A DNA stretch of 64,000 bases from Chthoniobacterales bacterium (GTDB lineage: Bacteria > Verrucomicrobiota > Verrucomicrobiia > Chthoniobacterales > UBA10450): NCBI GenBank assembly GCA_013815325.1, contig JACDGM010000003.1:12375-76374 (forward strand), read 5' to 3'. Position 1 is the stretch's first letter, and each line of letters starts with the position of its first letter. This document shows positions 1-64,000 of this stretch, piece by piece. Below the pieces are notes generated by a model. The model searched no databases. It was not told the DNA's origin and saw only the letters and a list, made by a program, of their open reading frames with translations. The position numbers and the translations under genes were made by a program.

Positions 1-3000
1 ACAGCGTGAATTTCATGGCCGGCAACCTAACGAATCAGGTGCGCGGCATTGCGAAGGTCGTAACCTCGGTCGCGAACGGTGACCTGAAGCAGAAGCTGCT
101 CGTGGAAACGAAAGGCGAAATCGCGGAGCTGGCCGACACGATCAACAGCATGACCGACACGCTCGCCATCTTTGCTGATCAGACGACCACGGTCGCGCGC
201 GAGGTCGGCGTGGAAGGAAAACTCGGCGGTCAGGCGCATGTGCCGGGCGCAGCAGGGACGTGGCGCGATCTGACCGATAACGTGAACCAGCTGGCAGCGA
301 ATCTGACGACGCAGTTGCGCGCAATTGCCGACGTCGCCACGGCGGTGACGAAGGGAGATCTCACGCGGTCCATTCAGGTCGATGCCGCCGGCGAGGTCGC
401 GTTCGTGAAAGACAACATCAACGAAATGATCCGCAATTTGAAGGACACGACGCTGCGGAACGACGAGCAGGATTGGCTCAAGACGAATCTCGCGAAATTC
501 ACCCGCATGCTACAGGGGCAAAAAGATCTGCTCACCGTCGGTCGGCTCATTCTCTCCGAGCTCGCGCCCGTCGTTTCGGCGCAGCAGGGCGTGTTCTACA
601 TGATGGATGGGAGCGTCACGGAACCGGAGCTGAAGTTGCTGGCGAGCTACGCGTATCGCGAACGCAAAGGCGTCAACAATCGCTTCCGTCTTGGCGAAAG
701 TCTGGTCGGGCAGGCGGCTCTGGAAAAGGAGCGCATTCTCCTAACGAACCTGCCGTCGGATTATGTGCAGATCAGCTCAGGCCTCGGTGAATCGAAGCCG
801 ATGAACATCGTCGTCCTCCCCATCGTCTTCGAGGGCCAGGTGAAAGCGGTGATGGAGTTGTCCTCTTTCGAACGGTTTAGCCCGACGCACCAAGCTTTCT
901 TGGATCAGCTGACGGAAAGCATCGGCATCGTTTTAAACACGATTGAAGCGAACACGCGCACGGAAGACCTGCTCAAGCAATCCCAATCCCTCGCGGGCGA
1001 GTTGCAAAGCCGGCAGGAAGAGTTGCAGCAGACGAACCAGGAGCTGGAAGAAAAGGCGCGGCAGCTCTTCGAGCAGAACGAGGAAGTCGAGCGCAAAAAT
1101 CGCGAAGTCGAGCAGGCCCGCCAGGCCCTCGAGGGCAAGGCGCAACAGCTTTCGCTCACCTCGCGATACAAGTCGGAGTTTCTCGCCAACATGTCGCACG
1201 AGCTACGCACGCCACTCAACAGCTTGCTCATTCTCGCCGACCAACTCTCCTCGAACCCCGAGGGAAATCTCACCGGCAAGCAAGTGGAATTCGCGCGCAC
1301 GATTCGCGGCTCAGGTCGTGATCTGTTGAAGTTGATCAACGACATTCTCGATCTTTCGAAAATCGAATCAGGCACTGTGAGCGTGGACGTCGGAGAAGTC
1401 CGCTTCGAGGAAATGCGCCAGACGATGGAGCGCACATTCCGTCACGTCGCCGACGGCAAAGGCGTGAGTTTCAACATCGAAATTGATCCCACCTTGCCCC
1501 GCGCAATTGAAACGGATGCGCAACGTCTCGATCAGGTCTTGAAGAATCTGTTGTCGAATGCGTTCAAGTTCACGGAACGCGGATACGTTAATTTGCGCGT
1601 CGTGCGCGCGACCGAAGGATGGAGTGACGATCGCATCTTGTTGAATCGCGCGTCGGCGGTTCTCTCGTTTTCGGTGAGTGACAGCGGCATCGGTATTCCA
1701 GTCGATAAACAGGGAACGATTTTTGAGCCGTTTCTCCAGGCGGATGGAAGCACGAGCAGGAAATACGGAGGCACGGGATTGGGGCTTGCCATTAGCCGTG
1801 AACTCGCGCGGCTCCTCGGCGGTGAAATTAAGATTGAGAGCGAAGAGGGTCGCGGCAGTACGTTCACTCTCTTTCTCCCCGAGACCTACACGCCGGCAGT
1901 TCTGCAAAGAGTGCCGGCTGCGGCTATCGCAACGCTGCCTCACCCGCCTCCCGCGGAATCGGCTGACATGCCGGGGGACGTTTCCATTCCGGATGACCGT
2001 GGCAATATTCTCCCCGGCGAGCAGTCGATTCTGATCATCGAAGATGATCACAACTTCGCGCAGTGGTGCCTCGATTTGGCCCACGCGCAGGAATTCAAGG
2101 CAATCGTGACACCACGCGGTCAATCTGCACTGGCGCTTGCGCGTGAGTTCGCGCCCACCGCGATCTCTCTCGATATCAGCCTCCCGGACGTGGATGGATG
2201 GAAGGTGCTGGAGCGGCTGAAATCCGATCTGACTACGCGGCACATTCCGGTCTTCATCATTTCGGTGGCCGAAGAGCCGCGTAACGCGCTCAAGTATGGC
2301 GCCGTCGATTTTCTGACCAAACCGGTCGACCAGGCGGGAGTGGAGAATCTTCTCCGCCGTGTGCGCAAGATGGCAGAAACCGCAGCGAAAGAATTGCTCC
2401 TGATCGAAGACGACGAAACGCAACGTAACAGCATTCGAGAACTGATCGGGAACGAGACTGCGCATATTGTCGACGCAGCGACCGCAGAGCAAGGATTGGA
2501 GGCGCTGAGCCGTCAGCCATTCGATTGCGTGGTGCTTGACCTGATGTTGCCCGACATCTCCGGTTTCGACCTGATCCAGAAGATCCGGACGGAGCACGCG
2601 CGGCTGCCGATCATTGTTTATACCGGCAAAGATTTGTCCGCGGAAGAGGAAGAGAAGCTGAATCGTGTTGCGCAGACGGTGATCGTGAAAGATGTGCGCA
2701 GCCCGGAGCGACTCTTCGATCAGACGGCGCTTTGGCTGCACCGGGACGTCTCCAAGCTACCCGAGATGAAGCGCACAATGCTGAAGAAATTGCACGATCC
2801 CGATGCGGTTCTCGCCGGCAAGAAGGTCCTCATCGTGGATGACGATATCCGCAATATTTTTGCCATGACGAGCATGCTGGAGCGCTACAAGATGGACGTG
2901 CTCTCTGCCGAAACCGGCCAGGCGGCGATTGCGTCGCTGCGAAAGACCGACGGCGTCGATCTCGTCTTGATGGATATCATGCTGCCCGAGATGGATGGTT

Positions 3001-3185
3001 ATCAAACGATGCAGGCGATCCGCAAAATGTATGGCTTCGAACAGTTGCCGATCATCGCGCTCACGGCCAAGGCCATGAAAGGCGACCGCGAAAAGTGCAT
3101 CGATGCGGGCGCGAGTGACTACATCGCCAAGCCAGTCGACACCGAGCGCCTGCTCACACTCCTACGCAACTGGCTGCACCGCTGA
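1..3185 (+). CDS. Hybrid sensor histidine kinase, 5' end outside window (HAMP repeats - GAF-like - coiled coil - HisKA - HATPase_c - three receiver domains)
   Basis: ORF 6..3185 stays open to the window edge. It has repeated HAMP-like units ([25 protein letters not shown]; [25 protein letters not shown]), H-box [10 protein letters not shown] and G-box [13 protein letters not shown]. Three receiver modules follow ([27 protein letters not shown] ... KP). Confidence 0.9.
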
Positions 3186-5331
3186 TGGCGCTTCCAATCC
3201 AGAGCACCGGGGCCGCACCCGCGGACGAAAAGGTCAACATCCTGATCGTCGACGATCGTCCCGACAAGCTCCTCGCGCACGAAACGATCCTCGCGGACCT
3301 GGATCAGAATCTCGTCCGTGCAACCTCCGGACGCGACGCCTTGCGTTGTCTTCTGCACCAGGATTTCGCGGTCATCCTTCTCGACGTGAACATGCCAGGC
3401 ATGGATGGGTTCGAGACCGCTGCGCTTATCCGGCAACGGCCCCGATCCGAGACGACTCCCATCATCTTCATCAGCGCGGTCAACGACACCGAGAACCACG
3501 TCTCGCGCGGTTACTCGTTAGGCGCGGTGGATTACATCCTCACCCCGGTGGTCCCGGAGATTCTTCGCGCCAAGCTCGCGGTCTTCGTCGACCTCTATAA
3601 GAAGACCGAACAGATCAAACGTCAGGCCGAAGAGCGGTCGGTTTTCTTCCGTGAGCAAGCCGCCCGCGCGGAAGCCGAAGCCCGACAGGAGCGTCTGGGC
3701 TTTCTCGCCGAAGCGAGCAACGTGCTCGCTGGTTCACTCGATTTCGAAGAGACCTTCGAGAATCTAGCGGGTCTGCTTGTGCCACGATTGGCGGATTTCT
3801 GTGCCATCGAAATCGCGGATAAAGATGGCGCTCTTTACGACGTTGCAGTCGCACATCGTGTCGCGACGGAACAGGCGAAGCTCAACAAGCTGGATGCACA
3901 ATCTCCTGTCGCCAGACTGGCCCGACGCATGTGTATGCGAGTCTACCACAGCGGACAGTCTGAACTTTGCTGTGAAGTTGATCAAAGGATTCTGAGGGAG
4001 CTCTTCGGGCAAGAAGTTGATCTCGTTCTGACTCGACCCTCTGCGTTCTTCGCGGTCCCGATCCGCGCCCGAGGTCGAGTGCTAGGGGCCATGACTCTGG
4101 TGAACGACAGCATCGAGCGCTCCTGCGGGCCAAGTGAACTATCCCTGGCCGAAGAACTGGGACAGCGGGCGGCGCTCGCCCTTGAAAATGCTCAACTCTA
4201 CCAAGCTGCTCAGAAAGCCCTCAGCGAAGCCGAGCGCGCGAACTTGGCCAAAGATCGTTTCCTCGCGATGCTTAGCCACGAGTTGCGCACACCGTTGACT
4301 CCTGTCCTGACCTCCGTCCTCGCGCTGGAGACCGACGCGAATATTTCGTCCGAAGCGCGCGACTCACTGCAGATGATTCGACGTAATGTCGAGCTGGAAG
4401 CGCGATTAATCGACGACCTCCTCGACCTAACGAGGATCAGTAAAGGCAAAGTGCAGTTAAGCCTCGAGCACGTAGACGCGCATATCTTGTTGCTTAGCGC
4501 GCTCGAGATTTGCCAGTCCGAGATCGCGAACAAAAAGCTGAAGCTGGAGACGGACCTGGCCGCGTCCAAAGTCGATCTGCTCGCCGATCCAGCGCGGTTA
4601 CAGCAGATTTTTTGGAACCTGATCAAGAACGCGGTCAAGTTTACGCCGGAATTCGGTCATCTTACGATCAGCACCATGAACGACGAAGAGGGTCTGTTGC
4701 GCGTGAGGATTATCGATAGCGGCGTCGGAATCGATGCAGAATCGCTCCCCAAGATCTTCAAGGCATTCGAGCAAGGCGAACGGACCACGACGGGCGGGCT
4801 GGGCCTCGGGCTCGCTATAACCAAAGCGCTGGTTGAAACCCATGACGGCCGCATCACCGCGGAGAGTGCCGGACGCGGCAAGGGAGCTACTTTTACGGCT
4901 TATTTGCCGGTGGCCGAAGGTGCGAGCTCTCAAGCTACGAAATGCCTTCCGCTTTCGGACGGCGAGCGAAAGTCGATGCGGATTTTGCTGGTCGAAGACC
5001 ACGAGACACGAACCGCTCGCTCACCAACCTTCTACGGCGGCGTGGCTATTATGTACGGTCGGCGAATAGCATCAGCTCGGCCGTGCAATGCGCGGCCGAC
5101 CAGCCGTTCGACCTCCTCGTTAGCGATATCGGGTTACCGGACGGGACTGGGATTGATTTGATGGCGAGACTGAATACGGAGCACGCCATGGTTGGCATTG
5201 CTCTGACGGGCTTCGGGATGGAGGAGGATGTGCGCAGAAGTCGCGAGGCCGGTTTTCGTGAACACCTCGTGAAGCCGGTCGACCTCAACAAACTTGATGC
5301 GGTGATTCAGGACGTTGCTCTTTCAAGATAA
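3185..5331 (+). CDS. REC-GAF-HisKA-HATPase_c-REC hybrid histidine kinase, reading frame broken near 5005
   Basis: The ATG overlaps the upstream stop (TGATG, 3183-3187). Domains: N-terminal receiver (ILIVDDRPDK...LDVNMPGMDG), H-box [23 protein letters not shown]. The C-terminal receiver continues in another frame (ORF 4942..5331: DTNRSLTNLLRRRGY...LLVSDIGLPDGTG...KP). The frames join if one G is restored in GAG(G)ACACG at 5003-5010. Length 2147 nt is 3n+2. Confidence 0.8.
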
Positions 5332-5386
5332 CGCTGGCAGACGCGGCAGGCTGCAACACGCTTCAGTTTTAGCGGCCATGAGGAGA

Positions 5387-5400
5387 CGGTGAGGGAGGGA
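5387..5400 (+). repeat. Candidate distal att repeat: copy of the last 14 nt of tRNA-Ser(GCU)
   Basis: CGGTGAGGGAGGGA at 5387-5400 is identical to 14984-14997 (complement of the tRNA 3' acceptor/T-stem end) and has the same orientation. Confidence 0.45.
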
Positions 5401-5467
5401 ATCTTCACTTGTGCAAGAGTATAGCTCTGCCTCTTGTATAACGTGGTTGCATAACAGCGGCCCTCTG

Positions 5468-5547
5468 GTTTCGGTGAAATCACTTAACCAGGGAATCCCA
5501 GTTTCGGTGAAATCACTTTAACCGGGAAACCGACTCACCGCATGACC
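5468..5547 (+). repeat. Tandem about-34-nt repeat (GTTTCGGTGAAATCACTT...) with a diverged third copy at 7859-7905
   Basis: GTTTCGGTGAAATCACTT occurs twice (5468.. and 5501..). The second unit continues ...AAACCGACTCACCGCATGACC. Confidence 0.6.
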
Positions 5548-5945
5548 AGCGAGCGAGGTCGCTGCCGCGGCCGCCCCACATAGCACGGCAGGCTGCTCCA
5601 GCGATAGCTAAGCAGGTCTTTTCTCTTTCTCAAGCAGCCGCGCCCGGGAGAGATTTCGCGGGGGCGCATCGGCGAGCGCGCGCAGGGCTGGAATGGCGGA
5701 CGCGGCGATAAATGGTACGATTGACGGCCCCCGCCACCCCCGCCCAACGCCGGGGAGGCCTTCGCCGAAACACGGTTTCGGTTATAAAGCAATCGATCCT
5801 GTCGATTTTTGTTGCAGGCGAGCCCGAATTTCAATAACATTGGTCTCATCGATGGCAGCATAACTGCTGTTTTGGTTGGTGGCCGCGGGGGAGAAGTGCG
5901 GCGGCCGAAGCTCGCACATCACCATTCCACGAGGGCCGAACGGCA

Positions 5946-7589
5946 ATGATTCAACAAAACGTTTTTCTCGATCGTCGGGGCGTCTGGGCATTCGCCCTCG
6001 GCTGTATCGGCGTCACCATCGGCGTGCTCCTCCACATCCCGATGTTCTGGATGGGCCACAATAACGGCTTCATCCTTTACGGGATGCCGATGGATCCCGG
6101 CATGATCTTCGGCATGTACCTGATCATCGCGGGTGTGATCGCGGCTGCCTACGGACTCCTCCCGAGCAAGGCGGCCTACGATGCGGTCGTGAGCTCGCGC
6201 ATCACGGTGGTCGCCCCGGAGGACGCGCCGCTGAACCGCGCGCACTGGATATTGATGGCTACACTCGTGGTCGCTCTCATCATCGACGTGATGAAACCCG
6301 CCACCCTCGGATTCACGATTCCGGGGATGATTAAGGAATATCAAACTACCAAGGCGCACGCGTCACTGGTTCCGTTTTCCGCGCTCGTCGGGACCGCAAG
6401 TGGTTCGATTCTTTGGGGAATTCTGGCCGATCTCTACGGCCGGAAAGCAGCCATCCTCCTCTCGGCCGTCGTCTTCATCGGGACTTCAATTTGCGGCGCA
6501 ATGCCTTCGCTGAACTGGAACATCGGGATGTGTTTTCTGATGGGATTCGGGGCGGGCGGCATGCTCCCCGTGACCTATGCCTTACTCGCGGAAATGATGC
6601 CTTCCAAGCACCGCGGCTGGTCACTCGTGTTAGTCGGCGGTCTCGGCGCCGTCGGTGGATACGTTGTCGCGAGCGGTTTCGCAGCCACCCTCGAGCCAAT
6701 TTTTAGCTGGCGCATCCTCTGGCTGATGAATCTTCCCACCGGGCTCCTCCTCCTCGGCTTGGGACGGTTCATCCCGGAATCGGCCAAGTTCCTTCTCGCC
6801 CGGGGACGCAACGCCGAGGCGCACGCGGTCATGCGGCGCTTCGGGACGATTAGCCACAAGCTGGAAGAGGGGGAGGAAGACGAATCGGATTTGATCGCGC
6901 ACGGTCACCATCATCATAGTGCCGAGGAAGCCGCCGAAGAAGCGAAGCTCTGGACCCCGGCGCTGATCGGTAAAACCGTCGCCCTGACGGTCGCAGCGCT
7001 CTCCTGGGGCCTAATCAACTTCGGGCTCCTGCTCTGGATACCTAACGACCTGGTGGCGAAAGGCTATTCCATGGCACTCTCGAGTAAGCTCCTTGCCGAA
7101 TCAGCCTTGATCGCTTTCCCAACCGTCTTCCTTTGCACCTATCTTTATAGCCGCTGGAGCACGAAATGGGCGCTAAGTGCTTTCATCGCTCTGACGCTTT
7201 TCGGCTTGCTCTGGGTCTTACGCCTGGAGACTCATGTCGGCGGTAACCCGGTCTGGCCGGTAGGTCTGCTGATCATCGGGAGCAATGGGATCATTGCGAT
7301 TCTCCTTCCCTACGCGTCGGAGAGTTATCCGGTGAAGATTCGTGGCCGTGCCACCGGATGGGTCGCAATGTTCACCAAGGGTGGTGGTGTCCTGGCGCAA
7401 AGCTTGAGTATTATGGCGCTCGCCCCATCGCTCGGTATAACTGCCATAGGCATTATGGTGCCGGTGGTGATCTCGTTGGCGTTGTTCATTCGCTACGGAA
7501 CTGAGACGCGCGGCTTAGATCTGCGGCACCTCGAGTCATCAATTCGGCCGCGCTCGCCCTCGAAATGGGACACACCGACAGTGGGATGA
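5946..7589 (+). CDS. MFS transporter
   Basis: The profile is polytopic and hydrophobic. It carries the MFS loop signature ILADLYGRKAAILLSAVVF and a His-rich cytoplasmic loop (HGHHHH). The last ~25 codons run into the integrase stump, so the true C-terminus is uncertain. Confidence 0.85.
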   Translation: MIQQNVFLDRRGVWAFALGCIGVTIGVLLHIPMFWMGHNNGFILYGMPMDPGMIFGMYLIIAGVIAAAYGLLPSKAAYDAVVSSRITVVAPEDAPLNRAHWILMATLVVALIIDVMKPATLGFTIPGMIKEYQTTKAHASLVPFSALVGTASGSILWGILADLYGRKAAILLSAVVFIGTSICGAMPSLNWNIGMCFLMGFGAGGMLPVTYALLAEMMPSKHRGWSLVLVGGLGAVGGYVVASGFAATLEPIFSWRILWLMNLPTGLLLLGLGRFIPESAKFLLARGRNAEAHAVMRRFGTISHKLEEGEEDESDLIAHGHHHHSAEEAAEEAKLWTPALIGKTVALTVAALSWGLINFGLLLWIPNDLVAKGYSMALSSKLLAESALIAFPTVFLCTYLYSRWSTKWALSAFIALTLFGLLWVLRLETHVGGNPVWPVGLLIIGSNGIIAILLPYASESYPVKIRGRATGWVAMFTKGGGVLAQSLSIMALAPSLGITAIGIMVPVVISLALFIRYGTETRGLDLRHLESSIRPRSPSKWDTPTVG

Positions 7590-7885
7590 TCTTCGCGCAC
7601 TATCGCCAGCTCGTTTGGCCGAAAGAAGCGGCGCAGTATTGGAACATCCGGCCAGCGACTACGGAAAAGATCGTTCCCATGCTGGGCAAATCCAACGCCG
7701 AAATAGAGGAATTCCTGCGCACAGCAAAAGTCATTTCGTGTGCCGAACAAGCGGGCGGACGCGTCATGATCGAGCTGGGGAGTCGCTTAGGTTGTGGCGC
7801 ACGGATAGTCAATCCGTTGCCGCACGAGGCAGCGCTATTCTGTTGCCGTCAGGTTGCCGGTTCGGCGAAATCCTCGAAACCGTAA
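7505..7885 (+). pseudogene. Tyrosine recombinase (integrase) C-terminal stump
   Basis: The frame is open from 7505. ...VINSAALALEMGHTDSGMIFAHYRQLVWPKEAAQYWNIRP resembles the extreme C-terminus of phage-type integrases (LGH...HY with the catalytic Tyr). No core or N-terminal domains precede it. Confidence 0.55.
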
Positions 7886-7905
7886 AACGGACTCACCGGA
7901 TGACT
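7859..7905 (+). repeat. Diverged copy (about 72% identity by eye) of the 5501-5547 repeat unit
   Basis: GGTTCGGCGAAATCCTCGAAACCGTAAAACGGACTCACCGGATGACT compared with GTTTCGGTGAAATCACTTTAACCGGGAAACCGACTCACCGCATGACC. Confidence 0.5.
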
Positions 7906-8334
7906 GCTGCGCGCCTCGCCAGCGTCCGTTCTGGGATGGGGAGCGCAGTCACATCACCCTGCCAGGCCGATAAAAGCGCGCTAGCGAAGCACTGAGTGCG
8001 TCGTTGAGCCTCTGCCAAGCGTTCGCGCGCCCAAACAGCTCCTTTTGAATCGGTTCGGCAACGTTTGCGGGAGACGAAACAACGAAAACTGACAGAGCGG
8101 CAGGAAGTCCGGCTCGAGTTTGGCGCCGAGTCTGACCACTACCGGCAGAATCCTCGACGAAACATTATTCCCCAAATTTCCGGAAGATTTATCTCGACAG
8201 GCAGAGAGCAGCCGCCCCAACCTCAAATCGTCGAATAGATCTGGATCGGACGCGGACGTTTATCCTGGGAGTTTCCGCCCTTCTTCAGACCTGTAGTCGC
8301 AGGTCAAACCACACCAGATGAAAGAAACGTCCTT

Positions 8335-9536
8335 ATGTACGAACAAATTCAGATCAAAAAACTAAAACCGTCAGGCAGAAATTTATTCGACTGGTCGCCT
8401 TCGCGACGCGGTTGCATCCCCGCGGCGCTTGCGCTCGCCCTTGCATGCATTGTGGTTTCGCCCCCAGCACGGGCAGTAACGCCAGCACCGGACGGAGGTT
8501 ACCCCAACTTCAACACCGCAGAAGGGGATAATGCTCTGTTCAGCCTTACAACCGGCAGCTACAACACGGCCGTCGGTGCTGATGCGCTCCTGTACAACAC
8601 AGCCGGCGTCGGAAACACAGCCAACGGTACCAGTGCGCTCTTTAACAACACAACCGGCGTCGAAAACACGGCCAACGGTTCTAGTGCGCTCTATAGCAAC
8701 ACAATCGGCTTCAAAAACACGGCCAACGGTTCTAGTGCGCTCTACGTAAACACAACCGGCGTCGAAAACACGGCCAACGGTTTTTTGCGCTTTATGGCAA
8801 CACGATCGGGCGCAACAACACGGCCACCGGTCAGAACGCGCTGCGTGGCAACACAACCGGTTCGTTCAACATTGCGCTAGGCGATAACGCGGGTTTCAAC
8901 CTGACTACAGGCGATCACAACATAGAAATAGGAAATAAAGGCGTCGCCGGTGAGGCCAAGACAATTCGCATTGGCACCAAAGGAACAAACACAAATACCT
9001 ACATCGTCGGCATCAATGGGGTGGTAGTAGCAGGGGGCGTAGGTGTAATTGTCGATACCAACGGCCACTTAGGGACAGTCGTTTCCTCGGCGTGCTTTAA
9101 GGAAGCAATCAAGCCAATGGATAAAGCAAGCGAAGGGATTCTCTCGCTCCAGCCGGTGACCTTTCGCTATAAGCACGAGCTTGATCCACAAGCCATCCCG
9201 CAGTTCGGCCTGGTCGCCGAGCAAGTGGCAAAGGTGAACCCTGATCTAGTGGCCCGGGACGACCAAGGTAAGCCATACACTGTTCGTTACGAAGCAGTGA
9301 ACGCGATGTTACTTAATGAGTTCCTGAAAGAGCACCGCAAGGTGGAGACACTGGAAACGGTTGTTGCCGAGCTGCAGTCAGGCGATACGAAGCAAGCAGC
9401 GACCATCGCCCAGCAGCAGGATGAGATCAAGACGTTGATTGCGAATCTCAAATTACAGGCCGGAGAAATCAAAAAGGTCAACGAAGAGGTCGAAGTAAGT
9501 AAAGCTGCTTCGCGCCGGGTGGTTGAGACTCGGTAA
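8335..9536 (+). CDS. Tail-fibre-like / Hep_Hag-repeat surface protein with C-terminal intramolecular-chaperone (peptidase S74-like) domain; frame broken at a T6 run
   Basis: It has a signal-like N-terminus and about-14-aa NTANG..AL..NT.G repeats. After the break it reads ...TIRIGT...TYIVGI.... The C-terminus (SSACFKEAIKPMDKASEGILSLQPVTFRYKHELDP...QFGLVAEQVAKVNPDLV...VRYEAVNAMLLNEF) is typical of tail-fibre/endosialidase chaperone domains. ORFs 8335..8880 and ..9536 join if the T6 run at 8781-8786 is T7. Length 1202 nt is 3n+2. Confidence 0.75.
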
Positions 9537-9556
9537 AGCTTTAGCCGCAGAGAGGA

Positions 9557-11383
9557 ATGACAAAGCACATCATGAAGAACACCATCCTTAATATCAAACT
9601 GGTTTTCCGCGGTCGAGGCTTTTTCGTAGCTACAGCGATGCTATTGCTTTTGATCTCATCGCGAAGCACTACCTTCGCCGGCAGTGCAACCTGGCAACTC
9701 AGTCCAGCAAGTGGCGACTGGAACACCGCCGCTAACTGGATGCCGAACACCGTGCCCGACGGGCCGACAGATATCGCTACCTTTGACGTTTCGAATACGA
9801 CGAGCGTATCTCTCTCCGGCACGGCAGAGGTGGACAGCATCGTTTTCAATCCGGGTGCGAGTGCGTTCACGATTACCGCCGGCACTTTCAAGTTTTATAA
9901 TGCAATTACTTTCAGTGGCACCGGTATTGTGAACAATTCCGGGACTACTCAGAATTTCGTAACGACCGGTACCACCCAAGGACAAATAGAATTCACTGGC
10001 GTTGCGACCGCGGGAAGTGCGACTGTCTTCACCAACTATGGCGGCGCCCGGTTCAGTGACACCGGCGTATTCTTTAACGATTCATCAAACGCGGGCAGTG
10101 CGACCTTCATCAATAATGGTGGCGTGGATTCTAACCTCCATGGCACTGGTAGAGTGAATTTCGTCGGTAGTGCAAGCGCAGCCAACGGCACCTTCGTCAC
10201 CAATCCTGGACCAAGAGGGACTTTTGCGGGTGGCAAGGTAATTTTTAGCTACAGTTCGACAGCTGCGAACGGCACCTTTGTCTGCAACGGCGGCACGGCG
10301 GAAAATCCAAACGGCGGCTACATGCAAATACTTGATAGCGCCACCGCTGCCGAGGGCATCTTCACCATCAATGGCTCCGATTTTCCCGGGGCGAGCCCTG
10401 GATCGTTATACTTTTATTACACTCCCACGGCCGGTAATGCCACCTTGATCGCCAACGGCGGCACGGCGAGCGGTGGTAGTATCGTTTTCGAAACTGGCAG
10501 CCCTGATGGTGGGACTTCGAAGGTCATGCTTTTTGGTAATGGGCAGCTGGATATCGGTTACCGAGAAGCGCCAGGCGTGACGATTGGTTCACTGGAAGGC
10601 AATGGCCTTGTCTTTCTTGGGGCGAACAACCTGTCAATCGGCAGCAACGAGTTGAGCACCGCTTTTGCTGGCACCATTGCAGACGGCGGAATATTCGGCG
10701 TCACGGGTGGCTCACTGACCAAGGTAGGCGCCGGGACGTTGACCTTGAGCGGCGCGAACACCTACACCGGTGGAACGACCGTCAGCGCAGGTGCTTTGAA
10801 GGTCGATAACAAGTCTAGCTCGGCCAGCGGCGCTGGAGCGGTCAGGGTCGACGCCGGCACCTTGGGTGGCACGGGAATGATCGCCGGCACCGTAACCGTC
10901 GGCACCGGGAGCGGGGCGGGAGCTTTTCTGACTCCGGGACAAGGCGCGCGCAGACCCGCCGCACTTACCATTCAAAGCGCGTTGACTTTTAAAGCTGATG
11001 CCACCTACGTGTGCACGCTAAATACCAAGAAAGCCAAAGCCGATCAGGTCATCGCCAATGGGATAACTATCGAGAGCGGAGCGCAGTTCAGTTTGAATGC
11101 CGTCGCCCATAAGACGCTGACTGCGGGCCAGGTCTTCACCGCCATCAGCAACACCTCAGCGACCCCCATCAGCGGCGCCTTCGCCAACCTGCCCGACGGT
11201 TCGACCTTCACCGCCGACCGCAATACTTTTCAGGTAAGGTACGAAGGCGGCGACGGGAACGATCTCACGCTTACTGTGATGCCGCAGCACAGGACCCGCG
11301 CCCGTCTCATCTCTGGCCCTCTCATTTCTCTCGTTCCAAAGTCTCTTGGGAACGCGCTTGTCTTTGCCGTAACGCAGCCGTAG
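9557..11383 (+). CDS. Secreted autotransporter-associated beta-strand (PATR) repeat protein
   Basis: It has a signal-like N-terminus and Gly/Thr/Asn-rich beta repeats. Units such as GGSLTKVGAGTLTLSGANTYTGGTTVSAGALKVDN and VRVDAGTLGGTGMIAGTVTV are present, and the protein ends ...FQVRYEGGDGNDLTLTV. Confidence 0.75.
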   Translation: MTKHIMKNTILNIKLVFRGRGFFVATAMLLLLISSRSTTFAGSATWQLSPASGDWNTAANWMPNTVPDGPTDIATFDVSNTTSVSLSGTAEVDSIVFNPGASAFTITAGTFKFYNAITFSGTGIVNNSGTTQNFVTTGTTQGQIEFTGVATAGSATVFTNYGGARFSDTGVFFNDSSNAGSATFINNGGVDSNLHGTGRVNFVGSASAANGTFVTNPGPRGTFAGGKVIFSYSSTAANGTFVCNGGTAENPNGGYMQILDSATAAEGIFTINGSDFPGASPGSLYFYYTPTAGNATLIANGGTASGGSIVFETGSPDGGTSKVMLFGNGQLDIGYREAPGVTIGSLEGNGLVFLGANNLSIGSNELSTAFAGTIADGGIFGVTGGSLTKVGAGTLTLSGANTYTGGTTVSAGALKVDNKSSSASGAGAVRVDAGTLGGTGMIAGTVTVGTGSGAGAFLTPGQGARRPAALTIQSALTFKADATYVCTLNTKKAKADQVIANGITIESGAQFSLNAVAHKTLTAGQVFTAISNTSATPISGAFANLPDGSTFTADRNTFQVRYEGGDGNDLTLTVMPQHRTRARLISGPLISLVPKSLGNALVFAVTQP

Positions 11384-11485
11384 GCGAGGCCGGGCTTTCC
11401 AACTCTGCTTCCCGATGCTGCGGCGGCGATGCGCAGCCGTTATCGGATTCATCAAACCGAGGCCGCACATTTTACAGGGAAGGCC

Positions 11486-12094
11486 CTAACGATCTTCTTC
11501 CGGTAGTCTTGGGCGCGCTTCCTCAATCAACTTCCGACTCTCCGCGTCGGACAAGTAGCGGATTTGGATCACGGGTGCGGCGACAGGGTTTAGCGGCGCG
11601 CCATCCCGGCCGGTTATCTCCGAGCGGTTGACCGGCATCCCGAGGCTCAGCCGGGCGAGTGAATCGCCGATCTGAAGCATGCGTACGGCATCTCCAAAGC
11701 CCCAGCGGGCGGGTTCGCGAATGATATTCTTTCCATCCTCGCTGACTGACTCAGTTTCCAGCGGAAGGCGAGCATCTCGCGGGCCTTGGCCGCGAGGGCG
11801 AGAAACATTTGCCAGGATGTTTCCTCGACTTCGCCCTTCCGCCGTTCGCGCTCCAAGGCGAGGGCTGTTTTTGCAGCCAGGTCCGCTTCCACTGACCGCT
11901 CGTGCTCCGTGAGCTGCCATGTCCGCACGCGGGCCTTCCAGCGAAACCGTACTCCAGAGCCGCGTCATTCTGACAGTCGTCTGGCACTGTTTTGCCACTG
12001 CAGCATGAGAACGCTTTTCGCGCATTTCAGCGAAAGTGCGGAACGCAGAGTAGGCGACTGCGCTCTCGTTAGGTAATCGTGTTGTTGCGATCAT
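11486..12094 (-). pseudogene. Phage-like DNA-binding / small-terminase-like protein, apparently with two compensating frameshifts
   Basis: The N-terminus (SAVAYSAFRTFAEMREKRSHAAVAKQ...RLWS) and C-terminus (PLETESVSEDGKNIIREPARWGFGDAVRMLQIGDSLARLSLGMPV...) look protein-like. The middle of this frame is Arg/Gly/Pro junk. The overlapping frame (11647..11928) reads a plausible coiled coil (WQLTEHERSVEADLAAKTALALERERRKGEVEE...). Confidence 0.4.
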
Positions 12095-12142
12095 TGAGTC
12101 AAATTCGCGACGTGTTGCCGCGCGCGCGTTTTGTCACTATTG

Positions 12143-12977
12143 TCAGGTAAGTGTTGCATTCGTTAGGCCCTTGCTAGCGATTGAGAAGTTGCTCCGGCCG
12201 ATCCGCCGTTTGCGCAGAATTTCCGCCTCGGATTCGGCGAGCGCTTTTAATTCGTCCGCGCACCAAAGCTTTTCCAGCTCGGCCGTTTCGCGAACCAGCG
12301 TCCGAAGTTCCGGCGCGTTTTTGGCGATCTGGCCGAGATCCGTTAAGTTACCTTCGCCCTGCCACGGCAGCGTGATCGGCTCGTCGGCTTCGCGTTTGAA
12401 AAAAGCGGTGGCTGCCGGATGATTTTCTTTAATGAAATCGTGCTCTGGCGGCTAGGTCGTTACTGTGAAAGGGGTTGCTCCGATGCTCCTTCTCGCCGTA
12501 GGTCAAGCCGCGCAGTGTGGCGCGCGATTCCGCTTCCTCGCGTTGTTGACGAAGGTAGCTGTGCGAGATGCCATTCGCAGTGGCCTTCAGATAGGCCGCT
12601 AACTCCGGCTCGTTATCGCTCAGCCACATTTGCTCGGTCAGGTTGATTGAGTCTTTCGCCCAGGGATTTTTCGGTGCAACGTCAGTTATGGGGTCGCGCC
12701 AAAGTTGAGCGAGCTTCAGTTCATCGGCTGGTCGCTCCTGCCGCAAAGACGGGACATATTTCCTCAGCTCCTTCAGAAGCTCGACCGCTTTTGCAGGCTC
12801 GAAGGTTAAGCCTTCGGCTGCGTGTTTGCGCTGCCAAGTAGCGATGAGCGCGGCAAGGCCGGTTAGCTCCTTGTCACTTATGGCGTAGTGGCGCAGGCCA
12901 TGGACTTGCCGGATGAGTTCGAGAGCGTGTTTTGTGCAACGGTCGCACATCGCGAGTTCTGCTGGATCAGGTGTCAT
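12143..12977 (-). pseudogene. Hypothetical island protein, one frameshift near 12430-12450
   Basis: ORF 12429..12977 has a perfect AAGGAG Shine-Dalgarno 7 nt upstream of the ATG at 12977. A further ~95 codons without a start codon (PPEHDFIKENHPAATAFFKREADEPITLPWQGEGNLTDLGQIAKNAPELRTLVRETAELEKLW...) continue in the next frame down to TGA at 12143. Confidence 0.45.
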
Positions 12978-13026
12978 TGGGTATCTCCTTTGGTTAGTGG
13001 GTTTGGTTAGTTGGTTTTTCCGCTCG

Positions 13027-13113
13027 GCGGAATTTTTCCACTTCCACGCCCTTAAAGGGGCGCGTGGAAAAGTGGAATTCCGCTTTCATTTCCACGGAGA
13101 ATTCCGCGTGGAA
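13027..13113. promoter_or_regulatory. Iteron/operator-like cluster of six TTCCAC(G) sites inside an imperfect about-57-nt palindrome
   Basis: TTCCAC at 13036; TTCCACG at 13042 and 13090. The inverted form CGTGGAA is at 13063 and 13107, and GTGGAA at 13072. GGAATTCCGC occurs twice. The palindrome GCGGAATTTTTCCACTTCCACGCCCTTAAAGGGGCGCGTGGAAAAGTGGAATTCCGC spans 13027-13083. It lies between the ATPase pseudogene stop (13117) and the next gene start (12977). Confidence 0.5.
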
Positions 13114-13116
13114 AAT

Positions 13117-14583
13117 TCAGGCTTTCGCATAAGTTTTTGTCCTCCGGTTAAGAGTGAGAATCCGGCGTTTGACCGCTTCCGCGACCAGTTCGTAAGCACG
13201 CGAAAAACCGCACCCGGTTTCCTCGCCAATTAGCTTCACAACGGCTTTTTTCGGCAAGGCGGCTTCCGGGAAGTCCAAATCACGAATCAATCCCGCGTCA
13301 AAACCGGGGCGCTGCGGCTTGCCGCTGGCGAGCTGCTCACGCCAACTGGACACGTCGAAGTCGGGCGCGACTTCGTAAATCATGGTTTCAGGATTAAGCC
13401 GCACGGCCACGGGAACGAACTCGGGGCCGTTCGAGTTTTTGCCACAGGTGAGCACGAGAGTTTCGTTATCGTTCGCCGAGCCAGGAACGATGTTGATGAG
13501 TCCGCGCGTCCAGGTTTGGAGCATCTTCGAGTTGCGTGCGAAGCCGGTGCGTTCCAGTCCGAACGCTTTGACCGCTCCCGCTCGGGCCGGTGAGCGCATG
13601 GTGAAGAATTACAAGCGCCCGGTCAGGATTTCCGGCTTTGGAGATACGACCAAGCTCGCGCACCGTTGCCGCCATGTCCGCGTCACTGTTTAGATCGCCT
13701 ATGGTGAAGTCACGCAGAGGATCGATGCCTACAATGCCTGGGTCGTATTTCCGAATCGCCGTTTCAAGTCGGTTTGCGGCTTGCGGGTCGCCTAACGAAA
13801 GCAAGAGGTCGGCATCGGTTTCGAGAGTGTGGATGAGGAGGTTTTTTTCGACCAGTGGCCAGTCGTCCCCCGCAAAATCACGCAGCTTGCTCAGGTCGTC
13901 CTGTAGCCGGGAAAGGTTGTTTTCGGTTTGCAGAAAAAGGCAGCGTGTCCCGCGCCCGTGCGTTGGGAAGCCGCACCAATCGCGTCCGATAATGAGGGCG
14001 ACGAAAACTGGAGCAGGAGGCGCGTCTTTCCGATCCCGCCGACCCCGGCAATCACAAGCGCTTGACCTAGCGCAAGGAGCCAGGCGCCTAACAGGCAGGA
14101 GTTTTCCGCCACCGGCATGGCAAGCACTTCGGCAGCGGTGCGCACTGCAAACTCCGATGGCGGCTCCGAGTCACGGAGGCGCGCCACTGCTTCCTTGCCT
14201 GAGATTCTGTTTTCTAACAGAGCCTTACCGATTTCGCTTTCGCGGCGGGCGCGCGAAGCAGCGAGCACTTCGTCCACCGCGTATTGCAGGCTGGAGGGGC
14301 CGATGCAATCGCCACCGAGACTGTAAACCTCAGTCAATCCTGATTTGCCGCCGACTGGCTCATATTGGCCGCGTCGCTTCAATTCGCCTTGCACCGGAAG
14401 CAAATCTGGATTCGAGACCGCCCGTATTGCCTCGAAAATCATCCGATTTGTCGGGGAGGAAAAATCGTCAGGCTCAAGGTTCGGACACGGCTCGCCTCGC
14501 ATCATGAACGAGAGAATGGTTTTCTCGTGCCCATCAGTCATGGTCGGGTCTGATTGTGCCGGTGCGCGAGAGACTGCCTGCAA
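13117..14583 (-). pseudogene. DnaB-N-terminal-like + RepA/AAA_25-type P-loop ATPase (island replication/primase-helicase type), in three pieces
   Basis: Three same-strand ORFs cover it: 13891..14583 (FSSPTNRMIFEAIRAV..., P-loop VIAGVGGIGKTRLLLQ), 13466..13804 (IVGIDPLRDFTIGDLNSDADMAATVRELGRISKAGNPDRALVILHH) and 13117..13599. Pieces 1 and 3 share a frame and piece 2 does not, so there are two compensating shifts. Confidence 0.55.
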
Positions 14584-14621
14584 GTTTCCGTTCGGCTCGT
14601 TAGGCTAACCATTCGGTTTCG

Positions 14622-14856
14622 TTAGGCGCTCATCCCCATTTGTGACCGCAGGAACTCGCGGACCGACTCCATTTCGATCAGCCTGATTCCGCAGCGTGCA
14701 CCCTTTTTCTTGACGGTCACCGCCCGAATCTTTCCCGCCGCGATCAACTCGTAGGCGAAACTTCGCTTGATTGAAAAGCTCGAATTCGTGAGAATTGTTG
14801 ATCTGCTTTATCAACGCGGCGCTGGCTGAAGTGTCCATATGCACAAGAGGGCGCAC
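14622..14856 (-). pseudogene. Excisionase-family helix-turn-helix protein remnant (frameshifted)
   Basis: The start-less frame 14622..14807 reads ...SIKRSFAYELIAAGKIRAVTVKKKGARCGIRLIEMESVREFLRSQMGMSA*, an HTH_17/excisionase pattern. The only ATG (14856) is in another frame (MDTSASAALIKQINNSHEF...). The stop TAA lies inside a copy of the genome word. Confidence 0.4.
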
Positions 14857-14983
14857 GGATTCGGCGAGACATAAGGCTATAAAACTCCGCCCGCGTCCGA
14901 AGTGGCGACACGGGCGAATACAGGCGCACCTGTTATGCAGAGGTGTTATGCAATCTGCCTAGCTTCCCTCGTGCTAGAGGGAC

Positions 14984-15071
14984 CGGTGAGGGAGGGATTC
15001 GAACCCTCGGTACCCTTTTGGGGTACGGCGCTTTAGCAAAGCGCTGCTTTCGACCACTCAGCCACCTCACC
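14984..15071 (-). tRNA. tRNA-Ser (anticodon GCU), CCA not encoded
   Basis: The reverse complement folds by hand. Acceptor GGTGAGG/CCTCACC with discriminator G; anticodon stem GCGCT/AGCGC with loop TTGCTAA (anticodon GCT); long variable arm GTACCC/GGGTAC; T arm GAGGG-TTCGAAT-CCCTC. Length 88 nt. Confidence 0.92.
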
Positions 15072-15139
15072 TATCTTGCCGTCGAAGTTGCGAGAATATC
15101 GGGATCGCTCCATGCTCGTCAACCTGTCGCCACACGGTC

Positions 15140-15484
15140 ATGCGCTTCCCTTCGCACCTTCCACGTTTTCGCCTAACGATCCTTGGTAGTGGCTCCTGCT
15201 TCTTCCTTTTTTGCGGGTGCGCAGCGCCCGCGCGGCCGGCGAAGCCGCCTCCGATCGTCCACCCGATCGTCGGCGAGATTGCGATCGTGGATGAAGAGGA
15301 GCGTTTCGTCCTGATCGATCTCGGTTCCAATCTCTATGTCCCGGAGCCGGGCGCGCTTCTGCGCTCCACCAATCGGGCCGGCGGGACCGCTCATCTAAAA
15401 GCATCGCTGGAACAAAAACGGCCATTTGTCGCGGCCGACATCATCGACGGCAAGCCGGCGGTGGGCGATGAAGTGGTGCGATGA
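15140..15484 (+). CDS. Small hypothetical protein, possibly a lipoprotein
   Basis: The hydrophobic N-terminus ends in ...FFLFCGC (weak lipobox). Its stop overlaps the moeA start (ATGA), suggesting coupling. No family recognised. Confidence 0.45.
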   Translation: MRFPSHLPRFRLTILGSGSCFFLFCGCAAPARPAKPPPIVHPIVGEIAIVDEEERFVLIDLGSNLYVPEPGALLRSTNRAGGTAHLKASLEQKRPFVAADIIDGKPAVGDEVVR

Positions 15485-16662
15485 CGAGCGAGACGGAAGC
15501 GATCGCGGCGGTCCTCGCGCGGGTGCAGTTGCTGCCGGGCGCGCGGGTGCCGCTCATCGAGTCGTTAGGCCGATTTTCCGCGCACGATCTTTGGGCTCAG
15601 AGAGCGCTGCCGCCCTTCGATAATTCCGCCATGGATGGCTACGCCGTGCAGGCGAAGTCATGCCGCGGCGGAGCACGCTTGCGGGTTATCGGCGAACAAC
15701 CAGCCGGGGTCGATCGCGGCCTAACGATGGGAGCGGCCGAGGCGATCCGCATTTTCACGGGGGCGCGGCTCCCGGCCGGAGCCGATGCGGTCATCATGCA
15801 GGAGGAGGTGATGCGCGAAGGTGACGTGATCGTGGCCCGATGCGACGTGGAATCTGGAGAGTTCATCCGGCGACAGGGTTGCGATCTCGCCGCAGGGCAG
15901 AAGATTCTCGCCGGCGGCGACCAGATCGTGGCGCAGAACATCGGGCTGCTCGCTGCGCAAGGAATGGCGGAGATCGACGTGGGCGCGCTCCCCCGAGTCG
16001 CAATCGTCTCCACCGGAGATGAGCTGGCGCGGGCGGGAGCAATACCGCTGCCTGGGCAGGTCTTTGAGAGCAACTCGGTGATGCTGCACGCCCTTGCGCT
16101 CGGCGCCAGTGCGAAGGTTGTCATGGTCGAGCAGGCGCCCGACGCGCTCGAGCAGTTGACGGAAACTCTCCGCCACGGTTTGGAATGCGATGCCTTGATC
16201 GTGAGCGGCGGCGTTTCCGTCGGCGAGCACGATCTGGTGCGGCCGTCGTTAGGCGCACTCGGCGCGGAGATCGCTCTTTGGCGAGTGGCAATAAAGCCGG
16301 GAAAGCCCTTCCTCTTCGGCCGTGCGCATGGCTGCTCCATTTTTGGGCTCCCGGGAAATCCTGTTTCGGCTTTTGTCACATTTCTGAAGTTCGTTAGGCC
16401 GGCGCTGCGGAAGATGGCGGGCGCGTCGGGGGAAAACCTCGGCCTGCGCGCGGTGCCGGCGCAGATCGCGAGCGATCTTAGCAATGCGGGCGATCGCTCC
16501 CATTATTTTCGCGGAATCCTGCGGGAGGGCCAATTCATACCTAGCGGTCTTCAGGAATCGCATGCGCTTTTCGGCCTGAGCCGCGCCAATGCGCTCTTGC
16601 GCCTGGCCCCCGGTGACCAACTATTGCGAGGCGCGCCGGTCATGATTGAGACTTGGGATTAA
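15481..16662 (+). CDS. moeA: Molybdopterin molybdotransferase
   Basis: MoeA motifs LPPFDNSAMDGYAV, GGVSVGEHD and LPGNPVSAFV; 393 aa. Confidence 0.9.
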   Translation: MTSETEAIAAVLARVQLLPGARVPLIESLGRFSAHDLWAQRALPPFDNSAMDGYAVQAKSCRGGARLRVIGEQPAGVDRGLTMGAAEAIRIFTGARLPAGADAVIMQEEVMREGDVIVARCDVESGEFIRRQGCDLAAGQKILAGGDQIVAQNIGLLAAQGMAEIDVGALPRVAIVSTGDELARAGAIPLPGQVFESNSVMLHALALGASAKVVMVEQAPDALEQLTETLRHGLECDALIVSGGVSVGEHDLVRPSLGALGAEIALWRVAIKPGKPFLFGRAHGCSIFGLPGNPVSAFVTFLKFVRPALRKMAGASGENLGLRAVPAQIASDLSNAGDRSHYFRGILREGQFIPSGLQESHALFGLSRANALLRLAPGDQLLRGAPVMIETWD

Positions 16663-16778
16663 TCGTCGCTCCGCGGGAAAAAGAAACACGCGGGCGCGAG
16701 GCGCAATGCGTTTCTATAAAGTCGGCGGCTCCCCGGATGGCGCCGCTGGTGTTACAAACTCAACCAAAAGGAAATATC

Positions 16779-17327
16779 ATGAAATTAGACTCACTTCGCA
16801 CATTATGGATCGAAGAGATGCGCGATCTCTACAACGCGGAGAACCAGCTCCTCAAAGCCTTGCCCAAGATGGCCAAAAAAGCGGCCGCGCCCGAATTGAA
16901 GCAAGCCTTCCAAAGCCATCTCGAGGAAACTAAAACCCACGTCGAACGACTCGACCAAATCTTCGATACCCTCGGCAAGAAACCGACCGGCAAAACCTGC
17001 AAAGCCATGAAAGGCTTGGTCGAAGAAGGCTCCGAGATGATGCAGGAAACCGGTCCCTCCTCCGTGATCGACGCCGGCATCATCGCCGCGGGTCAGCGGG
17101 TTGAGCATTACGAGATGGCCGGCTACGGCGTCGTCCGCACTTTTGCCTCGATCCTCGGTGAGGACGAAGCGGAGGGTCTTCTCCAGGAGACGCTCGACGA
17201 AGAAGCTGCTGCCGATGAGAAACTGACCGAGATCGCCGAGAGCACGGTCAACGACGAAGCGGACAACGAAGCCGGCAACGAAGAGGACTCGCCGATGGCG
17301 GCCAAGCAGTCGCGCGGTCGTCGTTAG
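16779..17327 (+). CDS. Ferritin-like DUF892 (YciE/YciF family) stress protein
   Basis: MKLDSLRTLWIEEMRDLYNAENQLLKALPKMAKKA...HLEETKTHVERLDQIF. An AAAGGAAA Shine-Dalgarno lies just upstream of the ATG at 16779. I shortened it from track ORF 16653 on that basis. It has an acidic tail. Confidence 0.8.
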   Translation: MKLDSLRTLWIEEMRDLYNAENQLLKALPKMAKKAAAPELKQAFQSHLEETKTHVERLDQIFDTLGKKPTGKTCKAMKGLVEEGSEMMQETGPSSVIDAGIIAAGQRVEHYEMAGYGVVRTFASILGEDEAEGLLQETLDEEAAADEKLTEIAESTVNDEADNEAGNEEDSPMAAKQSRGRR

Positions 17328-17355
17328 GCACCTTCCCTACAAGCGAAAGAAATTC

Positions 17356-17395
17356 GCCACCGCGATCCGCGCGATCACGGTGGCGTTTTCGTTTT
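17356..17395 (+). terminator. Probable intrinsic terminator
   Basis: Hairpin GCCACCGCGATC-CGC-GATCACGGTGGC (one mismatch) followed by GTTTTCGTTTT. Confidence 0.55.
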
Positions 17396-17417
17396 CCGGA
17401 TGGGAACGTAGCGGCAC

Positions 17418-19064
17418 ATGGGGCTTTCAGAATACAAGAAAAAGCGGGATTTCTCCGTCACGGCCGAACCGTCTGGCGCTAAAAAACCGCGGCCTAAAGC
17501 CGTCGCCGGCGCCTCCCGTTTTGTCATTCAAAAACATGACGCGAGCCGGCTGCATTACGATTTCCGGCTGGAAATGGACGGCGTCCTGAAATCGTGGGCG
17601 GTGCCGAAGGGCCTACCGTGGGAGCGCGGCGAAAAACATCTCGCGGTCGAGGTCGAGGATCACCCGATCGAGTACGAAGATTTCGAAGGCATCATCCCGG
17701 CGGGAAACTACGGCGGCGGCACGGTCATGGTCTGGGACCGCGGCAATTATTTCGTGCACGGCGAAAAGCCGCTCGAAGCGCTGGCCGCCGGCCGGCTGCA
17801 CATGGTGCTCGAAGGGACCAAAGCAAAGGGAGATTGGGCGCTCATCCGCACTCGCAGCGACGGAGGCAAAAACCAATGGCTCCTTTTAAAGAGCGACGCC
17901 GAGGTCAAGCCGATCTCGAAGAAACGCGATGACGAATCGGCCGTGACCGGACGGACGATGAAGCAGATCGCGCAAGATCGCGACGCCGAATGGGAATCAA
18001 ATCGCGGCGACGACAAAAAGAAACCGAAGCAGGCCGCCCAGCCGACGATCGCCGCACCGCTGCTCCCAGCCGCCTTGCCCGCCGGCAAACCGCGCTTTAT
18101 TGCGCCGATGAAGCCGCAACTGCGCGAGACGGCGCCGGCGCAGGGCGGCTGGATTTACGAGCTGAAGTTCGACGGCATTCGCGCGCTCGCCATCAAGCAA
18201 GGTGGGAAAGCAAAGTTGATTTCGCGGAACGAAAACGACCTAACGAAAAGGTTCGAAGAAGTCACCGGCGCCGTGGCCGCGCTCCCGGGGAAAGATTTCG
18301 TGCTCGATGGCGAAGTGGTGGCGCTCGACGAGGCGGGCCGATCCTCTTTTCAGCTTCTTCAGGCGCGCGAGATGGAAGGCCGGCGAACGCCTCTCTACTA
18401 TTACCTCTTCGATCTTCTCCAGCTCGAGGGCAAAGACCTGAGCGGCCTTCCCCTAACGACTCGCAAGGAAGCGCTCCAACAACTTTGCGAAGGCGCGGCC
18501 GATCCGATCCGTTACTCGGATCAGCTCGGTGACAATCCCGGGAAACTCCTCCAGGAAGTGAAGCGGATGGGACTGGAAGGACTCATCGGCAAACTCGCCG
18601 ACTCCGTTTACGAGCCGGGGCGGCGGAGCGGCGCGTGGATCAAGCTCAAGTGCGTGGCCGAGCAGGAATTTGTCATCGGCGGTTACACCCCGCCCGCGGG
18701 ATCGCGCAAGCACTTCGGCGCACTGCTCGTCGGCTACTACGAAAAGAAAAAGCTGCTTTTCGCCGGCAAAGTCGGAACCGGCTTCGACACAAAACTGCTC
18801 GCCGCGCTGCACAAGAAATTCGAGGAGGAGGCGCGGGAGGATTGTCCCTTCGCTGATCTCCCCTCGAAAGAGGGAGGCAAATGGGTGTTCGGGATTACCC
18901 CGGTGATGATGCGGAAATGCCATTGGGTGAATCCCGTCTTTGTTGCCCAGGTGAAATTCGCGGAGTGGACGCGCGACGCGAAATTGCGGCAACCGGTTTT
19001 TCTCGGTTCGCGCGAGGATAAAGACGCGAAGCATGTAGAGCGCGAGACGGCCAACTCCGGGTAG
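17418..19064 (+). CDS. ligD: ATP-dependent DNA ligase LigD (phosphoesterase + ligase domains, no polymerase domain)
   Basis: A PE module (RFVIQKHDASRLHYDFRLE...LKSWAVPKG) is fused to a ligase core with adenylation motif YELKFDGIRAL. The stop TAG lies in the arm of the palindromic element at 19056. Confidence 0.85.
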   Translation: MGLSEYKKKRDFSVTAEPSGAKKPRPKAVAGASRFVIQKHDASRLHYDFRLEMDGVLKSWAVPKGLPWERGEKHLAVEVEDHPIEYEDFEGIIPAGNYGGGTVMVWDRGNYFVHGEKPLEALAAGRLHMVLEGTKAKGDWALIRTRSDGGKNQWLLLKSDAEVKPISKKRDDESAVTGRTMKQIAQDRDAEWESNRGDDKKKPKQAAQPTIAAPLLPAALPAGKPRFIAPMKPQLRETAPAQGGWIYELKFDGIRALAIKQGGKAKLISRNENDLTKRFEEVTGAVAALPGKDFVLDGEVVALDEAGRSSFQLLQAREMEGRRTPLYYYLFDLLQLEGKDLSGLPLTTRKEALQQLCEGAADPIRYSDQLGDNPGKLLQEVKRMGLEGLIGKLADSVYEPGRRSGAWIKLKCVAEQEFVIGGYTPPAGSRKHFGALLVGYYEKKKLLFAGKVGTGFDTKLLAALHKKFEEEAREDCPFADLPSKEGGKWVFGITPVMMRKCHWVNPVFVAQVKFAEWTRDAKLRQPVFLGSREDKDAKHVERETANSG

Positions 19065-19209
19065 CGCATGCGTCTCGCGTGCTGGTTGCAGTGTTCCACC
19101 GCAACGAACTTTCTTCCCGGTCTGCCGCGTCAGAAAACTCCGGCCCTCAAGGAAAGTTCGCGACGGCGGAACGCCTTCGCCAGCACGCGAGACGCATGCG
19201 CTACCCGGA
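19056..19209. repeat. About-154-nt palindromic (MITE/REP-like) element, family 1, complete copy
   Basis: The arms TCCGGGTAGCGCATGCGTCTCGCGTGCTGG (19056-19085) and its exact reverse complement (19180-19209) are 30 nt. Pairing continues imperfectly inward (...CGAACTTTC / GAAAGTTCG...). Confidence 0.85.
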
Positions 19210-20160
19210 CGAATCTCGCCTCGCGCCGAGGCGTTGAAAGAGGGCCCGTAAAGCGATCGGCGAGGCGGATGCCAGCAAACCCGCTGCCAGAATCCGCCGC
19301 ACTTCTTCTCTTGCAACCTTGATTTTTTGCAACCGCGACTCGTTCCCGGATTCCCGCAAGAGTGCGATTGTGCGCGCGCCGATCAAGGCCGGAAGCGCGG
19401 TGGCGAAGCGCATTCGCCAGTTCGTCAGGGCAGAGCAATAGGTGATGCCCGCGCCGATCTGTTTCTCGGCTTTCGCCAGCCAGCGGGAGAAGACTTCGGC
19501 GCCAGGTGCGGCCGCCAATTCCTCCTCTGGCAGGTAACTACGACCGGCCCGCCGGTCCGCGCCGCTGTCGCGTAAGACATTGACCAGCTGCAAACCCTTT
19601 CCGTACTCAATTCCGAGCGCCGCCATCTCGTTAGGCAAGCGACTGGCAAAAGGGTCGAGATGACGGAAACCGAGCTTCGTCCAGAATTCGCCGACGCAGC
19701 CAGCCACGAGGTAAGTGTATTCATCAAGGTCTCCGGCCGTCCGCAGGGAGACGACTGCGATCGTATCGCCGAAGCGTTGCACATCCAACTCCTGTCCCCT
19801 AACAATGGTCGCAAGCACCTCACGGATATCGGCGCGATCGGCTGGTTTCATTTTCGCGAGTTGATGCACGCAGCGCGGCAGATTCTCGATCAGCCTGCGC
19901 TCGGAAGCGTTGCGCTGATGCGCGGCAAAATCCCGCAGCGGCTCGGCAACCGCGGCGAAATCTTCTTCCCCCGCAAGCACTCGTGCCAGCAGTTGCAGAG
20001 TCGTTAGGCGAGTCGCGGCCGGGATCTCTGCCGTGTCCGCGATGGTGTCGGTAGCGCGCGCGAGCAGGTAGGCGAGGCTGATCGGCTCGCGCAACGGCCG
20101 CGGCAGAAAACGGATGGTCAGGTAAAACGATCGCGAAACCGATTTGAGGATCGCCTTCAC
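19201..20160 (-). CDS. Squalene/phytoene synthase family protein
   Basis: SRSFYLTIRFLPRPLREPISLAYLLARATDTIADT and YTYLVAGCVGEFW resemble head-to-head isoprenoid synthases. The substrate cannot be assigned. Confidence 0.65.
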   Translation of the reverse strand: MKAILKSVSRSFYLTIRFLPRPLREPISLAYLLARATDTIADTAEIPAATRLTTLQLLARVLAGEEDFAAVAEPLRDFAAHQRNASERRLIENLPRCVHQLAKMKPADRADIREVLATIVRGQELDVQRFGDTIAVVSLRTAGDLDEYTYLVAGCVGEFWTKLGFRHLDPFASRLPNEMAALGIEYGKGLQLVNVLRDSGADRRAGRSYLPEEELAAAPGAEVFSRWLAKAEKQIGAGITYCSALTNWRMRFATALPALIGARTIALLRESGNESRLQKIKVAREEVRRILAAGLLASASPIALRALFQRLGARRDSSG

Positions 20161-21299
20161 CGGCCCACGTTGCGAATCTCGATCCGTGATGGACTGGCGT
20201 TGCCGAGCCCCATCTGCGCGGCAACCGCGACATGCGCGCCGGTGCGGATGATGGACGGGAATTTCTGCTCTTTCCGCCAGCTTTCGATTTGCCGCCCGGC
20301 GACGGCATCGACCGCAACCGGGTCTTTGCTCGCGTAGAGCGTGTCGAACTGGACGGCGTAATTGGGTTGCGAGAGCGGGCCGCCCGCGTATTCCGCGAGT
20401 AACCCGTCCATGACGTTGAGCACCACCTTGGGGCCAATATGCGGGTCGCTATAAATCTCGGGAATGCTCGCGGCGCCGTAATCGGGCGGAATGCCGAAGC
20501 GGCGCCAATTGTCGATATTCGGAATGGTGACGTTGTAGAGACAACCGGCGATGCCGTTGCGTTCGCTATTGCTCAGGACCGGGACGTTGATGATTTTCGT
20601 CACTTCGTTCGCCACGATTTTGGCCAGATGGCTGACGCTGCTCGTGTTCACCTGGTCGCTCAGGAGCGGCATTTCGCCTTTTCCGCCAATGTAATCGAGA
20701 TCACCCCAAATCAGGTTGCCGAGGAAAGGCGCGGAAATGGTCGCCTTCGGATCATACCCGTCGCGCGGCGGGATCGAGCGCAACTGGTAACCTTCGTTGC
20801 CGGTGTAGCCCGCTTTTTTGATTCCGCCTAACGACCGATCCCAGACGATGATGCTCGGGCGCGATTGCCCGGCCGCGACGAGGCCGTCGACAAGGGCGTT
20901 CACGACGTCGCGGTGGGTGGTGAAGATCTCGCCGCCCGCCGCGGATATTTTGATGCCGACTTTGTCGTTAGGCGAAACAAGCGAGCGCCAGGCGCGGGCG
21001 GCATCCGGCTGGTGGGTGACCGCGAGGAGCAGCTCGTTGACCATCCGCCTAACGATAAGCGGATCGCTCTGGTAGCCGTGCATGGCGTCGGCATCGTAGG
21101 CGCGATAGACGATCGAAGAGGCTGGCACCGTCGGGACTGGCGCCTGCGCGAAAGCGGTTGAAGCGCAGAAAAGAAGAGGCCCACACCCGACGCTGACGGC
21201 CAGAAAAGCGATTGAGCGAGAGAGGCGAGCGGCGATGGTGGAGTCTATGGACGAGAGCGGGGATGACAACTGCGCGGGGGAGAACGTGGTGCGGCACAT
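20157..21299 (-). CDS. Secreted DUF362-like protein
   Basis: It has a signal-like N-terminus. VGIKISAAGGEIFTTHRDVV.ALVDGL...IIVWDRS resembles DUF362 proteins, but this is a weak call. The ORF overlaps the divergent hemW ORF by 65 nt, so one start is mis-set. Confidence 0.45.
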   Translation of the reverse strand: MCRTTFSPAQLSSPLSSIDSTIAARLSRSIAFLAVSVGCGPLLFCASTAFAQAPVPTVPASSIVYRAYDADAMHGYQSDPLIVRRMVNELLLAVTHQPDAARAWRSLVSPNDKVGIKISAAGGEIFTTHRDVVNALVDGLVAAGQSRPSIIVWDRSLGGIKKAGYTGNEGYQLRSIPPRDGYDPKATISAPFLGNLIWGDLDYIGGKGEMPLLSDQVNTSSVSHLAKIVANEVTKIINVPVLSNSERNGIAGCLYNVTIPNIDNWRRFGIPPDYGAASIPEIYSDPHIGPKVVLNVMDGLLAEYAGGPLSQPNYAVQFDTLYASKDPVAVDAVAGRQIESWRKEQKFPSIIRTGAHVAVAAQMGLGNASPSRIEIRNVGR

Positions 21300-22380
21300 T
21301 TACGTGCACATTCCTTTTTGCGCGCGGATTTGTCCCTACTGCGCATTCTACAAAGAGCGCGCTGATCCGGCGCAGACCGGGCGGTTTTGCAAGTCGATTT
21401 TGGGTGAGCTGGGCGCGTCTCGGACCAACTGTTTCAAACCCCGCACGATCTTTTTTGGCGGCGGCACTCCCACTGCCCTAACGACGACTCAAGTTGCTTT
21501 GCTCCTCGACGGGTTTCACGAGCTGCTCGATTTGTCGGAACTGACGGAATGGACCTTCGAGGCGAATCCGGGAAGCGTCTCGGAACGCAAAGCGCTGCTG
21601 CTGCGCGAGCGAGGCGTCAACCGCATCAGCCTCGGCGTCCAATCGTTTGATGACCGGCTGCTCGAGTTGCTTGGCCGGGATCATTCGGCCGCGCAGGCCG
21701 AAGTCTCCTTCAAACTGCTGCGGCGCGCCGGCTTCGAGAATCTGAACATCGACCTGATGTTTGGCTTGCCCGGACAGACGCTGGAGCAGTGGACCCAAAC
21801 GTTGCGGCGCGCTGTGGCACTGCAGCCCGACCATGTCTCCGCATATTGTTTGACCTACGAAGAGGACACCGACTTTTTCCTGCGCCATGCACGCGGAGAA
21901 TTTCGGGTCGATGCGGAAACGGACGCGACTTTTTTTGAGACGACCACCGAGGTGCTGGCAAAGGCTGGACTGGCGCAGTATGAGATCTCGAACTTTGCCC
22001 GATCCGGCTTCGAGTCGGTGCATAATCGGGCTTACTGGCAGGGCGAAAATTATCTCGGCATCGGGCCGAGCGCAGTTTCGACCGTGGGGCTGCGGCGCTG
22101 GCAGAACGTCTGCGACTATCGCGCGTATGCCGATCGCGTTGCCGCCGGAGAAAGTGCCTCCACGGGTGACGAAATCTTGACACCGAAAATGAAGCGCGCG
22201 GAAGCAATCGCGCTCGGGCTGCGCACTGGAGCGGGCATTCCCGCGCAATGGATGACGAATTGGCCTAACGAAGTCGCGGAGTTCGTCGATCTCGGGCTGA
22301 TGCAGCGCGACGCGCGGCGCGTTGTGCTCACACCTTCTGGACGATTACTCGCGGACTCGGTTGCGGAAGCTTTTGTGTGA
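21235..22380 (+). CDS. hemW: Radical-SAM HemW/HemN-like heme chaperone (coproporphyrinogen III oxidase family)
   Basis: CxxxCxxC motif HIPFCARICPYCAFY. The more likely start is the in-frame GTG at 21286. Confidence 0.8.
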   Translation: MVESMDESGDDNCAGENVVRHIYVHIPFCARICPYCAFYKERADPAQTGRFCKSILGELGASRTNCFKPRTIFFGGGTPTALTTTQVALLLDGFHELLDLSELTEWTFEANPGSVSERKALLLRERGVNRISLGVQSFDDRLLELLGRDHSAAQAEVSFKLLRRAGFENLNIDLMFGLPGQTLEQWTQTLRRAVALQPDHVSAYCLTYEEDTDFFLRHARGEFRVDAETDATFFETTTEVLAKAGLAQYEISNFARSGFESVHNRAYWQGENYLGIGPSAVSTVGLRRWQNVCDYRAYADRVAAGESASTGDEILTPKMKRAEAIALGLRTGAGIPAQWMTNWPNEVAEFVDLGLMQRDARRVVLTPSGRLLADSVAEAFV

Positions 22381-22397
22381 CCGCACGAGATCAGCAA

Positions 22398-22892
22398 TCA
22401 CTCTTCTTCGCCCGCGCTCGTCTCGCCTGATTCCGTTTCCGGTCGAATCCCGTCCTCTTCCATCTTGCGCAGGACGTCGCTCATGTCGTCGACCTCGTCC
22501 CAGACTTCCTGGCTGACATAAATCTGCGCTTTTTGCTGCACCGCCATGGCGATGCAATCGCTCGGCCGCCCATCGAGCTCGACGATTTTTTTCTGCTGCA
22601 GCTCGTTCTCGGCGCGGATGATCATGCGCGCGTAATAGGTCGCATTTTTGAGGTCGTTGATGATGATGCGTTCCACCCGGGCGCCGAGCGCGGTCATGAG
22701 ATGGCCCATTAAGTCGTGCGTCAGCGGCCGCTCTTTCATCGTGCCGCGCATGAACATCGTGATGGCGCTCCCGACGCTTTGGTCGACGTAAATGATGAAG
22801 ACTTTGTCGGCGTTGCCGAGGAAGACCGCGCACCCGCCGCTCGTCGGTAGAACTGCGCGCACCTGGACCTCGATGACTGTTTTATTCATCAA
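22398..22892 (-). CDS. Bifunctional nuclease (BFN/DUF151) family protein
   Basis: PLTHDLM..., ARMIIRAENE..., LDGRPSDCIAMAV pattern; acidic tail. Confidence 0.7.
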   Translation of the reverse strand: MMNKTVIEVQVRAVLPTSGGCAVFLGNADKVFIIYVDQSVGSAITMFMRGTMKERPLTHDLMGHLMTALGARVERIIINDLKNATYYARMIIRAENELQQKKIVELDGRPSDCIAMAVQQKAQIYVSQEVWDEVDDMSDVLRKMEEDGIRPETESGETSAGEEE

Positions 22893-23023
22893 GCCGATGG
22901 TACCCGCGCCGTGGCGAAAAACAAGAATGCGCCAAATCGAGGCGACCCCGGCGCGCCGCTCCCGGATTTGTTTTTCCCGCGCGCTTGCATGTCGGGCGCG
23001 CTGATTGAATATCGCTTCTGCCC

Positions 23024-25000
23024 GTGCCCGCTCCCGAAAAATCCAAGCCCGATTGGGACGTCGACGCCGCCATCGCCACCTACAATGTGGAGGGCTGGGG
23101 GACCGGTTACTTTTCCGTAAACAGCGCCGGAAATGTCGTGGCGAAGCCGCTCAAAAACGCCGGTGGCGCGATCGATCTGCTCGAGGTCGTGAACGAAGCG
23201 CGCGAGCGGGGGCTCAGCTTTCCGCTCGTCATTCGATTCCAGGATTTGCTCCGGCATCGCGTGGAAACGGTTAACCGCTCATTCCAGGCAGCGATCCAGG
23301 AGTTCGGTTATCGGAACGAATATCGCGGGGTTTTTCCGATCAAAGTCAACCAGCTGCGCGAGGTGATCGAGGAAATCGTCGATGCCGGGGCGCAGTTTCA
23401 TTTTGGGCTCGAAGCCGGAAGCAAACCGGAATTGGTCGCGGCGCTCGCGATGCATCAGGACCCGGAGAGTTTGATCGTCTGCAACGGCTACAAGGATCGC
23501 GATTTTATTCGCACCGCGATGTTGGGGCGGCGGCTCGGCAAGCTGGTCATTGTCGTGGTGGAAAAACTCGAAGAGCTCGAGCAGACCCTGCGGGTGGCGA
23601 AGGAGGTGGGGGTCGAGCCGCTCATCGGCATCCGCGTGCGGCTGCACAGCAAAGGCTTTGGCAAATGGACGACGAGCGGCGGCGAGAACGCGAAATTCGG
23701 CTTGAGCACGACGAACCTGGTGGCCGCGAGCGAGATGTTGAAAAGCGTGGGGCTGGCGGATTCTTTGAAGCTGGTCCATTTCCACGTTGGCTCGCAGGTG
23801 CCGGACATTTCGACGATCAAGCGCGCGGTCCGGGAGGCGGCGCGTTATTACGCGAAGCTTTCGCAGATGGGCCACTCGTTAGGCTATCTTGATGTCGGCG
23901 GCGGCCTGGGGGTGGATTATGACGGCTCGCGTACCAGTTTCGACAGCTCCACCAATTACTCGCTCCAGGAATACTGTAACGATGTCGTTTACAATATCAT
24001 GGAGGTCTGCGACTCCGAAAACGTCGCCCATCCGGCGATTGTGAGCGAAGGCGGGCGCGCGATTGTGGCCCATCACTCGGTGCTCGTGGTCGAGTCGTTT
24101 GGTTCGATCGAGAAAGACGTCCAGGTGCGCCCGATCGAAGCGACGGCGAGCGATCCGAAACCGCTGCGCGACATCCTCGAAGTGAAGGGAAAACTGAAGC
24201 GCGCCAATCGCATCGAGACGCTGCACGACGCGCAGCAGATCAAAGAGGAGACGCAGCAGATGTTCAACCTCGGTCTGCTCGATCTCGAATCGAAGGCTAA
24301 GATCGAGTCGGCCTACTGGCAGCTTGCGGCGCAGATCGTGGCGCTGCACCGCGGACTAAAATATGTGCCCGAGGAAGTGAAAGAGCTGGAGACTTCGCTA
24401 AGCGATCAATACATCTGCAACTTCTCCGTTTTCCAATCGCTCCTCGATCATTGGGCGCTCGGCCAGCTCTTCCCGATCATGCCGATCCATCGCCTCACGA
24501 CAGCGCCCGATCGCAATGGCACGCTCGTCGACATCACCTGCGATTCCGACGGAAAGATCAACAAGTTTACCGACCTCCAGGATGTGAAGGAGACGCTCCC
24601 GCTTCATCGGATCACGCCCGGGGAGATTTACTATCTCGGGGTATTTTTGGTCGGCGCCTACCAGGACATCATGGGCGACCTGCACAATTTGTTTGGCCGC
24701 GTCACCGAGGTGCACGTCTTTCTCGATGAAGACGAGGAATCGGGCTGGTATATCGAGGAAGTGATCGAGGGAAGCACGATCGGGCAGGTGCTGGCGCTGA
24801 CGCAGTGGGACAAGATCGAGCTCATGCGGCTGGTAAAAAAGCAGGTGGACGCGGCGATCAAAAGCGACCGGCTCAAGCCTAACGACGCCATGAAATTGCT
24901 GGCGGATTACGAGCGTGGGTTGCAGGGCTATACCTATCTCTCGCTCGACGGGACGAACGTGGCGCCAGCGCCGGTCGTGGTTGCTTCCCTAAGCAACTAG
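23024..25000 (+). CDS. speA: Biosynthetic arginine decarboxylase
   Basis: 658 aa with WDVDAAIATYNVEGWGTGYFSVNSAGNV, FPIKVNQ and YLDVGGGLGVDYDG. Confidence 0.9.
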   Translation: MPAPEKSKPDWDVDAAIATYNVEGWGTGYFSVNSAGNVVAKPLKNAGGAIDLLEVVNEARERGLSFPLVIRFQDLLRHRVETVNRSFQAAIQEFGYRNEYRGVFPIKVNQLREVIEEIVDAGAQFHFGLEAGSKPELVAALAMHQDPESLIVCNGYKDRDFIRTAMLGRRLGKLVIVVVEKLEELEQTLRVAKEVGVEPLIGIRVRLHSKGFGKWTTSGGENAKFGLSTTNLVAASEMLKSVGLADSLKLVHFHVGSQVPDISTIKRAVREAARYYAKLSQMGHSLGYLDVGGGLGVDYDGSRTSFDSSTNYSLQEYCNDVVYNIMEVCDSENVAHPAIVSEGGRAIVAHHSVLVVESFGSIEKDVQVRPIEATASDPKPLRDILEVKGKLKRANRIETLHDAQQIKEETQQMFNLGLLDLESKAKIESAYWQLAAQIVALHRGLKYVPEEVKELETSLSDQYICNFSVFQSLLDHWALGQLFPIMPIHRLTTAPDRNGTLVDITCDSDGKINKFTDLQDVKETLPLHRITPGEIYYLGVFLVGAYQDIMGDLHNLFGRVTEVHVFLDEDEESGWYIEEVIEGSTIGQVLALTQWDKIELMRLVKKQVDAAIKSDRLKPNDAMKLLADYERGLQGYTYLSLDGTNVAPAPVVVASLSN

Positions 25001-25131
25001 CTTTGCGCGAGGCAAAAGACCTCTGTAGGACATCGCTCGAAGCGCGAGGGAAGATCGGCGCTTCCCAGAGGGAAGGCGTCTACAAGTGCAGCCTTCGGCG
25101 AAATTCGGTTCGTTAGGCGAAAGGCCACTGA

Positions 25132-26943
25132 CTATTGTAGATTGTAAACCTCGACCAGAGCAACCCCGGTGCCGCCATCTTTCCCACGCACCACCGCGGT
25201 GTAATTGCCCGGCTCAAGCGCGCGAATGAGCGCCGACTCCGCGTCATTCGTCGGCGCGAGGCCGGTTGATTGAATGAGCGACTCCTGCGCGTCGCGCCAA
25301 TTATCGTCGCTCCGAATGACGGCGCCGTTCTCGTCGTAAAGATCAAGCGTCGGATCGGCCAGAGGATTGCCGACGCCAGGCCCCGCGAGGGACGGCCCGA
25401 TCGCCCTAACGACGACGGTATCGCTTCCGCCGTTGCCGACGATAAAGCCGGCAATCAAAACATCGTCCCCCGTCTGCACGAGGCCCCGCGTGCTCGTGTT
25501 CGCGAGCGTAGATTGGACAGCCGTGTCGAGATCGTACACTTCCACCAGCCCATTGCCGGTGCCGTTGTTTTTTCCGCTCAGGATGACGGTGTAACTGCCT
25601 GGATCAACTGTCATGACGATTGCGGATTCGAGGTCGTTGCTTGGGGCCAGACCGGTCGCTTCGATCGCGGCCTGTTGCGTTGCTTTCCAGTTGTCGTTCG
25701 TTTTAATGAGCGTCCCCTCGTGAAAAAGTTGGAGCTTCGGGTCGGCCAGCGTGTTGGGGAGCGGCGTGCCTTTGACCGCGAGAGAAGGTCCGAGCCCCCT
25801 AACGAGGATTTTTTTCGCTCCCGTGCCAGTGACAATGAGGCCGTCGATGAGAACATTTTCGCCCGTGCCGACATCAAGCCGGGAGGAGAGGTTGAGCGCT
25901 TGCGCGGGAGGTTTCGCCGTGCCGCTGAGCAAATCGAAAGCCGCGGAGGCGATCTGAAAATGCCCCGCGGTCGTCGGGTGAATATCGTCCCAGAAAAGAT
26001 ATTGATCAGGGCTGGTGTTTCCGCCTTGCGCGCTGTCGGTGATGTTGGTGAAACCGTAATCTTCCGGATTCGCGGCGAGGCGGTAGAAGAGTCCGTAAAC
26101 GTCGAGGCGATAAAGCGTGATCGTGATTCCTTCGCCAGCGAGCGTTTTGATGGCGGCGTCGAGATCGGTATTCAGCTGCGCCCGGTAATCAGCGGAGGCC
26201 GCGTTCAAGGCGGCCGCGGTCACGGGATCGTCTTTGTAATGCGGGATGAGGCCGAGCGGCGGGACGTTCGGGACGAGAATGCTGCGCGCTCCGGCACGCG
26301 CCAGTTGTTTGACCAGCTCGGAAACATTCGTCGCCGTCGCCGTGACATTATCCGCGCTGTCGTCGTCGAAGAAATCGTTGCCGCCGCCCCAAACGATGTA
26401 AAGCGCGCCCGCATCCGCAGTATTGGCGGCGAGATAATCGTCCACCTGTTTGCCGAGGTTATCGACATCGATCGTCAATTCGCCGCCGATGAATGGATCT
26501 GGATTGGAGAGGACGGTGCGCGCGCTGGTTCCGTCCGCCGTGGTGGCCCCGCCGAAGGCATAATTGGTGCCGCCATCGAGACTGTTGGTGATCGCGGGCA
26601 GGCCAAGAAAATCGCGCTCCAACTGCTCATGCCAGGTGCCGGCATACTTCTCAGACCCTGGATCGGTATCAGAGCTGTTGGTGAAACGGCCATCGCTGTA
26701 ATTGTAAGTGCCGCCGGGATAACTGATGCCATAGGCGTCTTCCAACCGATGCCTGATGTTGCCGTTGTCGGACAAGCTGTCGCCGAAAACGACGACTTGC
26801 GTAAAGACCGGCGCGGTTTGCCCAAACCCGTTAGGCGTGGCGACGAGCAGGGCGAATAGGAAGGCTGGAAGAGAAAAGCGAGATAAAATCATGAGCTTGA
26901 TAGTTGGCAGCAGGGAGCAGGATGGATGCCGCGAATCAACCAA
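25132..26943 (-). CDS. Secreted SGNH/GDSL hydrolase with two about-125-aa C-terminal repeat domains
   Basis: It has a signal peptide, block I VVVFGDSLSDNGN and block V WDDIHPTTAGH. The repeats begin NLSSRLDVGTGENVLIDGLIV and NTSTRGLVQTGDDVLIAGFIV. Confidence 0.8.
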   Translation of the reverse strand: MVDSRHPSCSLLPTIKLMILSRFSLPAFLFALLVATPNGFGQTAPVFTQVVVFGDSLSDNGNIRHRLEDAYGISYPGGTYNYSDGRFTNSSDTDPGSEKYAGTWHEQLERDFLGLPAITNSLDGGTNYAFGGATTADGTSARTVLSNPDPFIGGELTIDVDNLGKQVDDYLAANTADAGALYIVWGGGNDFFDDDSADNVTATATNVSELVKQLARAGARSILVPNVPPLGLIPHYKDDPVTAAALNAASADYRAQLNTDLDAAIKTLAGEGITITLYRLDVYGLFYRLAANPEDYGFTNITDSAQGGNTSPDQYLFWDDIHPTTAGHFQIASAAFDLLSGTAKPPAQALNLSSRLDVGTGENVLIDGLIVTGTGAKKILVRGLGPSLAVKGTPLPNTLADPKLQLFHEGTLIKTNDNWKATQQAAIEATGLAPSNDLESAIVMTVDPGSYTVILSGKNNGTGNGLVEVYDLDTAVQSTLANTSTRGLVQTGDDVLIAGFIVGNGGSDTVVVRAIGPSLAGPGVGNPLADPTLDLYDENGAVIRSDDNWRDAQESLIQSTGLAPTNDAESALIRALEPGNYTAVVRGKDGGTGVALVEVYNLQ

Positions 26944-27018
26944 AGTGAAAGGGCGCTATCGATCGCTCCGGCGATGATTGGCGGGCGATTGCCCGGCACG
27001 GCCTTCAGGGGAAGTCAT

Positions 27019-27744
27019 TCATCGCGGCCCGATAACTGACGGGGAGAACAGCGCTGCCAGTCGTTCGATCGTGAGCACGTCAAGCCGCCTGACGACGATA
27101 TCTGCCGCGGAAAGCTCACCGGCTGGATGGGTGGTGGCGACGGCGACAACCTTCATGCTGGCCATGTGCGCCGCTTCGATCCCGACATGGGCATCCTCGA
27201 AAACGACGCAGCGTTCCCGCGCAAGGCCTAGACGTTCCGCCGCTTTTTCGAAAACTTCCGGATGAGGCTTCCCCTGCACAACATCTTCGGCCGAGACGAT
27301 TTCGCGGAAAGCTTCCTGCAACCCGATTCGCTCGAGCACCGCGGCGATGTTCAAGCGCTGCGTCGAAGAGGCCACCGCGCACGGCACACCGGCTTCCCGC
27401 AATCGATGGAGCCATTCCACCACGCCCGGCAGCGGCGCGATCTCAGCCTGCGCGACGATCTCGCGGTAAAGCGCTTCTTTGCGATTCGTTAGGCGGGAAA
27501 TCTCTTCCGCTTCCGTTGCCCAACGATGAATTTGTTCGATGATCCGCGCGCTTTTCATTCCGAATCCGCGAATGAAACTTTGCGGCGCGATCGTTTTCCC
27601 AAGCTCAGCGGCGAGCCGATGCCAGCTCTGCTCGTGCAGGCGCGCCGAATCGATGATGACGCCGTCCCAATCGAAGATTGCGCCGAAGGGAATTGCTACT
27701 TGTTGATTCGCAGAAGGCGGATCAGAAATCAGCAATCCGTTCAC
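27019..27744 (-). CDS. HAD-IA family hydrolase (beta-phosphoglucomutase-like)
   Basis: Motif I AIFDWDGVIIDS; FEDAHVGIEAAH. Confidence 0.75.
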   Translation of the reverse strand: MNGLLISDPPSANQQVAIPFGAIFDWDGVIIDSARLHEQSWHRLAAELGKTIAPQSFIRGFGMKSARIIEQIHRWATEAEEISRLTNRKEALYREIVAQAEIAPLPGVVEWLHRLREAGVPCAVASSTQRLNIAAVLERIGLQEAFREIVSAEDVVQGKPHPEVFEKAAERLGLARERCVVFEDAHVGIEAAHMASMKVVAVATTHPAGELSAADIVVRRLDVLTIERLAALFSPSVIGPR

Positions 27745-29261
27745 GGCAGCCGTTGCATCGCGGGCAATCCGTAATTTCTCTGTAACGCTTCCGCATCAGC
27801 CGCGGCCTCGGTCGCGTTGAGCTCGAGCTGTTTCGGATCGTCGTGAGTCTCGATCACGTGGAAGCCGTTGACCGGAGTCTTGACCGCTTCGGCCAGGTCG
27901 CTCATCGACTTCACTTCTTTGCCGTTGACCTTTTTCACCACGAGATAGCTGAAATCATCATAACCGATCGTGCTATTGGCCGGCAGCACCTGACTAAGGA
28001 TTACCACTCGCTGGTGGCCCTCTGGGAAGAGTTCCGACTGGAAGCGGTCGAGATAGACGAAATCCTGCGGCGCGTCCTTCTGCCAGTTTCCTCCCCACTC
28101 TTTCAAATACTGGCGGGAAAGCTCCTGAAAAATCAGCCCGCCCAGTACGTAATACGCTGGCGGTTCATCGAGGTTGTAGGGCGGCACGACGTAGTCCTGC
28201 GCGGCGCGATGCTCCAGTTTTACATTCAAGGTCAGCGGCTTCCCGCCGCGTTGCACGTGGAGCGGGACGACGTCCCCGACGTAGGCCTTGGCACCGAGCA
28301 GATTGCTGAATTGAATCTTGCCATAAAGCGGATCGACGTAGTTGCCATTCTCATCGATCTCGTGCTCACCGACCGCAGTCACGATATCGCCCAGCTGCAC
28401 CCCGGCTTTCGCGGCGGGGAGATTAGGCTCGACGGAGGTAATATAAACGCCGCCGGTTTTTCCGGTCTGGCCCGCGTAGTCGCGCAGCTCTGGATCGCGG
28501 GTCGGGAAGAAGGAAATGCCTAACGAAGGAAAACCTTGATATTTCGCGCTCTCCGCGTCCTTCAGGAAATGCGCGATAATTGGCGCCGGGATTGCATCCA
28601 GCACCTGCGTGCGGGGATCGAAACGGAGGAGCAACGCAGCCAGCTTCTGGCCTTTGACGAGCGGCACCGTGTAACTGTTGTCGCGATACTGCATCGGGAT
28701 GCTCAGCCGGTAGGTGAGGAATTCGCTTACGTCCGCCGGATACATCGTGACCCCAACAGTGGTCACCAGCCCTTCGGTCACAACAAGCGTGCCGCTCGAT
28801 TCCAACTGCCAGGCCGCGAGTCGATCGCCGACGACGGTGTCGAGCGCCAGCTCAAGCGGTTGCAAACCTTCTAGGAATTTCTTATCCGTCGGCTCGAGCA
28901 ACGCGAGGTTCGCTTCGTAGTCGACCACCACCACATTGGCCGCGGTCTTCTCGCCGGATTCGGCTCGCTCCAGCTCAACGTAATTTTGATTCGCGACCAG
29001 ATCGGCAGTCACGAGCACATGGCCATGCGGTAGGACTGCGCCGAGAGCGCGCTTCGAAAAGGGCGCCTTCTTTTGCCACGGTCGAAAATAATCGAACGGC
29101 TGCCCGGTCACGTTTACTCGGACTAACGACACTTCCTTGGCCTGAATCACGCCTTGCGACATGGCCGGCAACTTCGGCGAGGGGACGGGCGGCTTCTTCG
29201 CCTGCAACGGGAGGACGCCGGCGAGCAAAGCGATCAGGAAAATGAGAGAGGCAGCTTTCAC
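27741..29261 (-). CDS. DegP/S1C-like PDZ protein, catalytic His and Asp apparently substituted
   Basis: It has a signal peptide. By eye against its neighbour, VLVTADLVAN aligns with ILTNAHVVSN (His to Asp) and VDYEANLALL aligns with VAHDCDLALI (Asp to Asn). YRDNSYTVPL lies where INPGNSGGPV is expected. Confidence 0.65.
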   Translation of the reverse strand: MKAASLIFLIALLAGVLPLQAKKPPVPSPKLPAMSQGVIQAKEVSLVRVNVTGQPFDYFRPWQKKAPFSKRALGAVLPHGHVLVTADLVANQNYVELERAESGEKTAANVVVVDYEANLALLEPTDKKFLEGLQPLELALDTVVGDRLAAWQLESSGTLVVTEGLVTTVGVTMYPADVSEFLTYRLSIPMQYRDNSYTVPLVKGQKLAALLLRFDPRTQVLDAIPAPIIAHFLKDAESAKYQGFPSLGISFFPTRDPELRDYAGQTGKTGGVYITSVEPNLPAAKAGVQLGDIVTAVGEHEIDENGNYVDPLYGKIQFSNLLGAKAYVGDVVPLHVQRGGKPLTLNVKLEHRAAQDYVVPPYNLDEPPAYYVLGGLIFQELSRQYLKEWGGNWQKDAPQDFVYLDRFQSELFPEGHQRVVILSQVLPANSTIGYDDFSYLVVKKVNGKEVKSMSDLAEAVKTPVNGFHVIETHDDPKQLELNATEAAADAEALQRNYGLPAMQRLP

Positions 29262-30757
29262 TGGTTTATTCTTGTAGCGACGGCAGGTTTGGCTGGCGGC
29301 TGTTCGTCGAGATTCTGTTCGGAGAGAACGTTGTAGCGCGTTTTGATCCGCTCGTGCGCTTCGTCTACCTGCTTCGCGTCGAGCACGAGCGGCGGCCCGT
29401 CACCCACCATCTTCACGACGTAACGCTCCGCCGGCTGCTCGAACGCCCGCGCCAAATCCTCAAGTGTGCCGATTTTTTTGTCATTGATTTCATCCACAAT
29501 CCCGGACCGATAGGGCATGAGGTAGCTATTGATCGGGTCCGGCAGAATGTTCGTTAGGATGATCACCTCCGGGTGCTGCAAATAGATTTGTTCCGAGACG
29601 AAGAAGTCGAAGAAATGCCGCACGCGCAGATCGCTGATGCGGTAGGCCTCGAGGAGATCGAGCGACATCGGCTGGAAAAGCAGCCCGCCGAAAACAACAT
29701 AGCGCGGGCGCACATCGTAGCTGTGCCCCTGCATGAAATAGGGCCAGACCGAGCCTAACGTGATCTCGACGTTGCTCTGCTGCTGGTTGCGCAGGAGATC
29801 GAGCTTCACCTTGTCGCCTTTAAATTTTCGCTCCACCACCTCGGGCATTTGCACCCGTTCGCCCTCGTATTCGACAAAAGCGTCGCTCGCGATCGGGTGC
29901 CCATCGATCGCTAGCAGGACGTCGCCGCTTTGTAACACTTTGCCGCACGGCCCGGCGTCGATCACCGTCCCGACGAGCACACCGCGGTCGTCATCTTTCA
30001 ATCCGAGGTAGTGGCGTTGCGCCGGATTTTGCAGCTTAAAATAGGTGATGCCCAGATCGACGTAGCGATCGTAATGGCCATCCTCGATGTCCTTGAGGAA
30101 GCGGCGAATCACCGGCGTCGGAATCATGTAAGCGACCCCTTGGGCGATATCACCGCTGTAGCCTTGAAAGGCGACGCCGACGACTTTGCCGCTCTGCATG
30201 ACCGGACCGCCGCTGTTGCCCGGATTGATCTGTGCGCTGATCTGAACGGCGAGATGCTGATCGATCGCGGAGTGCGTATAGAGATTGAAATCGATCCGCG
30301 AAACAATGCCGGTGGTGACCGACATGCGCTCGCCGCCGATCGGATAACCATAGGCCGAGACTGTCGATTCGAGCGACGGAATGCCGCCGAAATCGAGTGG
30401 CTTCATCCCTTTCCAGAAATTCGGATTGGCTACCCGGATAAGCGCGAGATCGCAATCGTGCGCCACGAAAAGGACGGTCGCGGAATATTTATTCGGATCG
30501 CCTTCGCGCTCGACCGTGAGATAGCGGCTATTGCTCACGACGTGCGCGTTCGTGAGGATGCGCTGGCCGCCGATCACAAACCCCGCACCGACGCCGCGGC
30601 CGATCGAGCCCGAGTTCCACGGCGCGCGATAATCGGGCTCCACCTCCGTCGCCGTGATACGCACGAGGCTGCTCTGGATTTGGCCATTCGGCTGGGCGTG
30701 CGCGCCGGTAGCGACGAAAAACACGAGGGCGGAGAAGAAAAAACGAAGTCGGTACAT
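29258..30757 (-). CDS. Trypsin-like serine protease (S1C, DegP/Deg9-like) with PDZ domain
   Basis: Complete triad context: TNAHVV, HDCDLALIRV, INPGNSGGPV. I moved the start to Met-30 (30757) because MYRLRFFFSALVFFVATGAHA is a signal peptide. Confidence 0.8.
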   Translation of the reverse strand: MYRLRFFFSALVFFVATGAHAQPNGQIQSSLVRITATEVEPDYRAPWNSGSIGRGVGAGFVIGGQRILTNAHVVSNSRYLTVEREGDPNKYSATVLFVAHDCDLALIRVANPNFWKGMKPLDFGGIPSLESTVSAYGYPIGGERMSVTTGIVSRIDFNLYTHSAIDQHLAVQISAQINPGNSGGPVMQSGKVVGVAFQGYSGDIAQGVAYMIPTPVIRRFLKDIEDGHYDRYVDLGITYFKLQNPAQRHYLGLKDDDRGVLVGTVIDAGPCGKVLQSGDVLLAIDGHPIASDAFVEYEGERVQMPEVVERKFKGDKVKLDLLRNQQQSNVEITLGSVWPYFMQGHSYDVRPRYVVFGGLLFQPMSLDLLEAYRISDLRVRHFFDFFVSEQIYLQHPEVIILTNILPDPINSYLMPYRSGIVDEINDKKIGTLEDLARAFEQPAERYVVKMVGDGPPLVLDAKQVDEAHERIKTRYNVLSEQNLDEQPPAKPAVATRINQ

Positions 30758-30870
30758 CAGAAAAAGAGCGGGAAGATCAATCGGAAGCGGGAGGCTGTAA
30801 ACGGCAATCGAAGCGTTAGATGATCGAAGACCCAAAACGTTCACTCGCTGGGGGGAGGCGGCCCGCGACT

Positions 30871-32043
30871 TTAAATTCCTGCGCGCTGGAGCAAGTCTCG
30901 CAGAACCTTCTCGGCTTCGAAAACTTCGCGTGCGAGCGCGCGGGCGGCGCGGCTATGCTTTTTGTAATCGGCATTGATTGCGCGCACCGCTTCGGCGATT
31001 TCGCCTAACGAACGAAAGGCGAACAATCCGCCGTTGCTCCCATAATGATCGGTGAACCCAGTCTGCTGCGTGATGACCGGCCGCCCGGCCGCGAGATAGC
31101 AGGCGCTGCGGTCGCTGAACCAGCCCGTGTGCAACCGGACGTATTGATCTTTCGCGACCGTGAACTCGCCTTTCGAGCGCCGGATGTAAGCCCGGTATTC
31201 CCAGTAATCGACGCTCATCTCGTGCGGTGCCCGGAAACGCCAGTCATTGCGCAGAAACTTGTCGCGCGTCTTTTCGTCCTTGATGTCAGTCGCGAGCTCG
31301 AACGGCTCGCCCGATTTTTTTGGCGCGGCGACGAAGCGGAGGAACTCGCGCGACTTGCTCCAAAGATATTTTTCGCCGCGCCACTCGATGTCCTTCAATC
31401 CGCTCGTGGACCAATTCGCGATCGAAGTGAAGAGGGCGGTGGAGACTGGCCCGCGAGGGGTTTTCCAGAGATCGGTCACGACCGGCTGGCGGGTCGGGAT
31501 CCACTTCAATTTGTGCAAAGGCACTGGGAAGCGATTGGTCCCGACGTTTTCGCCGAAGGTGAAAAGCGCGTGATGTTTTTCCAAATATTCGACCGTCGAA
31601 CAAACGCGCTGATCGACCTTGATCTGCTCGACGCCGGGATCGCTCTCGACGTAAAGAATGCGTTCGCTCTTAAGGAGATCGTCGTTGAATTCTTGCGTCC
31701 CGCAGACGTTAAGAATCGCGTCGGCCTCGCGATAGAGCTGACGGATTTTCGTTAGGCGGATTCCCGCCGTGGGATAGTCCGGTAGGTAGCGCGCACAAAA
31801 ACCCCAGCGCCGCTCGAAACCGAATTCGCGCGCCAATTGCCCCAGCACTTGCGCGGCGTAAGCGAAGTCATTGTTCGTGTCAAAGGTTCGCGGGTTGTAT
31901 GGAATCCGCGCGGAGTCCTCGATGTAGTAGACGTCGTGCCCGAGCCGCTGCAGTCCGACGATGTAATGGACGTGCTGCCAGATGACGCCGGCGATCGGCA
32001 TCGAACCCATGAAGCCCATGACGACGATCTTTTTGCGTCTCAT
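30871..32043 (-). CDS. Uncharacterised protein, GT-B/CgeB-like glycosyltransferase resemblance
   Basis: No diagnostic motif. The C-terminal ...YLAAGRPVITQQTGF...GLFAFRSLGEIAEAV resembles group-1/CgeB-type glycosyltransferase tails. It runs on the same strand as an acetyltransferase and an ABC exporter. Confidence 0.35.
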   Translation of the reverse strand: MRRKKIVVMGFMGSMPIAGVIWQHVHYIVGLQRLGHDVYYIEDSARIPYNPRTFDTNNDFAYAAQVLGQLAREFGFERRWGFCARYLPDYPTAGIRLTKIRQLYREADAILNVCGTQEFNDDLLKSERILYVESDPGVEQIKVDQRVCSTVEYLEKHHALFTFGENVGTNRFPVPLHKLKWIPTRQPVVTDLWKTPRGPVSTALFTSIANWSTSGLKDIEWRGEKYLWSKSREFLRFVAAPKKSGEPFELATDIKDEKTRDKFLRNDWRFRAPHEMSVDYWEYRAYIRRSKGEFTVAKDQYVRLHTGWFSDRSACYLAAGRPVITQQTGFTDHYGSNGGLFAFRSLGEIAEAVRAINADYKKHSRAARALAREVFEAEKVLRDLLQRAGI

Positions 32044-32055
32044 TCGCTGAACTAA

Positions 32056-32126
32056 CCGCAGAGAGCGCAGAGAACGCAGAGGAAGAAACGAACCATTTTC
32101 ATCTCTGCGATCTCTGCGTCCTCTGC
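32056..32126. repeat. Low-complexity hairpin of (CGCAGAGA)n arms
   Basis: CCGCAGAGAGCGCAGAGAACGCAGAGGA (32056-32083) faces TCTCTGCGATCTCTGCGTCCTCTGC (32102-32126). Confidence 0.7.
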
Positions 32127-32129
32127 CGT

Positions 32130-32714
32130 TTATAACTGCTTCACCAGGATGGCGGGATTCCCCGCGACCACGGTATTCGCGGCGACGCTTTTCGAGACGA
32201 CGGAGCCGGCCGCGACGACGGAGTTTTCGCCGATCGTGACGCCTTTGAGAATGACCGCGTTCATTCCGATCCAGACGTTGTCGGCGATACAGACGGGCGC
32301 GGTGCGGATCGGCGGACGCGGCGGGCGTTCCTTGTAATAGGGAGCAAGTGCGCGGGCGTCGAGGCGGCGTTGCGCCGGATCGATCGGGTGAAAGTCAGAG
32401 TCGGCGATACCGACGTTCCAGGAAATCAGGCAGTGGCTCCCGATCTCGATCAGCTCTTCAGCCATGAGGAGCGCGCCGTTCATGAGAGAAAAATCCCCGA
32501 CGCTGCAGCGGCCATTTTCGCCGACCGCAAAGGAACAGCCGGCGTAGCAGGAAACATAGTCGCCTAACGAGACTGCATCCGGCTGGGTGCTGCGCAGCTT
32601 GCGAAAAATCTGCGCCGTCTCGCAGTAAAAACCTTCGCCGAAGCGAACGTTAGGCGGAATCGGATCGGGCCACCAATCAGCTTCGACACGGCGATCGGCG
32701 TTGACGTTGCTCAT
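32130..32714 (-). CDS. Hexapeptide-repeat (LbH) acetyltransferase
   Basis: IADNVWIGMNAVILKGVTIGENSVVAAGSVVSKSVAANTVVAGNPA. Confidence 0.8.
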   Translation of the reverse strand: MSNVNADRRVEADWWPDPIPPNVRFGEGFYCETAQIFRKLRSTQPDAVSLGDYVSCYAGCSFAVGENGRCSVGDFSLMNGALLMAEELIEIGSHCLISWNVGIADSDFHPIDPAQRRLDARALAPYYKERPPRPPIRTAPVCIADNVWIGMNAVILKGVTIGENSVVAAGSVVSKSVAANTVVAGNPAILVKQL

Positions 32715-34459
32715 GAGGGATAATTGCCCGCGGCGTAAAGTTTCGCGTAGGCGCCGCCGCGCGCCACGAGCTCAGGGCCGCGGCCGTGCTCGATGATGCG
32801 CCCGCCTTCGAGCACGACTATCTCATCGACGTTGTGAATGGTGGCGAGCCGATGCGTGACGATGAGTGTGGTGCGGCCGTACATCAGTTCTTTAATGGTT
32901 TCCATGATGGCCGCTTCGGTCGTGGGATCGAGCGCGGAGGTCGGTTCGTCGAGAAGAAGGATCGGCGCATTCTTAAGAAAAGCGCGCGCGATACCGATGC
33001 GCTGCCGCTGCCCAACGCTGAGGTGACCTCCGCGCTCTCCGACCGCACTGTTATACCCGTTAGGCAAACGGCTAATGAAATCGTCCGCCTGCGCGCGGCG
33101 AGCGGCTTCGCGGATCTCCTGCTCGGTCGCCTGGGGTCGGCCGTAAGCAATGTTTTCGCGGATGGTGGTGGAAAAGAGGATCGTGTCCTGAAGCACGATC
33201 GCGATCTTGTCGCGCAGAGATTTTTTCGTGATCTTTCTCAGGTCACGGCCATCCAGCCTAACGATGCCCGCGGTTGGATCGTAAAAGCGCGGGACGAGAC
33301 TGAGGAGCGTGCTCTTGCCCGCGCCGGTGCCGCCGACGAGCGCGACGATTTGGTTCGGCGCGATCGTTAGGTCAATTCCCTCGAGCACCGGCTGCTCGTC
33401 GTTGTAGCCGAAGCGAACACCGTCGAAGGCAATCGCCGCTTTGGTTTCGGGAATCGCAATCGCGCCAGGTGCGTCGCGCACATCGTCGGGGCGATCGAGC
33501 ACTTCGAAGCAGCGCCGCCCGCCCGCGGTCGCGCCTTCCATCGCCCAAGCGGTGTAGGTGAGCTCCTGGAGCGGTTGATAAAGCATTAACAGATAAGCGC
33601 TGAAAACGAGAAGCGTCCCCAGCGTCAGCGTCCCCGAGAGGACATGCAGCGTGCCCAGGTAATACATCGCCGACGTGCCGATGACGATGAGCATGCTGAT
33701 GACGAGTGCGCTTTGCACATTCGTCAGGGTGAGGCGCAGGTTGGCTTGCAGACTTTCCTGCGCGCGCTCCTGAAATTGCGAGACCTCGAAATCCTCCCGC
33801 CCGAAGGCGTGCACCATGCGAATCGCGCTCAAGCCTTCCTGCGCTTGCGCGAGCAGGGCGCTATCGCGTTCCTGGATGGAAGTCGATTGCGTGCGGATGC
33901 GATGCGCGAAGAAATAAATCGCACCAACGATGAGCGGAACGATGCCTAACGAGAGCAGCGCGAGCTGCCAGTCGAGCCGCAGCATGATGCAGAAGATGCC
34001 GACGAGCGTAATGACGGAACCGAAAATATTAGTGAAGCCCTTGTTGTAGATGGTCTGGATCGACTGCGAATCGTAGGCCACGCGAAAGCTGGAATCGGCC
34101 GAGCGCCGAGCGTCGTGATACTTAAGCGAGAGCGATTGCAGGTAGGCGTACAGATCGGTTCGCAGTCTGAGCAGCGCCTGCAGGCCGACCTTCACGAAGA
34201 TGTAATTCGTGACGAGATTGACGACGCCCCAGACAGCCTGGAGCGCGACGAGAGCGAGACAGAGCAGGGGAATGTAGTGGCGCCAATTTGCGTGTGTCGC
34301 GCGGAAGGCCGAGTCCGCCGGGAGGATTTGATCGACGATGAATTTAAACGGCCAGGGCTTGAGTAGATTGACTCCAATCCCTACCAGCGAGAGCGCGAGC
34401 CCGAGAATCGTAGGCGGCAGAAAAGGCCGATAGTAACGAAGCACGCGCCGGTAGATCAT
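32711..34459 (-). CDS. ABC exporter, fused permease/ATPase (MsbA-like)
   Basis: Six-TM domain, Walker A GGTGAGKST, signature LSVGQRQR, Walker B ILLLDEPTSALD. Confidence 0.88.
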   Translation of the reverse strand: MIYRRVLRYYRPFLPPTILGLALSLVGIGVNLLKPWPFKFIVDQILPADSAFRATHANWRHYIPLLCLALVALQAVWGVVNLVTNYIFVKVGLQALLRLRTDLYAYLQSLSLKYHDARRSADSSFRVAYDSQSIQTIYNKGFTNIFGSVITLVGIFCIMLRLDWQLALLSLGIVPLIVGAIYFFAHRIRTQSTSIQERDSALLAQAQEGLSAIRMVHAFGREDFEVSQFQERAQESLQANLRLTLTNVQSALVISMLIVIGTSAMYYLGTLHVLSGTLTLGTLLVFSAYLLMLYQPLQELTYTAWAMEGATAGGRRCFEVLDRPDDVRDAPGAIAIPETKAAIAFDGVRFGYNDEQPVLEGIDLTIAPNQIVALVGGTGAGKSTLLSLVPRFYDPTAGIVRLDGRDLRKITKKSLRDKIAIVLQDTILFSTTIRENIAYGRPQATEQEIREAARRAQADDFISRLPNGYNSAVGERGGHLSVGQRQRIGIARAFLKNAPILLLDEPTSALDPTTEAAIMETIKELMYGRTTLIVTHRLATIHNVDEIVVLEGGRIIEHGRGPELVARGGAYAKLYAAGNYPS

Positions 34460-34467
34460 GGGAATTA

Positions 34468-34553
34468 GATTGCAGATTGACGATTGCAGATGGAACTAGC
34501 GGCGCGGCCCTGAGGCTAAATCTGAAATTTGAAATCTGAAATCTGAAATTCTG
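34468..34553. repeat. Short tandem repeats in a divergent promoter region: GATTGCAGA x2 and a degenerate 7-mer (GAAATCT) run
   Basis: GATTGCAGATTGACGATTGCAGA (34468-34490); AAATCTGAAATTTGAAATCTGAAATCTGAAATTCTG (34518-34553). Confidence 0.7.
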
Positions 34554-34555
34554 CC

Positions 34556-35185
34556 GTGCATCATTTACTCGAAATTTGGTTTGGGTGGGTTTTAAACGGC
34601 GGCTACCTCGGCATCATCGCGCTCATGGCGATGGAGAGCTCGATCATTCCGGTGCCGAGCGAAATTGTGATTCCGCCCGCAGCTTTTCTCGCCGCGCGCG
34701 GTGACCTGAGTTTTGCCGGCGTCATTCTCGCGGGCACTTTCGGTTCCTGGCTCGGCGCAGCGATTAGCTACTGGGTTTCGCTCTGGGTCGGACGCGCCGT
34801 GATCCTTCGCTTTGGGAAATTCTTTTTCATCAGCGGCGAGAAATTGGACCGCGCCGAAATCTGGCTGGCGCGCTATGAAGCAGGCGGTGTCTTTTTTGCG
34901 CGCCTGCTCCCAATCATTCGACACCTCATTTCCATTCCGGCGGGGGTCGTGCGGATGAACTTTTGGGTTTTCAGTCTCGTCACCGTCGCGGGCTCCGCGC
35001 TTTGGTGCGGCGTGCTCGCCTATCTCGGCGCGAGGGCTTACCGCGCCCAGCCGGATTTGATCAACAATCCCGATGGCCTTGTCCACCTGATGAAAACGCA
35101 ATCGCACTGGATCATTCTCTTCGTGGCGGTGCTCGCGGTGCTATATCTCCTGGTCCTCCGTTTATCAGTAAAACGCCCGTCATGA
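34556..35185 (+). CDS. DedA family membrane protein
   Basis: ARLLPIIRHLISIPAGVVRMNFWVF signature region; GTG start. Confidence 0.8.
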   Translation: MHHLLEIWFGWVLNGGYLGIIALMAMESSIIPVPSEIVIPPAAFLAARGDLSFAGVILAGTFGSWLGAAISYWVSLWVGRAVILRFGKFFFISGEKLDRAEIWLARYEAGGVFFARLLPIIRHLISIPAGVVRMNFWVFSLVTVAGSALWCGVLAYLGARAYRAQPDLINNPDGLVHLMKTQSHWIILFVAVLAVLYLLVLRLSVKRPS

Positions 35186-35326
35186 CGCCGGGGTGCTGTT
35201 CATCTTCTTAACACAAGTGTCGACTCTTCGGCGCGCGCCGACACATCTCGTGGCGCAGTTTTGAACGACCACCCGGGAAAGCTCATCTAACGAAAAGATG
35301 GCATTTATCCTGCTACAAGACTCGCA

Positions 35327-35515
35327 ATGCGTATGAAAAAGAATACTCAAATCCTCAAAACACGACCCAGGCTTTCACTCGGTGACCTCATCCTTGCCGT
35401 CAGTTCCTGTACGAAGAACACAAAGGAGACAGTCGCCACCGTGGCCGACCTGCTCGCCAGCGGTCAGGTGCGTGTGGAAAGCAACGGGCGCTTCAATCGC
35501 GCTCGGGTCTGCTAA
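35327..35515 (+). CDS. Small hypothetical protein (62 aa)
   Basis: A stand-alone ORF in a lower-GC patch, followed 17 nt later by a textbook intrinsic terminator. No family recognised. Confidence 0.4.
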   Translation: MRMKKNTQILKTRPRLSLGDLILAVSSCTKNTKETVATVADLLASGQVRVESNGRFNRARVC

Positions 35516-35532
35516 AACATTTCGATCGTCTT

Positions 35533-35574
35533 GCGTCGCGCAGATGGGAAGCCATCTGCGCGACGCTTTTTTTT
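35533..35574 (+). terminator. Rho-independent terminator
   Basis: Perfect 15-bp stem GCGTCGCGCAGATGG / CCATCTGCGCGACGC, loop GAAG, then T8. Confidence 0.85.
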
Positions 35575-35623
35575 GCCCCAGAAAAGAGCTTTCCGCTCGC
35601 TTGCGCCAACTTATCTTGGCGCC

Positions 35624-36919
35624 GTGATTGCTCGTTATTCGCGCCCGCCAATGCGCGAGCTGTGGTCTGAGGAATACAAATTTCAAATCTGGCTCGAGAT
35701 TGAAACACTCGCCTGCGAGGCGATGGCGGATCTCGGCGAAATCCCTGCCGAGGACGCCAGGGATATCCGACAGCGCGCGCGTTTTTCGATCGATGAAATC
35801 AACGAGATTGAGAAACGCACCAATCATGACGTCATCGCATTTCTCGAGAACGTCGCGGAATCAGTCGGCCCGGCCGCGCGCTGGATTCATCAGGGTCTGA
35901 CCTCTTCCGATCTCCTCGATACCACCCTGGCGGTGCAGCTGACCGAATCGGCGAAAATCCTTGCCGCGGATATCGCTGCGCTGCGCAGCGTCATCGCGTC
36001 GCAGGCGCGGCGCTACAAAATGACGCCGATGATCGGCCGCAGTCATGGCATTCACGCGGAGCCGATCACGTTCGGGCTAAAGCTTGCGCTCATGTATGAC
36101 GAATTCGGGCGCGCCGCGGAGAGGCTTGCACAAACTGCTGAGCGGGTTCGTGTCGGCAAATTAAGCGGCGCTGTGGGCACCCATGCGCATCTCGATCCGC
36201 GGATCGAGCGCCAGGTTTGCGAGAAGCTCGGCCTGAAGCCCGCGGTGCTTTCCACCCAGATCATTCAGCGCGATCGCCACGCCGAATTTTGCACCACACT
36301 AGCGCTCGTCGCTTCGAGTATCGATCGCTGGGCAACCGAGCTGCGCCATCTGCAACGGACCGAGGTTCTCGAGGTTGAGGAGTTTTTCAGCGCCGGCCAG
36401 AAAGGCAGCTCAGCCATGCCGCACAAGCGCAACCCTATCACCGCGGAGCGCCTGAGCGGGCTGGCCCGGGTCGTCAGGGGAAACGCCGTCGCGGCGTTGG
36501 AAAATGTAGCGCTTTGGCACGAGCGCGACATCAGCCATTCCAGCGCCGAGCGCATCATCCTGCCGGATTCCTGCACACTCCTCGACTACATGCTCGACAA
36601 ACTGCGTGGGCTGATTGAGCAGTTGCAGGTTTACCCCGAGAATATGGAGCGCAATCTCGGCCTAACGAAAGGGCTTTACTTCAGCCAGTCGATCCTTCTC
36701 GCGCTCACCCGCGCCGGCGCCGCCCGTCAGACGGCTTACGAAGCGGTGCAACGCGCGGCAATGAAGACTTGGAAGGGCGATCAATCTTTCGCCGCGAACG
36801 CCAAGGCGGAGTTACAAATCACCGGCCTTCTTTCGCCTGACGAGATCGACAAACTCTGCTCGCTCGACATCCACTTCCGGCATGTCGATGAGACATTTCG
36901 CGCCCTCGGGCTGGAGTGA
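35624..36919 (+). CDS. purB: Adenylosuccinate lyase
   Basis: VIARYSRPPMRELWSEEYKFQIWLEIE; lyase signature GSSAMPHKRNP. I set the start to GTG 35624 because the longer track ORF would begin inside the upstream terminator. Confidence 0.9.
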   Translation: MIARYSRPPMRELWSEEYKFQIWLEIETLACEAMADLGEIPAEDARDIRQRARFSIDEINEIEKRTNHDVIAFLENVAESVGPAARWIHQGLTSSDLLDTTLAVQLTESAKILAADIAALRSVIASQARRYKMTPMIGRSHGIHAEPITFGLKLALMYDEFGRAAERLAQTAERVRVGKLSGAVGTHAHLDPRIERQVCEKLGLKPAVLSTQIIQRDRHAEFCTTLALVASSIDRWATELRHLQRTEVLEVEEFFSAGQKGSSAMPHKRNPITAERLSGLARVVRGNAVAALENVALWHERDISHSSAERIILPDSCTLLDYMLDKLRGLIEQLQVYPENMERNLGLTKGLYFSQSILLALTRAGAARQTAYEAVQRAAMKTWKGDQSFAANAKAELQITGLLSPDEIDKLCSLDIHFRHVDETFRALGLE

Positions 36920-36945
36920 CTTAAGGGACGTGACCCCTATCGCCT

Positions 36946-37025
36946 GGGTAGCGCACAGCCTGCCCGCCGTGTGCGGGCGTCTCGTGTGCTGGTCGATGCG
37001 TCTCGCGGCGACGAACTTTCCTTCT
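36946..37025. repeat. Partial or degenerate copy of palindromic element family 1
   Basis: GGGTAGCGCA...CGTCTCGTGTGCTGGTCGATGCGTCTCGCGGCGACGAACTTTCCTTC. Its second half is nearly identical to the reverse complement of about 39596-39635. Confidence 0.6.
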
Positions 37026-37131
37026 GCATGAAGGCCACGAGAATGGCCTTACGCCTCCCAGCTTAGCCTGACGAACCGCGCGTCCCGCTAAAGGGCTTGT
37101 CGCGCCGCCGCGTCTCGCTTATCCAAGCGCC

Positions 37132-37854
37132 ATGCTGAGAACCGCCCGCCACGATCGTGAATTCGTCGACGGCTTTCGCATGCGCGGGCTGGAAGTCACG
37201 CGGGTCGAAGGCTTCAGCGACGCCGTCTTTGGCTTCGCTCTCACCCTCCTCGTCGTCTCACTCGATGTGCCGAAAAACTTCGACGATCTTGTCGCGAGCA
37301 TGCGCGGTTTTCCCGCTTTCGCTCTCTGCTTTCTCCTCCTCACGCTCATCTGGAATTACCATTACAAATTTTGCCGCCGCTACGGTCTCGACGACGGCAC
37401 GACGCGCTTTCTCACCTGCGTTCTTCTTTTCCTCGTTCTCTTCTACGTCTACCCGCTCAAGTTTCTTTTCAACCTGAGCGTCAACGAACTCATCTTTGGG
37501 GTTCGGGGCAATGCCATCGATCTGAAGGTCTCGCAAATCTCCGCCCTCCTCATCATTTATGGGCTCGGTTTCGCGGCGGTTTATCTCGCCATTTTTTTTC
37601 TTTATCTCCACGCCTGGCGATTGCGCGATGCGCTCGACCTGAACGAACTGGAAAGAATGGAAACCCGCTTCCTTCTCTTGCGCATGTCGATCTTCGTCGG
37701 CGTCGGGATCCTGGCCGCCCTCCTCGCCTGTTTTCCGCGCACACTTTCCTATAGCGGTTTCTGTTATATTGCCATCTTTCCGCTCATGCGCATTCTCAAG
37801 CGCATGCATCGGCGGAAACGCGCGCCTCTTCTATCGCAGGCGGCCGCTCGTTAG
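37132..37854 (+). CDS. TMEM175/DUF1211 family potassium channel
   Basis: RVEGFSDAVFGFALTLLVV (RxxxFSD motif); multi-TM. Confidence 0.75.
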   Translation: MLRTARHDREFVDGFRMRGLEVTRVEGFSDAVFGFALTLLVVSLDVPKNFDDLVASMRGFPAFALCFLLLTLIWNYHYKFCRRYGLDDGTTRFLTCVLLFLVLFYVYPLKFLFNLSVNELIFGVRGNAIDLKVSQISALLIIYGLGFAAVYLAIFFLYLHAWRLRDALDLNELERMETRFLLLRMSIFVGVGILAALLACFPRTLSYSGFCYIAIFPLMRILKRMHRRKRAPLLSQAAAR

Positions 37855-37907
37855 GCCAACCCGCCGGTTGCGCCGTGCGAGGCGCGCCCGCAATATCACC
37901 GAGCCCG

Positions 37908-39503
37908 ATGCCCAAGCCGTTCTACATCACCACCGCGATCGATTACACGAACGGCGCGCCGCACATCGGCCACGCCTACGAGAAGGTGCTCGCCGATGTC
38001 ATCGCGCGTTATCATCGGCTGAAGGGCGACGAAGTTTTCTTCCTCACCGGGGTCGATCAACACGGGCAAAAAGTGCAGCAATCCGCCGAGAAAGTCGGCC
38101 TCCCGCCGCAGCAATTCGTTGACGAGATTACGGCGAAGTTCATCGCCTTATGGGAGAAACTCGAAGTCCGCTACGACGGCTGGGCCGCCACGACCGATCC
38201 GCTGCACAAGAAGTGTGTGCAAGGAATTCTCCAGCGCCTCTACGACGAAGAGCAGATCTACAAAGACAAGCAGGAGGGCTACTACAGCGTTCGCCAGGAA
38301 CAATTCCTGACCGACAAAGAGCGTGGCTCAGATGGGGAGTTCGGACCGCAGTGGGGAGAGATCGAGCACCGCACCGAGGAGAACTACTATTTCCGGCTTG
38401 CCCAGCACCGGGAGTGGCTGCTCGGCTATCTCCAATCCGAGCGCGGCCGCGATTGCGTCACCCCCCACTTCCGCCAAGTCGAACTCGTCAATGCCGTCGA
38501 GAAGCTGAGCGGCGACCTCTGCATCTCGCGTCCGAAATCACGCCTCAGTTGGGGCATCGAGCTGCCCTTTGATCGCGACTACGTTAACTACGTCTGGTTC
38601 GACGCCCTAACGAACTACATCAGCTTTGCGGGTTACGACCCGACCATTTCATCCTTCATCCTTCAGCCTTCATCCTTTCAGAACAAGTGGCCGGCGCTGC
38701 ACGTCATCGGCAAAGACATCCTCATTCCCGCGCACGGCATCTATTGGCCGATCATGCTTCACGCCCTCGGCTTCCCCGACGAGCAGATGCCGAAATTGCT
38801 CGTCCACGGCTGGTGGAACATCAGCGGCGCGAAGATGAGCAAATCGCTAGGCAACGTTGTCGACCCAGATTCGTTAGCCGACAAATACGGCGCAGAAGCG
38901 CTCCGCTATTATTTGATGAGCGACATAGTGAGCGGAAAAGATGCGGATTTCTCTGAGGAACGCCTGGTTGAAAGACACAACTCTGATTTGGCGAATTCGC
39001 TCGGGAATTTGCTGAACCGAACGTTGAACATGGTCCAGCGGTACCGAGGCGGAGGCTTAACGCGGGTCTCGCCTGAGAGGACATCCGCAGATGTTACCAG
39101 CGGATATACGGAACTCGTCAGGCGCTTCGAGGCAGCGTTGCCAACGCATGAGTCCAATCGCGCCATTGAAGCTGTGATTGAGAACGTTAGCTTCTTTAAT
39201 GGGTTCATTGACGCGAATGCGCCGTGGGCGCTTGCGAAATCATCGGCGCCTTCAGATCAGGCGCGGCTGACCGAGGTTCTCTACGATTGCACTGAGTCAA
39301 TCCGGATCTTCGCGATTCTTATCTCACCGGTCCTGCCGGCTGCGGCGGAGGGCATTTTTGATCAGCTTAATTGGAAGATGGCGCTGGCCGGCAGGGAAGA
39401 ACGCTTTTCGTTAGGCGAGGTGAAGTGGGGACAGCTGCCGGACGGGCACGTAGTGGGCAAACCGATGCCATTGTTCCCGCGGATCGAGCGAGATCCCGCG
39501 TAG
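37908..39503 (+). CDS. metG: Methionine--tRNA ligase
   Basis: HIGH motif APHIGHAY and KMSKS motif GAKMSKSLGN. I chose the ATG at 37908 (MPKPFYITTAIDY) over the upstream GTG. Confidence 0.9.
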   Translation: MPKPFYITTAIDYTNGAPHIGHAYEKVLADVIARYHRLKGDEVFFLTGVDQHGQKVQQSAEKVGLPPQQFVDEITAKFIALWEKLEVRYDGWAATTDPLHKKCVQGILQRLYDEEQIYKDKQEGYYSVRQEQFLTDKERGSDGEFGPQWGEIEHRTEENYYFRLAQHREWLLGYLQSERGRDCVTPHFRQVELVNAVEKLSGDLCISRPKSRLSWGIELPFDRDYVNYVWFDALTNYISFAGYDPTISSFILQPSSFQNKWPALHVIGKDILIPAHGIYWPIMLHALGFPDEQMPKLLVHGWWNISGAKMSKSLGNVVDPDSLADKYGAEALRYYLMSDIVSGKDADFSEERLVERHNSDLANSLGNLLNRTLNMVQRYRGGGLTRVSPERTSADVTSGYTELVRRFEAALPTHESNRAIEAVIENVSFFNGFIDANAPWALAKSSAPSDQARLTEVLYDCTESIRIFAILISPVLPAAAEGIFDQLNWKMALAGREERFSLGEVKWGQLPDGHVVGKPMPLFPRIERDPA

Positions 39504-39647
39504 CGCATGCGTCCCGCGTGCTGTCGATTGCGAATTTTTTCTGGCACCAGGGCCCCCCGGAAGCGAAGGGAGCGTTTTGACGCTCACGATGAAAGCAAAG
39601 TTCGTCGCCGCGAGACGCGTCGACCAGCACGGGGGCGCATGCGCTAT
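39500..39647. repeat. Palindromic element family 1, second complete copy
   Basis: The arm GTAGCGCATGCGTCCCGCGTGCTG (39500-39523) faces CAGCACGGGGGCGCATGCGCTAT (39625-39647). The metG stop TAG (39501-39503) lies in the left arm. Confidence 0.75.
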
Positions 39648-39730
39648 CGGGCAGCGGTCGCAGCAGCATTAGCCACTCCTCATTATCCTATTGCCCTGCG
39701 CACGACCGTTAGGCAATCTGCCTCTCGGCT

Positions 39731-41107
39731 TTGAAGTTCATCAACCTGACGCGGCGTACCGAGATCGGCGCCAATAGTTATTATCTTGGCGCGCACGGGC
39801 AGGGGATCGTGCTCGACAGCGGGATGCATCCGAAAGAATTGGGCGAGGCCGCGCTGCCTAATCTCGACGCGCTCGCCGGCCGGCCGGTCGATGCGATCAT
39901 CGTCTCGCACGCGCATCTCGATCACATCGGGTCGCTCCCGGTCTTGATGCGCCAGCAGCCGCAGGCGCCGGTTTTCATGACGAGTGCGACGACGCAGATC
40001 GGCGATGCCTTGCTCCATAATTCCATCAACGTCATGACGCGGCAGCGCGAGGAAGTGGGTATGGCGATTTATCCGCTCTACGGACATCGGGAGACGGAGC
40101 GGGCGGTCGGCCGCTGGCGCGCCTGTCCTTTGCGGCAGGCGTTCACGTTCGCGGGGGAGCGGAGCGGGTCGCAGCCTAACGAGGAGATTACTTTTGAATT
40201 TTGGGACGCCGGCCATGTCCTCGGTGCCGCTGGCATTTTGTTCCGCATCGAGGGGCGCACGGTTTTCTATACCGGTGATGTGAACTTCGACGATCAGACG
40301 CTGACCAAAGGCGCGACCTTCCCGGAGGATAAAATCGACGTCCTGATTATCGAGACAACGCACGGCGCCACGCCGCTGCCGGAGGGCTTCAGCCGCGCAG
40401 CGGAAGAGCAGCGTTTCGCCGCCGCCCTGAACGCGGCTTTCGCGCGCGGCGGGTGCGTGCTCGTGCCCGTCTTTGCCCTCGGCAAGACGCAGGAAGTCCT
40501 GACTCTGCTCTATCAGTTCAAATGCACACACGTCATTGAGGACGTGCCGATCTACATCGGGGGATTGAGCGCGAAGATGACCGAGATCTACGATCGGCGC
40601 GCGCACGACACGGCGCGTGTCGTCCCGCGCCTCGAGCTTTTCCCGGCGGTCCAGCCTTTCGTCCTCAACGGCAAATCGATCCGCGACACGCCTGCCCGGC
40701 CCGGCCGAATCTACGCGCTCTCCAGCGGAATGATGACGCCGAAGACGCTCTCGAATATTTTCGGGCGCCAGCTCCTCGAGAAGCCGGAGCACTCGATTTT
40801 TTTCGTCGGCTACGCGGATCCGGTCTCACCCGCGGGCGTGTTGCGCGCGGCCCAGCCTAACGAGATCGTCTCGCTCGACGCCGAAGAAACGGCGCAGACT
40901 TTGCGCTGCACCGTGGAGCAATTTCAATTCAGCGCGCACGCTCCGCGCTCCGCCCTTATCGATTACATAAAAAAAGTCGCGCCTCGTAAAGTGGTGCTGG
41001 TGCACGGCGATCCGCCGGCAGTGGAGTGGATGCGCACCGCGGCCCAGGCGGCGCTGCCTGGGAGTGAAGTGATCGTGCCGCCGCCGGGAGTGGAGATTGA
41101 GTTGTAG
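39731..41107 (+). CDS. MBL-fold / beta-CASP RNA-metabolising hydrolase
   Basis: HxHxDH motif SHAHLDHIG; C-terminal VLVHGDP; TTG start as in the ORF track. Confidence 0.75.
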   Translation: MKFINLTRRTEIGANSYYLGAHGQGIVLDSGMHPKELGEAALPNLDALAGRPVDAIIVSHAHLDHIGSLPVLMRQQPQAPVFMTSATTQIGDALLHNSINVMTRQREEVGMAIYPLYGHRETERAVGRWRACPLRQAFTFAGERSGSQPNEEITFEFWDAGHVLGAAGILFRIEGRTVFYTGDVNFDDQTLTKGATFPEDKIDVLIIETTHGATPLPEGFSRAAEEQRFAAALNAAFARGGCVLVPVFALGKTQEVLTLLYQFKCTHVIEDVPIYIGGLSAKMTEIYDRRAHDTARVVPRLELFPAVQPFVLNGKSIRDTPARPGRIYALSSGMMTPKTLSNIFGRQLLEKPEHSIFFVGYADPVSPAGVLRAAQPNEIVSLDAEETAQTLRCTVEQFQFSAHAPRSALIDYIKKVAPRKVVLVHGDPPAVEWMRTAAQAALPGSEVIVPPPGVEIEL

Positions 41108-41139
41108 CGCGAGCTTCCCCGCCTCCTGCTCATGCTCTT

Positions 41140-41181
41140 GCTCCTAATCCAATCCAAAGAAGGCGGAGAGGGATTAGGAGC
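41140..41181. repeat. Hairpin GCTCCTAATCC / GGATTAGGAGC
   Basis: 11-nt perfect arms at 41140-41150 and 41171-41181, just downstream of the MBL gene. Confidence 0.7.
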
Positions 41182-41198
41182 CATCTCATAATTGGATT

Positions 41199-41276
41199 TT
41201 CATTCTGAGCGCAGCGAAGAACCTCCCCGATAGCCCCGAGATGGCCTGTGAGGTCCCTCGCTGCGCTCGGGATGAC
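41199..41276. repeat. Inverted-repeat element, family 2 (..CATTCTGAGCGCAGCGAAG.. type)
   Basis: TTCATTCTGAGCGCAGCGAAGAACCTCC faces GAGGTCCCTCGCTGCGCTCGGGATGAC. Confidence 0.7.
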
Positions 41277-41373
41277 ACGCTTCGCGGCACATTTATGAGA
41301 TGACTTCCAGCAGGCGTAGGAGTGAGTGCGCGTTGATTGCGACGAGCGCAGACCGCCACTAGAGAATGAGCGA

Positions 41374-42144
41374 ATGCGCGTCGTGTCGTGGAATATCAAT
41401 TCGCTGCGGAGACGCCAGGAGCGCTTCCTGCATTGGTTAGGCGAAACTGCTCCCGATATCATTTGTCTCCAGGAGACGAAATGCACGGACGAACAATTCC
41501 CCGCTGCGGCGTTGCGAGACGCGGGTTATCACGCGGCGTTTCACGGACAGAAGTCGTATAACGGTGTGGCCATTCTCGCGAAGGAAGAGATGGGCGATGT
41601 CCGGGTCGGTTTTTGCGATCAGGTGGATGATCCGCAAGCGCGGGTAATCGCGGCGCGCGTCGGCGACACGCGCGTCTTCTCGATCTACGCGCCTAACGGG
41701 CAAGCGGTCGGCTCGGCGCCTTACGAATACAAGCTGAAATGGTATGAGCGCCTCACGCGCTGCCTGCGCGAAGAGGAGAGCGCGCTCGAACGGGTCCTAG
41801 TGTGCGGCGATTTCAATGTCGCGCCTAACGACGAGGATGTGCACGACCCGGCGCTCTGGCGCGGGTCGATCATGTGTTCGGAGGAGGAGCGCGCCGCTTT
41901 CCGTACGCTCTGCGACCTTGGGCTGAACGATACGCTGCGGCTGCTTCATCCGGAGCCGGGACTGTTCAGCTGGTGGGATTATCGAATGCTCGCTTTTCCT
42001 AAGAATCGCGGCTTGCGCATCGACGCCATTCTCGCCGGCAGCGACCTTGCCGCGCGCTGCACCGGGGCGGGGATCGATCGTCAAATGCGCAAAGGCAAGG
42101 AGCCTTCGGATCACGCTCCGGTCTGGGCGGAGTTTGCGGAATAG
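41374..42144 (+). CDS. xthA: Exodeoxyribonuclease III
   Basis: MRVVSWNINSLR, QETK, GDFNVAPND, SDHAPVWAEF. Start set at the ATG at 41374. Confidence 0.9.
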   Translation: MRVVSWNINSLRRRQERFLHWLGETAPDIICLQETKCTDEQFPAAALRDAGYHAAFHGQKSYNGVAILAKEEMGDVRVGFCDQVDDPQARVIAARVGDTRVFSIYAPNGQAVGSAPYEYKLKWYERLTRCLREEESALERVLVCGDFNVAPNDEDVHDPALWRGSIMCSEEERAAFRTLCDLGLNDTLRLLHPEPGLFSWWDYRMLAFPKNRGLRIDAILAGSDLAARCTGAGIDRQMRKGKEPSDHAPVWAEFAE

Positions 42145-42218
42145 GCCACAGATAAACACGGACAAGAATTTTCGATTCCGTTCCCTTATCCGTGTTTCAT
42201 CCGTGTTAATCTGTGGCC
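42144..42218. repeat. Low-complexity hairpin, family 3 (GGCCACAGAT...ATCTGTGGCC)
   Basis: GGCCACAGATAAACACGGA faces TCCGTGTTAATCTGTGGCC (one mismatch). Confidence 0.75.
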
Positions 42219-42225
42219 GAAACCG

Positions 42226-44076
42226 ATGCCGTGCCTAACGTATCAGGTCGCCGCTCCGCCGCCGAAGCCGTTGCTGGTTTACGATGGCGACTGCGGATTC
42301 TGCAAGCTCTGGATCGCGCGCTGGCGCGAGATCACCGCGGGCCGCATCGACTACGAACCGCTCCAGGAAGCGGCCGCGCGGTTTCCCGAAGTGCCACGCG
42401 CGGATTTCGCACACGCGGTCAAACTGATCGAGCCGAATGGCCGTGTCTTCAGCAGCGCGGAGGCGGTTTTTCGTTCGTTAGGCGAGGGCCGCCCCTTCGC
42501 TCCGGCGCAGTGGTGCTACGCGCACGTTCCAGGGTTCGCGCCGGTCACGGAAGCCGGTTACACATTTATTGCCGCTCACCGGGAGCTGGCGCACAAAGTC
42601 ACCTCGCTCGTCTGGGGCGAGGACGTGCGCAAACCGGTCTACTTTCGCGCGCGCAACTGGTTCCTCCGGCTGCTCGGCGTCGTTTACCTGATCGCGTTCC
42701 TCTCTCTCTGGCCACAGGCCGATGGATTGATCGGGGCCAAAGGGATCGCGCCGTTGCCGGAGTTTCTCGCGAGCGCGCACGCGCAGCTGGACGCTAAGGC
42801 GGCGCTCCTGCTTCCGACGCTCTGTTGGCTCAATTCAAGTGATGCCGCTCTGCATCTCCTGTGCGGTAGCGGGGCGCTGATTTCTTTGCTCCTGATCGCC
42901 GGAATCGCGCCGATCCTTTGTCTCGTTCTCCTGTTCGTTTCCTACCTTTCGCTCACGATTGCGGGTCAGGAGTTCCTCAGTTTCCAATGGGACATCCTGC
43001 TGCTCGAGACTGGTTTTCTCGCCATCTTCCTCGCGCCCTGGCGTTGGCGAATTCGGCCTAACGAACCGGCGCCGCTCTCGCGTCTCGCGCTTTTCCTCCT
43101 CCATTTCCTACTCTTCAAATTGATGCTCATGTCGGCTGTAGTGAAGCTGACGAGCGGCGACGCTTCCTGGTGGAACCTGACCGCGCTCGATTACCACTAC
43201 TGGACGCAACCGCTCCCGACCGTGCTCGGCTGGTGGGCCGACAAAGCGCCCGAGTGGTTCAAACATTTCTCAACTGCATTCGTCCTCGTGGTCGAAATCG
43301 GAGGCGCTTTTTTGCTCTGGTTGCCGCGCCATCTGCGTTTGTTAGGCGCGGGCCTGCTCGTCCTGCTGCAAATCCTGATCGGGCTGACTGGCAACTACGC
43401 CTTTTTCAATCTCCTCACGATCGCGCTTTGCCTCCTTCTGGTCGACGACTATGTCTGGCCGGGCCGCCGCCTAACGAATCGCCAAAGCACAACTGGTCCT
43501 CGCTGGCCGGTTTGGGCGCCGGCCCTCATTCTCACCGCGACGCTGCCGGTGAACGCGATGCTGATATTTTCAGGATTCAAGCCCGACGCGAACTGGCCGC
43601 GGCCGATCGGATTGCTCTACGGCGCGATCGAGCCGTTTCGAATCGCCAATGGCTACGGTCTCTTCCGGGTGATGACGAAGGAGCGGCCGGAAATCGTCAT
43701 CGAAGGAAGCGACGACGGAATCGATTGGAAGCCGTACGAATTCAAATGGAAACCGGGCGCACTCGATCGGATGCCGGCGTTCGTCGAGCCGCACCAGCCG
43801 CGGCTAGATTGGCAGATGTGGTTCGCGGCGCTGGGAGGCGATGTGCGCCAGAACCGCTGGTTCCTCGGCCTCGTTTTGCGCTTGCTCAAGAACGAGCCGG
43901 TCGTTGTGCAACTCCTGCAGACGAATCCTTTTCCCGAAAAACCGCCACGTTATCTTCGGGCCAGCATCTATCGTTATCGCTTTACCACGATCGCGGAACA
44001 TAGTCAGACTGGCGATTGGTGGCGGCGCGAAGATCCGCGCAGCTATCTTCCGGAAGTTTCGCTGCAAGGAGAATGA
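42226..44076 (+). CDS. DCC-type thiol-disulfide oxidoreductase (DUF393) fused to a lipase-maturation-factor-like membrane domain
   Basis: N-terminal YDGDCGFC. The rest is polytopic and contains PHQPRLDWQMWFAAL. Confidence 0.7.
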   Translation: MPCLTYQVAAPPPKPLLVYDGDCGFCKLWIARWREITAGRIDYEPLQEAAARFPEVPRADFAHAVKLIEPNGRVFSSAEAVFRSLGEGRPFAPAQWCYAHVPGFAPVTEAGYTFIAAHRELAHKVTSLVWGEDVRKPVYFRARNWFLRLLGVVYLIAFLSLWPQADGLIGAKGIAPLPEFLASAHAQLDAKAALLLPTLCWLNSSDAALHLLCGSGALISLLLIAGIAPILCLVLLFVSYLSLTIAGQEFLSFQWDILLLETGFLAIFLAPWRWRIRPNEPAPLSRLALFLLHFLLFKLMLMSAVVKLTSGDASWWNLTALDYHYWTQPLPTVLGWWADKAPEWFKHFSTAFVLVVEIGGAFLLWLPRHLRLLGAGLLVLLQILIGLTGNYAFFNLLTIALCLLLVDDYVWPGRRLTNRQSTTGPRWPVWAPALILTATLPVNAMLIFSGFKPDANWPRPIGLLYGAIEPFRIANGYGLFRVMTKERPEIVIEGSDDGIDWKPYEFKWKPGALDRMPAFVEPHQPRLDWQMWFAALGGDVRQNRWFLGLVLRLLKNEPVVVQLLQTNPFPEKPPRYLRASIYRYRFTTIAEHSQTGDWWRREDPRSYLPEVSLQGE

Positions 44077-44177
44077 GGTTACCTGCCCCGTTTCATCCTG
44101 GGCAAGCGGAGCGTTCGCCTGACAAGCTCCGCTGCTTCGCGTCTTGAAATCCTAACGCTGCTGCCGCATGATTCGAG

Positions 44178-44403
44178 ATGCCGAAAGAGGAGCAGATCGT
44201 GACCGAAGGAACGGTGACTCAGGTGCTGCCGGGCACCATGTTCCGCGTCGATCTCGCCGGGCAGGGCCAGCGCAACGTCCTCGCTCACATCTCGGGAAAA
44301 ATGCGCAAACATTTCATCCGCATAGTCCCTGGCGATAAGGTTGAGGTGGAGTTGTCCGCCCTACGATTTGACGAAGGCGCGGATCATTTTTCGCGCGAAG
44401 TAG
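44178..44403 (+). CDS. infA: Translation initiation factor IF-1, interrupted by one extra base near 44358
   Basis: [60 protein letters not shown] is canonical IF-1. The expected tail [14 protein letters not shown] is present in the +1 frame and ends at TAG 44401-44403. Length 226 nt is 3n+1. Confidence 0.85.
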
Positions 44404-44548
44404 GCGCCGGCCATGGGCATTCTCGCGCTCGCGAAAATCGTAAGCGCAGCGCACGGACGAAATTCGTATTCCTTAACGCAGCGATCGGCCGCCACGCTGT
44501 TTCCACAACCGGCGGCCACATCGGAAATCCAATGAAGAAAGACAAAAT

Positions 44549-44839
44549 ATGATGGACGAAAACGAAATGGCACAAGGGGGGTCGGTTCCCCCGCAGGTCC
44601 AAGGTGATGTGGAGGGCGGCGCCTCGCACGCGCGCAAGGCAGCGGACGATTTTAAATCGGCAGCCAGTGCCGTCGCGGACGAGTATCGTGGCCGGGCGGA
44701 AGAGGCTTGGAACGACGCCCGCTTTCGCGTGCGCGGTTTCCAGGAGGATAGCGAGCAGTACGTGCGGGAAAACCCCACCAAGGCGGTCTTTTCCGCTCTC
44801 GGCATTGGGTTCGTGCTCGGCCTCATCTTCCGTCGTTAG
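44549..44839 (+). CDS. DUF883 (ElaB/YqjD-like) membrane-anchored protein
   Basis: [32 protein letters not shown]-terminal anchor. Confidence 0.7.
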
Positions 44840-44849
44840 GTTTAAGCGG

Positions 44850-45281
44850 ATGGCCGACCGCTCGATGCTCTTTCGCAATCCCGCTGGATACGCGGGATTA
44901 TGGGCAAACTGCGCCGCGCTCCTGAGCTCAGGCGCGCACTTCCTGGAAAGCCGGCTCGCGCTCGCCTCTAAAGAAGCGAAGGCGGCGGGAATTCATTTGG
45001 CCACGCTGGTGGCTTGTTTCGTCGCCGCCGCTCTCCTCGGTTTGCTGGGCTATCTGCTGTTGATCGTCTTCGCGATCGTCGGCCTGGCGCACCTTTTTGG
45101 CGTCTCCTGGATCTGGATCGCCTTGGTGGTCGCCTTGCTCCACTTCGGCGGCGCGATCGTGTGTGTCGTCATCGCACGGGGGCAGTTCAAGCGGCCCGTT
45201 TTTCGCGACACGGCAACTGTGTTGAAAGAGGATACCGAATGGCTGAAAAATCTGAATCAAGCGAAAGCACAGCGGAGCTGA
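44850..45281 (+). CDS. DUF1469 / YqjE-like ('phage holin family') membrane protein
   Basis: Two central TM helices. The gene order mimics E. coli yqjD-yqjE-yqjK. Confidence 0.6.
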   Translation: MADRSMLFRNPAGYAGLWANCAALLSSGAHFLESRLALASKEAKAAGIHLATLVACFVAAALLGLLGYLLLIVFAIVGLAHLFGVSWIWIALVVALLHFGGAIVCVVIARGQFKRPVFRDTATVLKEDTEWLKNLNQAKAQRS

Positions 45282-45625
45282 GGCAGAAAATCGCGCGCTC
45301 TCGCGAGGTGGTGGCGCGTGACCTGGGCGGTCTGCGTTACGAGCTCGATTTGCCGCTTAAATTTAAGAAAGCTTTTCAGCGCCATACGGTGGTCTGGATT
45401 GGGGTCGCGCTGGCCGCCGGTCTGCTCATCGCGCTGTTGCGGGCGCGCACGCATAAAATCTACCTCAGTGCAGCTGGGAAAAAGGTGCGCTCGCCGAAGG
45501 GTCTTCTTGAGTCGGGCGCGCTGCTCGGACTCGTGAAGTTGGGCATCACTCTAGCGCAGCCGATATTGGTGAGTCACTTCGCGAAAAAAGGGGCGAAGAA
45601 AGGTAAGCGTTCGGACCGTCCTTAG
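45239..45625 (+). CDS. Small membrane protein in the YqjK position
   Basis: AAGAGGA Shine-Dalgarno 7 nt upstream of the ATG at 45239; one TM (VVWIGVALAAGLLIALL); Lys-rich tail. Confidence 0.5.
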   Translation: MAEKSESSESTAELRQKIARSREVVARDLGGLRYELDLPLKFKKAFQRHTVVWIGVALAAGLLIALLRARTHKIYLSAAGKKVRSPKGLLESGALLGLVKLGITLAQPILVSHFAKKGAKKGKRSDRP

Positions 45626-45660
45626 TTGGGACAGTCGGGCTGATTCCGGCCTCGCGAGAA

Positions 45661-45711
45661 CTGGACGCGCGGAAGCGCATGCTTCCGGAGGACATGCTTC
45701 CGCACGTCCAG
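45661..45711. repeat. Hairpin with 16-nt arms downstream of the yqj-like operon
   Basis: CTGGACGCGCGGAAGC faces GCTTCCGCACGTCCAG (one mismatch). Confidence 0.6.
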
Positions 45712-45904
45712 TGTCTGCCGGGTAGTCCCGTTTCTTCTGATACTCTGCGCCCGCGAGGTAGTCGATGTGTTGAGCGATCAATCGGGTATTTGGACTCCAC
45801 TCAATCTTCCTCTGCACGGTTCGGTTGATGCAAGCCAGTAGCCGCTTCGCTATTTTGATTTACCCTCCGGCAGTGGCCGCCTATTTTCGGGCGCCCGCTT
45901 CCGC

Positions 45905-47002
45905 ATGCACGCCGAGAATTTTTCTGCTCCCACCGAGGCGGCGCCCCACGTCGATCATTATCTGGCCATCGGCCGGGAGAGCGGCGCATCGGATGTTCAC
46001 CTCGGAGTAAACGCCCCGCCACTCTGGCGGCTCCACGGTACTCTCCAGCCCATCTGGCCCGGCGTCGCGAAATTTACCGCAGAGGACACCCAAGCACTCG
46101 CCGATGGTTTCCTCACCGAGACGCAGAAGGCGCAACTGGCGGAGCGCGGCGACGTCGACTTCGCCTACGCCACCGCGTTCGGCCGCTTCCGCACCAGCGT
46201 CGTTAGGCAACGACTCGGAATCGATCTCGTCTTTCGCATCATCAGCACGCAAGTCCGCACCATGGATGAGCTGGGTTTACCGCAAAGCCTTAAGCTGCTC
46301 ACGCGCTTTCATAACGGTCTCATCCTCGTCACCGGCTCGGTCGGCAGCGGTAAATCGACTACGCTAGCCGCCCTCGCCGAGCAGGTGAATATCGAGCGGC
46401 ACGAGCACATCATCACTCTTGAGGATCCGATCGAATACGTCCTTCAGCCGAAAGGTTGCCACATCACCCAGCGCGAAGTGCACACGCACACGAAATCCTT
46501 CGGCGCCGCTCTCCGAGGCTCGCTCCGCGAAGATCCCGACGTCATCATGGTGGGCGAGATGCGCGATCTCGAGACCGTCTCGCTCGCCATCACCGCGTCG
46601 GAAACGGGCCACCTCGTCCTCGGCACATTGCACACCGGCAATGCCTCGCGGACGCTCGATCGTTTGCTCGACGTTTTTCCTGTGGATCAACAGGATCAGA
46701 TCCGGGTTATGGTGAGCGAATCGTTGCGCGGGGTCATCAGCCAGCAGCTCGTGCCGCGGAGCGATGGCAACGGCCGCGTCCTCGCGCTCGAAATCCTAAC
46801 GAACACTCCCGCGGTCGCCAACGTCATCCGCGAAGCCAAAACCTACATGCTGCCTGGCATCATCCAGACCGGCCGTAAACAAGGGATGCGCCTGATGGAT
46901 GATTCGCTCATGCAACTTTTCGATGAGGGACTGATCAGCGCTGAGGAAGCCTGCGCGCGCGCCGAGCAGAAGCAGGCGATGCGGAAACATCTCCAAGGAT
47001 GA
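45905..47002 (+). CDS. pilT: Type IV pilus retraction ATPase PilT
   Basis: Walker A GSVGSGKST, Asp box IITLEDPIEY, Walker B VIMVGEMRDLET, His box TGHLVLGTLHT. Confidence 0.88.
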   Translation: MHAENFSAPTEAAPHVDHYLAIGRESGASDVHLGVNAPPLWRLHGTLQPIWPGVAKFTAEDTQALADGFLTETQKAQLAERGDVDFAYATAFGRFRTSVVRQRLGIDLVFRIISTQVRTMDELGLPQSLKLLTRFHNGLILVTGSVGSGKSTTLAALAEQVNIERHEHIITLEDPIEYVLQPKGCHITQREVHTHTKSFGAALRGSLREDPDVIMVGEMRDLETVSLAITASETGHLVLGTLHTGNASRTLDRLLDVFPVDQQDQIRVMVSESLRGVISQQLVPRSDGNGRVLALEILTNTPAVANVIREAKTYMLPGIIQTGRKQGMRLMDDSLMQLFDEGLISAEEACARAEQKQAMRKHLQG

Positions 47003-47076
47003 AGGATGAAGGCGGAAGGATGAAAAAAAATCGCGCGTTCATTTCCTTCATCCTTCATCCTTCCGCTTTCATCCTT
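46995..47076. repeat. Low-complexity hairpin, family 4 (GGATGAAGGATGAAGG / CCTTCATCCTTCATCC)
   Basis: It spans the pilT stop and the pilT-pilU spacer. GATGAAGGATGAAGG pairs exactly with CCTTCATCCTTCATC. Confidence 0.75.
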
Positions 47077-47083
47077 CGTAGAG

Positions 47084-48238
47084 ATGCCTTACATCGACCA
47101 ATTTTTCGACCTCCTCGTTAGGGAAGGCGCTTCTGATTTGCACATCGGCGAGGGTCAGCCGCCGAAGATTCGCAAGCACGGTGACGTCATGGCCATCCGG
47201 GACGAGATCCTTGCCCGCGACGAGGTTGTTAGGCTGCTGAGCGAGATTTGCGGCCCGCAAAACTGGGAGATTTTTGAGGAGCGCGGGGACTTCGATTTTG
47301 CCTACGAAATGGACGAGCAGTCGCGTTTCCGCTGCAATTTTTTCAAGCAAACCAACGGCTACGGCGCGGTCTTTCGTCTCATTCCCACGCGTATCGCTTC
47401 GCTCGAAGAGCTGGGCGTGCCGCCGGTTGTGAAACAGTTTGGCGATCTCCGCGGCGGCCTCGTCCTCGTCACCGGGCCGACCGGTTCCGGGAAATCGACC
47501 ACGCTGGCTGCGCTCATCGACTACATCAACAGCACCTACTCGCGGCACATCGTGACGATCGAAGAGCCGATCGAGTTCGTGCATAGCAATAAACGCAGCA
47601 TTATCACCCAGCGTGAAGTGCCGGAGCATTCCTCCACTTTCCCGGCCGGGTTGAAAGCGGCATTGCGCGAGGATTGCGACATCGTTCTCGTCGGAGAAAT
47701 GCGCGACCTCGAGACAATCTCGCTCGCGCTCACCGCCGCGGAGACTGGCCTCCTCGTCTTCGGCACGCTCCATACGAACAACGCCCGCAAAACCGTTGAT
47801 CGCATGATCGACGTTTTCCCCGCCGACAAACAACCGCAGGCGCGCACTATGCTCGCCAACTCCCTGCGCGGCGTCCTCGCGCAGCTCCTCCTCAAACGCG
47901 CCGATGGCAAAGGCCGTCTCGCCGTGAACGAAATTCTTATTACGAACAACGCCGTCTCCTCGATCATCCGTGAAGGCGCGACGCAAAAACTTCAGGACGT
48001 CATTGTCAGCGGGAAAGGGCAGGGGATGCAGTTCATGGACGACGCCATTTGGGGATATCTCCAGCAGGGCATCGTTTCGCCGCACGAAGCCTTCATGAAA
48101 GCGATCGACAAAAACCTTTTCAAAAAATTCCTGCCGCTGGACGAACAGGATCTCGGCAACTCCGCCGGCGCCGGACCGGAGGACGAAAAGCGTTCCCGCG
48201 GAAGCTCGGGCAGGAGCAAGACGCGGGTCCGTCGTTAG
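47084..48238 (+). CDS. pilU: PilT/PilU-family type IV pilus ATPase (second paralogue)
   Basis: GPTGSGKST, IVTIEEPIEFV, IVLVGEMRDLETI, TGLLVFGTLHTNN, plus a C-terminal extension. The pilU label is by position and length only. Confidence 0.8.
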   Translation: MPYIDQFFDLLVREGASDLHIGEGQPPKIRKHGDVMAIRDEILARDEVVRLLSEICGPQNWEIFEERGDFDFAYEMDEQSRFRCNFFKQTNGYGAVFRLIPTRIASLEELGVPPVVKQFGDLRGGLVLVTGPTGSGKSTTLAALIDYINSTYSRHIVTIEEPIEFVHSNKRSIITQREVPEHSSTFPAGLKAALREDCDIVLVGEMRDLETISLALTAAETGLLVFGTLHTNNARKTVDRMIDVFPADKQPQARTMLANSLRGVLAQLLLKRADGKGRLAVNEILITNNAVSSIIREGATQKLQDVIVSGKGQGMQFMDDAIWGYLQQGIVSPHEAFMKAIDKNLFKKFLPLDEQDLGNSAGAGPEDEKRSRGSSGRSKTRVRR

Positions 48239-48444
48239 GCATCCGAACAAGAATGGGGCGTGGCTCGACTCTGGGGAGCACGGGCTGCCAGCCCGTCGCA
48301 TTGGGCGAGTCTCGCCCAATGCATTTTGCGCGAAGCGTAACCGGTGATGCGCTCTCTCCGTTGAGCAACACGTTGCGATGTTCGGCGCAGGCTGCGCCGA
48401 AGGACGGGCTGGCAGCCTGTGTGCCCCGAAATCAGTTTCGCACC

Positions 48445-50498
48445 CTAAGGCACGCTGTGCCCGACCGCGCCGAGCACCAACTTCACGTCCCCGGAGTTGA
48501 CCGCGCCATCCACGCGCACGTCTTCGCGAAAGTTCGCGCTCATCACCGGCATTCCGACCTCGCTTTTCGTTAGGTTCACGTCCGTGGTGTCGACGGTCTT
48601 GTCGCCGTTCGTGTCCCCGCTGAGCACATTCATGCTCACGGAAGTATCGGCGAGCACTTGCGCAGCGTTGTTCGTGACGCCGCTCAAGAGCACCGTTAAT
48701 TTCTGTACGTCGCTCACTCTCGTTAGGCTGACCGTCATTGTGTTCCCGGAGAAGCTCGTCCCCGAGACGCGGCCACTGCCACTCGTTAGCCTGGCGTTGC
48801 CGCTCACGACACTGTCGCTGAAAGTGAAGAGGAGCGTTTCCTGGCTGCGGCTGCTGCGGCATTCCACCCCGGGGGCACCGCTCAGCGGCAGCGGAATACC
48901 GAAGGTTTGCGCTCCCTGCGTTTTGACCGAAGCCGCTGAGGTCAGCTGCAGCGTCTGCCCTTGGTTCACCGCCGCCAAAATATCCAGGCGGCCGTTGCCA
49001 AAGGTATTGTTAGGCGTGGCGGGCGGACCGGAGTCACAGCTGTTCGAGAGAATGTGATGAGCCGATGAGTTGAGCACCTCTTCCGTCGCCGGAATGTCGT
49101 TCTGCAATTCCGGATGCGCCGACCAAAGCAAGGCAACTGCTCCCGCGACATGCGGTGTGGCCATCGAGGTGCCGCTGAGGAAAGCGTAGGAGTTGGTCGA
49201 AGTGGAATAGCTCGAGCGGACATCGGTTCCTGGCGCCGCGAGATCGGGCTTCAGGCGCATGCTCCCATCCGCCGTGACGGGGCCACGGCTGCTGAAAGAG
49301 GCGATTGTATCAGTCCCGTTATTGAGGGCGCCGATCGAGTAAGCCGCATCGTAAATTCCCGGAGGATTCTGCACCGTCGAGCAGCTCGGACCCGAGTTTT
49401 GCGCGGCGACGACGCACATGATCCCTGCCGCGCGTTGCGCTTCGACGGTCGCTTGCAAAGTGGTCGCGGAGCAACCTTCAGTCGAAGGGCATTCCCAGGA
49501 ATTCGTCGTTATATCCGGAGCCTTGCTCGGATCGCCTTGCGCCGGCGTGCCGTTCACGCGGTAGGGAGCGAGAAAGAATTCGAAGCACTCCATGTAACTC
49601 GCGGGAGTGCCCACGCCTTGGTTCATGTTGCGGCACCCGATGCATTTCGCGCCCGACGCCATGCCGATCTGATTCCCGCCGCCGTCGTCGCCGATGCTCG
49701 TGCCCATGGTGTGGGTGCCGTGGCCGTTGTCGTCGCACGGCTGCGGAGAATTCGGTCCGCAAACTCCCCCGCCCGAATGCACGCTATCGTGCCAGTTATA
49801 GTCGTGACTTGCCGTGCTCGCGTTCCAACCGCGGTAATGAGGCTTGATCGCATTGTGATCCCAGCGGAATCCCGTGTCGCCGTCGGCCACGACAATTCCC
49901 TGGCCGGTAAATCCCATCGCCCAAACATCCGGTGCGTGCGTGTAAGCGATCCCTTGCTCGATCGTTGCCGGGCTATCAGTTCCGGGCTCCGGAGCCACGA
50001 CAGCCGGAAGCGGATGGGATAATTGCGGACCTCCGGGTTGCCTTCCACACGCGAGACGTCGGGGCGTTCCGCCAAAGCCATCACGTCTTCAGCGCGGCCC
50101 TTTACCCAGATCGCATTGACGATGTAGAACGACCGGTGCTCAAGCTTGCGCTCGTCGAGCATTTTCAGAATCGGCCCCTGCGTGGACTGGCTCTTATTCC
50201 ACAGCGCCTCGCGAACGAAGTGTCCCTTTTCGGATTTGGTTTTCAAGGCCGCCGCGCCGCTCAAGTCCGCTTGATCGCCCAGCACAATAATAAACTCCGC
50301 CTGCTTGCCGTCCTCCGTGTGCGCGCTCACCCATGATGCAATCTTGCGTTCCGCCGCGAGCTGTTGCGGACCCTTCGGACCGCTGATCGCCCGCGACGAC
50401 GCGACTGCGCCGAGCGCTGCCGCGAGAGCCGCGGCGAAGAGGAAGCTGCAAGCGATCCCGCGCAGCGGAGTAGACGTGGAAGTACGAGGATGTTTCAT
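48445..50498 (-). CDS. Secreted subtilisin-like (S8) protease with I9 propeptide and dockerin-like C-terminal repeat; frame broken between about 50010 and 50090
   Basis: The propeptide ORF is 49623..50498 (FIIVLGDQADL...FYIVNAIWVKG). The catalytic ORF is 48445..49998 (VVADGDTG, HGTHTMGT, GTSMATPHVAG; GDTNGDKTVDTTDV) and is in a different frame. Total length 2054 nt is 3n+2. Confidence 0.75.
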
Positions 50499-50564
50499 AG
50501 CTGTGCGAAGGTGGTAGCGACTCGCCCTGTGCAGGGCAAGCTAATGTCTCCGGTCCTGCTCCTA

Positions 50565-50586
50565 ATCGTGATCGTGATCGTGATCG
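50565..50586. repeat. Hexanucleotide microsatellite (ATCGTG)3-4 containing four GATC sites
   Basis: AATCGTGATCGTGATCGTGATCGAAG lies in the divergent region between the S8 protease and purE. Confidence 0.7.
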
Positions 50587-50666
50587 AAGACGAAGAGGAC
50601 GAACAAACCTCATTGCAATTTTAGCGGCATCAAGAGAAGGGATGTGCTTCCTTCCAATTCGTTCTC

Positions 50667-51163
<497 letters not shown>

Positions 51164-51167
<4 letters not shown>

Positions 51168-52303
51168 CGGAAGCGAAACGCTTCCCGCCGGGCGCTACCA
51201 TTGGAATGATGGGCGGCGGACAATTAGGGCGGATGTTTGCGATGGCGGCGCGCCGCATGGGCTATCGCATCCACACTTTTTCTCCCGAGCCAGACGGGCC
51301 CGCGGCGCAGGTCTCCGATCGCGCGACGGTCGCGGATTACAACGACGAGACGGCCGTGCGGCGCTTCGCCGGAAAGATTGATCTGATCACGTTCGAGTTC
51401 GAAAACATTCCCACCGAAACCATCGAATGGGCTGCGCGGGAGTGTGTCGTTAGGCCGCGCGGGGAGATCCTGCACATCGCGCAAAACCGTCTGCGCGAAA
51501 AAGAATTTCTCGCCAGCTCAGGCTCACCGGTCGCGCCCTTCCGCCGCGTCGGCAGCGAGTCCAGCCTAACGAGTGCGCTCAAGGCGATCGGGCGACCTGC
51601 GATTTTGAAGGGCGCCGCCTTTGGCTACGACGGCAAAGGCCAGCAGCGCATTGACTCCAGCGACGACGCCGCGGTGATTTGGGCCGCCCGAGAAGATGAG
51701 GAATGCGTGCTCGAAGGCGTCGTAGAATTTGAAAAGGAACTCTCTGTGATCGTTGCCCGCGGGCTCTACGGCGAGACCGCAATTTTCCCGGTCTGCGAGA
51801 ACATCCATCGCGAACACATCCTCGACGTCACTCTTGCTCCCGCGCGTGTCGCTCCCGCTGTCGCGGCGGCCGCAAGCGAACTCGCCTCGGCGGTGGCGGA
51901 GAAGCTCGCCCTGATCGGGCTTCTCGCGGTCGAAATGTTTTTGCGCAGCGACGGGCAATTAATCATCAACGAGCTCGCCCCGCGGCCGCATAATTCCGGT
52001 CATTGGACGATCGAAGGTTGTGCGACGAGCCAGTTCGAGCAACACGTCCGCGCGGTCTGCGGAATGCCGTTAGGCGCGACCGATCTTCTCCGGCCTTCGG
52101 CGATGGTGAATCTGCTTGGCGACATTTGGAAAGGGGGCGAACCGAACTGGTCCGCCGCGCTCGCGGAGCAGAATGTGCGTCTGCACATCTACGGAAAACA
52201 TGAGCCGCGCGCGCGGCGCAAGATGGGTCACCTTTCGGCGCTCGCGAATACGGTTGAAGCGGCCGCGGCCGCGGCATTGCGCGCCCGCGCACGGCTCGGG
52301 TGA
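51164..52303 (+). CDS. purK: N5-carboxyaminoimidazole ribonucleotide synthase
   Basis: ATP-grasp protein with [16 protein letters not shown] overlap with purE. Confidence 0.9.
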
Positions 52304-53292
52304 AGACAGAAATCGAGCCCGCCCGCACGCCTAACGAGCGCATTGAGGCCATCTCCCGAGCGCTCGCATGTCTCCGTGCCGGTGAAGTGGTCGCCCTGCC
52401 GACCGAAACAGTTTACGGACTCGCCGCCGACGCGCTTTCGCCGGAAGCGGTCGTGAAGATTTTCGAAACGAAAGAGCGTCCGCGCTTCGATCCGCTCATC
52501 GTACACCTGCCGGAGCACGCGTGGCTGCCTCGCGTCTCGATAATCGGGGCGGACGCGACGGGTCTGGTGGAAAAGTTGATCGAGAACTTCTGGCCCGGTC
52601 CCCTAACGATCCTCCTCCCGAAGACCAATTTGATTCCCGACATCGTGACTGCCGGCCTAACGACGGTGGCCGTGCGTATGAGCGCGCATCCGGTTTTCTC
52701 CGCAGTCGTGCGCGAATTTGATCGTCCTTTAGCCGCTCCGAGTGCCAATCGCTTCGGTCGGATCAGCCCGACCTCAGCGACGCACGTTTTCGAAGAGTTG
52801 TCGGGGCGTATCCCGCTCATCGTGGATGGCGGAGCCGCCGATCACGGCGTTGAGTCAACGATCGTTTCCGTGCAGAAAAATCGCCTAACGATTCTGCGTG
52901 AGGGCCCCGTCACCCGCGAGCAACTGGCGGAGTTTGCGGAAGTGAATTGGGGAACAGAAAACAAAGCGCGACCGGAAGCGCCAGGAGGTTTGCCGTCGCA
53001 TTACGCACCGCGCACTCCGCTCACGGTCGTCGATGACATCTCTGCCGTCACCGTCCCGCATGGCCAGCGCTATGGCGCGCTCCTTTGGAGCAGCGCGCCC
53101 TTTCCCCGGACCTTTGTGGAGTCGCGGCGACTCAGCACGACGAGCGATCTGCGCGAAGCGGCGGCGAATCTATTTCGGGAGCTGCGCGAGCTCGATCGCG
53201 CCGGGCTCGAATGCATCGTGGCGGAAGCAACTCCTGAGAGCGGTCTCGGCGCGGCGATTATGGATCGCCTCCGCCGCGCCGCGCATCGTTAG
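52300..53292 (+). CDS. tsaC: L-threonylcarbamoyladenylate synthase (YrdC + Sua5 domains)
   Basis: VVALPTETVYGLAADA, SANRFGRISPT. 330 aa including the Sua5-type C-terminal domain. The GTG start overlaps the purK stop. Confidence 0.85.
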   Translation: MKTEIEPARTPNERIEAISRALACLRAGEVVALPTETVYGLAADALSPEAVVKIFETKERPRFDPLIVHLPEHAWLPRVSIIGADATGLVEKLIENFWPGPLTILLPKTNLIPDIVTAGLTTVAVRMSAHPVFSAVVREFDRPLAAPSANRFGRISPTSATHVFEELSGRIPLIVDGGAADHGVESTIVSVQKNRLTILREGPVTREQLAEFAEVNWGTENKARPEAPGGLPSHYAPRTPLTVVDDISAVTVPHGQRYGALLWSSAPFPRTFVESRRLSTTSDLREAAANLFRELRELDRAGLECIVAEATPESGLGAAIMDRLRRAAHR

Positions 53293-53310
53293 GCGACTTG
53301 CCGCACCGCA

Positions 53311-53433
53311 TTGTCATCCTGAGCCGCGAAGACGGCGAAGGACCTCACAAGCGTCTTTGTGCGTTAGGAGCAAATCACAATCTGAAGTGGCCTGCGAGAT
53401 CCTTCGCTGCGCTACGCCGGCTCAGGATGACAA
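53311..53433. repeat. Inverted-repeat element, family 2 (GTCATCCTGAGC... type)
   Basis: TTGTCATCCTGAGCCGCGAAGACGGCGAAGGACCTC faces GAGATCCTTCGCTGCGCTACGCCGGCTCAGGATGACAA. Confidence 0.75.
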
Positions 53434-53480
53434 ATCACGAAGGGCAGCGGCAATAAAGAGGAGGACCGACTCGTTAGGCA

Positions 53481-55079
53481 CTAATCCTGGTGCGCCAGAC
53501 AAGCCCGGATGAAGCCGCTGAAAAGCGGATGCGGCTTGTTCGGCTTGCTCTGGAATTCCGGGTGATACTGGCAGGCCAAAAACCAGGGGTGATCCCGCAG
53601 CTCGATCAACTCCGCGAGCGATCCATCAGGCGAAGTGCCGCTAATGAGAAAGCCTTTTTCCTCCATCTGCTCCCGATATTTCATGTTGAACTCATAGCGG
53701 TGCCGATGCCGCTCGAGCACTTCGTCGTTCCCGTAAATTTTCTGCGCCAGCGTATCCTGCACGATCTTTGTCGGCCAGGTCCCGAGCCGCATACTTCCGC
53801 CTTTCTTGCGGATCTTCCGTTGCTCATCGAGCAGGCAAATCACCGGCTCAGCGGTATCCTTGTCGAACTCGATGCTATTCGCCTCTGCGATGCCGCAGAC
53901 GTTTCTCGCGAACTCGATCGTCGCCACTTGCATGCCGAGGCAGAGGCCGAGAAACGGCACGTTCTTCTCGCGCGCGAATTGCGCCGCCAGAATTTTTCCT
54001 TCGACCCCGCGCTCGCCAAACCCGCCCGGGATAAGCACGCCGGCCACATCTTTGAGGTGACCATCCACGCCACCCCCGAGCGATTCGGCATCGATCAGGC
54101 GCAGATCAATCCCGCAATCGTGACTCGCGGCCGCGTGCGTGAGCGATTCGTAAATGCTTTTGTAAGCATCCTGCAGCTCAATGTATTTGCCGACGACCGC
54201 GATCTTCACCTGCTTTTTCGGATTGATGACACGGCTCACAAATTTCCGCCAATCCGTTAGGTCGGGCACTGGCGCGTCGATGTGCAGCAGCTCGCAGACG
54301 AGCGCGTCGAGTCCTTCTTCATGCAACATCAGCGGCATCTCGTAGATCGTGTGCGGCACGTCGCGCGCCTCGATCACCGCATTCAGGCCGACGTTGCAAA
54401 ACATCGAAAGCTTTTGCCTGACATCGTCGTCGAGCGGGCGCTCCGTGCGGCAAATCAGGACCTGCGGTTGCAGACCGATCTCGCGCAACTTGGCGATGCT
54501 CTGCTGCGTCGGCTTGGTCTTGAGCTCGCCCGCCGCGCGGATAAAGGGAATGAGCGTGACGTGCATGTTGACGACGTTTTGCGGCCCGACTTCGAGGATG
54601 AATTGCCGGATCGCTTCGAGAAACGGCAGACCTTCTATGTCGCCCGTGGTCCCGCCAATTTCCGTGATGACGATGTCGACTTTTTTCGGGTCGGCCACCT
54701 GGCGGATGCGGGCCTTGATCTCGTCTGTGACGTGCGGGATGACCTGGACGGTTTTGCCGAGGTAATCACCGCGGCGTTCTTTCAAAATGACGCTCTCGTA
54801 AACCTGTCCGCTCGTTAGATTGTTGTTCCGTGAGAGGACGCAGTTGGTAAAGCGCTCGTAGTGGCCGAGGTCGAGATCGGTCTCTGCGCCGTCATTGAGG
54901 ACATAAACTTCACCGTGTTGAAACGGGTTCATCGTGCCCGGATCGACGTTAAGATAAGGATCGAATTTTTGCAGCACGACGCGCTGGCCGCGCAGCTCGA
55001 GCAAAGTGCCGAGAGAAGCGCCGGCAAGACCTTTGCCTAACGAACTGACCACGCCACCTGTTACAAAAATATATTTCAT
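53481..55079 (-). CDS. pyrG: CTP synthase
   Basis: MKYIFVTGGVVSSLGKG; GATase GLCLGMQ; 532 aa. Confidence 0.95.
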   Translation of the reverse strand: MKYIFVTGGVVSSLGKGLAGASLGTLLELRGQRVVLQKFDPYLNVDPGTMNPFQHGEVYVLNDGAETDLDLGHYERFTNCVLSRNNNLTSGQVYESVILKERRGDYLGKTVQVIPHVTDEIKARIRQVADPKKVDIVITEIGGTTGDIEGLPFLEAIRQFILEVGPQNVVNMHVTLIPFIRAAGELKTKPTQQSIAKLREIGLQPQVLICRTERPLDDDVRQKLSMFCNVGLNAVIEARDVPHTIYEMPLMLHEEGLDALVCELLHIDAPVPDLTDWRKFVSRVINPKKQVKIAVVGKYIELQDAYKSIYESLTHAAASHDCGIDLRLIDAESLGGGVDGHLKDVAGVLIPGGFGERGVEGKILAAQFAREKNVPFLGLCLGMQVATIEFARNVCGIAEANSIEFDKDTAEPVICLLDEQRKIRKKGGSMRLGTWPTKIVQDTLAQKIYGNDEVLERHRHRYEFNMKYREQMEEKGFLISGTSPDGSLAELIELRDHPWFLACQYHPEFQSKPNKPHPLFSGFIRACLAHQD

Positions 55080-55834
55080 GGAAGAAAATCGATCGGACGT
55101 GCGGCCGGCGGAGCAACGAGGAGGAGGCGTTCGATCGCCCGGGCCTCTGCCGGCGTGTCGACTCCCGGAGAGCCGCCTTTGGTCACGACCACGTGAATCT
55201 TTACGCCATTCTGTAGCGCGCGCAATTGTTCCAACCCTTCCGCCTTTTCGAGCGGCGACGGCCGCCAGCGGACGAAACGCAAGAGTAACTCACGGCGGTA
55301 CCCGTAGATGCCTTGATGGCGAAAATAAGCGGCCCTTTCACGAGCGAAGGGGATCGGACTGCGGGAAAAATATAGCGCGCAATTTCGCCGGTCGAGGACA
55401 GTTTTGACCTGGTGCGGCGACTGCGCGTCGGCCGCATTCTCGAATGGATGAACGGCGGTGATCATCTCAATTTGCGGATCGCGCTGCATTTGCCTAACGA
55501 GGCGATCGATCAGCTTTGGGTCAATCAGCGGCTCGTCGCCCTGGATGTTGATGAAGTGCGGAACATCCCGCAATTTTTTGGCCACCTCGGCGATTCGATC
55601 GGTCCCGCTGGTGTGCTTCGAACTCGTTAGGCTGACTTCCGCTCCCCAGTCGAAAGCCGCTTCAGCGATGCGCATGTCGTCGGTCGCGATAATGACGGAT
55701 GCGAGCGTCTTCGCACGGCGGCAGCGGTCCCAGACGTGTTGAAGTAACGGCTTCCCTGCGATCCAATGGAGCGGCTTGCCCGGGAAACGGGTCGAGCCCC
55801 AACGCGCGGGAATGATGCCGGCGGTTTTCGTCAT
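55076..55834 (-). CDS. kdsB: 3-deoxy-manno-octulosonate cytidylyltransferase
   Basis: GIIPARWGSTRFPGKPL, NIQGDEP. Confidence 0.88.
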   Translation of the reverse strand: MTKTAGIIPARWGSTRFPGKPLHWIAGKPLLQHVWDRCRRAKTLASVIIATDDMRIAEAAFDWGAEVSLTSSKHTSGTDRIAEVAKKLRDVPHFINIQGDEPLIDPKLIDRLVRQMQRDPQIEMITAVHPFENAADAQSPHQVKTVLDRRNCALYFSRSPIPFARERAAYFRHQGIYGYRRELLLRFVRWRPSPLEKAEGLEQLRALQNGVKIHVVVTKGGSPGVDTPAEARAIERLLLVAPPAARPIDFLP

Positions 55835-55924
55835 GGGCGGCAGCCTAACAGGGCAGGGCCACGCTTTCCAACGGACCGGGCAGTCTCGCGCCCTATTCTG
55901 GACGCATGTCCAGTTTCCCTATTC

Positions 55925-56470
55925 CTACTCGTGTAAGCCGAGAATGATCTCGGCCGCTGCGGACAGATCTTCCGCCATCCAGTTCGGCGCGGCGTGGCTC
56001 TCCCTAGCGCCGTAACCGGTTCTCACCAGAATCGTGCGCACTCCAGCATTACGTCCGCATTCGATGTCGATCGCTTTGTCTCCGATGAAAAAGCAACGCG
56101 CCAGGTCAAGATCGTGATCACGTTGCGCTTCCAGCACCATGCCCGGCGCAGGCTTGCGCCGATCTGTCGCGAGATCAGGCCGATCAGCACAAAAGTAAAC
56201 GGCGTCGAAAGTTGCGGGCAGAACCGCGCGCGCGACTTCCGCTTCCACGAGGCGGTATTGCGCTTCAGTGAAATACCCGCGCCCGATACCCGCCTGATTC
56301 GAGATGACAATGAGCCTGTAACCTTTCGCCCTTAGCCGTTGCAGGGCTTCGGGAACACCGGGAAAAATCTCCACCGCTCTCGGGTCGGCGCAGTAATTGA
56401 CCTCGCGCATCAGTGTCCCGTCGCGGTCGAGAAAAACCGCCGCCGCGGATTCGTTAGGCGCCATTATCAT
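55925..56470 (-). CDS. gmhB: D-glycero-D-manno-heptose 1,7-bisphosphate phosphatase (HAD-IIIA)
   Basis: AVFLDRDGTL, ISNQAGIGRG, FIGDKAIDIECG. Confidence 0.8.
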   Translation of the reverse strand: MIMAPNESAAAVFLDRDGTLMREVNYCADPRAVEIFPGVPEALQRLRAKGYRLIVISNQAGIGRGYFTEAQYRLVEAEVARAVLPATFDAVYFCADRPDLATDRRKPAPGMVLEAQRDHDLDLARCFFIGDKAIDIECGRNAGVRTILVRTGYGARESHAAPNWMAEDLSAAAEIILGLHE

Positions 56471-57464
56471 CCTCGAAACTGGCGATCAACTCCGCCGGTG
56501 TGACCGTAGCCGTGCCTAGTTTCGCCACCACCACTGCGCTAGCGTGATTGGCAATCTCCGCCGCTTCGAACGGGGACGCGTCGCAGCAAAGCGCCAACGT
56601 AAAAAGCGCGATCGCGGTATCGCCCGCGCCCGAAACGTCAAAGACCTGTCGCGCCTTCGTGGGGATATGGTGCGGCGGCTCTCCACGTTCGAAGAGCATC
56701 ATCCCTTGCTCGCCTAACGTGATTAACAAGAGCCGGGTGTCCCAAATTTCGAGCAGCTTCGCGCCGGCTTCGAGCAGCGCGGCGTCATCCTGCGGCGGAT
56801 CAACCGGATCGGTCGCAGGAAGACCCGCCGCCTGCAACGCTTCGCTCCGGTTGGGTTTAATCGCGGTGATGTTCTTCCAAGGAAGCGACTGGCGCGGATT
56901 AGGATCGGCGGTGACGATTTTCGCGGCGGCGTTGATCTGGGCGGAGAGTTGCCTGACGAGATCGGCACTGAGAAAACCCTTGCCGTAATCTTCGAAAATA
57001 ACGGCGTCCAATTCCGGCAGAATGGCGCGGAGGCTGAGCGAGATTTTGTCAATCTGCGATGGCGTCGGCTCGCGAAATCGCTCGCGATCGACTCGCACCA
57101 CTTGTTGATGCCGGGCCACAATCCGCGTCTTCACGATCGTGCGGAAATCGGGATCCTGGAGCACGAGCGCGGTATCGATTCTCCGCTCTCGCAAAAGCCC
57201 GAGCAGCTGTTCTCCCCCCGCGTCGAGGCCGACCGTGCCGATAACCGCGACGCCCTCGATGAACTCCCGCAGATTGCGCGCGACATTGGAGGCGCCGCCG
57301 GGGTAGGAAGATTCACCTGTCACCTCGACCACCGGCACCGGCGCTTCGGGTGAGATGCGCCCGACTTTGCCCCAAACAAACTCATCGAGCATGAGGTCGC
57401 CCACCACCGTGACGCGTTTGCCGGCGGCACGTGCGAGGATCTCATGCAAGCGTTCCAGTTTCAT
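56454..57464 (-). CDS. hldA: D-glycero-D-manno-heptose-7-phosphate kinase (RfaE domain I, PfkB family)
   Basis: VTVVGDLMLDEFVWGKVGRISPEAPVPVV; DVSGAGDT. Confidence 0.8.
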   Translation of the reverse strand: MKLERLHEILARAAGKRVTVVGDLMLDEFVWGKVGRISPEAPVPVVEVTGESSYPGGASNVARNLREFIEGVAVIGTVGLDAGGEQLLGLLRERRIDTALVLQDPDFRTIVKTRIVARHQQVVRVDRERFREPTPSQIDKISLSLRAILPELDAVIFEDYGKGFLSADLVRQLSAQINAAAKIVTADPNPRQSLPWKNITAIKPNRSEALQAAGLPATDPVDPPQDDAALLEAGAKLLEIWDTRLLLITLGEQGMMLFERGEPPHHIPTKARQVFDVSGAGDTAIALFTLALCCDASPFEAAEIANHASAVVVAKLGTATVTPAELIASFEDDNGA

Positions 57465-57631
57465 AAGAAGCGACCTCCGCCCGGCTACCGCGCGGGCAAT
57501 GCCGCCGCCGAAAGGGTTTGCCGCGATTCCAGATCACTGCAAGGTATCGCGATTTGTGCGGCTGAAACGTTCTGCATAAACTAGCCAACTAATCCTGAAT
57601 ACCTTGTTGAAATCAATAGTCGAAGCCGCGG

Positions 57632-58426
57632 ATGAGATCTTTCTTTAACCTTTTTTTAGCTGGCATTTGGGTAGCGAGCGTGGTCCAGGCGAAGGCGGCG
57701 GATGCTCCGCGGCGCATCGATGTGAAACGGCTTTCCAAGACGATCGAGGACGTGGTTGTGCCTTTGCCTAACGAAATCTTCGGAGCGCTGAACAAGCTCG
57801 ACAGCGTGAACTGGAAGGAGTTCGTGCGCACGGACAAAGGAAGCAATTTTACGGAGCGCCCGCGCATCGCGCTGCTTCTCGGGGCGACAATCGCGGACGG
57901 CTTCATCGCGGTCCAGGCCGAGGACGCTCCGAGCGTGAAGGAGATCGGCCAGCGGGTGGTGAACCTGGCCAAGGGCATCGGCGTCGGCAACTCGATTGTG
58001 CCTCACGCCAAGGCGATCACCGAGGCAGCGGATCGGCGCGATTGGAACGGCGTGCGGCAGGAGCTGGATCGCACGCAGAACAGTGTGCAACAGGCGATGA
58101 ATGAAGTGCACGACGAAAAGCTTTCGCAGCTCGTTAGTCTGGGCGGCTGGCTGCGCGGGACGCAGGTCCTCACCTCGGTGGTGGATCGGCATTTCTCTGC
58201 CGACGGCGCGGAGCTGCTGCATCAGCCGGACCTGCTGGAATATTTCCAGCGCAAACTGGCGAACATGCCGGAGTTCAATGTTCCTTTACTGGGCCAGATT
58301 CGAAATTCTCTTGTGGAAGTGAAACCGCTGATCGAGGCCCAGAGTCCGATTTCCGCGGCCTCGGTGAAGAAAATCCACCAGATCACGAGCCGGCTGGACG
58401 AGAGGATTGTAACTCGGACGCCATGA
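57632..58426 (+). CDS. Secreted hypothetical protein
   Basis: Signal peptide MRSFFNLFLAGIWVASVVQAKA. No family recognised. Coupled to the next ORF. Confidence 0.6.
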   Translation: MRSFFNLFLAGIWVASVVQAKAADAPRRIDVKRLSKTIEDVVVPLPNEIFGALNKLDSVNWKEFVRTDKGSNFTERPRIALLLGATIADGFIAVQAEDAPSVKEIGQRVVNLAKGIGVGNSIVPHAKAITEAADRRDWNGVRQELDRTQNSVQQAMNEVHDEKLSQLVSLGGWLRGTQVLTSVVDRHFSADGAELLHQPDLLEYFQRKLANMPEFNVPLLGQIRNSLVEVKPLIEAQSPISAASVKKIHQITSRLDERIVTRTP

Positions 58427-58884
58427 CTTCCATGCGCCCAGATGTTTCCACGACGCGCCGCGTCGCCTTTCTTTTTGCGGCGGCCCTGGCGCTGCAGGTT
58501 GCGGCTTCGCGTGCCTCGGTCGATGACGCGCATTCCTTCGCGCTGGAATCGGCCGAGCCTTATGTCAAAGAAGGCTACCAGGTGCGCGAGGACTATTGGG
58601 GGGGCGACCTCGGAGTGGGCGAGAAAAAGGCGGTTCGGCAGCAGTTATTCAAAGGAAACGAATACTGGTTCTGGATGGGAACCGAAGTGGAGCGGGCAAA
58701 GGTCTCCGTGCATATCTACGACGCGGACGGCAAGCTGGCCGAGCAGACCGACAGTTGGCAGAAAGGCCACTTCGCCGCGGCGCATCTCGTTCCGAAAAGT
58801 ACGGGCAGTTATTTCGTGATCGTGGCGGTGGATAGCTCGCCAGAGGAGCGCACGCACTGGGCGCTGGTTTACGGGTTTAAGTAG
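58423..58884 (+). CDS. Secreted hypothetical protein
   Basis: Signal-like RRVAFLFAAALALQVAASRA. The ATGA start overlaps the upstream stop. Confidence 0.55.
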   Translation: MTSMRPDVSTTRRVAFLFAAALALQVAASRASVDDAHSFALESAEPYVKEGYQVREDYWGGDLGVGEKKAVRQQLFKGNEYWFWMGTEVERAKVSVHIYDADGKLAEQTDSWQKGHFAAAHLVPKSTGSYFVIVAVDSSPEERTHWALVYGFK

Positions 58885-58903
58885 GCTGCGGGGAAGAAGA
58901 GGA

Positions 58904-58988
58904 GCCACGGATTAAACACGGATGAAACGCAGATAAGCAGGGATCGCAGCCCTCTCTTATCTGTGTAAATCTGTGTCCATCTGTGGCC
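58904..58988. repeat. Low-complexity hairpin, family 3
   Basis: GCCACGGATTAAACACGGATGAAACGCAGATAAG faces CTTATCTGTGTAAATCTGTGTCCATCTGTGGC (imperfect). Confidence 0.65.
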
Positions 58989-59059
58989 CTTCCCAGCCCT
59001 CGAGGTTTGACACCTCCCCCCGGGGCACTATCCTGCGCGCCGGATGTTCCCGCGGCGAG

Positions 59060-60043
59060 ATGACTGAAACGCGCACGCTCCAATTTGAAAACGCGCGCGC
59101 CGTGCAGGCGCTCTACGCCAATGATCTCAAATTGCTCAAGAATCTCGAAGAATCGTTAGGCGTGAAAGTCACCACGCGCGACGGCTGGATCAAGGTCGAG
59201 GGCGAACCAGCGCAGATCGAGAAAGCGGAACGCGTTTTCACCGAGCTGGAGAACGCACGGCAACGTGGCACGGATATCCAGCGGCACGAATTTAATTATG
59301 CGCTTAACTCTGTGAACGAAGCCCGCGAAGACAATCTTGGCGACCTCGTCGCGACCAAGATCGTAACCTCGACCAGAAAACCGCCGATCGTCGCCCGCAC
59401 TTTAGGTCAGCGGCATTACCTCGAGGCCATCCAAACTCACGACATTGTATTCGGAATCGGCCCGGCGGGGACCGGCAAGACTTATCTCGCTGTTGCCATG
59501 GCGGTCTCGGCCTTGAAAAAAGAGCAGGTCGATCGCATCATCCTCACCCGGCCCGCAGTGGAGGCGGGCGAAGCGCTTGGATTTTTGCCGGGGGATTTGC
59601 AGCAAAAAATCACGCCTTATTTGCGCCCGCTCTACGATGCGCTGCACGATATGCTCGAGCCGGAAGAGCTGGAGCGTTTCGTCGCGCGCGAGACGATCGA
59701 GATCGCCCCGCTCGCTTACATGCGCGGCCGCACCTTGAGCAACGCCTTCGTCATTCTCGATGAAGCGCAAAACACCACGCGCGAACAAATGTTCATGTTC
59801 CTGACCCGCATCGGGCCGCGCTCCAAATGCGTCGTGACCGGCGATGGCACCCAGATCGATCTCCCGCCTAACAAACGCTCCGGACTGCTCGAAGCGCTCC
59901 AGGCACTCAAGGATGTGCCCGGGATCGGCTTCGCTTATTTCAACGATCGCGATGTCGTGAGGCACGAGCTCGTCCGCGCGATCATCAATGCCTATCAGTT
60001 ACACCGTTCGCCCGCCAATACGGGCGGCTCGGGCCGGAAATAG
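59060..60043 (+). CDS. phoH: PhoH-like ATPase
   Basis: Walker A GPAGTGKTYLAVAMAV, ILDEAQN. Start set at the ATG at 59060 (MTETRTLQF). Confidence 0.88.
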   Translation: MTETRTLQFENARAVQALYANDLKLLKNLEESLGVKVTTRDGWIKVEGEPAQIEKAERVFTELENARQRGTDIQRHEFNYALNSVNEAREDNLGDLVATKIVTSTRKPPIVARTLGQRHYLEAIQTHDIVFGIGPAGTGKTYLAVAMAVSALKKEQVDRIILTRPAVEAGEALGFLPGDLQQKITPYLRPLYDALHDMLEPEELERFVARETIEIAPLAYMRGRTLSNAFVILDEAQNTTREQMFMFLTRIGPRSKCVVTGDGTQIDLPPNKRSGLLEALQALKDVPGIGFAYFNDRDVVRHELVRAIINAYQLHRSPANTGGSGRK

Positions 60044-60048
60044 CACCG

Positions 60049-61686
60049 ATGTTCGACTTCCTGCGCCGCACCCAGCTGGTTAAAAAAGGCCTCGCCTCAG
60101 GCAAGAAAAGACGGCGGCGTCCCTCGAATGAAATCCTGCGTAACCTCGAGCACGCGCCTTGGATGAAGATCGTCATCTTCGCCGCCTTCATCGCCGGCTT
60201 GGCCTCGCTCATCTTTAGCGGGCAACAACCTGAGCCGACGAAAAACTTCGTGATTGCGTTGCTCTTTTTCGTCACCGCAGTGGCGCAGCTTTGGATCAAT
60301 CAGCCCAAGACTTTTCTGCGCAATTCACGCGTTTTTCTCGTCTTCGGCATCATTTTCTTTCAACTCGCGATTACCCGGCTGCTCCTCGTCTTGTGCAACA
60401 GCGGCCTCTTCGTTCTGCTCAAGCCGGAGACGGCCTGGCTGATCGCGCCTTATGCTTTCGCGCCCCTCGTCCTCTGCGTGCTCCTCGGGCGCAATCACGG
60501 CCTTTACGGTGCTGTGTTCGTTAGTCTGTGGGGTAGCATCCTCGGCAACAAAATGGATGCGCCGATGCTTGTGAACGGCCTCATCAGCGGCTTCACCGCG
60601 GTTTATCTGACGCTGCAGGTGCGCCGCCGCAGCCGCCTCATTCGCGCGGGGCTTTGCGTCGGGCTTGCCATCTGGCTACTCTCGCTCACCTTCGGGCTCA
60701 TCGGTCCAATTAATCTTTTCAACCCGGGCGCGACCGATTGGAGCATGATCGGTCTTCAGAGCGCCCTCGCGATCGGGAATGGAATCGTCACGGCGATGCT
60801 GGTGGGCGGTGCGCTGCCCATTCTCGAGCATTTGTTTCAAATCACGACCGACATCTCCTGGCTCGAAGCCTCTGACTTGAATCACCCGCTCCTGCGCCGG
60901 ATGACCATCGAAGCACCCGGCACTTATCATCACAGCCTCGTCGTCGCGAACCTTGCCGAATCAGCCGCCGAAGCGATCGGCGCCAACGCCACGCTCTGCC
61001 GCGTCTGTTCGTATTTTCACGACGTCGGGAAACTCGTGAAGCCGGAATATTTCACCGAGAACATGAACTTCGAACGAAACCCCCACGACGATCTCGCGCC
61101 GACGATGAGCGCGCTCATCATCATCGCGCACGTCAAGGAAGGAGTCGATCTCGCCCTTAAGCACGGCCTTAATCAAGAGGTCATTGATGTTATTCAACAG
61201 CATCACGGCACGTCGCTCGTCTTTTACTTCTACAAGCGCGCCCTGCAGCACCTCGAAGACGCGCGCGCCGGCGGCAAGATCATGAAGATGCGCGAGGAAG
61301 ACATCCCGGAGGTTTCGGAGGAAAACTTCCGCTACAGTGGGCCTCGGCCGCAGACCAAAGAGAGTGCTATCATCAGCCTCGCCGACATGGTGGAAAGCGC
61401 TTCGCGCAGTCTGGAAAAACCGACTCCGGCGAAAATCGAGCAACTCGTGAATGACTTGATCGACCAACGGCTGGCCGACCATCAGCTCGACGAATGCGAA
61501 CTGACTTTGCGCGAGCTGCGCACCATCGCCGAGCGCTTCCGCTTTACCCTCATGAATATGCTCCACACCCGTATTGCCTATCCGAAGGAAGGCAAGGCGA
61601 CGAGCGGACGCGCGGAAGGCGAACGCCCCGGCGTCATCATGGGAACGAAACGACCGGCCTCCGCGCCGCCGGTCTCGGCCGCCTAA
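60049..61686 (+). CDS. 7TM-HD membrane phosphohydrolase (PgpH/YqfF-like)
   Basis: Multi-TM N-terminal half, then an HD domain (HHSLVVANLAE...YFHDVGK). Confidence 0.8.
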   Translation: MFDFLRRTQLVKKGLASGKKRRRRPSNEILRNLEHAPWMKIVIFAAFIAGLASLIFSGQQPEPTKNFVIALLFFVTAVAQLWINQPKTFLRNSRVFLVFGIIFFQLAITRLLLVLCNSGLFVLLKPETAWLIAPYAFAPLVLCVLLGRNHGLYGAVFVSLWGSILGNKMDAPMLVNGLISGFTAVYLTLQVRRRSRLIRAGLCVGLAIWLLSLTFGLIGPINLFNPGATDWSMIGLQSALAIGNGIVTAMLVGGALPILEHLFQITTDISWLEASDLNHPLLRRMTIEAPGTYHHSLVVANLAESAAEAIGANATLCRVCSYFHDVGKLVKPEYFTENMNFERNPHDDLAPTMSALIIIAHVKEGVDLALKHGLNQEVIDVIQQHHGTSLVFYFYKRALQHLEDARAGGKIMKMREEDIPEVSEENFRYSGPRPQTKESAIISLADMVESASRSLEKPTPAKIEQLVNDLIDQRLADHQLDECELTLRELRTIAERFRFTLMNMLHTRIAYPKEGKATSGRAEGERPGVIMGTKRPASAPPVSAA

Positions 61687-61689
61687 CGA

Positions 61690-62454
61690 GTGGAGACCTT
61701 CGCGATCGAGCGGGTGCGCGAGTACGGCGCCCGGACCGCGGTCGTGCTCGGCTCAGGCCTTCACTCGTTAGGCGGTAATCCGCCGCACGAGCGAATCATT
61801 CCCTACCAAGAGATAGCCGACCTCCCGCGCTCGAGCGTTAAAGGACACGCCGGCCGCTTTGTCCTCGGCGCGATCGGCGCGGCGCCCGTTGTTTTCGCGC
61901 AAGGGCGCGTCCATCTCTACGAAGGCTACAGCGCGCGGGAGATCACTGCGGGGGTTCGTTTCCTCGCTCGCGCCGGCATCAAGCGCCTCCTTTTGACTAA
62001 TGCCGCTGGCTCGTTGAACACGGATTTTTCGCCGCCATCGTGGATGATGATCACCGATCAGTTGAACCTTTGCGGCGCCTCACCTTTGTCCGGTGGAAGC
62101 AATTTTGTCGACATGACCGATGCCTATGCACCCGCCTGGCGGGAACAATTCGAGGCCGCCGCGAGGGAAAAGCATCTAACGCTACACCAAGGCGTTTACG
62201 CGGGGCTGCGCGGTCCGCAGTACGAAACGCCGGCGGAAGTGAAGATGCTGCGCATACTGGGCGCCGACGCCGTCGGCATGTCTACGATTTGCGAAGCCAT
62301 TCAAGCGCGCGCGCTAGGCTTGGAGGTGGCTGGTCTTTCCTGCCTAACGAATTGGGCTGCGGGCCGAAATTGGTCGCCGCTCGCGCACAGCGCAGTCTTG
62401 GCGGCCGGAGATTCCGCGGCTGGCGTTTTACAGTTACTGGAGGCGGTTTTGTAG
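61690..62454 (+). CDS. Purine nucleoside phosphorylase (PNP/MTAP family)
   Basis: GHAGRFVLG, GPQYETPAEV, MLRILGADAVGMST; GTG start. Confidence 0.8.
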   Translation: METFAIERVREYGARTAVVLGSGLHSLGGNPPHERIIPYQEIADLPRSSVKGHAGRFVLGAIGAAPVVFAQGRVHLYEGYSAREITAGVRFLARAGIKRLLLTNAAGSLNTDFSPPSWMMITDQLNLCGASPLSGGSNFVDMTDAYAPAWREQFEAAAREKHLTLHQGVYAGLRGPQYETPAEVKMLRILGADAVGMSTICEAIQARALGLEVAGLSCLTNWAAGRNWSPLAHSAVLAAGDSAAGVLQLLEAVL

Positions 62455-62491
62455 CCTGACGTGGGAAGGCTCGCGGCGAAGAGGGCTTTTT

Positions 62492-63070
62492 CTATTCGTC
62501 AAGCGGGCGCCGGGCACGCGGTTCCCGGTCTTTGGCCGTCGCAGTGCTTGGCTGGGTCACAAAAGGACCACCTTCCATGGGCGCGGCCGAAGTGAAAGCC
62601 ACATCGGGCATGTCACTCGGCAGACCTTCGAGCGGGAATTCTTTGCGCAACGGAAAGTACGGATAGCCTTCCCACATAAGAATGCGGCGGAGGTCGGGAT
62701 GGTTGTTGAAACGCAGGCCCATCATGTCCCAAATCTCGCGTTCGTGCCAGTTCGCGGTCGGCCAGATGTCGGAGACGGTGTCGACGGTGGGAGTGTCTTC
62801 AGAGAGACGCACTTTGATCCGCAGATGGACCGCGCAGGTCATGGAGTAGAGTTCGTAAACAACCTCGAAACGTGGCTCTTCCCCAAAGTTATCGACGCTG
62901 GAGATATCGAGCAGGTAATCGAAGGATAACTCTTCTTTGCAAAATTTAGCGATCTCCCGGATGTCCCTCGCATCTATGACAAAGGTGGTCTCGCCGCGAA
63001 ATTCGATCCGCTCCAGGATCTTTGTTCCGAATAACTGAGAAAGAGAGCTGAGAAGCTCGGGACCGGTCAT
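62492..63070 (-). CDS. nuoC: NADH-quinone oxidoreductase subunit C
   Basis: NWHEREIWDMMGLRFNNHPDLRRIL. Start set to the ATG at 63070 (MTGPELL) to avoid overlap with nuoB. Confidence 0.85.
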   Translation of the reverse strand: MTGPELLSSLSQLFGTKILERIEFRGETTFVIDARDIREIAKFCKEELSFDYLLDISSVDNFGEEPRFEVVYELYSMTCAVHLRIKVRLSEDTPTVDTVSDIWPTANWHEREIWDMMGLRFNNHPDLRRILMWEGYPYFPLRKEFPLEGLPSDMPDVAFTSAAPMEGGPFVTQPSTATAKDREPRARRPLDE

Positions 63071-63102
63071 CGCGGAGGTTGATGGTTGATGGAGAAAATC
63101 GA

Positions 63103-63660
63103 TTAGACTAACGACTCTATCTTGTCCACGAGGCCTCGTTTTTGCGAAGTGAAGGAGCGTTCGCCGGCGATCTTGTCCTGTAACTTCATAAGACCTTCTA
63201 GGAGAGCTTCGGGGCGGGGCGGACATCCGGAGATATATACGTCAACCGGTAACAGTTGGTCGATGCCCTGGAGGACAGCGTAGGAGCGATACATTCCGCC
63301 GCTGGAGGCGCAGGCGCCCATGGCGATGACCCATTTCGGCTCGGGCATTTGCTCGTAGATGCGCTTGACTGCGAGAGCCATCTTATAGGTGACGGTGCCA
63401 GCGACGATCATGACATCGCATTGCCGCGGGGAGAACCGCATGACTTCGGCGCCAAAGCGCGCGATGTTAAAACGGGCAGAGGCGGTAGCCATGAGTTCGA
63501 TTGCGCAACAAGCAAGGCCCATCGGCATCGGCCAGAGTGAGTTCTTTCGCATCCAATTCATCGCCGCGTCGAGCCGGGTGAAAATGACGTTGCCTTCGAT
63601 CTTTGAATCGTAGGCGGCGGGAACGGGTTGCGGCTTTGCCTGAAGAGCAGCGGTTGTCAC
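63103..63660 (-). CDS. nuoB: NADH-quinone oxidoreductase subunit B
   Basis: [28 protein letters not shown]. The start is uncertain: the in-frame GTG at 63660 is proposed, because the track ORF runs to 63765 and overlaps the upstream gene. Confidence 0.85.
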
Positions 63661-63728
63661 CGCGGACAAGCTAGGGGAGCTAGTCGGGTTGGCAAGCTGG
63701 AACAGTGGAGCGCGGGTTGCGCGGTCGC

Positions 63729-64000
63729 TCAGCAGGCTTGCTGCAATTCGTAAACGGGGCCGCAAGTCGCCTGACTGGATAGAATGGTCTGCTGAACGAT
63801 TCGGCTGAGCGCGGAGGCTTCGTAAGGCTTGGCGATAACACCGCGAAATCCGAAGTCCTCGTAGCGGCTCATGGTTGCGTCAGTGGCGTATCCGCTGGAC
63901 ACGATCGCGTTCACCGTGGGATCGATCTTGAGCAAAGCCTTGAGGGCATCTTTGCCGCCCATGCCGCCGGGCAGGGTAAGGTCGAGAATGACCAGATCGA
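63729..64000 (-). CDS. Response-regulator receiver domain protein, N-terminus outside window
   Basis: ...[37 protein letters not shown]...GVIAKPY. The ORF is open to the window end. Confidence 0.7.

Follow-up and report, generated by a model that had tools for sequence, protein, structure and literature searches.

A recurrent DNA word in soil Chthoniobacterales and its possible reading as a DNA-uptake signal

Sites of the word in the window

The window, a stretch of 64,000 nt from a soil metagenome contig of Chthoniobacterales (Verrucomicrobiota), carries housekeeping genes whose names in the initial annotation (moeA, ligD, speA, metG, purK, tsaC (Sua5) and pyrG) agree with Pfam, together with two tandem genes of the PilT/PilU family. 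Through these genes and the spacers between them are scattered exact copies of GCCTAACGA (full words) and core-only variants, in which the CCTAACG core has differing end bases.

Full words, all GCCTAACGA:
3515..3523 (-), hybrid His kinase, antisense, TCG TTA GGC (S-L-G)
12160..12168 (-), intergenic
13790..13798 (+), intergenic
14597..14605 (-), intergenic
14619..14627 (-), intergenic
15171..15179 (+), small ORF, sense, L-T frame
15562..15570 (-), MoeA, antisense, S-L-G
15719..15727 (+), MoeA, sense, L-T
16246..16254 (-), MoeA, antisense, S-L-G
16391..16399 (-), MoeA, antisense, V-R (AGG)
17321..17329 (-), TAG stop of DUF892 gene
19628..19636 (-), squalene/phytoene synthase, sense, P-N-D/E
20001..20009 (-), squalene/phytoene synthase, sense, L-T
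20826..20834 (+), DUF362, antisense, S-L-G
20965..20973 (-), DUF362, sense, P-N-D/E
21047..21055 (+), DUF362, antisense, V-R
22263..22271 (+), radical SAM/HemN-like, sense, P-N-D/E
23876..23884 (-), SpeA, antisense, S-L-G
24877..24885 (+), SpeA, sense, P-N-D/E
25110..25118 (-), intergenic
27486..27494 (-), HAD hydrolase, sense, L-T
28518..28526 (+), PDZ protein, antisense, S-L-G
31003..31011 (+), hypothetical 390-aa gene, antisense, S-L-G
31749..31757 (-), hypothetical 390-aa gene, sense, L-T
32562..32570 (+), hexapeptide transferase, antisense, S-L-G
33256..33264 (+), ABC transporter, antisense, V-R
33944..33952 (+), ABC transporter, antisense, S-L-G
36660..36668 (+), PurB, sense, L-T
37848..37856 (-), TAG stop of TMEM175-like gene
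39408..39416 (-), MetG, antisense, S-L-G
40174..40182 (+), beta-CASP nuclease, sense, P-N-D/E
40855..40863 (+), beta-CASP nuclease, sense, P-N-D/E
41823..41831 (+), exonuclease III, sense
42475..42483 (-), LMF1/DCC1-like, antisense
43056..43064 (+), LMF1/DCC1-like, sense
43469..43477 (+), LMF1/DCC1-like, sense
46200..46208 (-), PilT, antisense, V-R
48232..48240 (-), TAG stop of PilT/PilU gene 47084-48238
48720..48728 (-), subtilase, sense
50774..50782 (+), PurE, V-P-N-E
51447..51455 (-), PurK, antisense, V-R, rare AGG
51564..51572 (+), PurK, sense
52329..52337 (+), Sua5/TsaC, sense
52655..52663 (+), Sua5/TsaC, sense
52883..52891 (+), Sua5/TsaC, sense
53286..53294 (-), TAG stop of Sua5/TsaC gene
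53471..53479 (-), intergenic, directly downstream of PyrG stop
55035..55043 (+), PyrG, TCG TTA GGC
55492..55500 (+), CTP_transf_3 gene, antisense
55624..55632 (-), CTP_transf_3 gene, sense
56451..56459 (-), PfkB TAA stop and codons 4-7 of overlapping HAD gene
57766..57774 (+), hypothetical, L-P-N-E
59153..59161 (-), PhoH, antisense
61681..61689 (+), TAA stop of 7TM-HD gene
61765..61773 (-), nucleoside phosphorylase, antisense
62342..62350 (+), nucleoside phosphorylase, sense

Core-only variants:
25..33 (+), ACCTAACGA, sensor kinase, sense, L-T frame
739..747 (+), TCCTAACGA, sensor kinase, sense, L-T frame
4425..4433 (+), ACCTAACGA, hybrid His kinase, sense, L-T frame
7040..7048 (+), ACCTAACGA, MFS transporter, sense, P-N-D/E frame
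11484..11492 (+), CCCTAACGA, TAG stop of hypothetical ORF 11486-12094(-)
12066..12074 (-), ACCTAACGA, hypothetical ORF, sense
18238..18246 (+), ACCTAACGA, LigD, sense, L-T
18451..18459 (+), CCCTAACGA, LigD, sense, L-T
21476..21484 (+), CCCTAACGA, radical SAM/HemN-like, sense
25404..25412 (+), CCCTAACGA, GDSL lipase, antisense
25797..25805 (+), CCCTAACGA, GDSL lipase, antisense
26828..26836 (-), GCCTAACGG, GDSL lipase, sense
29551..29559 (-), TCCTAACGA, HtrA-like protease, sense
29753..29761 (+), GCCTAACGT, HtrA-like protease, antisense
32647..32655 (-), GCCTAACGT, hexapeptide transferase, sense
33057..33065 (-), GCCTAACGG, ABC transporter, sense
33364..33372 (-), ACCTAACGA, ABC transporter, sense
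38605..38613 (+), CCCTAACGA, MetG, sense
39706..39714 (-), GCCTAACGG, intergenic
41691..41699 (+), GCCTAACGG, exonuclease III, sense
42233..42241 (+), GCCTAACGT, LMF1/DCC1-like, sense
44150..44158 (+), TCCTAACGC, intergenic
44833..44841 (-), ACCTAACGA, holin-X-like, antisense
46794..46802 (+), TCCTAACGA, PilT, sense
47115..47123 (-), CCCTAACGA, PilT/PilU, antisense
48567..48575 (-), ACCTAACGA, subtilase, sense
52067..52075 (-), GCCTAACGG, PurK, antisense
52601..52609 (+), CCCTAACGA, Sua5/TsaC, sense
53361..53369 (-), TCCTAACGC, intergenic
54254..54262 (-), ACCTAACGG, PyrG, sense
56712..56720 (+), GCCTAACGT, PfkB, antisense

Other features:
7050..11480, word-free stretch, probable acquired DNA
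45905..47002 (+), PilT-family type IVa pilus retraction ATPase (TIGR01420 419 bits, cutoff 319; PF00437)
47084..48238 (+), second PilT/PilU-family ATPase, in tandem with the first (TIGR01420 425 bits, cutoff 319)

The recount reproduced exactly the figures of the initial annotation, namely 56 full words (28 on each strand) and 87 copies of the 7-mer core (46 plus, 41 minus). Dinucleotide-preserving shuffles gave 0.23 ± 0.51 and 3.93 ± 1.69 copies, respectively, and an order-3 Markov model predicts 0.96 full words. GCCTAACGA is the sole strongly over-represented word, far ahead of every other in the window; the enrichment is ~60-240-fold. Beyond 12 kb the core recurs every 0.64 kb, against the 0.65 kb first estimated, and the full word every 0.95 kb, and its density in this soil bacterium is ~1 per kb (0.9-1.1 per kb). 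The logo in the window is G-CCTAACG-A, with the terminal G present in 75% of copies and the terminal A in 86%. Flanking bases carry <0.13 bit per position, both in the window and in a pooled set (n = 613), so the copies are not fragments of a longer repeat, in agreement with the initial annotation, and a mobile-repeat reading was rejected.

The first 12 kb hold a single full word where 10.5 are expected (Poisson P = 3e-4). The core is absent between 7041 and 11485, and the stretch at 7050..11480 (GC 0.56) contains hypothetical genes, Peptidase_S74 and PATR proteins; a tRNA-Ser lies at 14984-15071. The word-free stretch within this word-poor region is probably an island of acquired DNA.

Orientation is balanced. 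Along the window the order of orientations passes a runs test (32 runs, 29 expected), and the 439 copies pooled from 32 loci divide 240:199, with no correlation of orientation with GC skew or gene strand over these loci; on a Gemmatirosa replicon the ratio is 131:119 over 400 kb. A polar reading of the Chi or KOPS type was rejected, which upholds the earlier view that the word is non-polar and indifferent to gene direction. Spacing of the copies is random. One direct pair lies 22 nt apart (14597 and 14619), close inverted pairs account for just 1 of 407 neighbouring pairs, and a search for association of the word with terminators revealed none.

A DNA-level signal and its conservation among relatives

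Within genes the excess persists under a codon-aware null, with 44 genic full words against 1.4 ± 1.1 (maximum 5) after within-gene shuffling of synonymous codons. The copies occupy all four stop-free frames, use the rare codons CTA, TTA and AGG, and supply the stop codon in 38 of the 439 pooled cases. Word density is the same in genes and spacers, the intergenic share being 16.2% for a non-coding fraction of 16.4%. The word is best explained as a genome-wide recognition word that acts at the level of DNA, and not of RNA or protein.

The word is shared by about 30 related Chthoniobacterales species, whose core density runs from roughly 0.5 to 2.3 copies per kb, and in most of them GCCTAACGA ranks as the top or near-top over-represented 9-mer; the variant form GACTAACGA equals the canonical word in L006. 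In deeper relatives the word is residual or absent, and outgroups have none. Third-codon-position identity in word-rich relatives is 70.5% within the word versus 51.5% in its flanks (n = 688), and in word-poor relatives 42% versus 44%, with no excess. Both synonymous-site conservation in close relatives and absence from distant ones had been proposed as checks in the initial annotation. Constraint or drive thus preserves the word at silent positions only in lineages where it is abundant.

Individual sites give further detail. In PyrG (55035..55043), the GVVSSLGKG motif is encoded through TCG TTA GGC, which is unchanged in 29 of 34 species, and the flanking silent sites vary among them. The V-P-N-E word of PurE (50774..50782) is present in 17 of 33 orthologues, and P-S/H/Y/F-E takes its place in most outgroups and word-poor relatives; amino acid replacements complete the word here (S/H to N) and in PurK (E/D to I/V/L). 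Among 43 PurK orthologues the word occurs in 12 at 51447..51455 (V-R, rare AGG) and in 13 at 51564..51572, and 20 have the core at 52067..52075 in common. The word is found in 14 of 17 orthologues for Sua5/TsaC (52329..52337), 11 of 18 for the CTP_transf_3 gene (55624..55632), 14 of 18 for the PfkB/HAD overlap (56451..56459) and 16 of 34 for the hypothetical L-P-N-E gene (57766..57774), the others of which use CCG/CCC AAC/AAT; sites are kept in 5 of 6 for exonuclease III (41823..41831) and 6 of 7 for the LMF1/DCC1-like gene (42475..42483). Genes common to at least 8 loci carry 0.80 words per kb versus 0.40 in lineage-unique ORFs, a contrast confounded in two ways, since sites can be inherited from a common ancestor and some of the "unique" ORFs are spurious.

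Likeness to uptake sequences and a second phylum

To our knowledge, the sole earlier examples of such a genomic signature are the DNA-uptake sequences in relatives of Neisseria and Haemophilus. The densities of the Neisseria DUS and the H. influenzae USS are ~0.8-0.9 per kb, and GCCTAACGA matches them in magnitude and density. We found no literature on the word itself, and know of no report of transformation or sequence-biased uptake for Chthoniobacterales or Gemmatimonadaceae. Nearly every testable sequence-level prediction of the uptake analogy is borne out: the analogy drawn in the initial annotation stands for enrichment, density, balance, frames, synonymous upkeep, clade restriction, variants and the lower density in lineage-unique genes and in a probable island, and fails for the tie to terminators and for restriction to one family. 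Roughly half of all DUS/USS are located in predicted terminators, as are most of those arranged as inverted repeats (bioRxiv 10.1101/2025.10.24.684340). GCCTAACGA lacks this strong tie to inverted-repeat terminators, which counts against an uptake reading.

The 8-base core GCCTAACG also shows ~100-fold enrichment in Gemmatimonadaceae, among them the unrelated cultured soil bacterium Gemmatirosa kalamazoonensis, where it takes the form (C/T)GCCTAACG. Its presence in Gemmatimonadaceae was unexpected and means that either the reader was transferred horizontally or the two lineages converged. As far as we know, each established uptake word is confined to a single family and is believed to help keep foreign DNA out. 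In contrast to DUS/USS, this core is found in two phyla, Gemmatimonadota and Verrucomicrobiota, and its hyper-abundance in Gemmatimonadota means that the word may instead be read by a different system, one that moves horizontally. Word-rich Gemmatimonadaceae contigs contain a PilT homologue and a minor-pilin operon.

PilT and PilU also serve twitching motility, and the pair in the window may be part of an uptake machine. ComEC has been reported in metagenome-assembled genomes of abundant soil Verrucomicrobia (PMC7305173, Supplementary Table 3). Taking the evidence together, we put at roughly 0.5 the probability that GCCTAACGA serves, in the manner of DUS/USS, as a DNA-uptake signal for a type IV pilus and was spread by transformation drive. 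The reader of the word would then be an uptake receptor that preferentially captures double-stranded fragments bearing the word; it could sit on the surface of a retractile type IV pilus or be a DNA-binding competence protein of the periplasm. Recombination of these fragments into the chromosome would let word-bearing alleles displace word-less ones, a molecular drive possibly aided by selection for uptake of own-kind DNA. Over time the word would build up wherever coding constraints permit, in all four stop-free frames, stop codons and spacers and in both orientations, to about one copy per kb, and would then be kept against synonymous drift.

Abundance and placement of the word in the window

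An exact search of the window returned 28 copies of the 9-mer GCCTAACGA on each strand, confirming the 56 full words counted in the initial annotation, against an expectation of 0.23 (largest value 3) in dinucleotide-preserving shuffles and 0.96 under a Markov-3 model. The count of the 7-nt core CCTAACG was likewise reproduced (87 copies, 46 on the plus and 41 on the minus strand, against 3.9 expected). The excess of the word over chance was 60–240-fold, with a density of 0.9–1.1 full words per kb. In an unbiased scan of all 6–12-mers, scored against order-3 and maximal-order Markov expectations, GCCTAACGA alone stood out by a strong excess in the window; this was already complete at 9 nt, and longer words were no commoner than the 9-mer predicts. 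A logo over all 87 aligned sites read G(75%)-CCTAACG-A(86%), with less than 0.13 bit per flanking position and essentially no information in the adjoining 15 nt to the left or right. Each copy is thus a word by itself rather than part of a longer repeat, as had been proposed from the unconserved flanks. Beyond 12 kb we measured one core per 0.64 kb, close to the 0.65 kb first estimated, and one full word per 0.95 kb. A scan of the window for Rfam families and tRNAs returned a tRNA-Ser only, and no RNA family accounts for the word.

We called genes from GC3 periodicity and checked the result with Pfam, NCBIfam and publicly available gene predictions. By this annotation 44 of the 56 words in the window are genic, in line with the original description of the copies as lying mostly inside genes. 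As a codon null we permuted synonymous codons within each gene, which keeps the protein and the codon usage with the word's own codons included, and this yielded 1.4 ± 1.1 genic words (maximum 5) compared with the 44 observed. The excess resides in the DNA, overriding codon preference, rather than in the proteins.

Because the word includes TAA when read on one strand and TAG when read on its complement, just two frames per orientation are open to it, and all four are used. Frame, strand and orientation were counted over 439 exact copies pooled from 32 loci (598 kb) of word-rich relatives, that is, relatives with many copies. The frames draw on CTA, TTA and AGG, which are rare codons here, where third positions are ~73% G+C. 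Sense and antisense placements were equal (188 and 180, respectively); 84% of the pooled copies are genic, and the intergenic share of 16.2% compares with a non-coding fraction of 16.4%.

Reading frames of the word in the pooled relatives (frame; encoded peptide; copies)
xxG CCT AAC GAx; P-N-D/E; 108
TCG TTA GGC; S-L-G; 93
xGC CTA ACG Axx; L-T; 66
xTC GTT AGG Cxx; V-R; 63
Stop-containing frame; word is the gene's own stop codon; 38 of 439

At least six genes of the window end in a TAA or TAG that belongs to the word.

Word copies that form gene stops in the window
17321, 37848, 48232, 53286 and 61681: word as gene stop
56451–56459, minus strand: stop of a PfkB kinase gene and codons 4–7 of the overlapping HAD gene

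Conservation, turnover and variants in Chthoniobacterales

A protein encoded in the window is identical to that of a gene on the NCBI metagenome assembly GCA_020064125.1, and the contig concerned agrees with the window at every base of their overlap. Relatives of the window's PurK among species-representative genomes belong to MAGs of Chthoniobacterales (Verrucomicrobiota; "Spartobacteria"), which were recovered in many separate studies of soil and peat. Some 30 of these species show a strong excess of the word, with 0.5–2.3 copies of the core 7-mer per kb, and in most of them the word is the top or near-top 9-mer. Syntenic proteins of the rich species are mostly ~80% identical to those of the window; in four species, including those of loci L052 and L053, they are only ~70–74% identical. 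In a deeper tier (~68–76% identity) the word is mostly residual at 0.05–0.5 per kb, with the exception of L052 and L053, which are rich, and of loci L028, L044 and L062, which are almost without it. No copy was present in the compared loci of Chthoniobacter sp., other Verrucomicrobiota, Acidobacteria, Planctomycetes and Alphaproteobacteria, and a search of word-poor Chthoniobacterales for a replacement word found none.

One-mismatch forms were far above chance in the 32 rich loci: GACTAACGA, the commonest, occurred 77 times beside the 439 canonical copies, followed by ACCTAACGA (55), GCCTAACGG (40) and GCCTGACGA (37), and positions 3, 4, 6 and 7 of the word were almost invariant. In locus L006, from a Spartobacteria MAG (JBDTVP010000025.1), GACTAACGA with 8 copies is about as frequent as GCCTAACGA with 7, and it is possible that it forms a dialect there. 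Two other repeats were seen in the compared loci: a G/C homopolymer run of ~39 nt (31 overlapping 9-mers) in L005, possibly an assembly artefact, and a long tandem repeat of AACCAGCAG type in L069, an unrelated Verrucomicrobiae MAG of 47% GC.

Protein-guided codon alignments of 15 syntenic genes revealed old, widely common word sites in PyrG (29 of 34 species), Sua5 (14 of 17) and the PfkB/HAD junction (14 of 18), together with many further sites that are singletons, so that both retention and turnover occur. We then compared silent sites, conditioned on a word in the window and with 30 nt of sequence as flanks (n = 688). Third positions in word-rich relatives were 70.5% identical within the word and 51.5% identical in the flanks, whereas the word-poor relatives, which have few or no copies, gave 42% and 44%, respectively, with no excess; the constraint thus applies only where the word is abundant. 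In PyrG, the motif GVVSSLGKG is spelt ...TCG TTA GGC... in 29 species although every adjacent silent site varies, and the five species without the word have TCT CTC GGG, TCG CTT GGT, TCG CTC GGC, TCC CTG GGC or a gap. Amino acids were affected as well. PurE reads V-P-N-E in carriers of the word and P-S-E, P-H-E or similar in most word-poor relatives and outgroups, and PurK of carriers has E/D replaced by I/V/L, with AGG for arginine. These replacements imply that the word has cost amino acid changes. Taken together, the data show a recognition word at the level of DNA, which drive or selection actively maintains in certain lineages and which decays elsewhere.

Six species (L003, L008, L009, L012, L023 and L025) carry, at ~13.68 kb in PyrG, a second word 27 nt from the conserved SSLGKG word, and this direct pair inside the CTP synthase gene, GCCTAACGA-N18-GCCTAACGA, is itself conserved.

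A functionless by-product, arising from REP or MITE fragments, a favoured peptide or codon pair, or faulty assembly, is the least probable of the explanations that we considered. A few local tandem arrays in Gemmatimonadaceae do contain the word, but the unconserved flanks, the use of four frames on two strands and the codon-aware null (1.4 expected, 44 found) speak against such an origin, as do its recurrence across separate assemblies made in many studies, its presence in an isolate genome and the alignment of word sites without indels to word-less orthologues. An interspersed repeat of the REP/MITE type was specifically rejected, as no sequence is conserved beyond the core, 84% of copies are genic and orthologues align without indels. 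Mobile repeats, peptide or codon-pair bias and assembly artefact are effectively excluded by the flank, codon-null and multi-assembly evidence, and polar motifs equally so by the orientation evidence.

A second lineage, orientation and spacing

We scanned metagenomes for two words within 30 nt. The matches listed were mostly chance pairs on short contigs, and among them were Chthoniobacterales-like contigs and a set of soil contigs of 67–81% G+C with several copies each (loci L132–L230, including L182 and L187). Proteins placed the high-GC contigs in Gemmatimonadaceae, with a PilW-like minor pilin that shares 73% identity with one of Gemmatirosa kalamazoonensis and a MacB-type permease whose nearest relatives are Gemmatimonadaceae MAG proteins. 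We then sampled the plasmids of the G. kalamazoonensis isolate KBS708 (L238 and L240–L248; NZ_CP007130.1 and NZ_CP007129.1). Eight 50-kb samples of the 1.04-Mb plasmid 2 (400 kb) contained 250 copies of the 8-nt core GCCTAACG, 131 in one orientation and 119 in the other; it was the top over-represented word in these samples, with 32 copies in one window compared with 0.29 in shuffles. A ninth KBS708 sample, from plasmid 1, held 29 copies. Enrichment of GCCTAACG in Gemmatimonadaceae is ~100-fold. The Gemmatirosa logo reads (C/T)-G-CCTAACG; the 3' A seen in the Verrucomicrobial word is not favoured there, and the copies are mostly intragenic, often as xCG TTA GGC in a genome of 73% G+C. Roseisolibacter agri (L239), of the same family, had no copy in 21 kb. 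When Chthoniobacterales proteins were searched by tblastn against ~500 kb of Gemmatimonadaceae DNA nothing exceeded 48% identity, and in this small screen we found no apparent recent gene transfer between the two lineages.

Two local clusters were observed in the second lineage. In L149, a contig with a Gemmatirosa-like gene for a PilW-family minor pilin (945–1919, minus strand), four word copies lie with a 12-nt period in the leader-peptide coding region (MPMMPNEWPNERPNERPNG...), directly before the G|FTIVE prepilin cleavage motif; three are full 9-mers and one is GCCTAACGG. Two further core copies adjoin a GC-rich hairpin downstream of the pilin gene. The cluster may be due to chance because the contig was picked for paired words. 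In L245 (47547–47690; plasmid 2, ~697.5 kb) ten 15-nt units, four of GGCGGGATGCCTAAC and six of GGCGGGATGCCTAGC, form a tandem array in the intergenic DNA upstream of a divergent 814-aa ORF, codons 4–7 of which also contain the word.

The lack of orientation bias noted initially held in the window, the pooled loci and the Gemmatirosa samples. The order of the 28:28 copies in the window is random (runs test z = 0.8). Over the 32 rich loci, set in one shared syntenic orientation, the ratio was 240:199 (heterogeneity P = 0.9), with no correlation with GC skew or, again as first described, with gene-strand bias; the eight windows around the 1.04-Mb Gemmatirosa replicon gave no two-phase pattern. 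Polar motifs of the Chi, KOPS or AIMS kind, to which RecBCD/AddAB or FtsK respond in one direction, are likewise short, asymmetric chromosomal words in excess, and single stretches are skewed (30:10 in one Gemmatirosa 50-kb window, 12:3 in locus L025). Such motifs, however, are strongly co-oriented with replication and enriched only few-fold, whereas this word is non-polar and 60–240-fold enriched, an excess 10–50 times that of known Chi or KOPS motifs. With balance in the window (28:28), the 32 loci (240:199) and the replicon windows (131:119), and no relation to GC skew, the polar reading, from which the initial annotation had already set the word apart, is largely refuted and we regard it as very improbable.

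Gaps between neighbouring words are exponential in Chthoniobacterales (CV 1.03) and slightly more even than random in Gemmatirosa (CV 0.82, n = 270). Close inverted pairs accounted for 1 of 407 neighbour pairs, and between 44 and 64 kb of the window no word overlapped a terminator-like hairpin. These features bear on a rival reading, namely that an abundant DNA-transaction system other than uptake binds or recognizes the word through a reader whose gene moves horizontally. The reader might be a sequence-specific nucleoid-associated or chromosome-organizing protein, a nuclease or defence system for which the word marks self-DNA (a non-polar analogue of Chi), or a repair process converting near-matches. 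One mobile gene would easily explain the ~100-fold core excess in both Gemmatimonadaceae and Chthoniobacterales, and the conserved position of many sites across species, the somewhat even Gemmatirosa spacing and the lack of a terminator association, unlike DUS and USS, agree with it. Against it stand the exponential spacing in Chthoniobacterales and the indifferent use of genes, spacers and stop codons, which fit opportunistic accumulation better than placed architectural sites. We know of no nucleoid, partition, Noc/SlmA/MatP-type or defence system that uses a fully specified 8–9-mer at ~1 per kb, and the known repair-driven biases such as VSP repair are below 2-fold and act on 4–5-mers. A non-uptake reader is nevertheless a substantial, if less probable, competitor of the uptake reading.

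Uptake as the preferred reading and its implications

Type IV pilus genes that may belong to an uptake machinery were seen in both lineages, as PilT/PilU in the window and as PilT with a minor-pilin operon on the Gemmatimonadaceae contigs.

Type IV pilus genes in the window
45905–47002, plus strand: PilT/PilU-family type IVa pilus retraction ATPase (TIGR01420, 419 bits, cutoff 319)
47084–48238, plus strand: second PilT/PilU-family ATPase, in tandem (TIGR01420, 425 bits, cutoff 319)

The second of these genes takes its TAG stop from a word copy. PilT/PilU is the DNA-uptake motor in known systems and also serves motility. ComEC has been reported in abundant soil Verrucomicrobia MAGs (PMC7305173, Supplementary Table 3), which we could not tie to this clade. 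One 25-kb stretch of the window also contains DNA-end-processing genes at 17418–19064, 22398–22892, 39731–41107 and 41326–42144, encoding LigD (phosphoesterase and ligase), a BFN bifunctional-nuclease-domain protein, a beta-CASP metallo-beta-lactamase nuclease and exonuclease III.

The first 12 kb of the window hold 1 full word, where 10.5 would be expected, and the interval from 7.1 to 11.4 kb, of low G+C and coding for hypothetical, Peptidase_S74 and PATR-repeat proteins with a tRNA-Ser nearby, is free of words and looks like acquired DNA. More broadly, ~7050–15100 is word-poor and of lower GC, with a match to Peptidase_S74 (a phage tail-fibre chaperone), a PATR autotransporter-repeat protein and a DnaB_N-like fragment. 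A tRNA-Ser(GCT) (14984–15071, minus strand) marks its end, and the stretch is probably an integrated element. Across loci, genes common to at least eight of them carried 0.80 words per kb compared with 0.40 in lineage-unique ORFs, on crude ORF calls and non-independent sites. The paired-word scan of viral contigs, with a sensitivity of ~50% per phage, gave 34 matches. Apart from the seed pair or local tandem repeats, none of them was rich in the word, a result that we consider consistent with chance.

On the uptake reading, word-bearing DNA would be preferentially taken up and then recombined into the genome, and the word would thereby spread and be held. We give this reading, by analogy with the known systems, a probability of about 0.5; it is the only known process giving the combination of a ~hundred-fold excess, ~1 copy per kb, both strands, all frames, a cost to the proteome and clade variants. 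The word resembles the USS of Pasteurellaceae (9-mer cores AAGTGCGGT and ACAAGCGGT) in its 9-nt asymmetric core, its density of ~1 per kb in equal orientations, its mostly genic placement in all stop-free frames where it shapes the encoded peptides, its enriched single-mismatch variants, its clade-wide range with subclade variants and a host predicted to have a retractile type IV pilus. It resembles the DUS of Neisseriaceae (GCCGTCTGAA and dialects, with the minor pilin ComP as receptor) in an excess of similar order, a similar density, the positional conservation of many sites between species, and dialect-like variants such as GACTAACGA and the Gemmatirosa form without the 3' A. Fewer words in lineage-unique DNA would be a further likeness, if the contrast holds beyond the crude ORF calls and non-independent sites.

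There are differences as well. The word is unrelated to USS in sequence, occurs in another phylum with its core also in a second, lacks the AT-rich flanking segments of USS (there is a weak pyrimidine preference on the 5' side only) and has no spacer or terminator excess. DUS dialects are limited to one family, whereas this core is found in two phyla; most DUS occupy spacers, where they often make up terminators as inverted pairs, and the word does neither. About half of DUS and USS, and 70–90% of the inverted-repeat ones, are in predicted terminators (bioRxiv 10.1101/2025.10.24.684340). The missing terminator pairing is the clearest departure from DUS and USS. The likeness to an uptake signal first drawn from the sequence thus stands for the length and excess of the word, its balanced orientation, its action at the DNA level and its clade restriction with dialects, and not for enrichment in spacers and terminators as inverted-repeat pairs; with this and one core common to two phyla, we keep the other options open.

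Among these options is a role like that of HIP1 in cyanobacteria (GCGATCGC), in which a methyltransferase or another modifying enzyme would target the word, alone or within a longer site, and linked selection or repair would keep it abundant. To our knowledge HIP1 is the only other class of word with a comparable genic excess and silent-site conservation: it too is octamer-scale, ~hundred-fold in excess, genic and conserved at silent sites across species, and a patchy spread across phyla is typical of mobile methyltransferase genes. HIP1 is a palindrome with a known methylation site, however, whereas GCCTAACG(A) is asymmetric; the word differs from its own reverse complement, and the HIP1-type palindrome class was rejected on that ground. 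A contiguous, fully specified asymmetric target of 8–9 nt is atypical for Type I, II, IIG and III methyltransferases, and restriction targets are normally avoided rather than enriched. HIP1 has reportedly been linked to methyltransferases, by Elhai in 2015 and by Xu, Lawrence and Durand in 2018. We consider a modification target improbable, though less so than a polar motif.

A full-text search of the literature returned no mention of the word as a genomic motif, only primers or unrelated matches, and no uptake sequences or natural transformation for Chthoniobacterales, Udaeobacter or Gemmatirosa; a 2025 survey still regards uptake-enhancing sequences as limited to Neisseriaceae and Pasteurellaceae (bioRxiv 10.1101/2025.10.24.684340). 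Judged from sequence, we classify the pattern as putative uptake-sequence-like behaviour in which the word and the phyla are new, terminators are not coupled to it and the core is common to two phyla. A stronger form, which we put forward tentatively and again by analogy, is that GCCTAACG may be the first DNA-uptake signal outside Proteobacteria, common to Chthoniobacterales and Gemmatirosa-type Gemmatimonadota. If so, a receptor gene would have moved horizontally between two unrelated, globally abundant soil phyla, and these mostly uncultured soil bacteria would be capable of natural transformation and might trade DNA preferentially inside a "word community" that spans phyla.

Sequence-specific uptake is so far known from only two proteobacterial families of animal-associated bacteria, and whether it arose through drive or because self-DNA is selected for has long been debated. 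With a third independent system the phenomenon would prove to be general, and it would extend to Verrucomicrobia and Gemmatimonadetes, which rank with the commonest and least cultivated bacteria of soil. An uptake system would also be indirect evidence of natural transformability in both lineages and would provide a simple sequence tag for engineering or enriching these bacteria. The presence of one core in two phyla, patchy within each, offers a natural comparative experiment on the receptor and on words as barriers or bridges. As its carrier G. kalamazoonensis KBS708 is cultured and fully sequenced, the hypothesis is directly testable, and if the word is not an uptake signal, a system that writes a 100-fold word excess in two phyla would be at least as interesting.

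Follow-up and report, generated by a model that had tools for sequence, protein, structure and literature searches.

Word copies and genes in the window

The window, that is, the whole stretch of 64,000 nt analysed here, comes from a soil bacterium of the Chthoniobacterales (Verrucomicrobiota), the genomes compared being uncultured MAGs, and it carries 87 copies of the 7-mer core CCTAACG (46 on the plus strand and 41 on the minus strand), against 3.9 ± 1.7 (at most 8) in dinucleotide-preserving shuffles. The full form of the word is G-CCTAACG-A, i.e., the 9-mer GCCTAACGA, and the sites discussed below are collected in Table 1. Further copies lie in the MoeA gene, at 15720 (read as L-T), 16247 (S-L-G) and 16392 (V-R), and the word at the end of the PfkB-kinase gene is also read as P-N-E by ORF 55925..56470 (-), which overlaps that gene; this copy is conserved in seven of nine relatives, L001 having TGA at that position. 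Opposite the word at 36661, 38606 and 52602, L001 reads C-CTC-ACG, showing that the rare CTA and CTC, the most frequent of the Leu codons, replace one another directly and without changing the amino acid. The word-poor stretch near the beginning of the window includes an endosialidase-chaperone tail-fibre-like gene and a PATR-repeat gene, and a DnaB-N remnant is located just past it, at 13891-14583.

Table 1. Word copies and related features of the window.
Feature	Position	Strand	Evidence or relatives
Field of core CCTAACG copies, n=87, mostly full GCCTAACGA	1..64000		78 in or at genes, 9 intergenic
Stretch without full 9-mer, three bare cores only	3523..12160		Island-type genes
Bare 7-mer core; TAG ends doubtful 202-aa ORF 11486..12094 (-)	11485..11491	+	Coordinates
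Word; TAA ends doubtful 41-aa ORF 14622..14747 (-)	14620..14626	-	Coordinates
S-L-G example, TCG-TTA-GGC, in MoeA gene 15481..16662 (+)	15563..15569	-	Coordinates, Pfam
Core giving CGT-TAG-G; TAG 17325-17327 ends DUF892 gene 16653..17327 (+)	17322..17328	-	Coordinates, Pfam
P-N-E example, CCT-AAC-GAn, in gene 19201..20160 (-)	19629..19635	-	Coordinates
L-T reading, C-CTA-ACG	36661..36667	+	Relative L001: C-CTC-ACG
Core giving TAG stop of TMEM175-like gene 37132..37854 (+)	37849..37855	-	Pfam; word kept in relative L001
Core giving TAG stop of DUF883 gene 44549..44839 (+)	44834..44840	-	Pfam; L059 and L003: CGC-TAG-G there
Core giving TAG stop of PilU-like (PilT/PilU-type) T2SSE ATPase gene 47084..48238 (+)	48233..48239	-	Pfam
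Core giving TAG stop of Sua5/TsaC gene 52300..53292 (+)	53287..53293	-	Pfam; L001: TAG kept, preceded by CTG, not CGT
Core giving TAA stop of PfkB-kinase gene 56454..57464 (-)	56452..56458	-	Pfam
Core giving GCC-TAA-CGA; TAA 61684-61686 ends 7TM-HD gene 60049..61686 (+)	61682..61688	+	Pfam

Abundance and distribution of the word

The genome (4.15 Mb) contains 4,033 cores and 2,772 copies of GCCTAACGA, which is its most frequent 9-mer, threefold ahead of any other and 58-fold above the order-3 Markov expectation. Both orientations are used equally (1,444 versus 1,328 copies), without a link to GC skew (rho 0.05 across contigs) and with only a mild heterogeneity tied to gene strand. Copies less than 100 bp apart are under-represented (204 gaps versus 316 expected), spacing is more even than random, and gaps above 8 kb number 25 where one would be expected. 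The centre of the word, CTAAC, is strict and its edges are soft; C-to-T variants at positions 2 and 3 number 35 and 37, and C-to-A variants 161 and 92. Genes were called with an ORF and hexamer caller of our own (80% coding), and densities are therefore approximate; on this basis, 76% of the copies lie wholly within genes and 17-24% are intergenic, a class that contains some missed genes because of the caller used, with 481 intergenic copies of GCCTAACGA observed versus 5.4 expected (ln 4.5; 89-fold).

GCCTAACGA occurs in each of the 18 species sampled from the genus, at 976-4,336 copies, and the level of the word is graded over 36 genera of one Chthoniobacterales family, while in 12 sampled sister families it is at or below the control level. 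Some genera of the word-bearing family show the word at background and keep the same housekeeping machinery, and others carry a second, unrelated word, AAGATCGACA, which occurs together with GCCTAACGA in some genomes. At orthologous sites of 13 related loci, word 7-mers are kept in 53% of cases (91/173), compared with 21% for control 7-mers. Density falls to 0.22/kb in the gene decile with the lowest hexamer score versus 1.1-1.3/kb in the top half, and atypical genes and whole contigs are devoid of the word.

Reading frames, rare codons and encoded peptides

The sequence-only reading had limited the word inside genes to four readings, and the readings quoted for them are all correct: L-T (GNLT at 26, GLTM at 15720, NDLTK and LPLTT in the LigD gene), P-N (LPNE at 19629, SPND at 20966), S-L-G (ESLGR at 15563, PSLGA at 16247, RSLGG at 20827) and V-R (KFVRP at 16392, IVRR at 21048). 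The limitation is true but a matter of logic: in its two remaining frames the word gives GCC-TAA-CGA and T-CGT-TAG-GC, each with a stop. Each of the four readings includes a rare codon (TTA, CCT, CTA or AGG), since the word contains CTAA/TTAG. CTA, TTA and AGG are disfavoured, as had been proposed: outside the word they make up 3.2% and 3.1% of Leu codons and 4.2% of Arg codons, respectively, and CCT makes up 11% of Pro codons; 19%, 17%, 15% and 12% of all the CTA, TTA, AGG and CCT codons of the genome sit in the word. The codon cost of the word is probably small, given that cognate tRNAs exist, namely tRNA-Leu(UAA), tRNA-Leu(UAG) and tRNA-Arg(CCU), and that nearly all tRNA genes are single-copy.

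Frame counts of the 9-mer far exceed what amino-acid strings and normal codon usage predict, with observed/expected values of 623/25.9 for PN[DE], 549/5.4 for SLG, 501/5.0 for LT and 431/2.5 for VR, i.e., a 24-171-fold enrichment in four frames and on two strands. The word spells 549 of the 973 SLG sites (log-odds 5.4), 623/841 xPN[DE] sites (4.5), 502/873 [SCRG]LT sites (5.5) and 430/702 [FLIV]VR sites (6.1), so that 56-74% of the compatible peptide strings use it, versus 0.4-3% expected, and the open frames are filled unusually evenly, with 431-623 copies each. The peptides themselves are 1.7-3.5-fold more frequent than in word-free relatives; per 100k residues, PN[DE] reaches 76 versus 22, [SCRG]LT 79 versus 22-28 and SLG 88 versus 51-54. 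Residues coded by the word are identical to the orthologue of the word-free relative G037 in only 36-62% of cases, the overall identity being 67%. Rare codons are thus not equally common outside the word, nor do amino-acid composition and normal usage account for its frames, and the codon-usage and frame-count tests alike strongly support the claim that the word is upheld at the level of the DNA in spite of codon usage.

Stop codons within the word

Nine ORFs had been described as ending in the word, and their coordinates hold, both for TAG (ORF ends 17327, 37854, 44839, 48238, 53292 and, on the minus strand, 11486) and for TAA (61686 and, on the minus strand, 56454 and 14622). Seven are solid genes with Pfam domains, but the two ORFs marked as doubtful in Table 1 have no Pfam match and are not called by our gene model. 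Genome-wide, 8.1-8.7% of the genes have their stop inside the word, whichever gene-confidence tier is considered, with GCC-TAA-CGA in 100 of the 421 Ala-stop genes (log-odds 5.1) and nnT-CGT-TAG-GC in 94 of the 470 Arg-stop genes (6.3); the enrichment is alike in the six frames and in intergenic DNA (log-odds 4.5-6.3).

That the word supplies these stops is acceptable as a description, but the direction is the reverse: a stop already in place seeds the word. Of the in-frame stops, 13.7% of TAA and 12.9% of TAG are inside the word, as are 11-18% of the out-of-frame TAA/TAG within genes; orthologous stops in relatives read CGC-TAG, CTG-TAG or TGA. The same rate out of frame and the presence of a stop at the same position in relatives indicate that the word is not a terminator device. 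Stop-codon usage is identical in the word-free relative G037, and a systematic shift of C-termini at word-bearing stops was not found. The 8-mers placed exactly on stop codons number 114 and 112, versus about 1.3 per nucleotide elsewhere, and the first 30 nt downstream of stops show a twofold excess of the word.

Competence genes and search for a receptor

The genome encodes ComEC, DprA, PilT/PilU-type ATPases and two secretins, all of them near-universal genes. ComEC is present in 59 of the 61 family genomes and does not discriminate, because word-free genomes carry it too. ComEA was not found in the genome, an HHH_3 match falling in a radical-SAM gene that adjoins a UDG-like gene, and no ComP-type DUS receptor was above the cut-off, PF16732 giving two sub-threshold matches to a generic pilin N-terminus. 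Inverted word pairs, a terminator-like arrangement common among DUS and USS, are not enriched within 60 bp (50, of which 17 convergent and 33 divergent, versus 63 direct).

Comparison with known repeated words

The word is similar to what are called 'uptake sequences' in Neisseria and Haemophilus, and a putative function of this kind may be considered by analogy. The USS of Pasteurellaceae have 9-bp cores (Hin-type AAGTGCGGT and Apl-type ACAAGCGGT) unrelated in sequence to GCCTAACGA; to our knowledge, their receptor has not been described. The likeness resides in a non-palindromic 9-mer found about once per kb on both strands, restricted (for GCCTAACGA, apparently) to a family, with strong reading-frame effects and encoded tripeptides inflated in the proteome, up to 3.5-fold for GCCTAACGA versus about twofold for USS. 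USS also share with GCCTAACGA their location at poorly conserved residues and their absence from recently acquired genes (Findlay & Redfield 2009, PMC2817400). In contrast to USS, GCCTAACGA belongs to a Verrucomicrobiota host and has neither flanking AT tracts nor terminator pairs.

The DUS of Neisseriaceae comprise GCCGTCTGAA with its dialects, for which the minor pilin ComP is the receptor. They are likewise hyper-abundant, common to related species and variable in level by genus, and their hosts encode type IV pilus machinery, ComEC and DprA, near-universal genes that this genome has as well. Like GCCTAACGA, DUS seldom lie in a stop-containing frame when inside a gene (bioRxiv 10.1101/2025.10.24.684340). 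The differences concern the ComP_DUS domain, not above the cut-off in this genome, the location, since DUS are mostly intergenic, about half of them in terminators, whereas 17-24% of GCCTAACGA is intergenic, and the frames, which follow preferred codons in USS and DUS but are filled almost evenly by GCCTAACGA despite the rare codons. Moreover, DUS dialects differ by 1-3 bases, whereas the sister-genus word AAGATCGACA is unrelated and can coexist with GCCTAACGA; we know of no precedent in DUS or USS biology for the coexistence of two unrelated words.

HIP1 (GCGATCGC), the highly iterated palindrome of cyanobacteria, is also a short DNA-level word present in genes at up to several copies per kb against codon expectation, and neither it nor GCCTAACGA has an established mechanism; however, HIP1 is a palindrome with methylation sites, whereas GCCTAACGA is asymmetric and tracked by neither methyltransferase nor Vsr among 61 family genomes. 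Architecture words of the Chi and KOPS type are likewise over-represented 8-mers, read as DNA by a DNA-processing protein, but they are 5-10 times rarer and show a strong replication-direction skew, which GCCTAACGA does not.

Origin of the frame and stop pattern

Very probably, the frame and stop pattern is a by-product of a force that acts at the DNA level and is blind to reading frame. It appears rather unlikely that this force is ordinary selection on a role of the word inside the cell, where an abundant protein of the nucleoid or of repair might bind it, or a nuclease or defence system might read it as a 'self' tag with Chi-like logic; the pattern would still be a by-product in that case. 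A frame-blind force, the even spacing of copies, the negative ComP and ComEA searches for an uptake receptor, and the coexistence of two unrelated words, easy if two proteins each own a site, are consistent with such a function; the missing replication-oriented skew, a density of about 1/kb for a 9-mer, which far exceeds any known Chi, the background level in genera of the same family with the same housekeeping machinery, and the fact that no candidate protein is known argue against it. Sequence-specific repair or gene-conversion bias, whether a methyltransferase-linked short-patch repair of the VSP type or HIP1-type upkeep, is clearly improbable. The genome (G000) does have three Vsr genes, each 0.3-5 kb from a C5-cytosine methyltransferase gene on the same contig, and C-to-T variants are rarer than C-to-A at positions 2 and 3, as T:G mismatch repair would give, but Vsr was found in only 16 of the 61 family genomes and in none of the word-richest ones searched (G056, G033, G068, G087, G057, G080), and one Vsr/methyltransferase pair is on a contig nearly without the word. 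Effects known for VSP reach about 1.3-2-fold and concern 4-5-mers, unlike the 60-170-fold effect on a 9-mer seen here, and the word, unlike HIP1, is non-palindromic.

The pile-up of 8-mers exactly on stops and the excess in the next 30 nt could also point to a functional gene-end module, i.e., a selected stop context or terminator element, with the in-gene copies being secondary. This is highly improbable and close to refuted, as most copies (76%) are wholly in genes, enrichment at stops (log-odds 5.1 and 6.3) is level with that in the open frames (4.5-6.1), a true stop is not more likely to fall within the word than a TAA/TAG out of frame, inverted pairing was not found, and in relatives the corresponding sites hold plain stops. 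Explanations by codon usage, base composition or a selective value of the peptides SLG, PNE/PND, LT and VR have nothing in their favour beyond the commonness of the dipeptides LT and VR; word-free relatives show no inflation of these peptides, and the excess in the window (87 versus 3.9), in frames (24-171-fold) and between genes (89-fold) rules them out.

Taken as a whole, the data are probably best explained by a lineage-specific, hyper-abundant word pushed in by a frame-blind force, in the manner of an uptake-sequence-like drive; that uptake itself, a DUS-like molecular drive, is the source of the force has about even chances. Under this explanation, a force on the DNA itself, blind to the reading frame, would push GCCTAACGA into the genome, near-word sites tending to turn into the word and then to stay so, and word-creating alleles may spread through preferential uptake of such DNA of relatives as bears the word and its subsequent recombination. 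Purifying selection would clear copies that place TAA or TAG inside genes, which would leave S-L-G, P-N-D/E, L-T and V-R as the only in-gene survivors, and stop-containing readings would persist only at gene ends, where a stop is required and where an existing TAA, TAG or TGA, together with a C-terminal Ala or Arg codon, may be converted into the word. Because the writing force would ignore frames, rare codons would be forced into proteins and about 8% of the stops would come to lie in the word. One genome word, in short, shapes both the codons and the stops of its host.

Abundance, form and distribution of the word

The finding concerns the word GCCTAACGA, with TCGTTAGGC as its reverse complement. 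Its core, CCTAACG, has 87 copies in the window, compared with 3.9 +/- 1.7 in dinucleotide-preserving shuffles. In the alignment of all 87 cores, G precedes the core in 65 and A follows it in 75, and no further conservation of the flanks is found around them, which points to a bare word and not to a piece of a longer repeat. In the assembly that holds the window (G000; 4.15 Mb, 209 contigs, 59% G+C), the 2,772 copies of this 9-mer make it the most frequent of all, about threefold ahead of CGCCGCCGC and 58-fold over an order-3 Markov expectation that is itself inflated by the word. Intergenic DNA alone carries 481 copies versus 5.4 expected (ln 4.5). Both strands are used equally, and no correlation of orientation with GC skew was detected in this genome; gaps between copies of less than 100 bp are under-represented (204 versus 316 expected), and those of more than 8 kb are over-represented (25 versus 1). 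Judged by its single-base variants, the word is strict at its centre, CTAAC, and more permissive towards its edges.

The density of the word drops to 0.22 per kb in genes with atypical hexamer usage, compared with 1.1-1.3 per kb in typical genes of the same genome, and contigs C91 (46.3 kb) and C196 (22.6 kb) are devoid of it; whole contigs with no copy or a single one also include C97 and C114. These word-poor contigs may represent mis-binned DNA, plasmids or recent acquisitions, and the word is a possible marker of nativeness for these metagenome-assembled genomes (MAGs). In the window, the island-like stretch at 3.5-12.2 kb has no copy of the 9-mer; the genes found in it and just past it are listed below together with the other located features.

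Features located in the window, in its genome (G000) and in comparison loci
Feature	Sequence	Position	Remark
Tail-fibre-like gene with endosialidase-chaperone domain, and PATR-repeat protein gene	window	8335-11383	inside the word-poor stretch
DnaB N-terminal remnant	window	13891-14583	just past the word-poor stretch, where full 9-mers resume
ORF ending in a word stop	window	11486..12094	doubtful, no domain
41-aa ORF ending in a word stop	window	14622..14747	doubtful, no domain
Word copy with two roles	window	56452-56458	TAA stop of PfkB-kinase gene (56454..57464, -) and codons P-N-E near the start of an overlapping ORF (55925..56470, -)
Vsr and C5-cytosine methyltransferase genes	G000 C174	4102-5483	
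Vsr and C5-cytosine methyltransferase genes	G000 C62	3877-7894	
Vsr and C5-cytosine methyltransferase genes	G000 C114	11353-17704	
Radical-SAM protein with HHH motif beside uracil-DNA-glycosylase-like protein	G000 C167	60031-62478	source of a false ComEA signal
Tandem array	locus L008	14647-14725	6-nt units (CCTACG)
Tandem array	locus L052	523-845	9/18-nt units (GACAAGCAG-type)

Reading frames, codon usage and protein composition

The core is read in the window as L-T in 27 copies, P-N-x in 19 (one of which doubles as a TAA stop), x-L-G in 17 and V-R in nine; six copies supply TAG stops and two TAA stops, and nine are intergenic, a third TAA stop, that of the 41-aa ORF at 14622, being tallied among these. 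Every peptide reading quoted in the sequence-only reading proved correct when its coordinates were checked, and the restriction to four readings inside genes that it described is true; it is nevertheless trivial, since both remaining frames, GCC-TAA-CGA and T-CGT-TAG-GC, contain a stop.

For the whole genome, genes were modelled from ORFs scored by an in-frame hexamer model (3,449 genes, 80% coding), and the number of compatible protein strings that use the word spelling was compared with the expectation from codon usage.

Protein strings of G000 compatible with the word and their spelling
String	Word-spelled/all	Share	Expected from codon usage
S-L-G	549/973	56%	5.4
x-P-N-[DE]	623/841	74%	25.9
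[SCRG]-L-T-[Ann codon]	502/873	57%	5.0
[FLIV]-V-R-[Cnn codon]	430/702	61%	2.5

The proposal that the word is maintained at the DNA level against codon preference is strongly supported by these figures, the use of the word being 24- to 171-fold over codon-usage prediction in four frames and on two strands; amino-acid composition plus normal codon usage does not account for the frame distribution (430-623 observed versus 2.5-25.9). The disfavoured codons are not equally common outside the word either: it contains 19% of all CTA, 17% of TTA, 15% of AGG and 12% of CCT codons of the genome, and among the codons outside it Leu is written CTA in 3.2% and TTA in 3.1% of cases, Arg AGG in 4.2% and Pro CCT in 11%. 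The codon cost may be modest, as the tRNAs cognate to TTA (UAA), CTA (UAG) and AGG (CCU) are all encoded and nearly all of the 47 tRNA genes are single-copy, which suggests weak translational selection. ARAGORN also reports a tRNA-Sec(UCA) and a tRNA-like gene whose four-letter anticodon (gaaa) cannot be assigned.

The word also alters the proteome. The tripeptides SLG, PND and PNE occur 973, 366 and 475 times, respectively, in the proteins of G000, versus 481-695, 95-172 and 101-157 for their permutations. Relative to G037, a word-free genome of the same family, and to word-poor Chthoniobacterales loci, the rates per 100,000 residues are 76 versus 22 for PN[DE], 79 versus 22-28 for [SCRG]LT[..] and 88 versus 51-54 for SLG, and the reversed control peptides show no difference in this comparison. 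Over 131 orthologue pairs of G000 and G037, identity is 67.1% overall and falls at word-coded residues to 36% for PN, 50% for VR, 59% for xLG and 62% for LT, and the exact word peptide is already present in the G037 orthologue at only 15-43% of sites; the word therefore lies at poorly conserved residues, and an amino-acid change was often needed. Such a pattern has been described for the uptake signal sequences (USS) of Pasteurellaceae and the DNA uptake sequences (DUS) of Neisseriaceae (Findlay & Redfield, PMC2817400), although the peptide inflation is larger for GCCTAACGA.

Stop codons

The nine ORFs in the window whose stop had been attributed to the word all end at the positions proposed. 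Seven have clear Pfam domains (DUF892, TMEM175-like, DUF883, PilU-type T2SSE ATPase, Sua5/TsaC, PfkB kinase and 7TM-HD), and two are doubtful ORFs. Genome-wide, the core provides 137 TAA and 129 TAG stops among 3,301 complete genes (8.1%; 8.6-8.7% in the high-confidence tiers), and in a metagene plot the two exact stop offsets carry 114 and 112 8-mers, compared with about 1.3 per nucleotide elsewhere. That the word supplies stop codons is thus true, as a passive consequence of a frame-blind force at the DNA level. The enrichment is no special property of stops: genes ending in Ala carry GCC-TAA-CGA in 100 of 421 cases (0.8 expected, log-odds 5.1) and those ending in Arg carry nnT-CGT-TAG-GC in 94 of 470 (0.2 expected, log-odds 6.3), values that match those of the open frames (4.5-6.1) and of intergenic DNA. 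Likewise, the word contains 13.7% of the TAA and 12.9% of the TAG stops that are in frame, and 11-15% and 15-18%, respectively, of the out-of-frame TAA and TAG triplets within genes. C-terminal Arg reaches 14.2%, versus 7.1% Arg in the whole proteome, partly from word-borne CGT-TAG ends.

Stop usage in G000 (TGA 39%, TAA 31%, TAG 30%) is high in TAG and TAA for a G+C content of 59%. A word-driven shift towards TAA and TAG is ruled out by the matching usage of the word-free G037 (37/32/31% for TGA/TAA/TAG), which indicates a trait of the lineage. Truncation of proteins was also rejected, since the eight testable cases comprise four with the same end, one shorter and three longer, with similar results for controls; protein ends are not systematically moved in these eight cases. 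It is the stop that seeds the word, which is not itself a terminator. Inverted, hairpin-capable pairs of the terminator type are not enriched in G000, and the loci of relatives show how word stops arise: at 44834 the relatives L059 and L003 have CGC-TAG-G and the window CGT-TAG-G, at 53287 relative L001 retains the TAG after a different last codon, and at 56452 L001 has TGA and the window TAA. The first 30 nt past stops are enriched about twofold in the word, in both orientations and with neither frame preference nor hairpin partner, an excess that may simply arise from this being the least constrained DNA.

Maintenance among relatives and a second word

In 13 related loci from the same genus or clade (74-82% nucleotide identity), the core is retained at the orthologous site in 91 of 173 comparisons (53%), versus 21% for control 7-mers from the same alignments. 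The differences at word sites are often of a single base, as in three L-T sites where the window has C-CTA-ACG and L001 has C-CTC-ACG, CTC being the commonest Leu codon. Each of the 18 species sampled from the genus carries 976-4,336 copies of GCCTAACGA; the counts range from about 13 to about 4,300 over 36 genera of the family, and are at or below control in the 12 sampled sister families of the order. The G037 sample yielded no dominant dispersed word peculiar to that genome.

Evidence for a second word derives from locus L002, from the sample L105-L118 of genome G057 and from family-wide counts. In L002, GATCGACA has 15 copies in 21 kb, located at about 4,958-19,585, and AAGATCGACA, or (A)AGATCGACA, a word unrelated to GCCTAACGA, is hyper-abundant in other genera of this family, where it reaches as many as 4,653 copies in 2.9 Mb; G000 has a background number of AAGATCGACA (19 copies), and the 9-mer form AGATCGACA does not exceed background in any of the 15 other families of the order. 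Genus g39 has both words, with 4,653 copies of AAGATCGACA and 1,803 of GCCTAACGA, independently dispersed. The second word is free of stops in every frame and is read there in all six, very unevenly (from VDL 107 and KID 91 to CRS 3), KID and VDL being inflated 4- to 9-fold in the proteome; the four open frames of GCCTAACGA are evenly used in this genus (26-34 each). Candidate dialects in L008 and L052, two other Verrucomicrobia loci, were discarded, as they are tandem repeats and not dispersed words. We know of no precedent among DUS or USS dialects for two unrelated words in one family, even in one genome, so that mechanisms other than uptake are possible as well.

Candidate mechanisms

Several explanations conflict with the data. 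The excess of word spelling and the peptide comparison with word-free relatives exclude base composition and selection on peptides; a polar role of the Chi or KOPS type is excluded by the lack of replication polarity or skew in G000, and a function at gene ends by the stop log-odds, equal to those of other frames, together with the lack of enrichment in inverted pairs. A tempting alternative is a VSP-type repair drive spreading the word, given that three Vsr genes occur in G000, each 0.3-5 kb from a C5-cytosine methyltransferase gene on the same contig, and that C-to-T variants at positions 2 and 3 of the word are oddly rare; nevertheless, Vsr was detected in no more than 16 of the 61 family genomes and in none of the word-richest ones searched, and this absence of co-variation with the word led to its rejection as the driver. 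Three Vsr genes are unusually many for one genome, in a family where Vsr is sporadic.

By analogy with DUS and USS, the abundance, spread in the lineage, strand balance, gap pattern, absence in atypical genes and strict centre would be hallmarks of uptake sequences, and the frame-blind force most resembles their molecular drive, a resemblance that is no demonstration. G000 has genes for ComEC, DprA, PilT/PilU-type ATPases and two secretins, but the set is near-universal, and ComEC, present in 59 of 61 family genomes, does not discriminate between word-bearing and word-free ones. ComEA was not found in G000, all HHH_3 matches being sub-threshold, and the one examined falls in a radical-SAM gene adjoining a UDG-like gene, the two possibly forming a pair for DNA repair or modification; nothing above cut-off was obtained for a ComP-type receptor in this genome. 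To our knowledge, sequence-specific DNA uptake is established in two proteobacterial families only, and the literature search yielded neither GCCTAACGA nor AAGATCGACA in a relevant sense, nor any paper tying uptake sequences to Verrucomicrobia. In a 2025 preprint, Pasteurellaceae and Neisseriaceae are still the families with uptake sequences (bioRxiv 10.1101/2025.10.24.684340).

Tentatively, and as a possibility somewhat short of probable, one soil family of Chthoniobacterales may possess two self-recognition words with no relation to each other, GCCTAACGA and AAGATCGACA, its genomes having one, both or neither, spread by a frame-blind drive that would be either an uptake specificity evolved independently outside Proteobacteria or a conversion mechanism yet to be discovered. 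Such a drive would have overwritten more than half of the compatible codon strings, tripled some tripeptides and rewritten the last codon and stop in 8% of genes.

Significance

The observation itself is real, and its practical message is that the pattern of frames and stops requires no special function. The log-odds are alike in all frames and outside coding DNA, at about 4.5-6.3, and give the strength of the force at the DNA level, measured here against codon usage and amino-acid conservation; this force is able to visibly reshape the proteome and the C-termini. If uptake is indeed at work in this dominant uncultured soil lineage, it would be a third, independent case of sequence-specific DNA uptake, and would provide a handle for genetic tools and a marker by which the native DNA of MAGs could be told from foreign or mis-binned sequence; it would also imply frequent gene exchange within the clade in soil.
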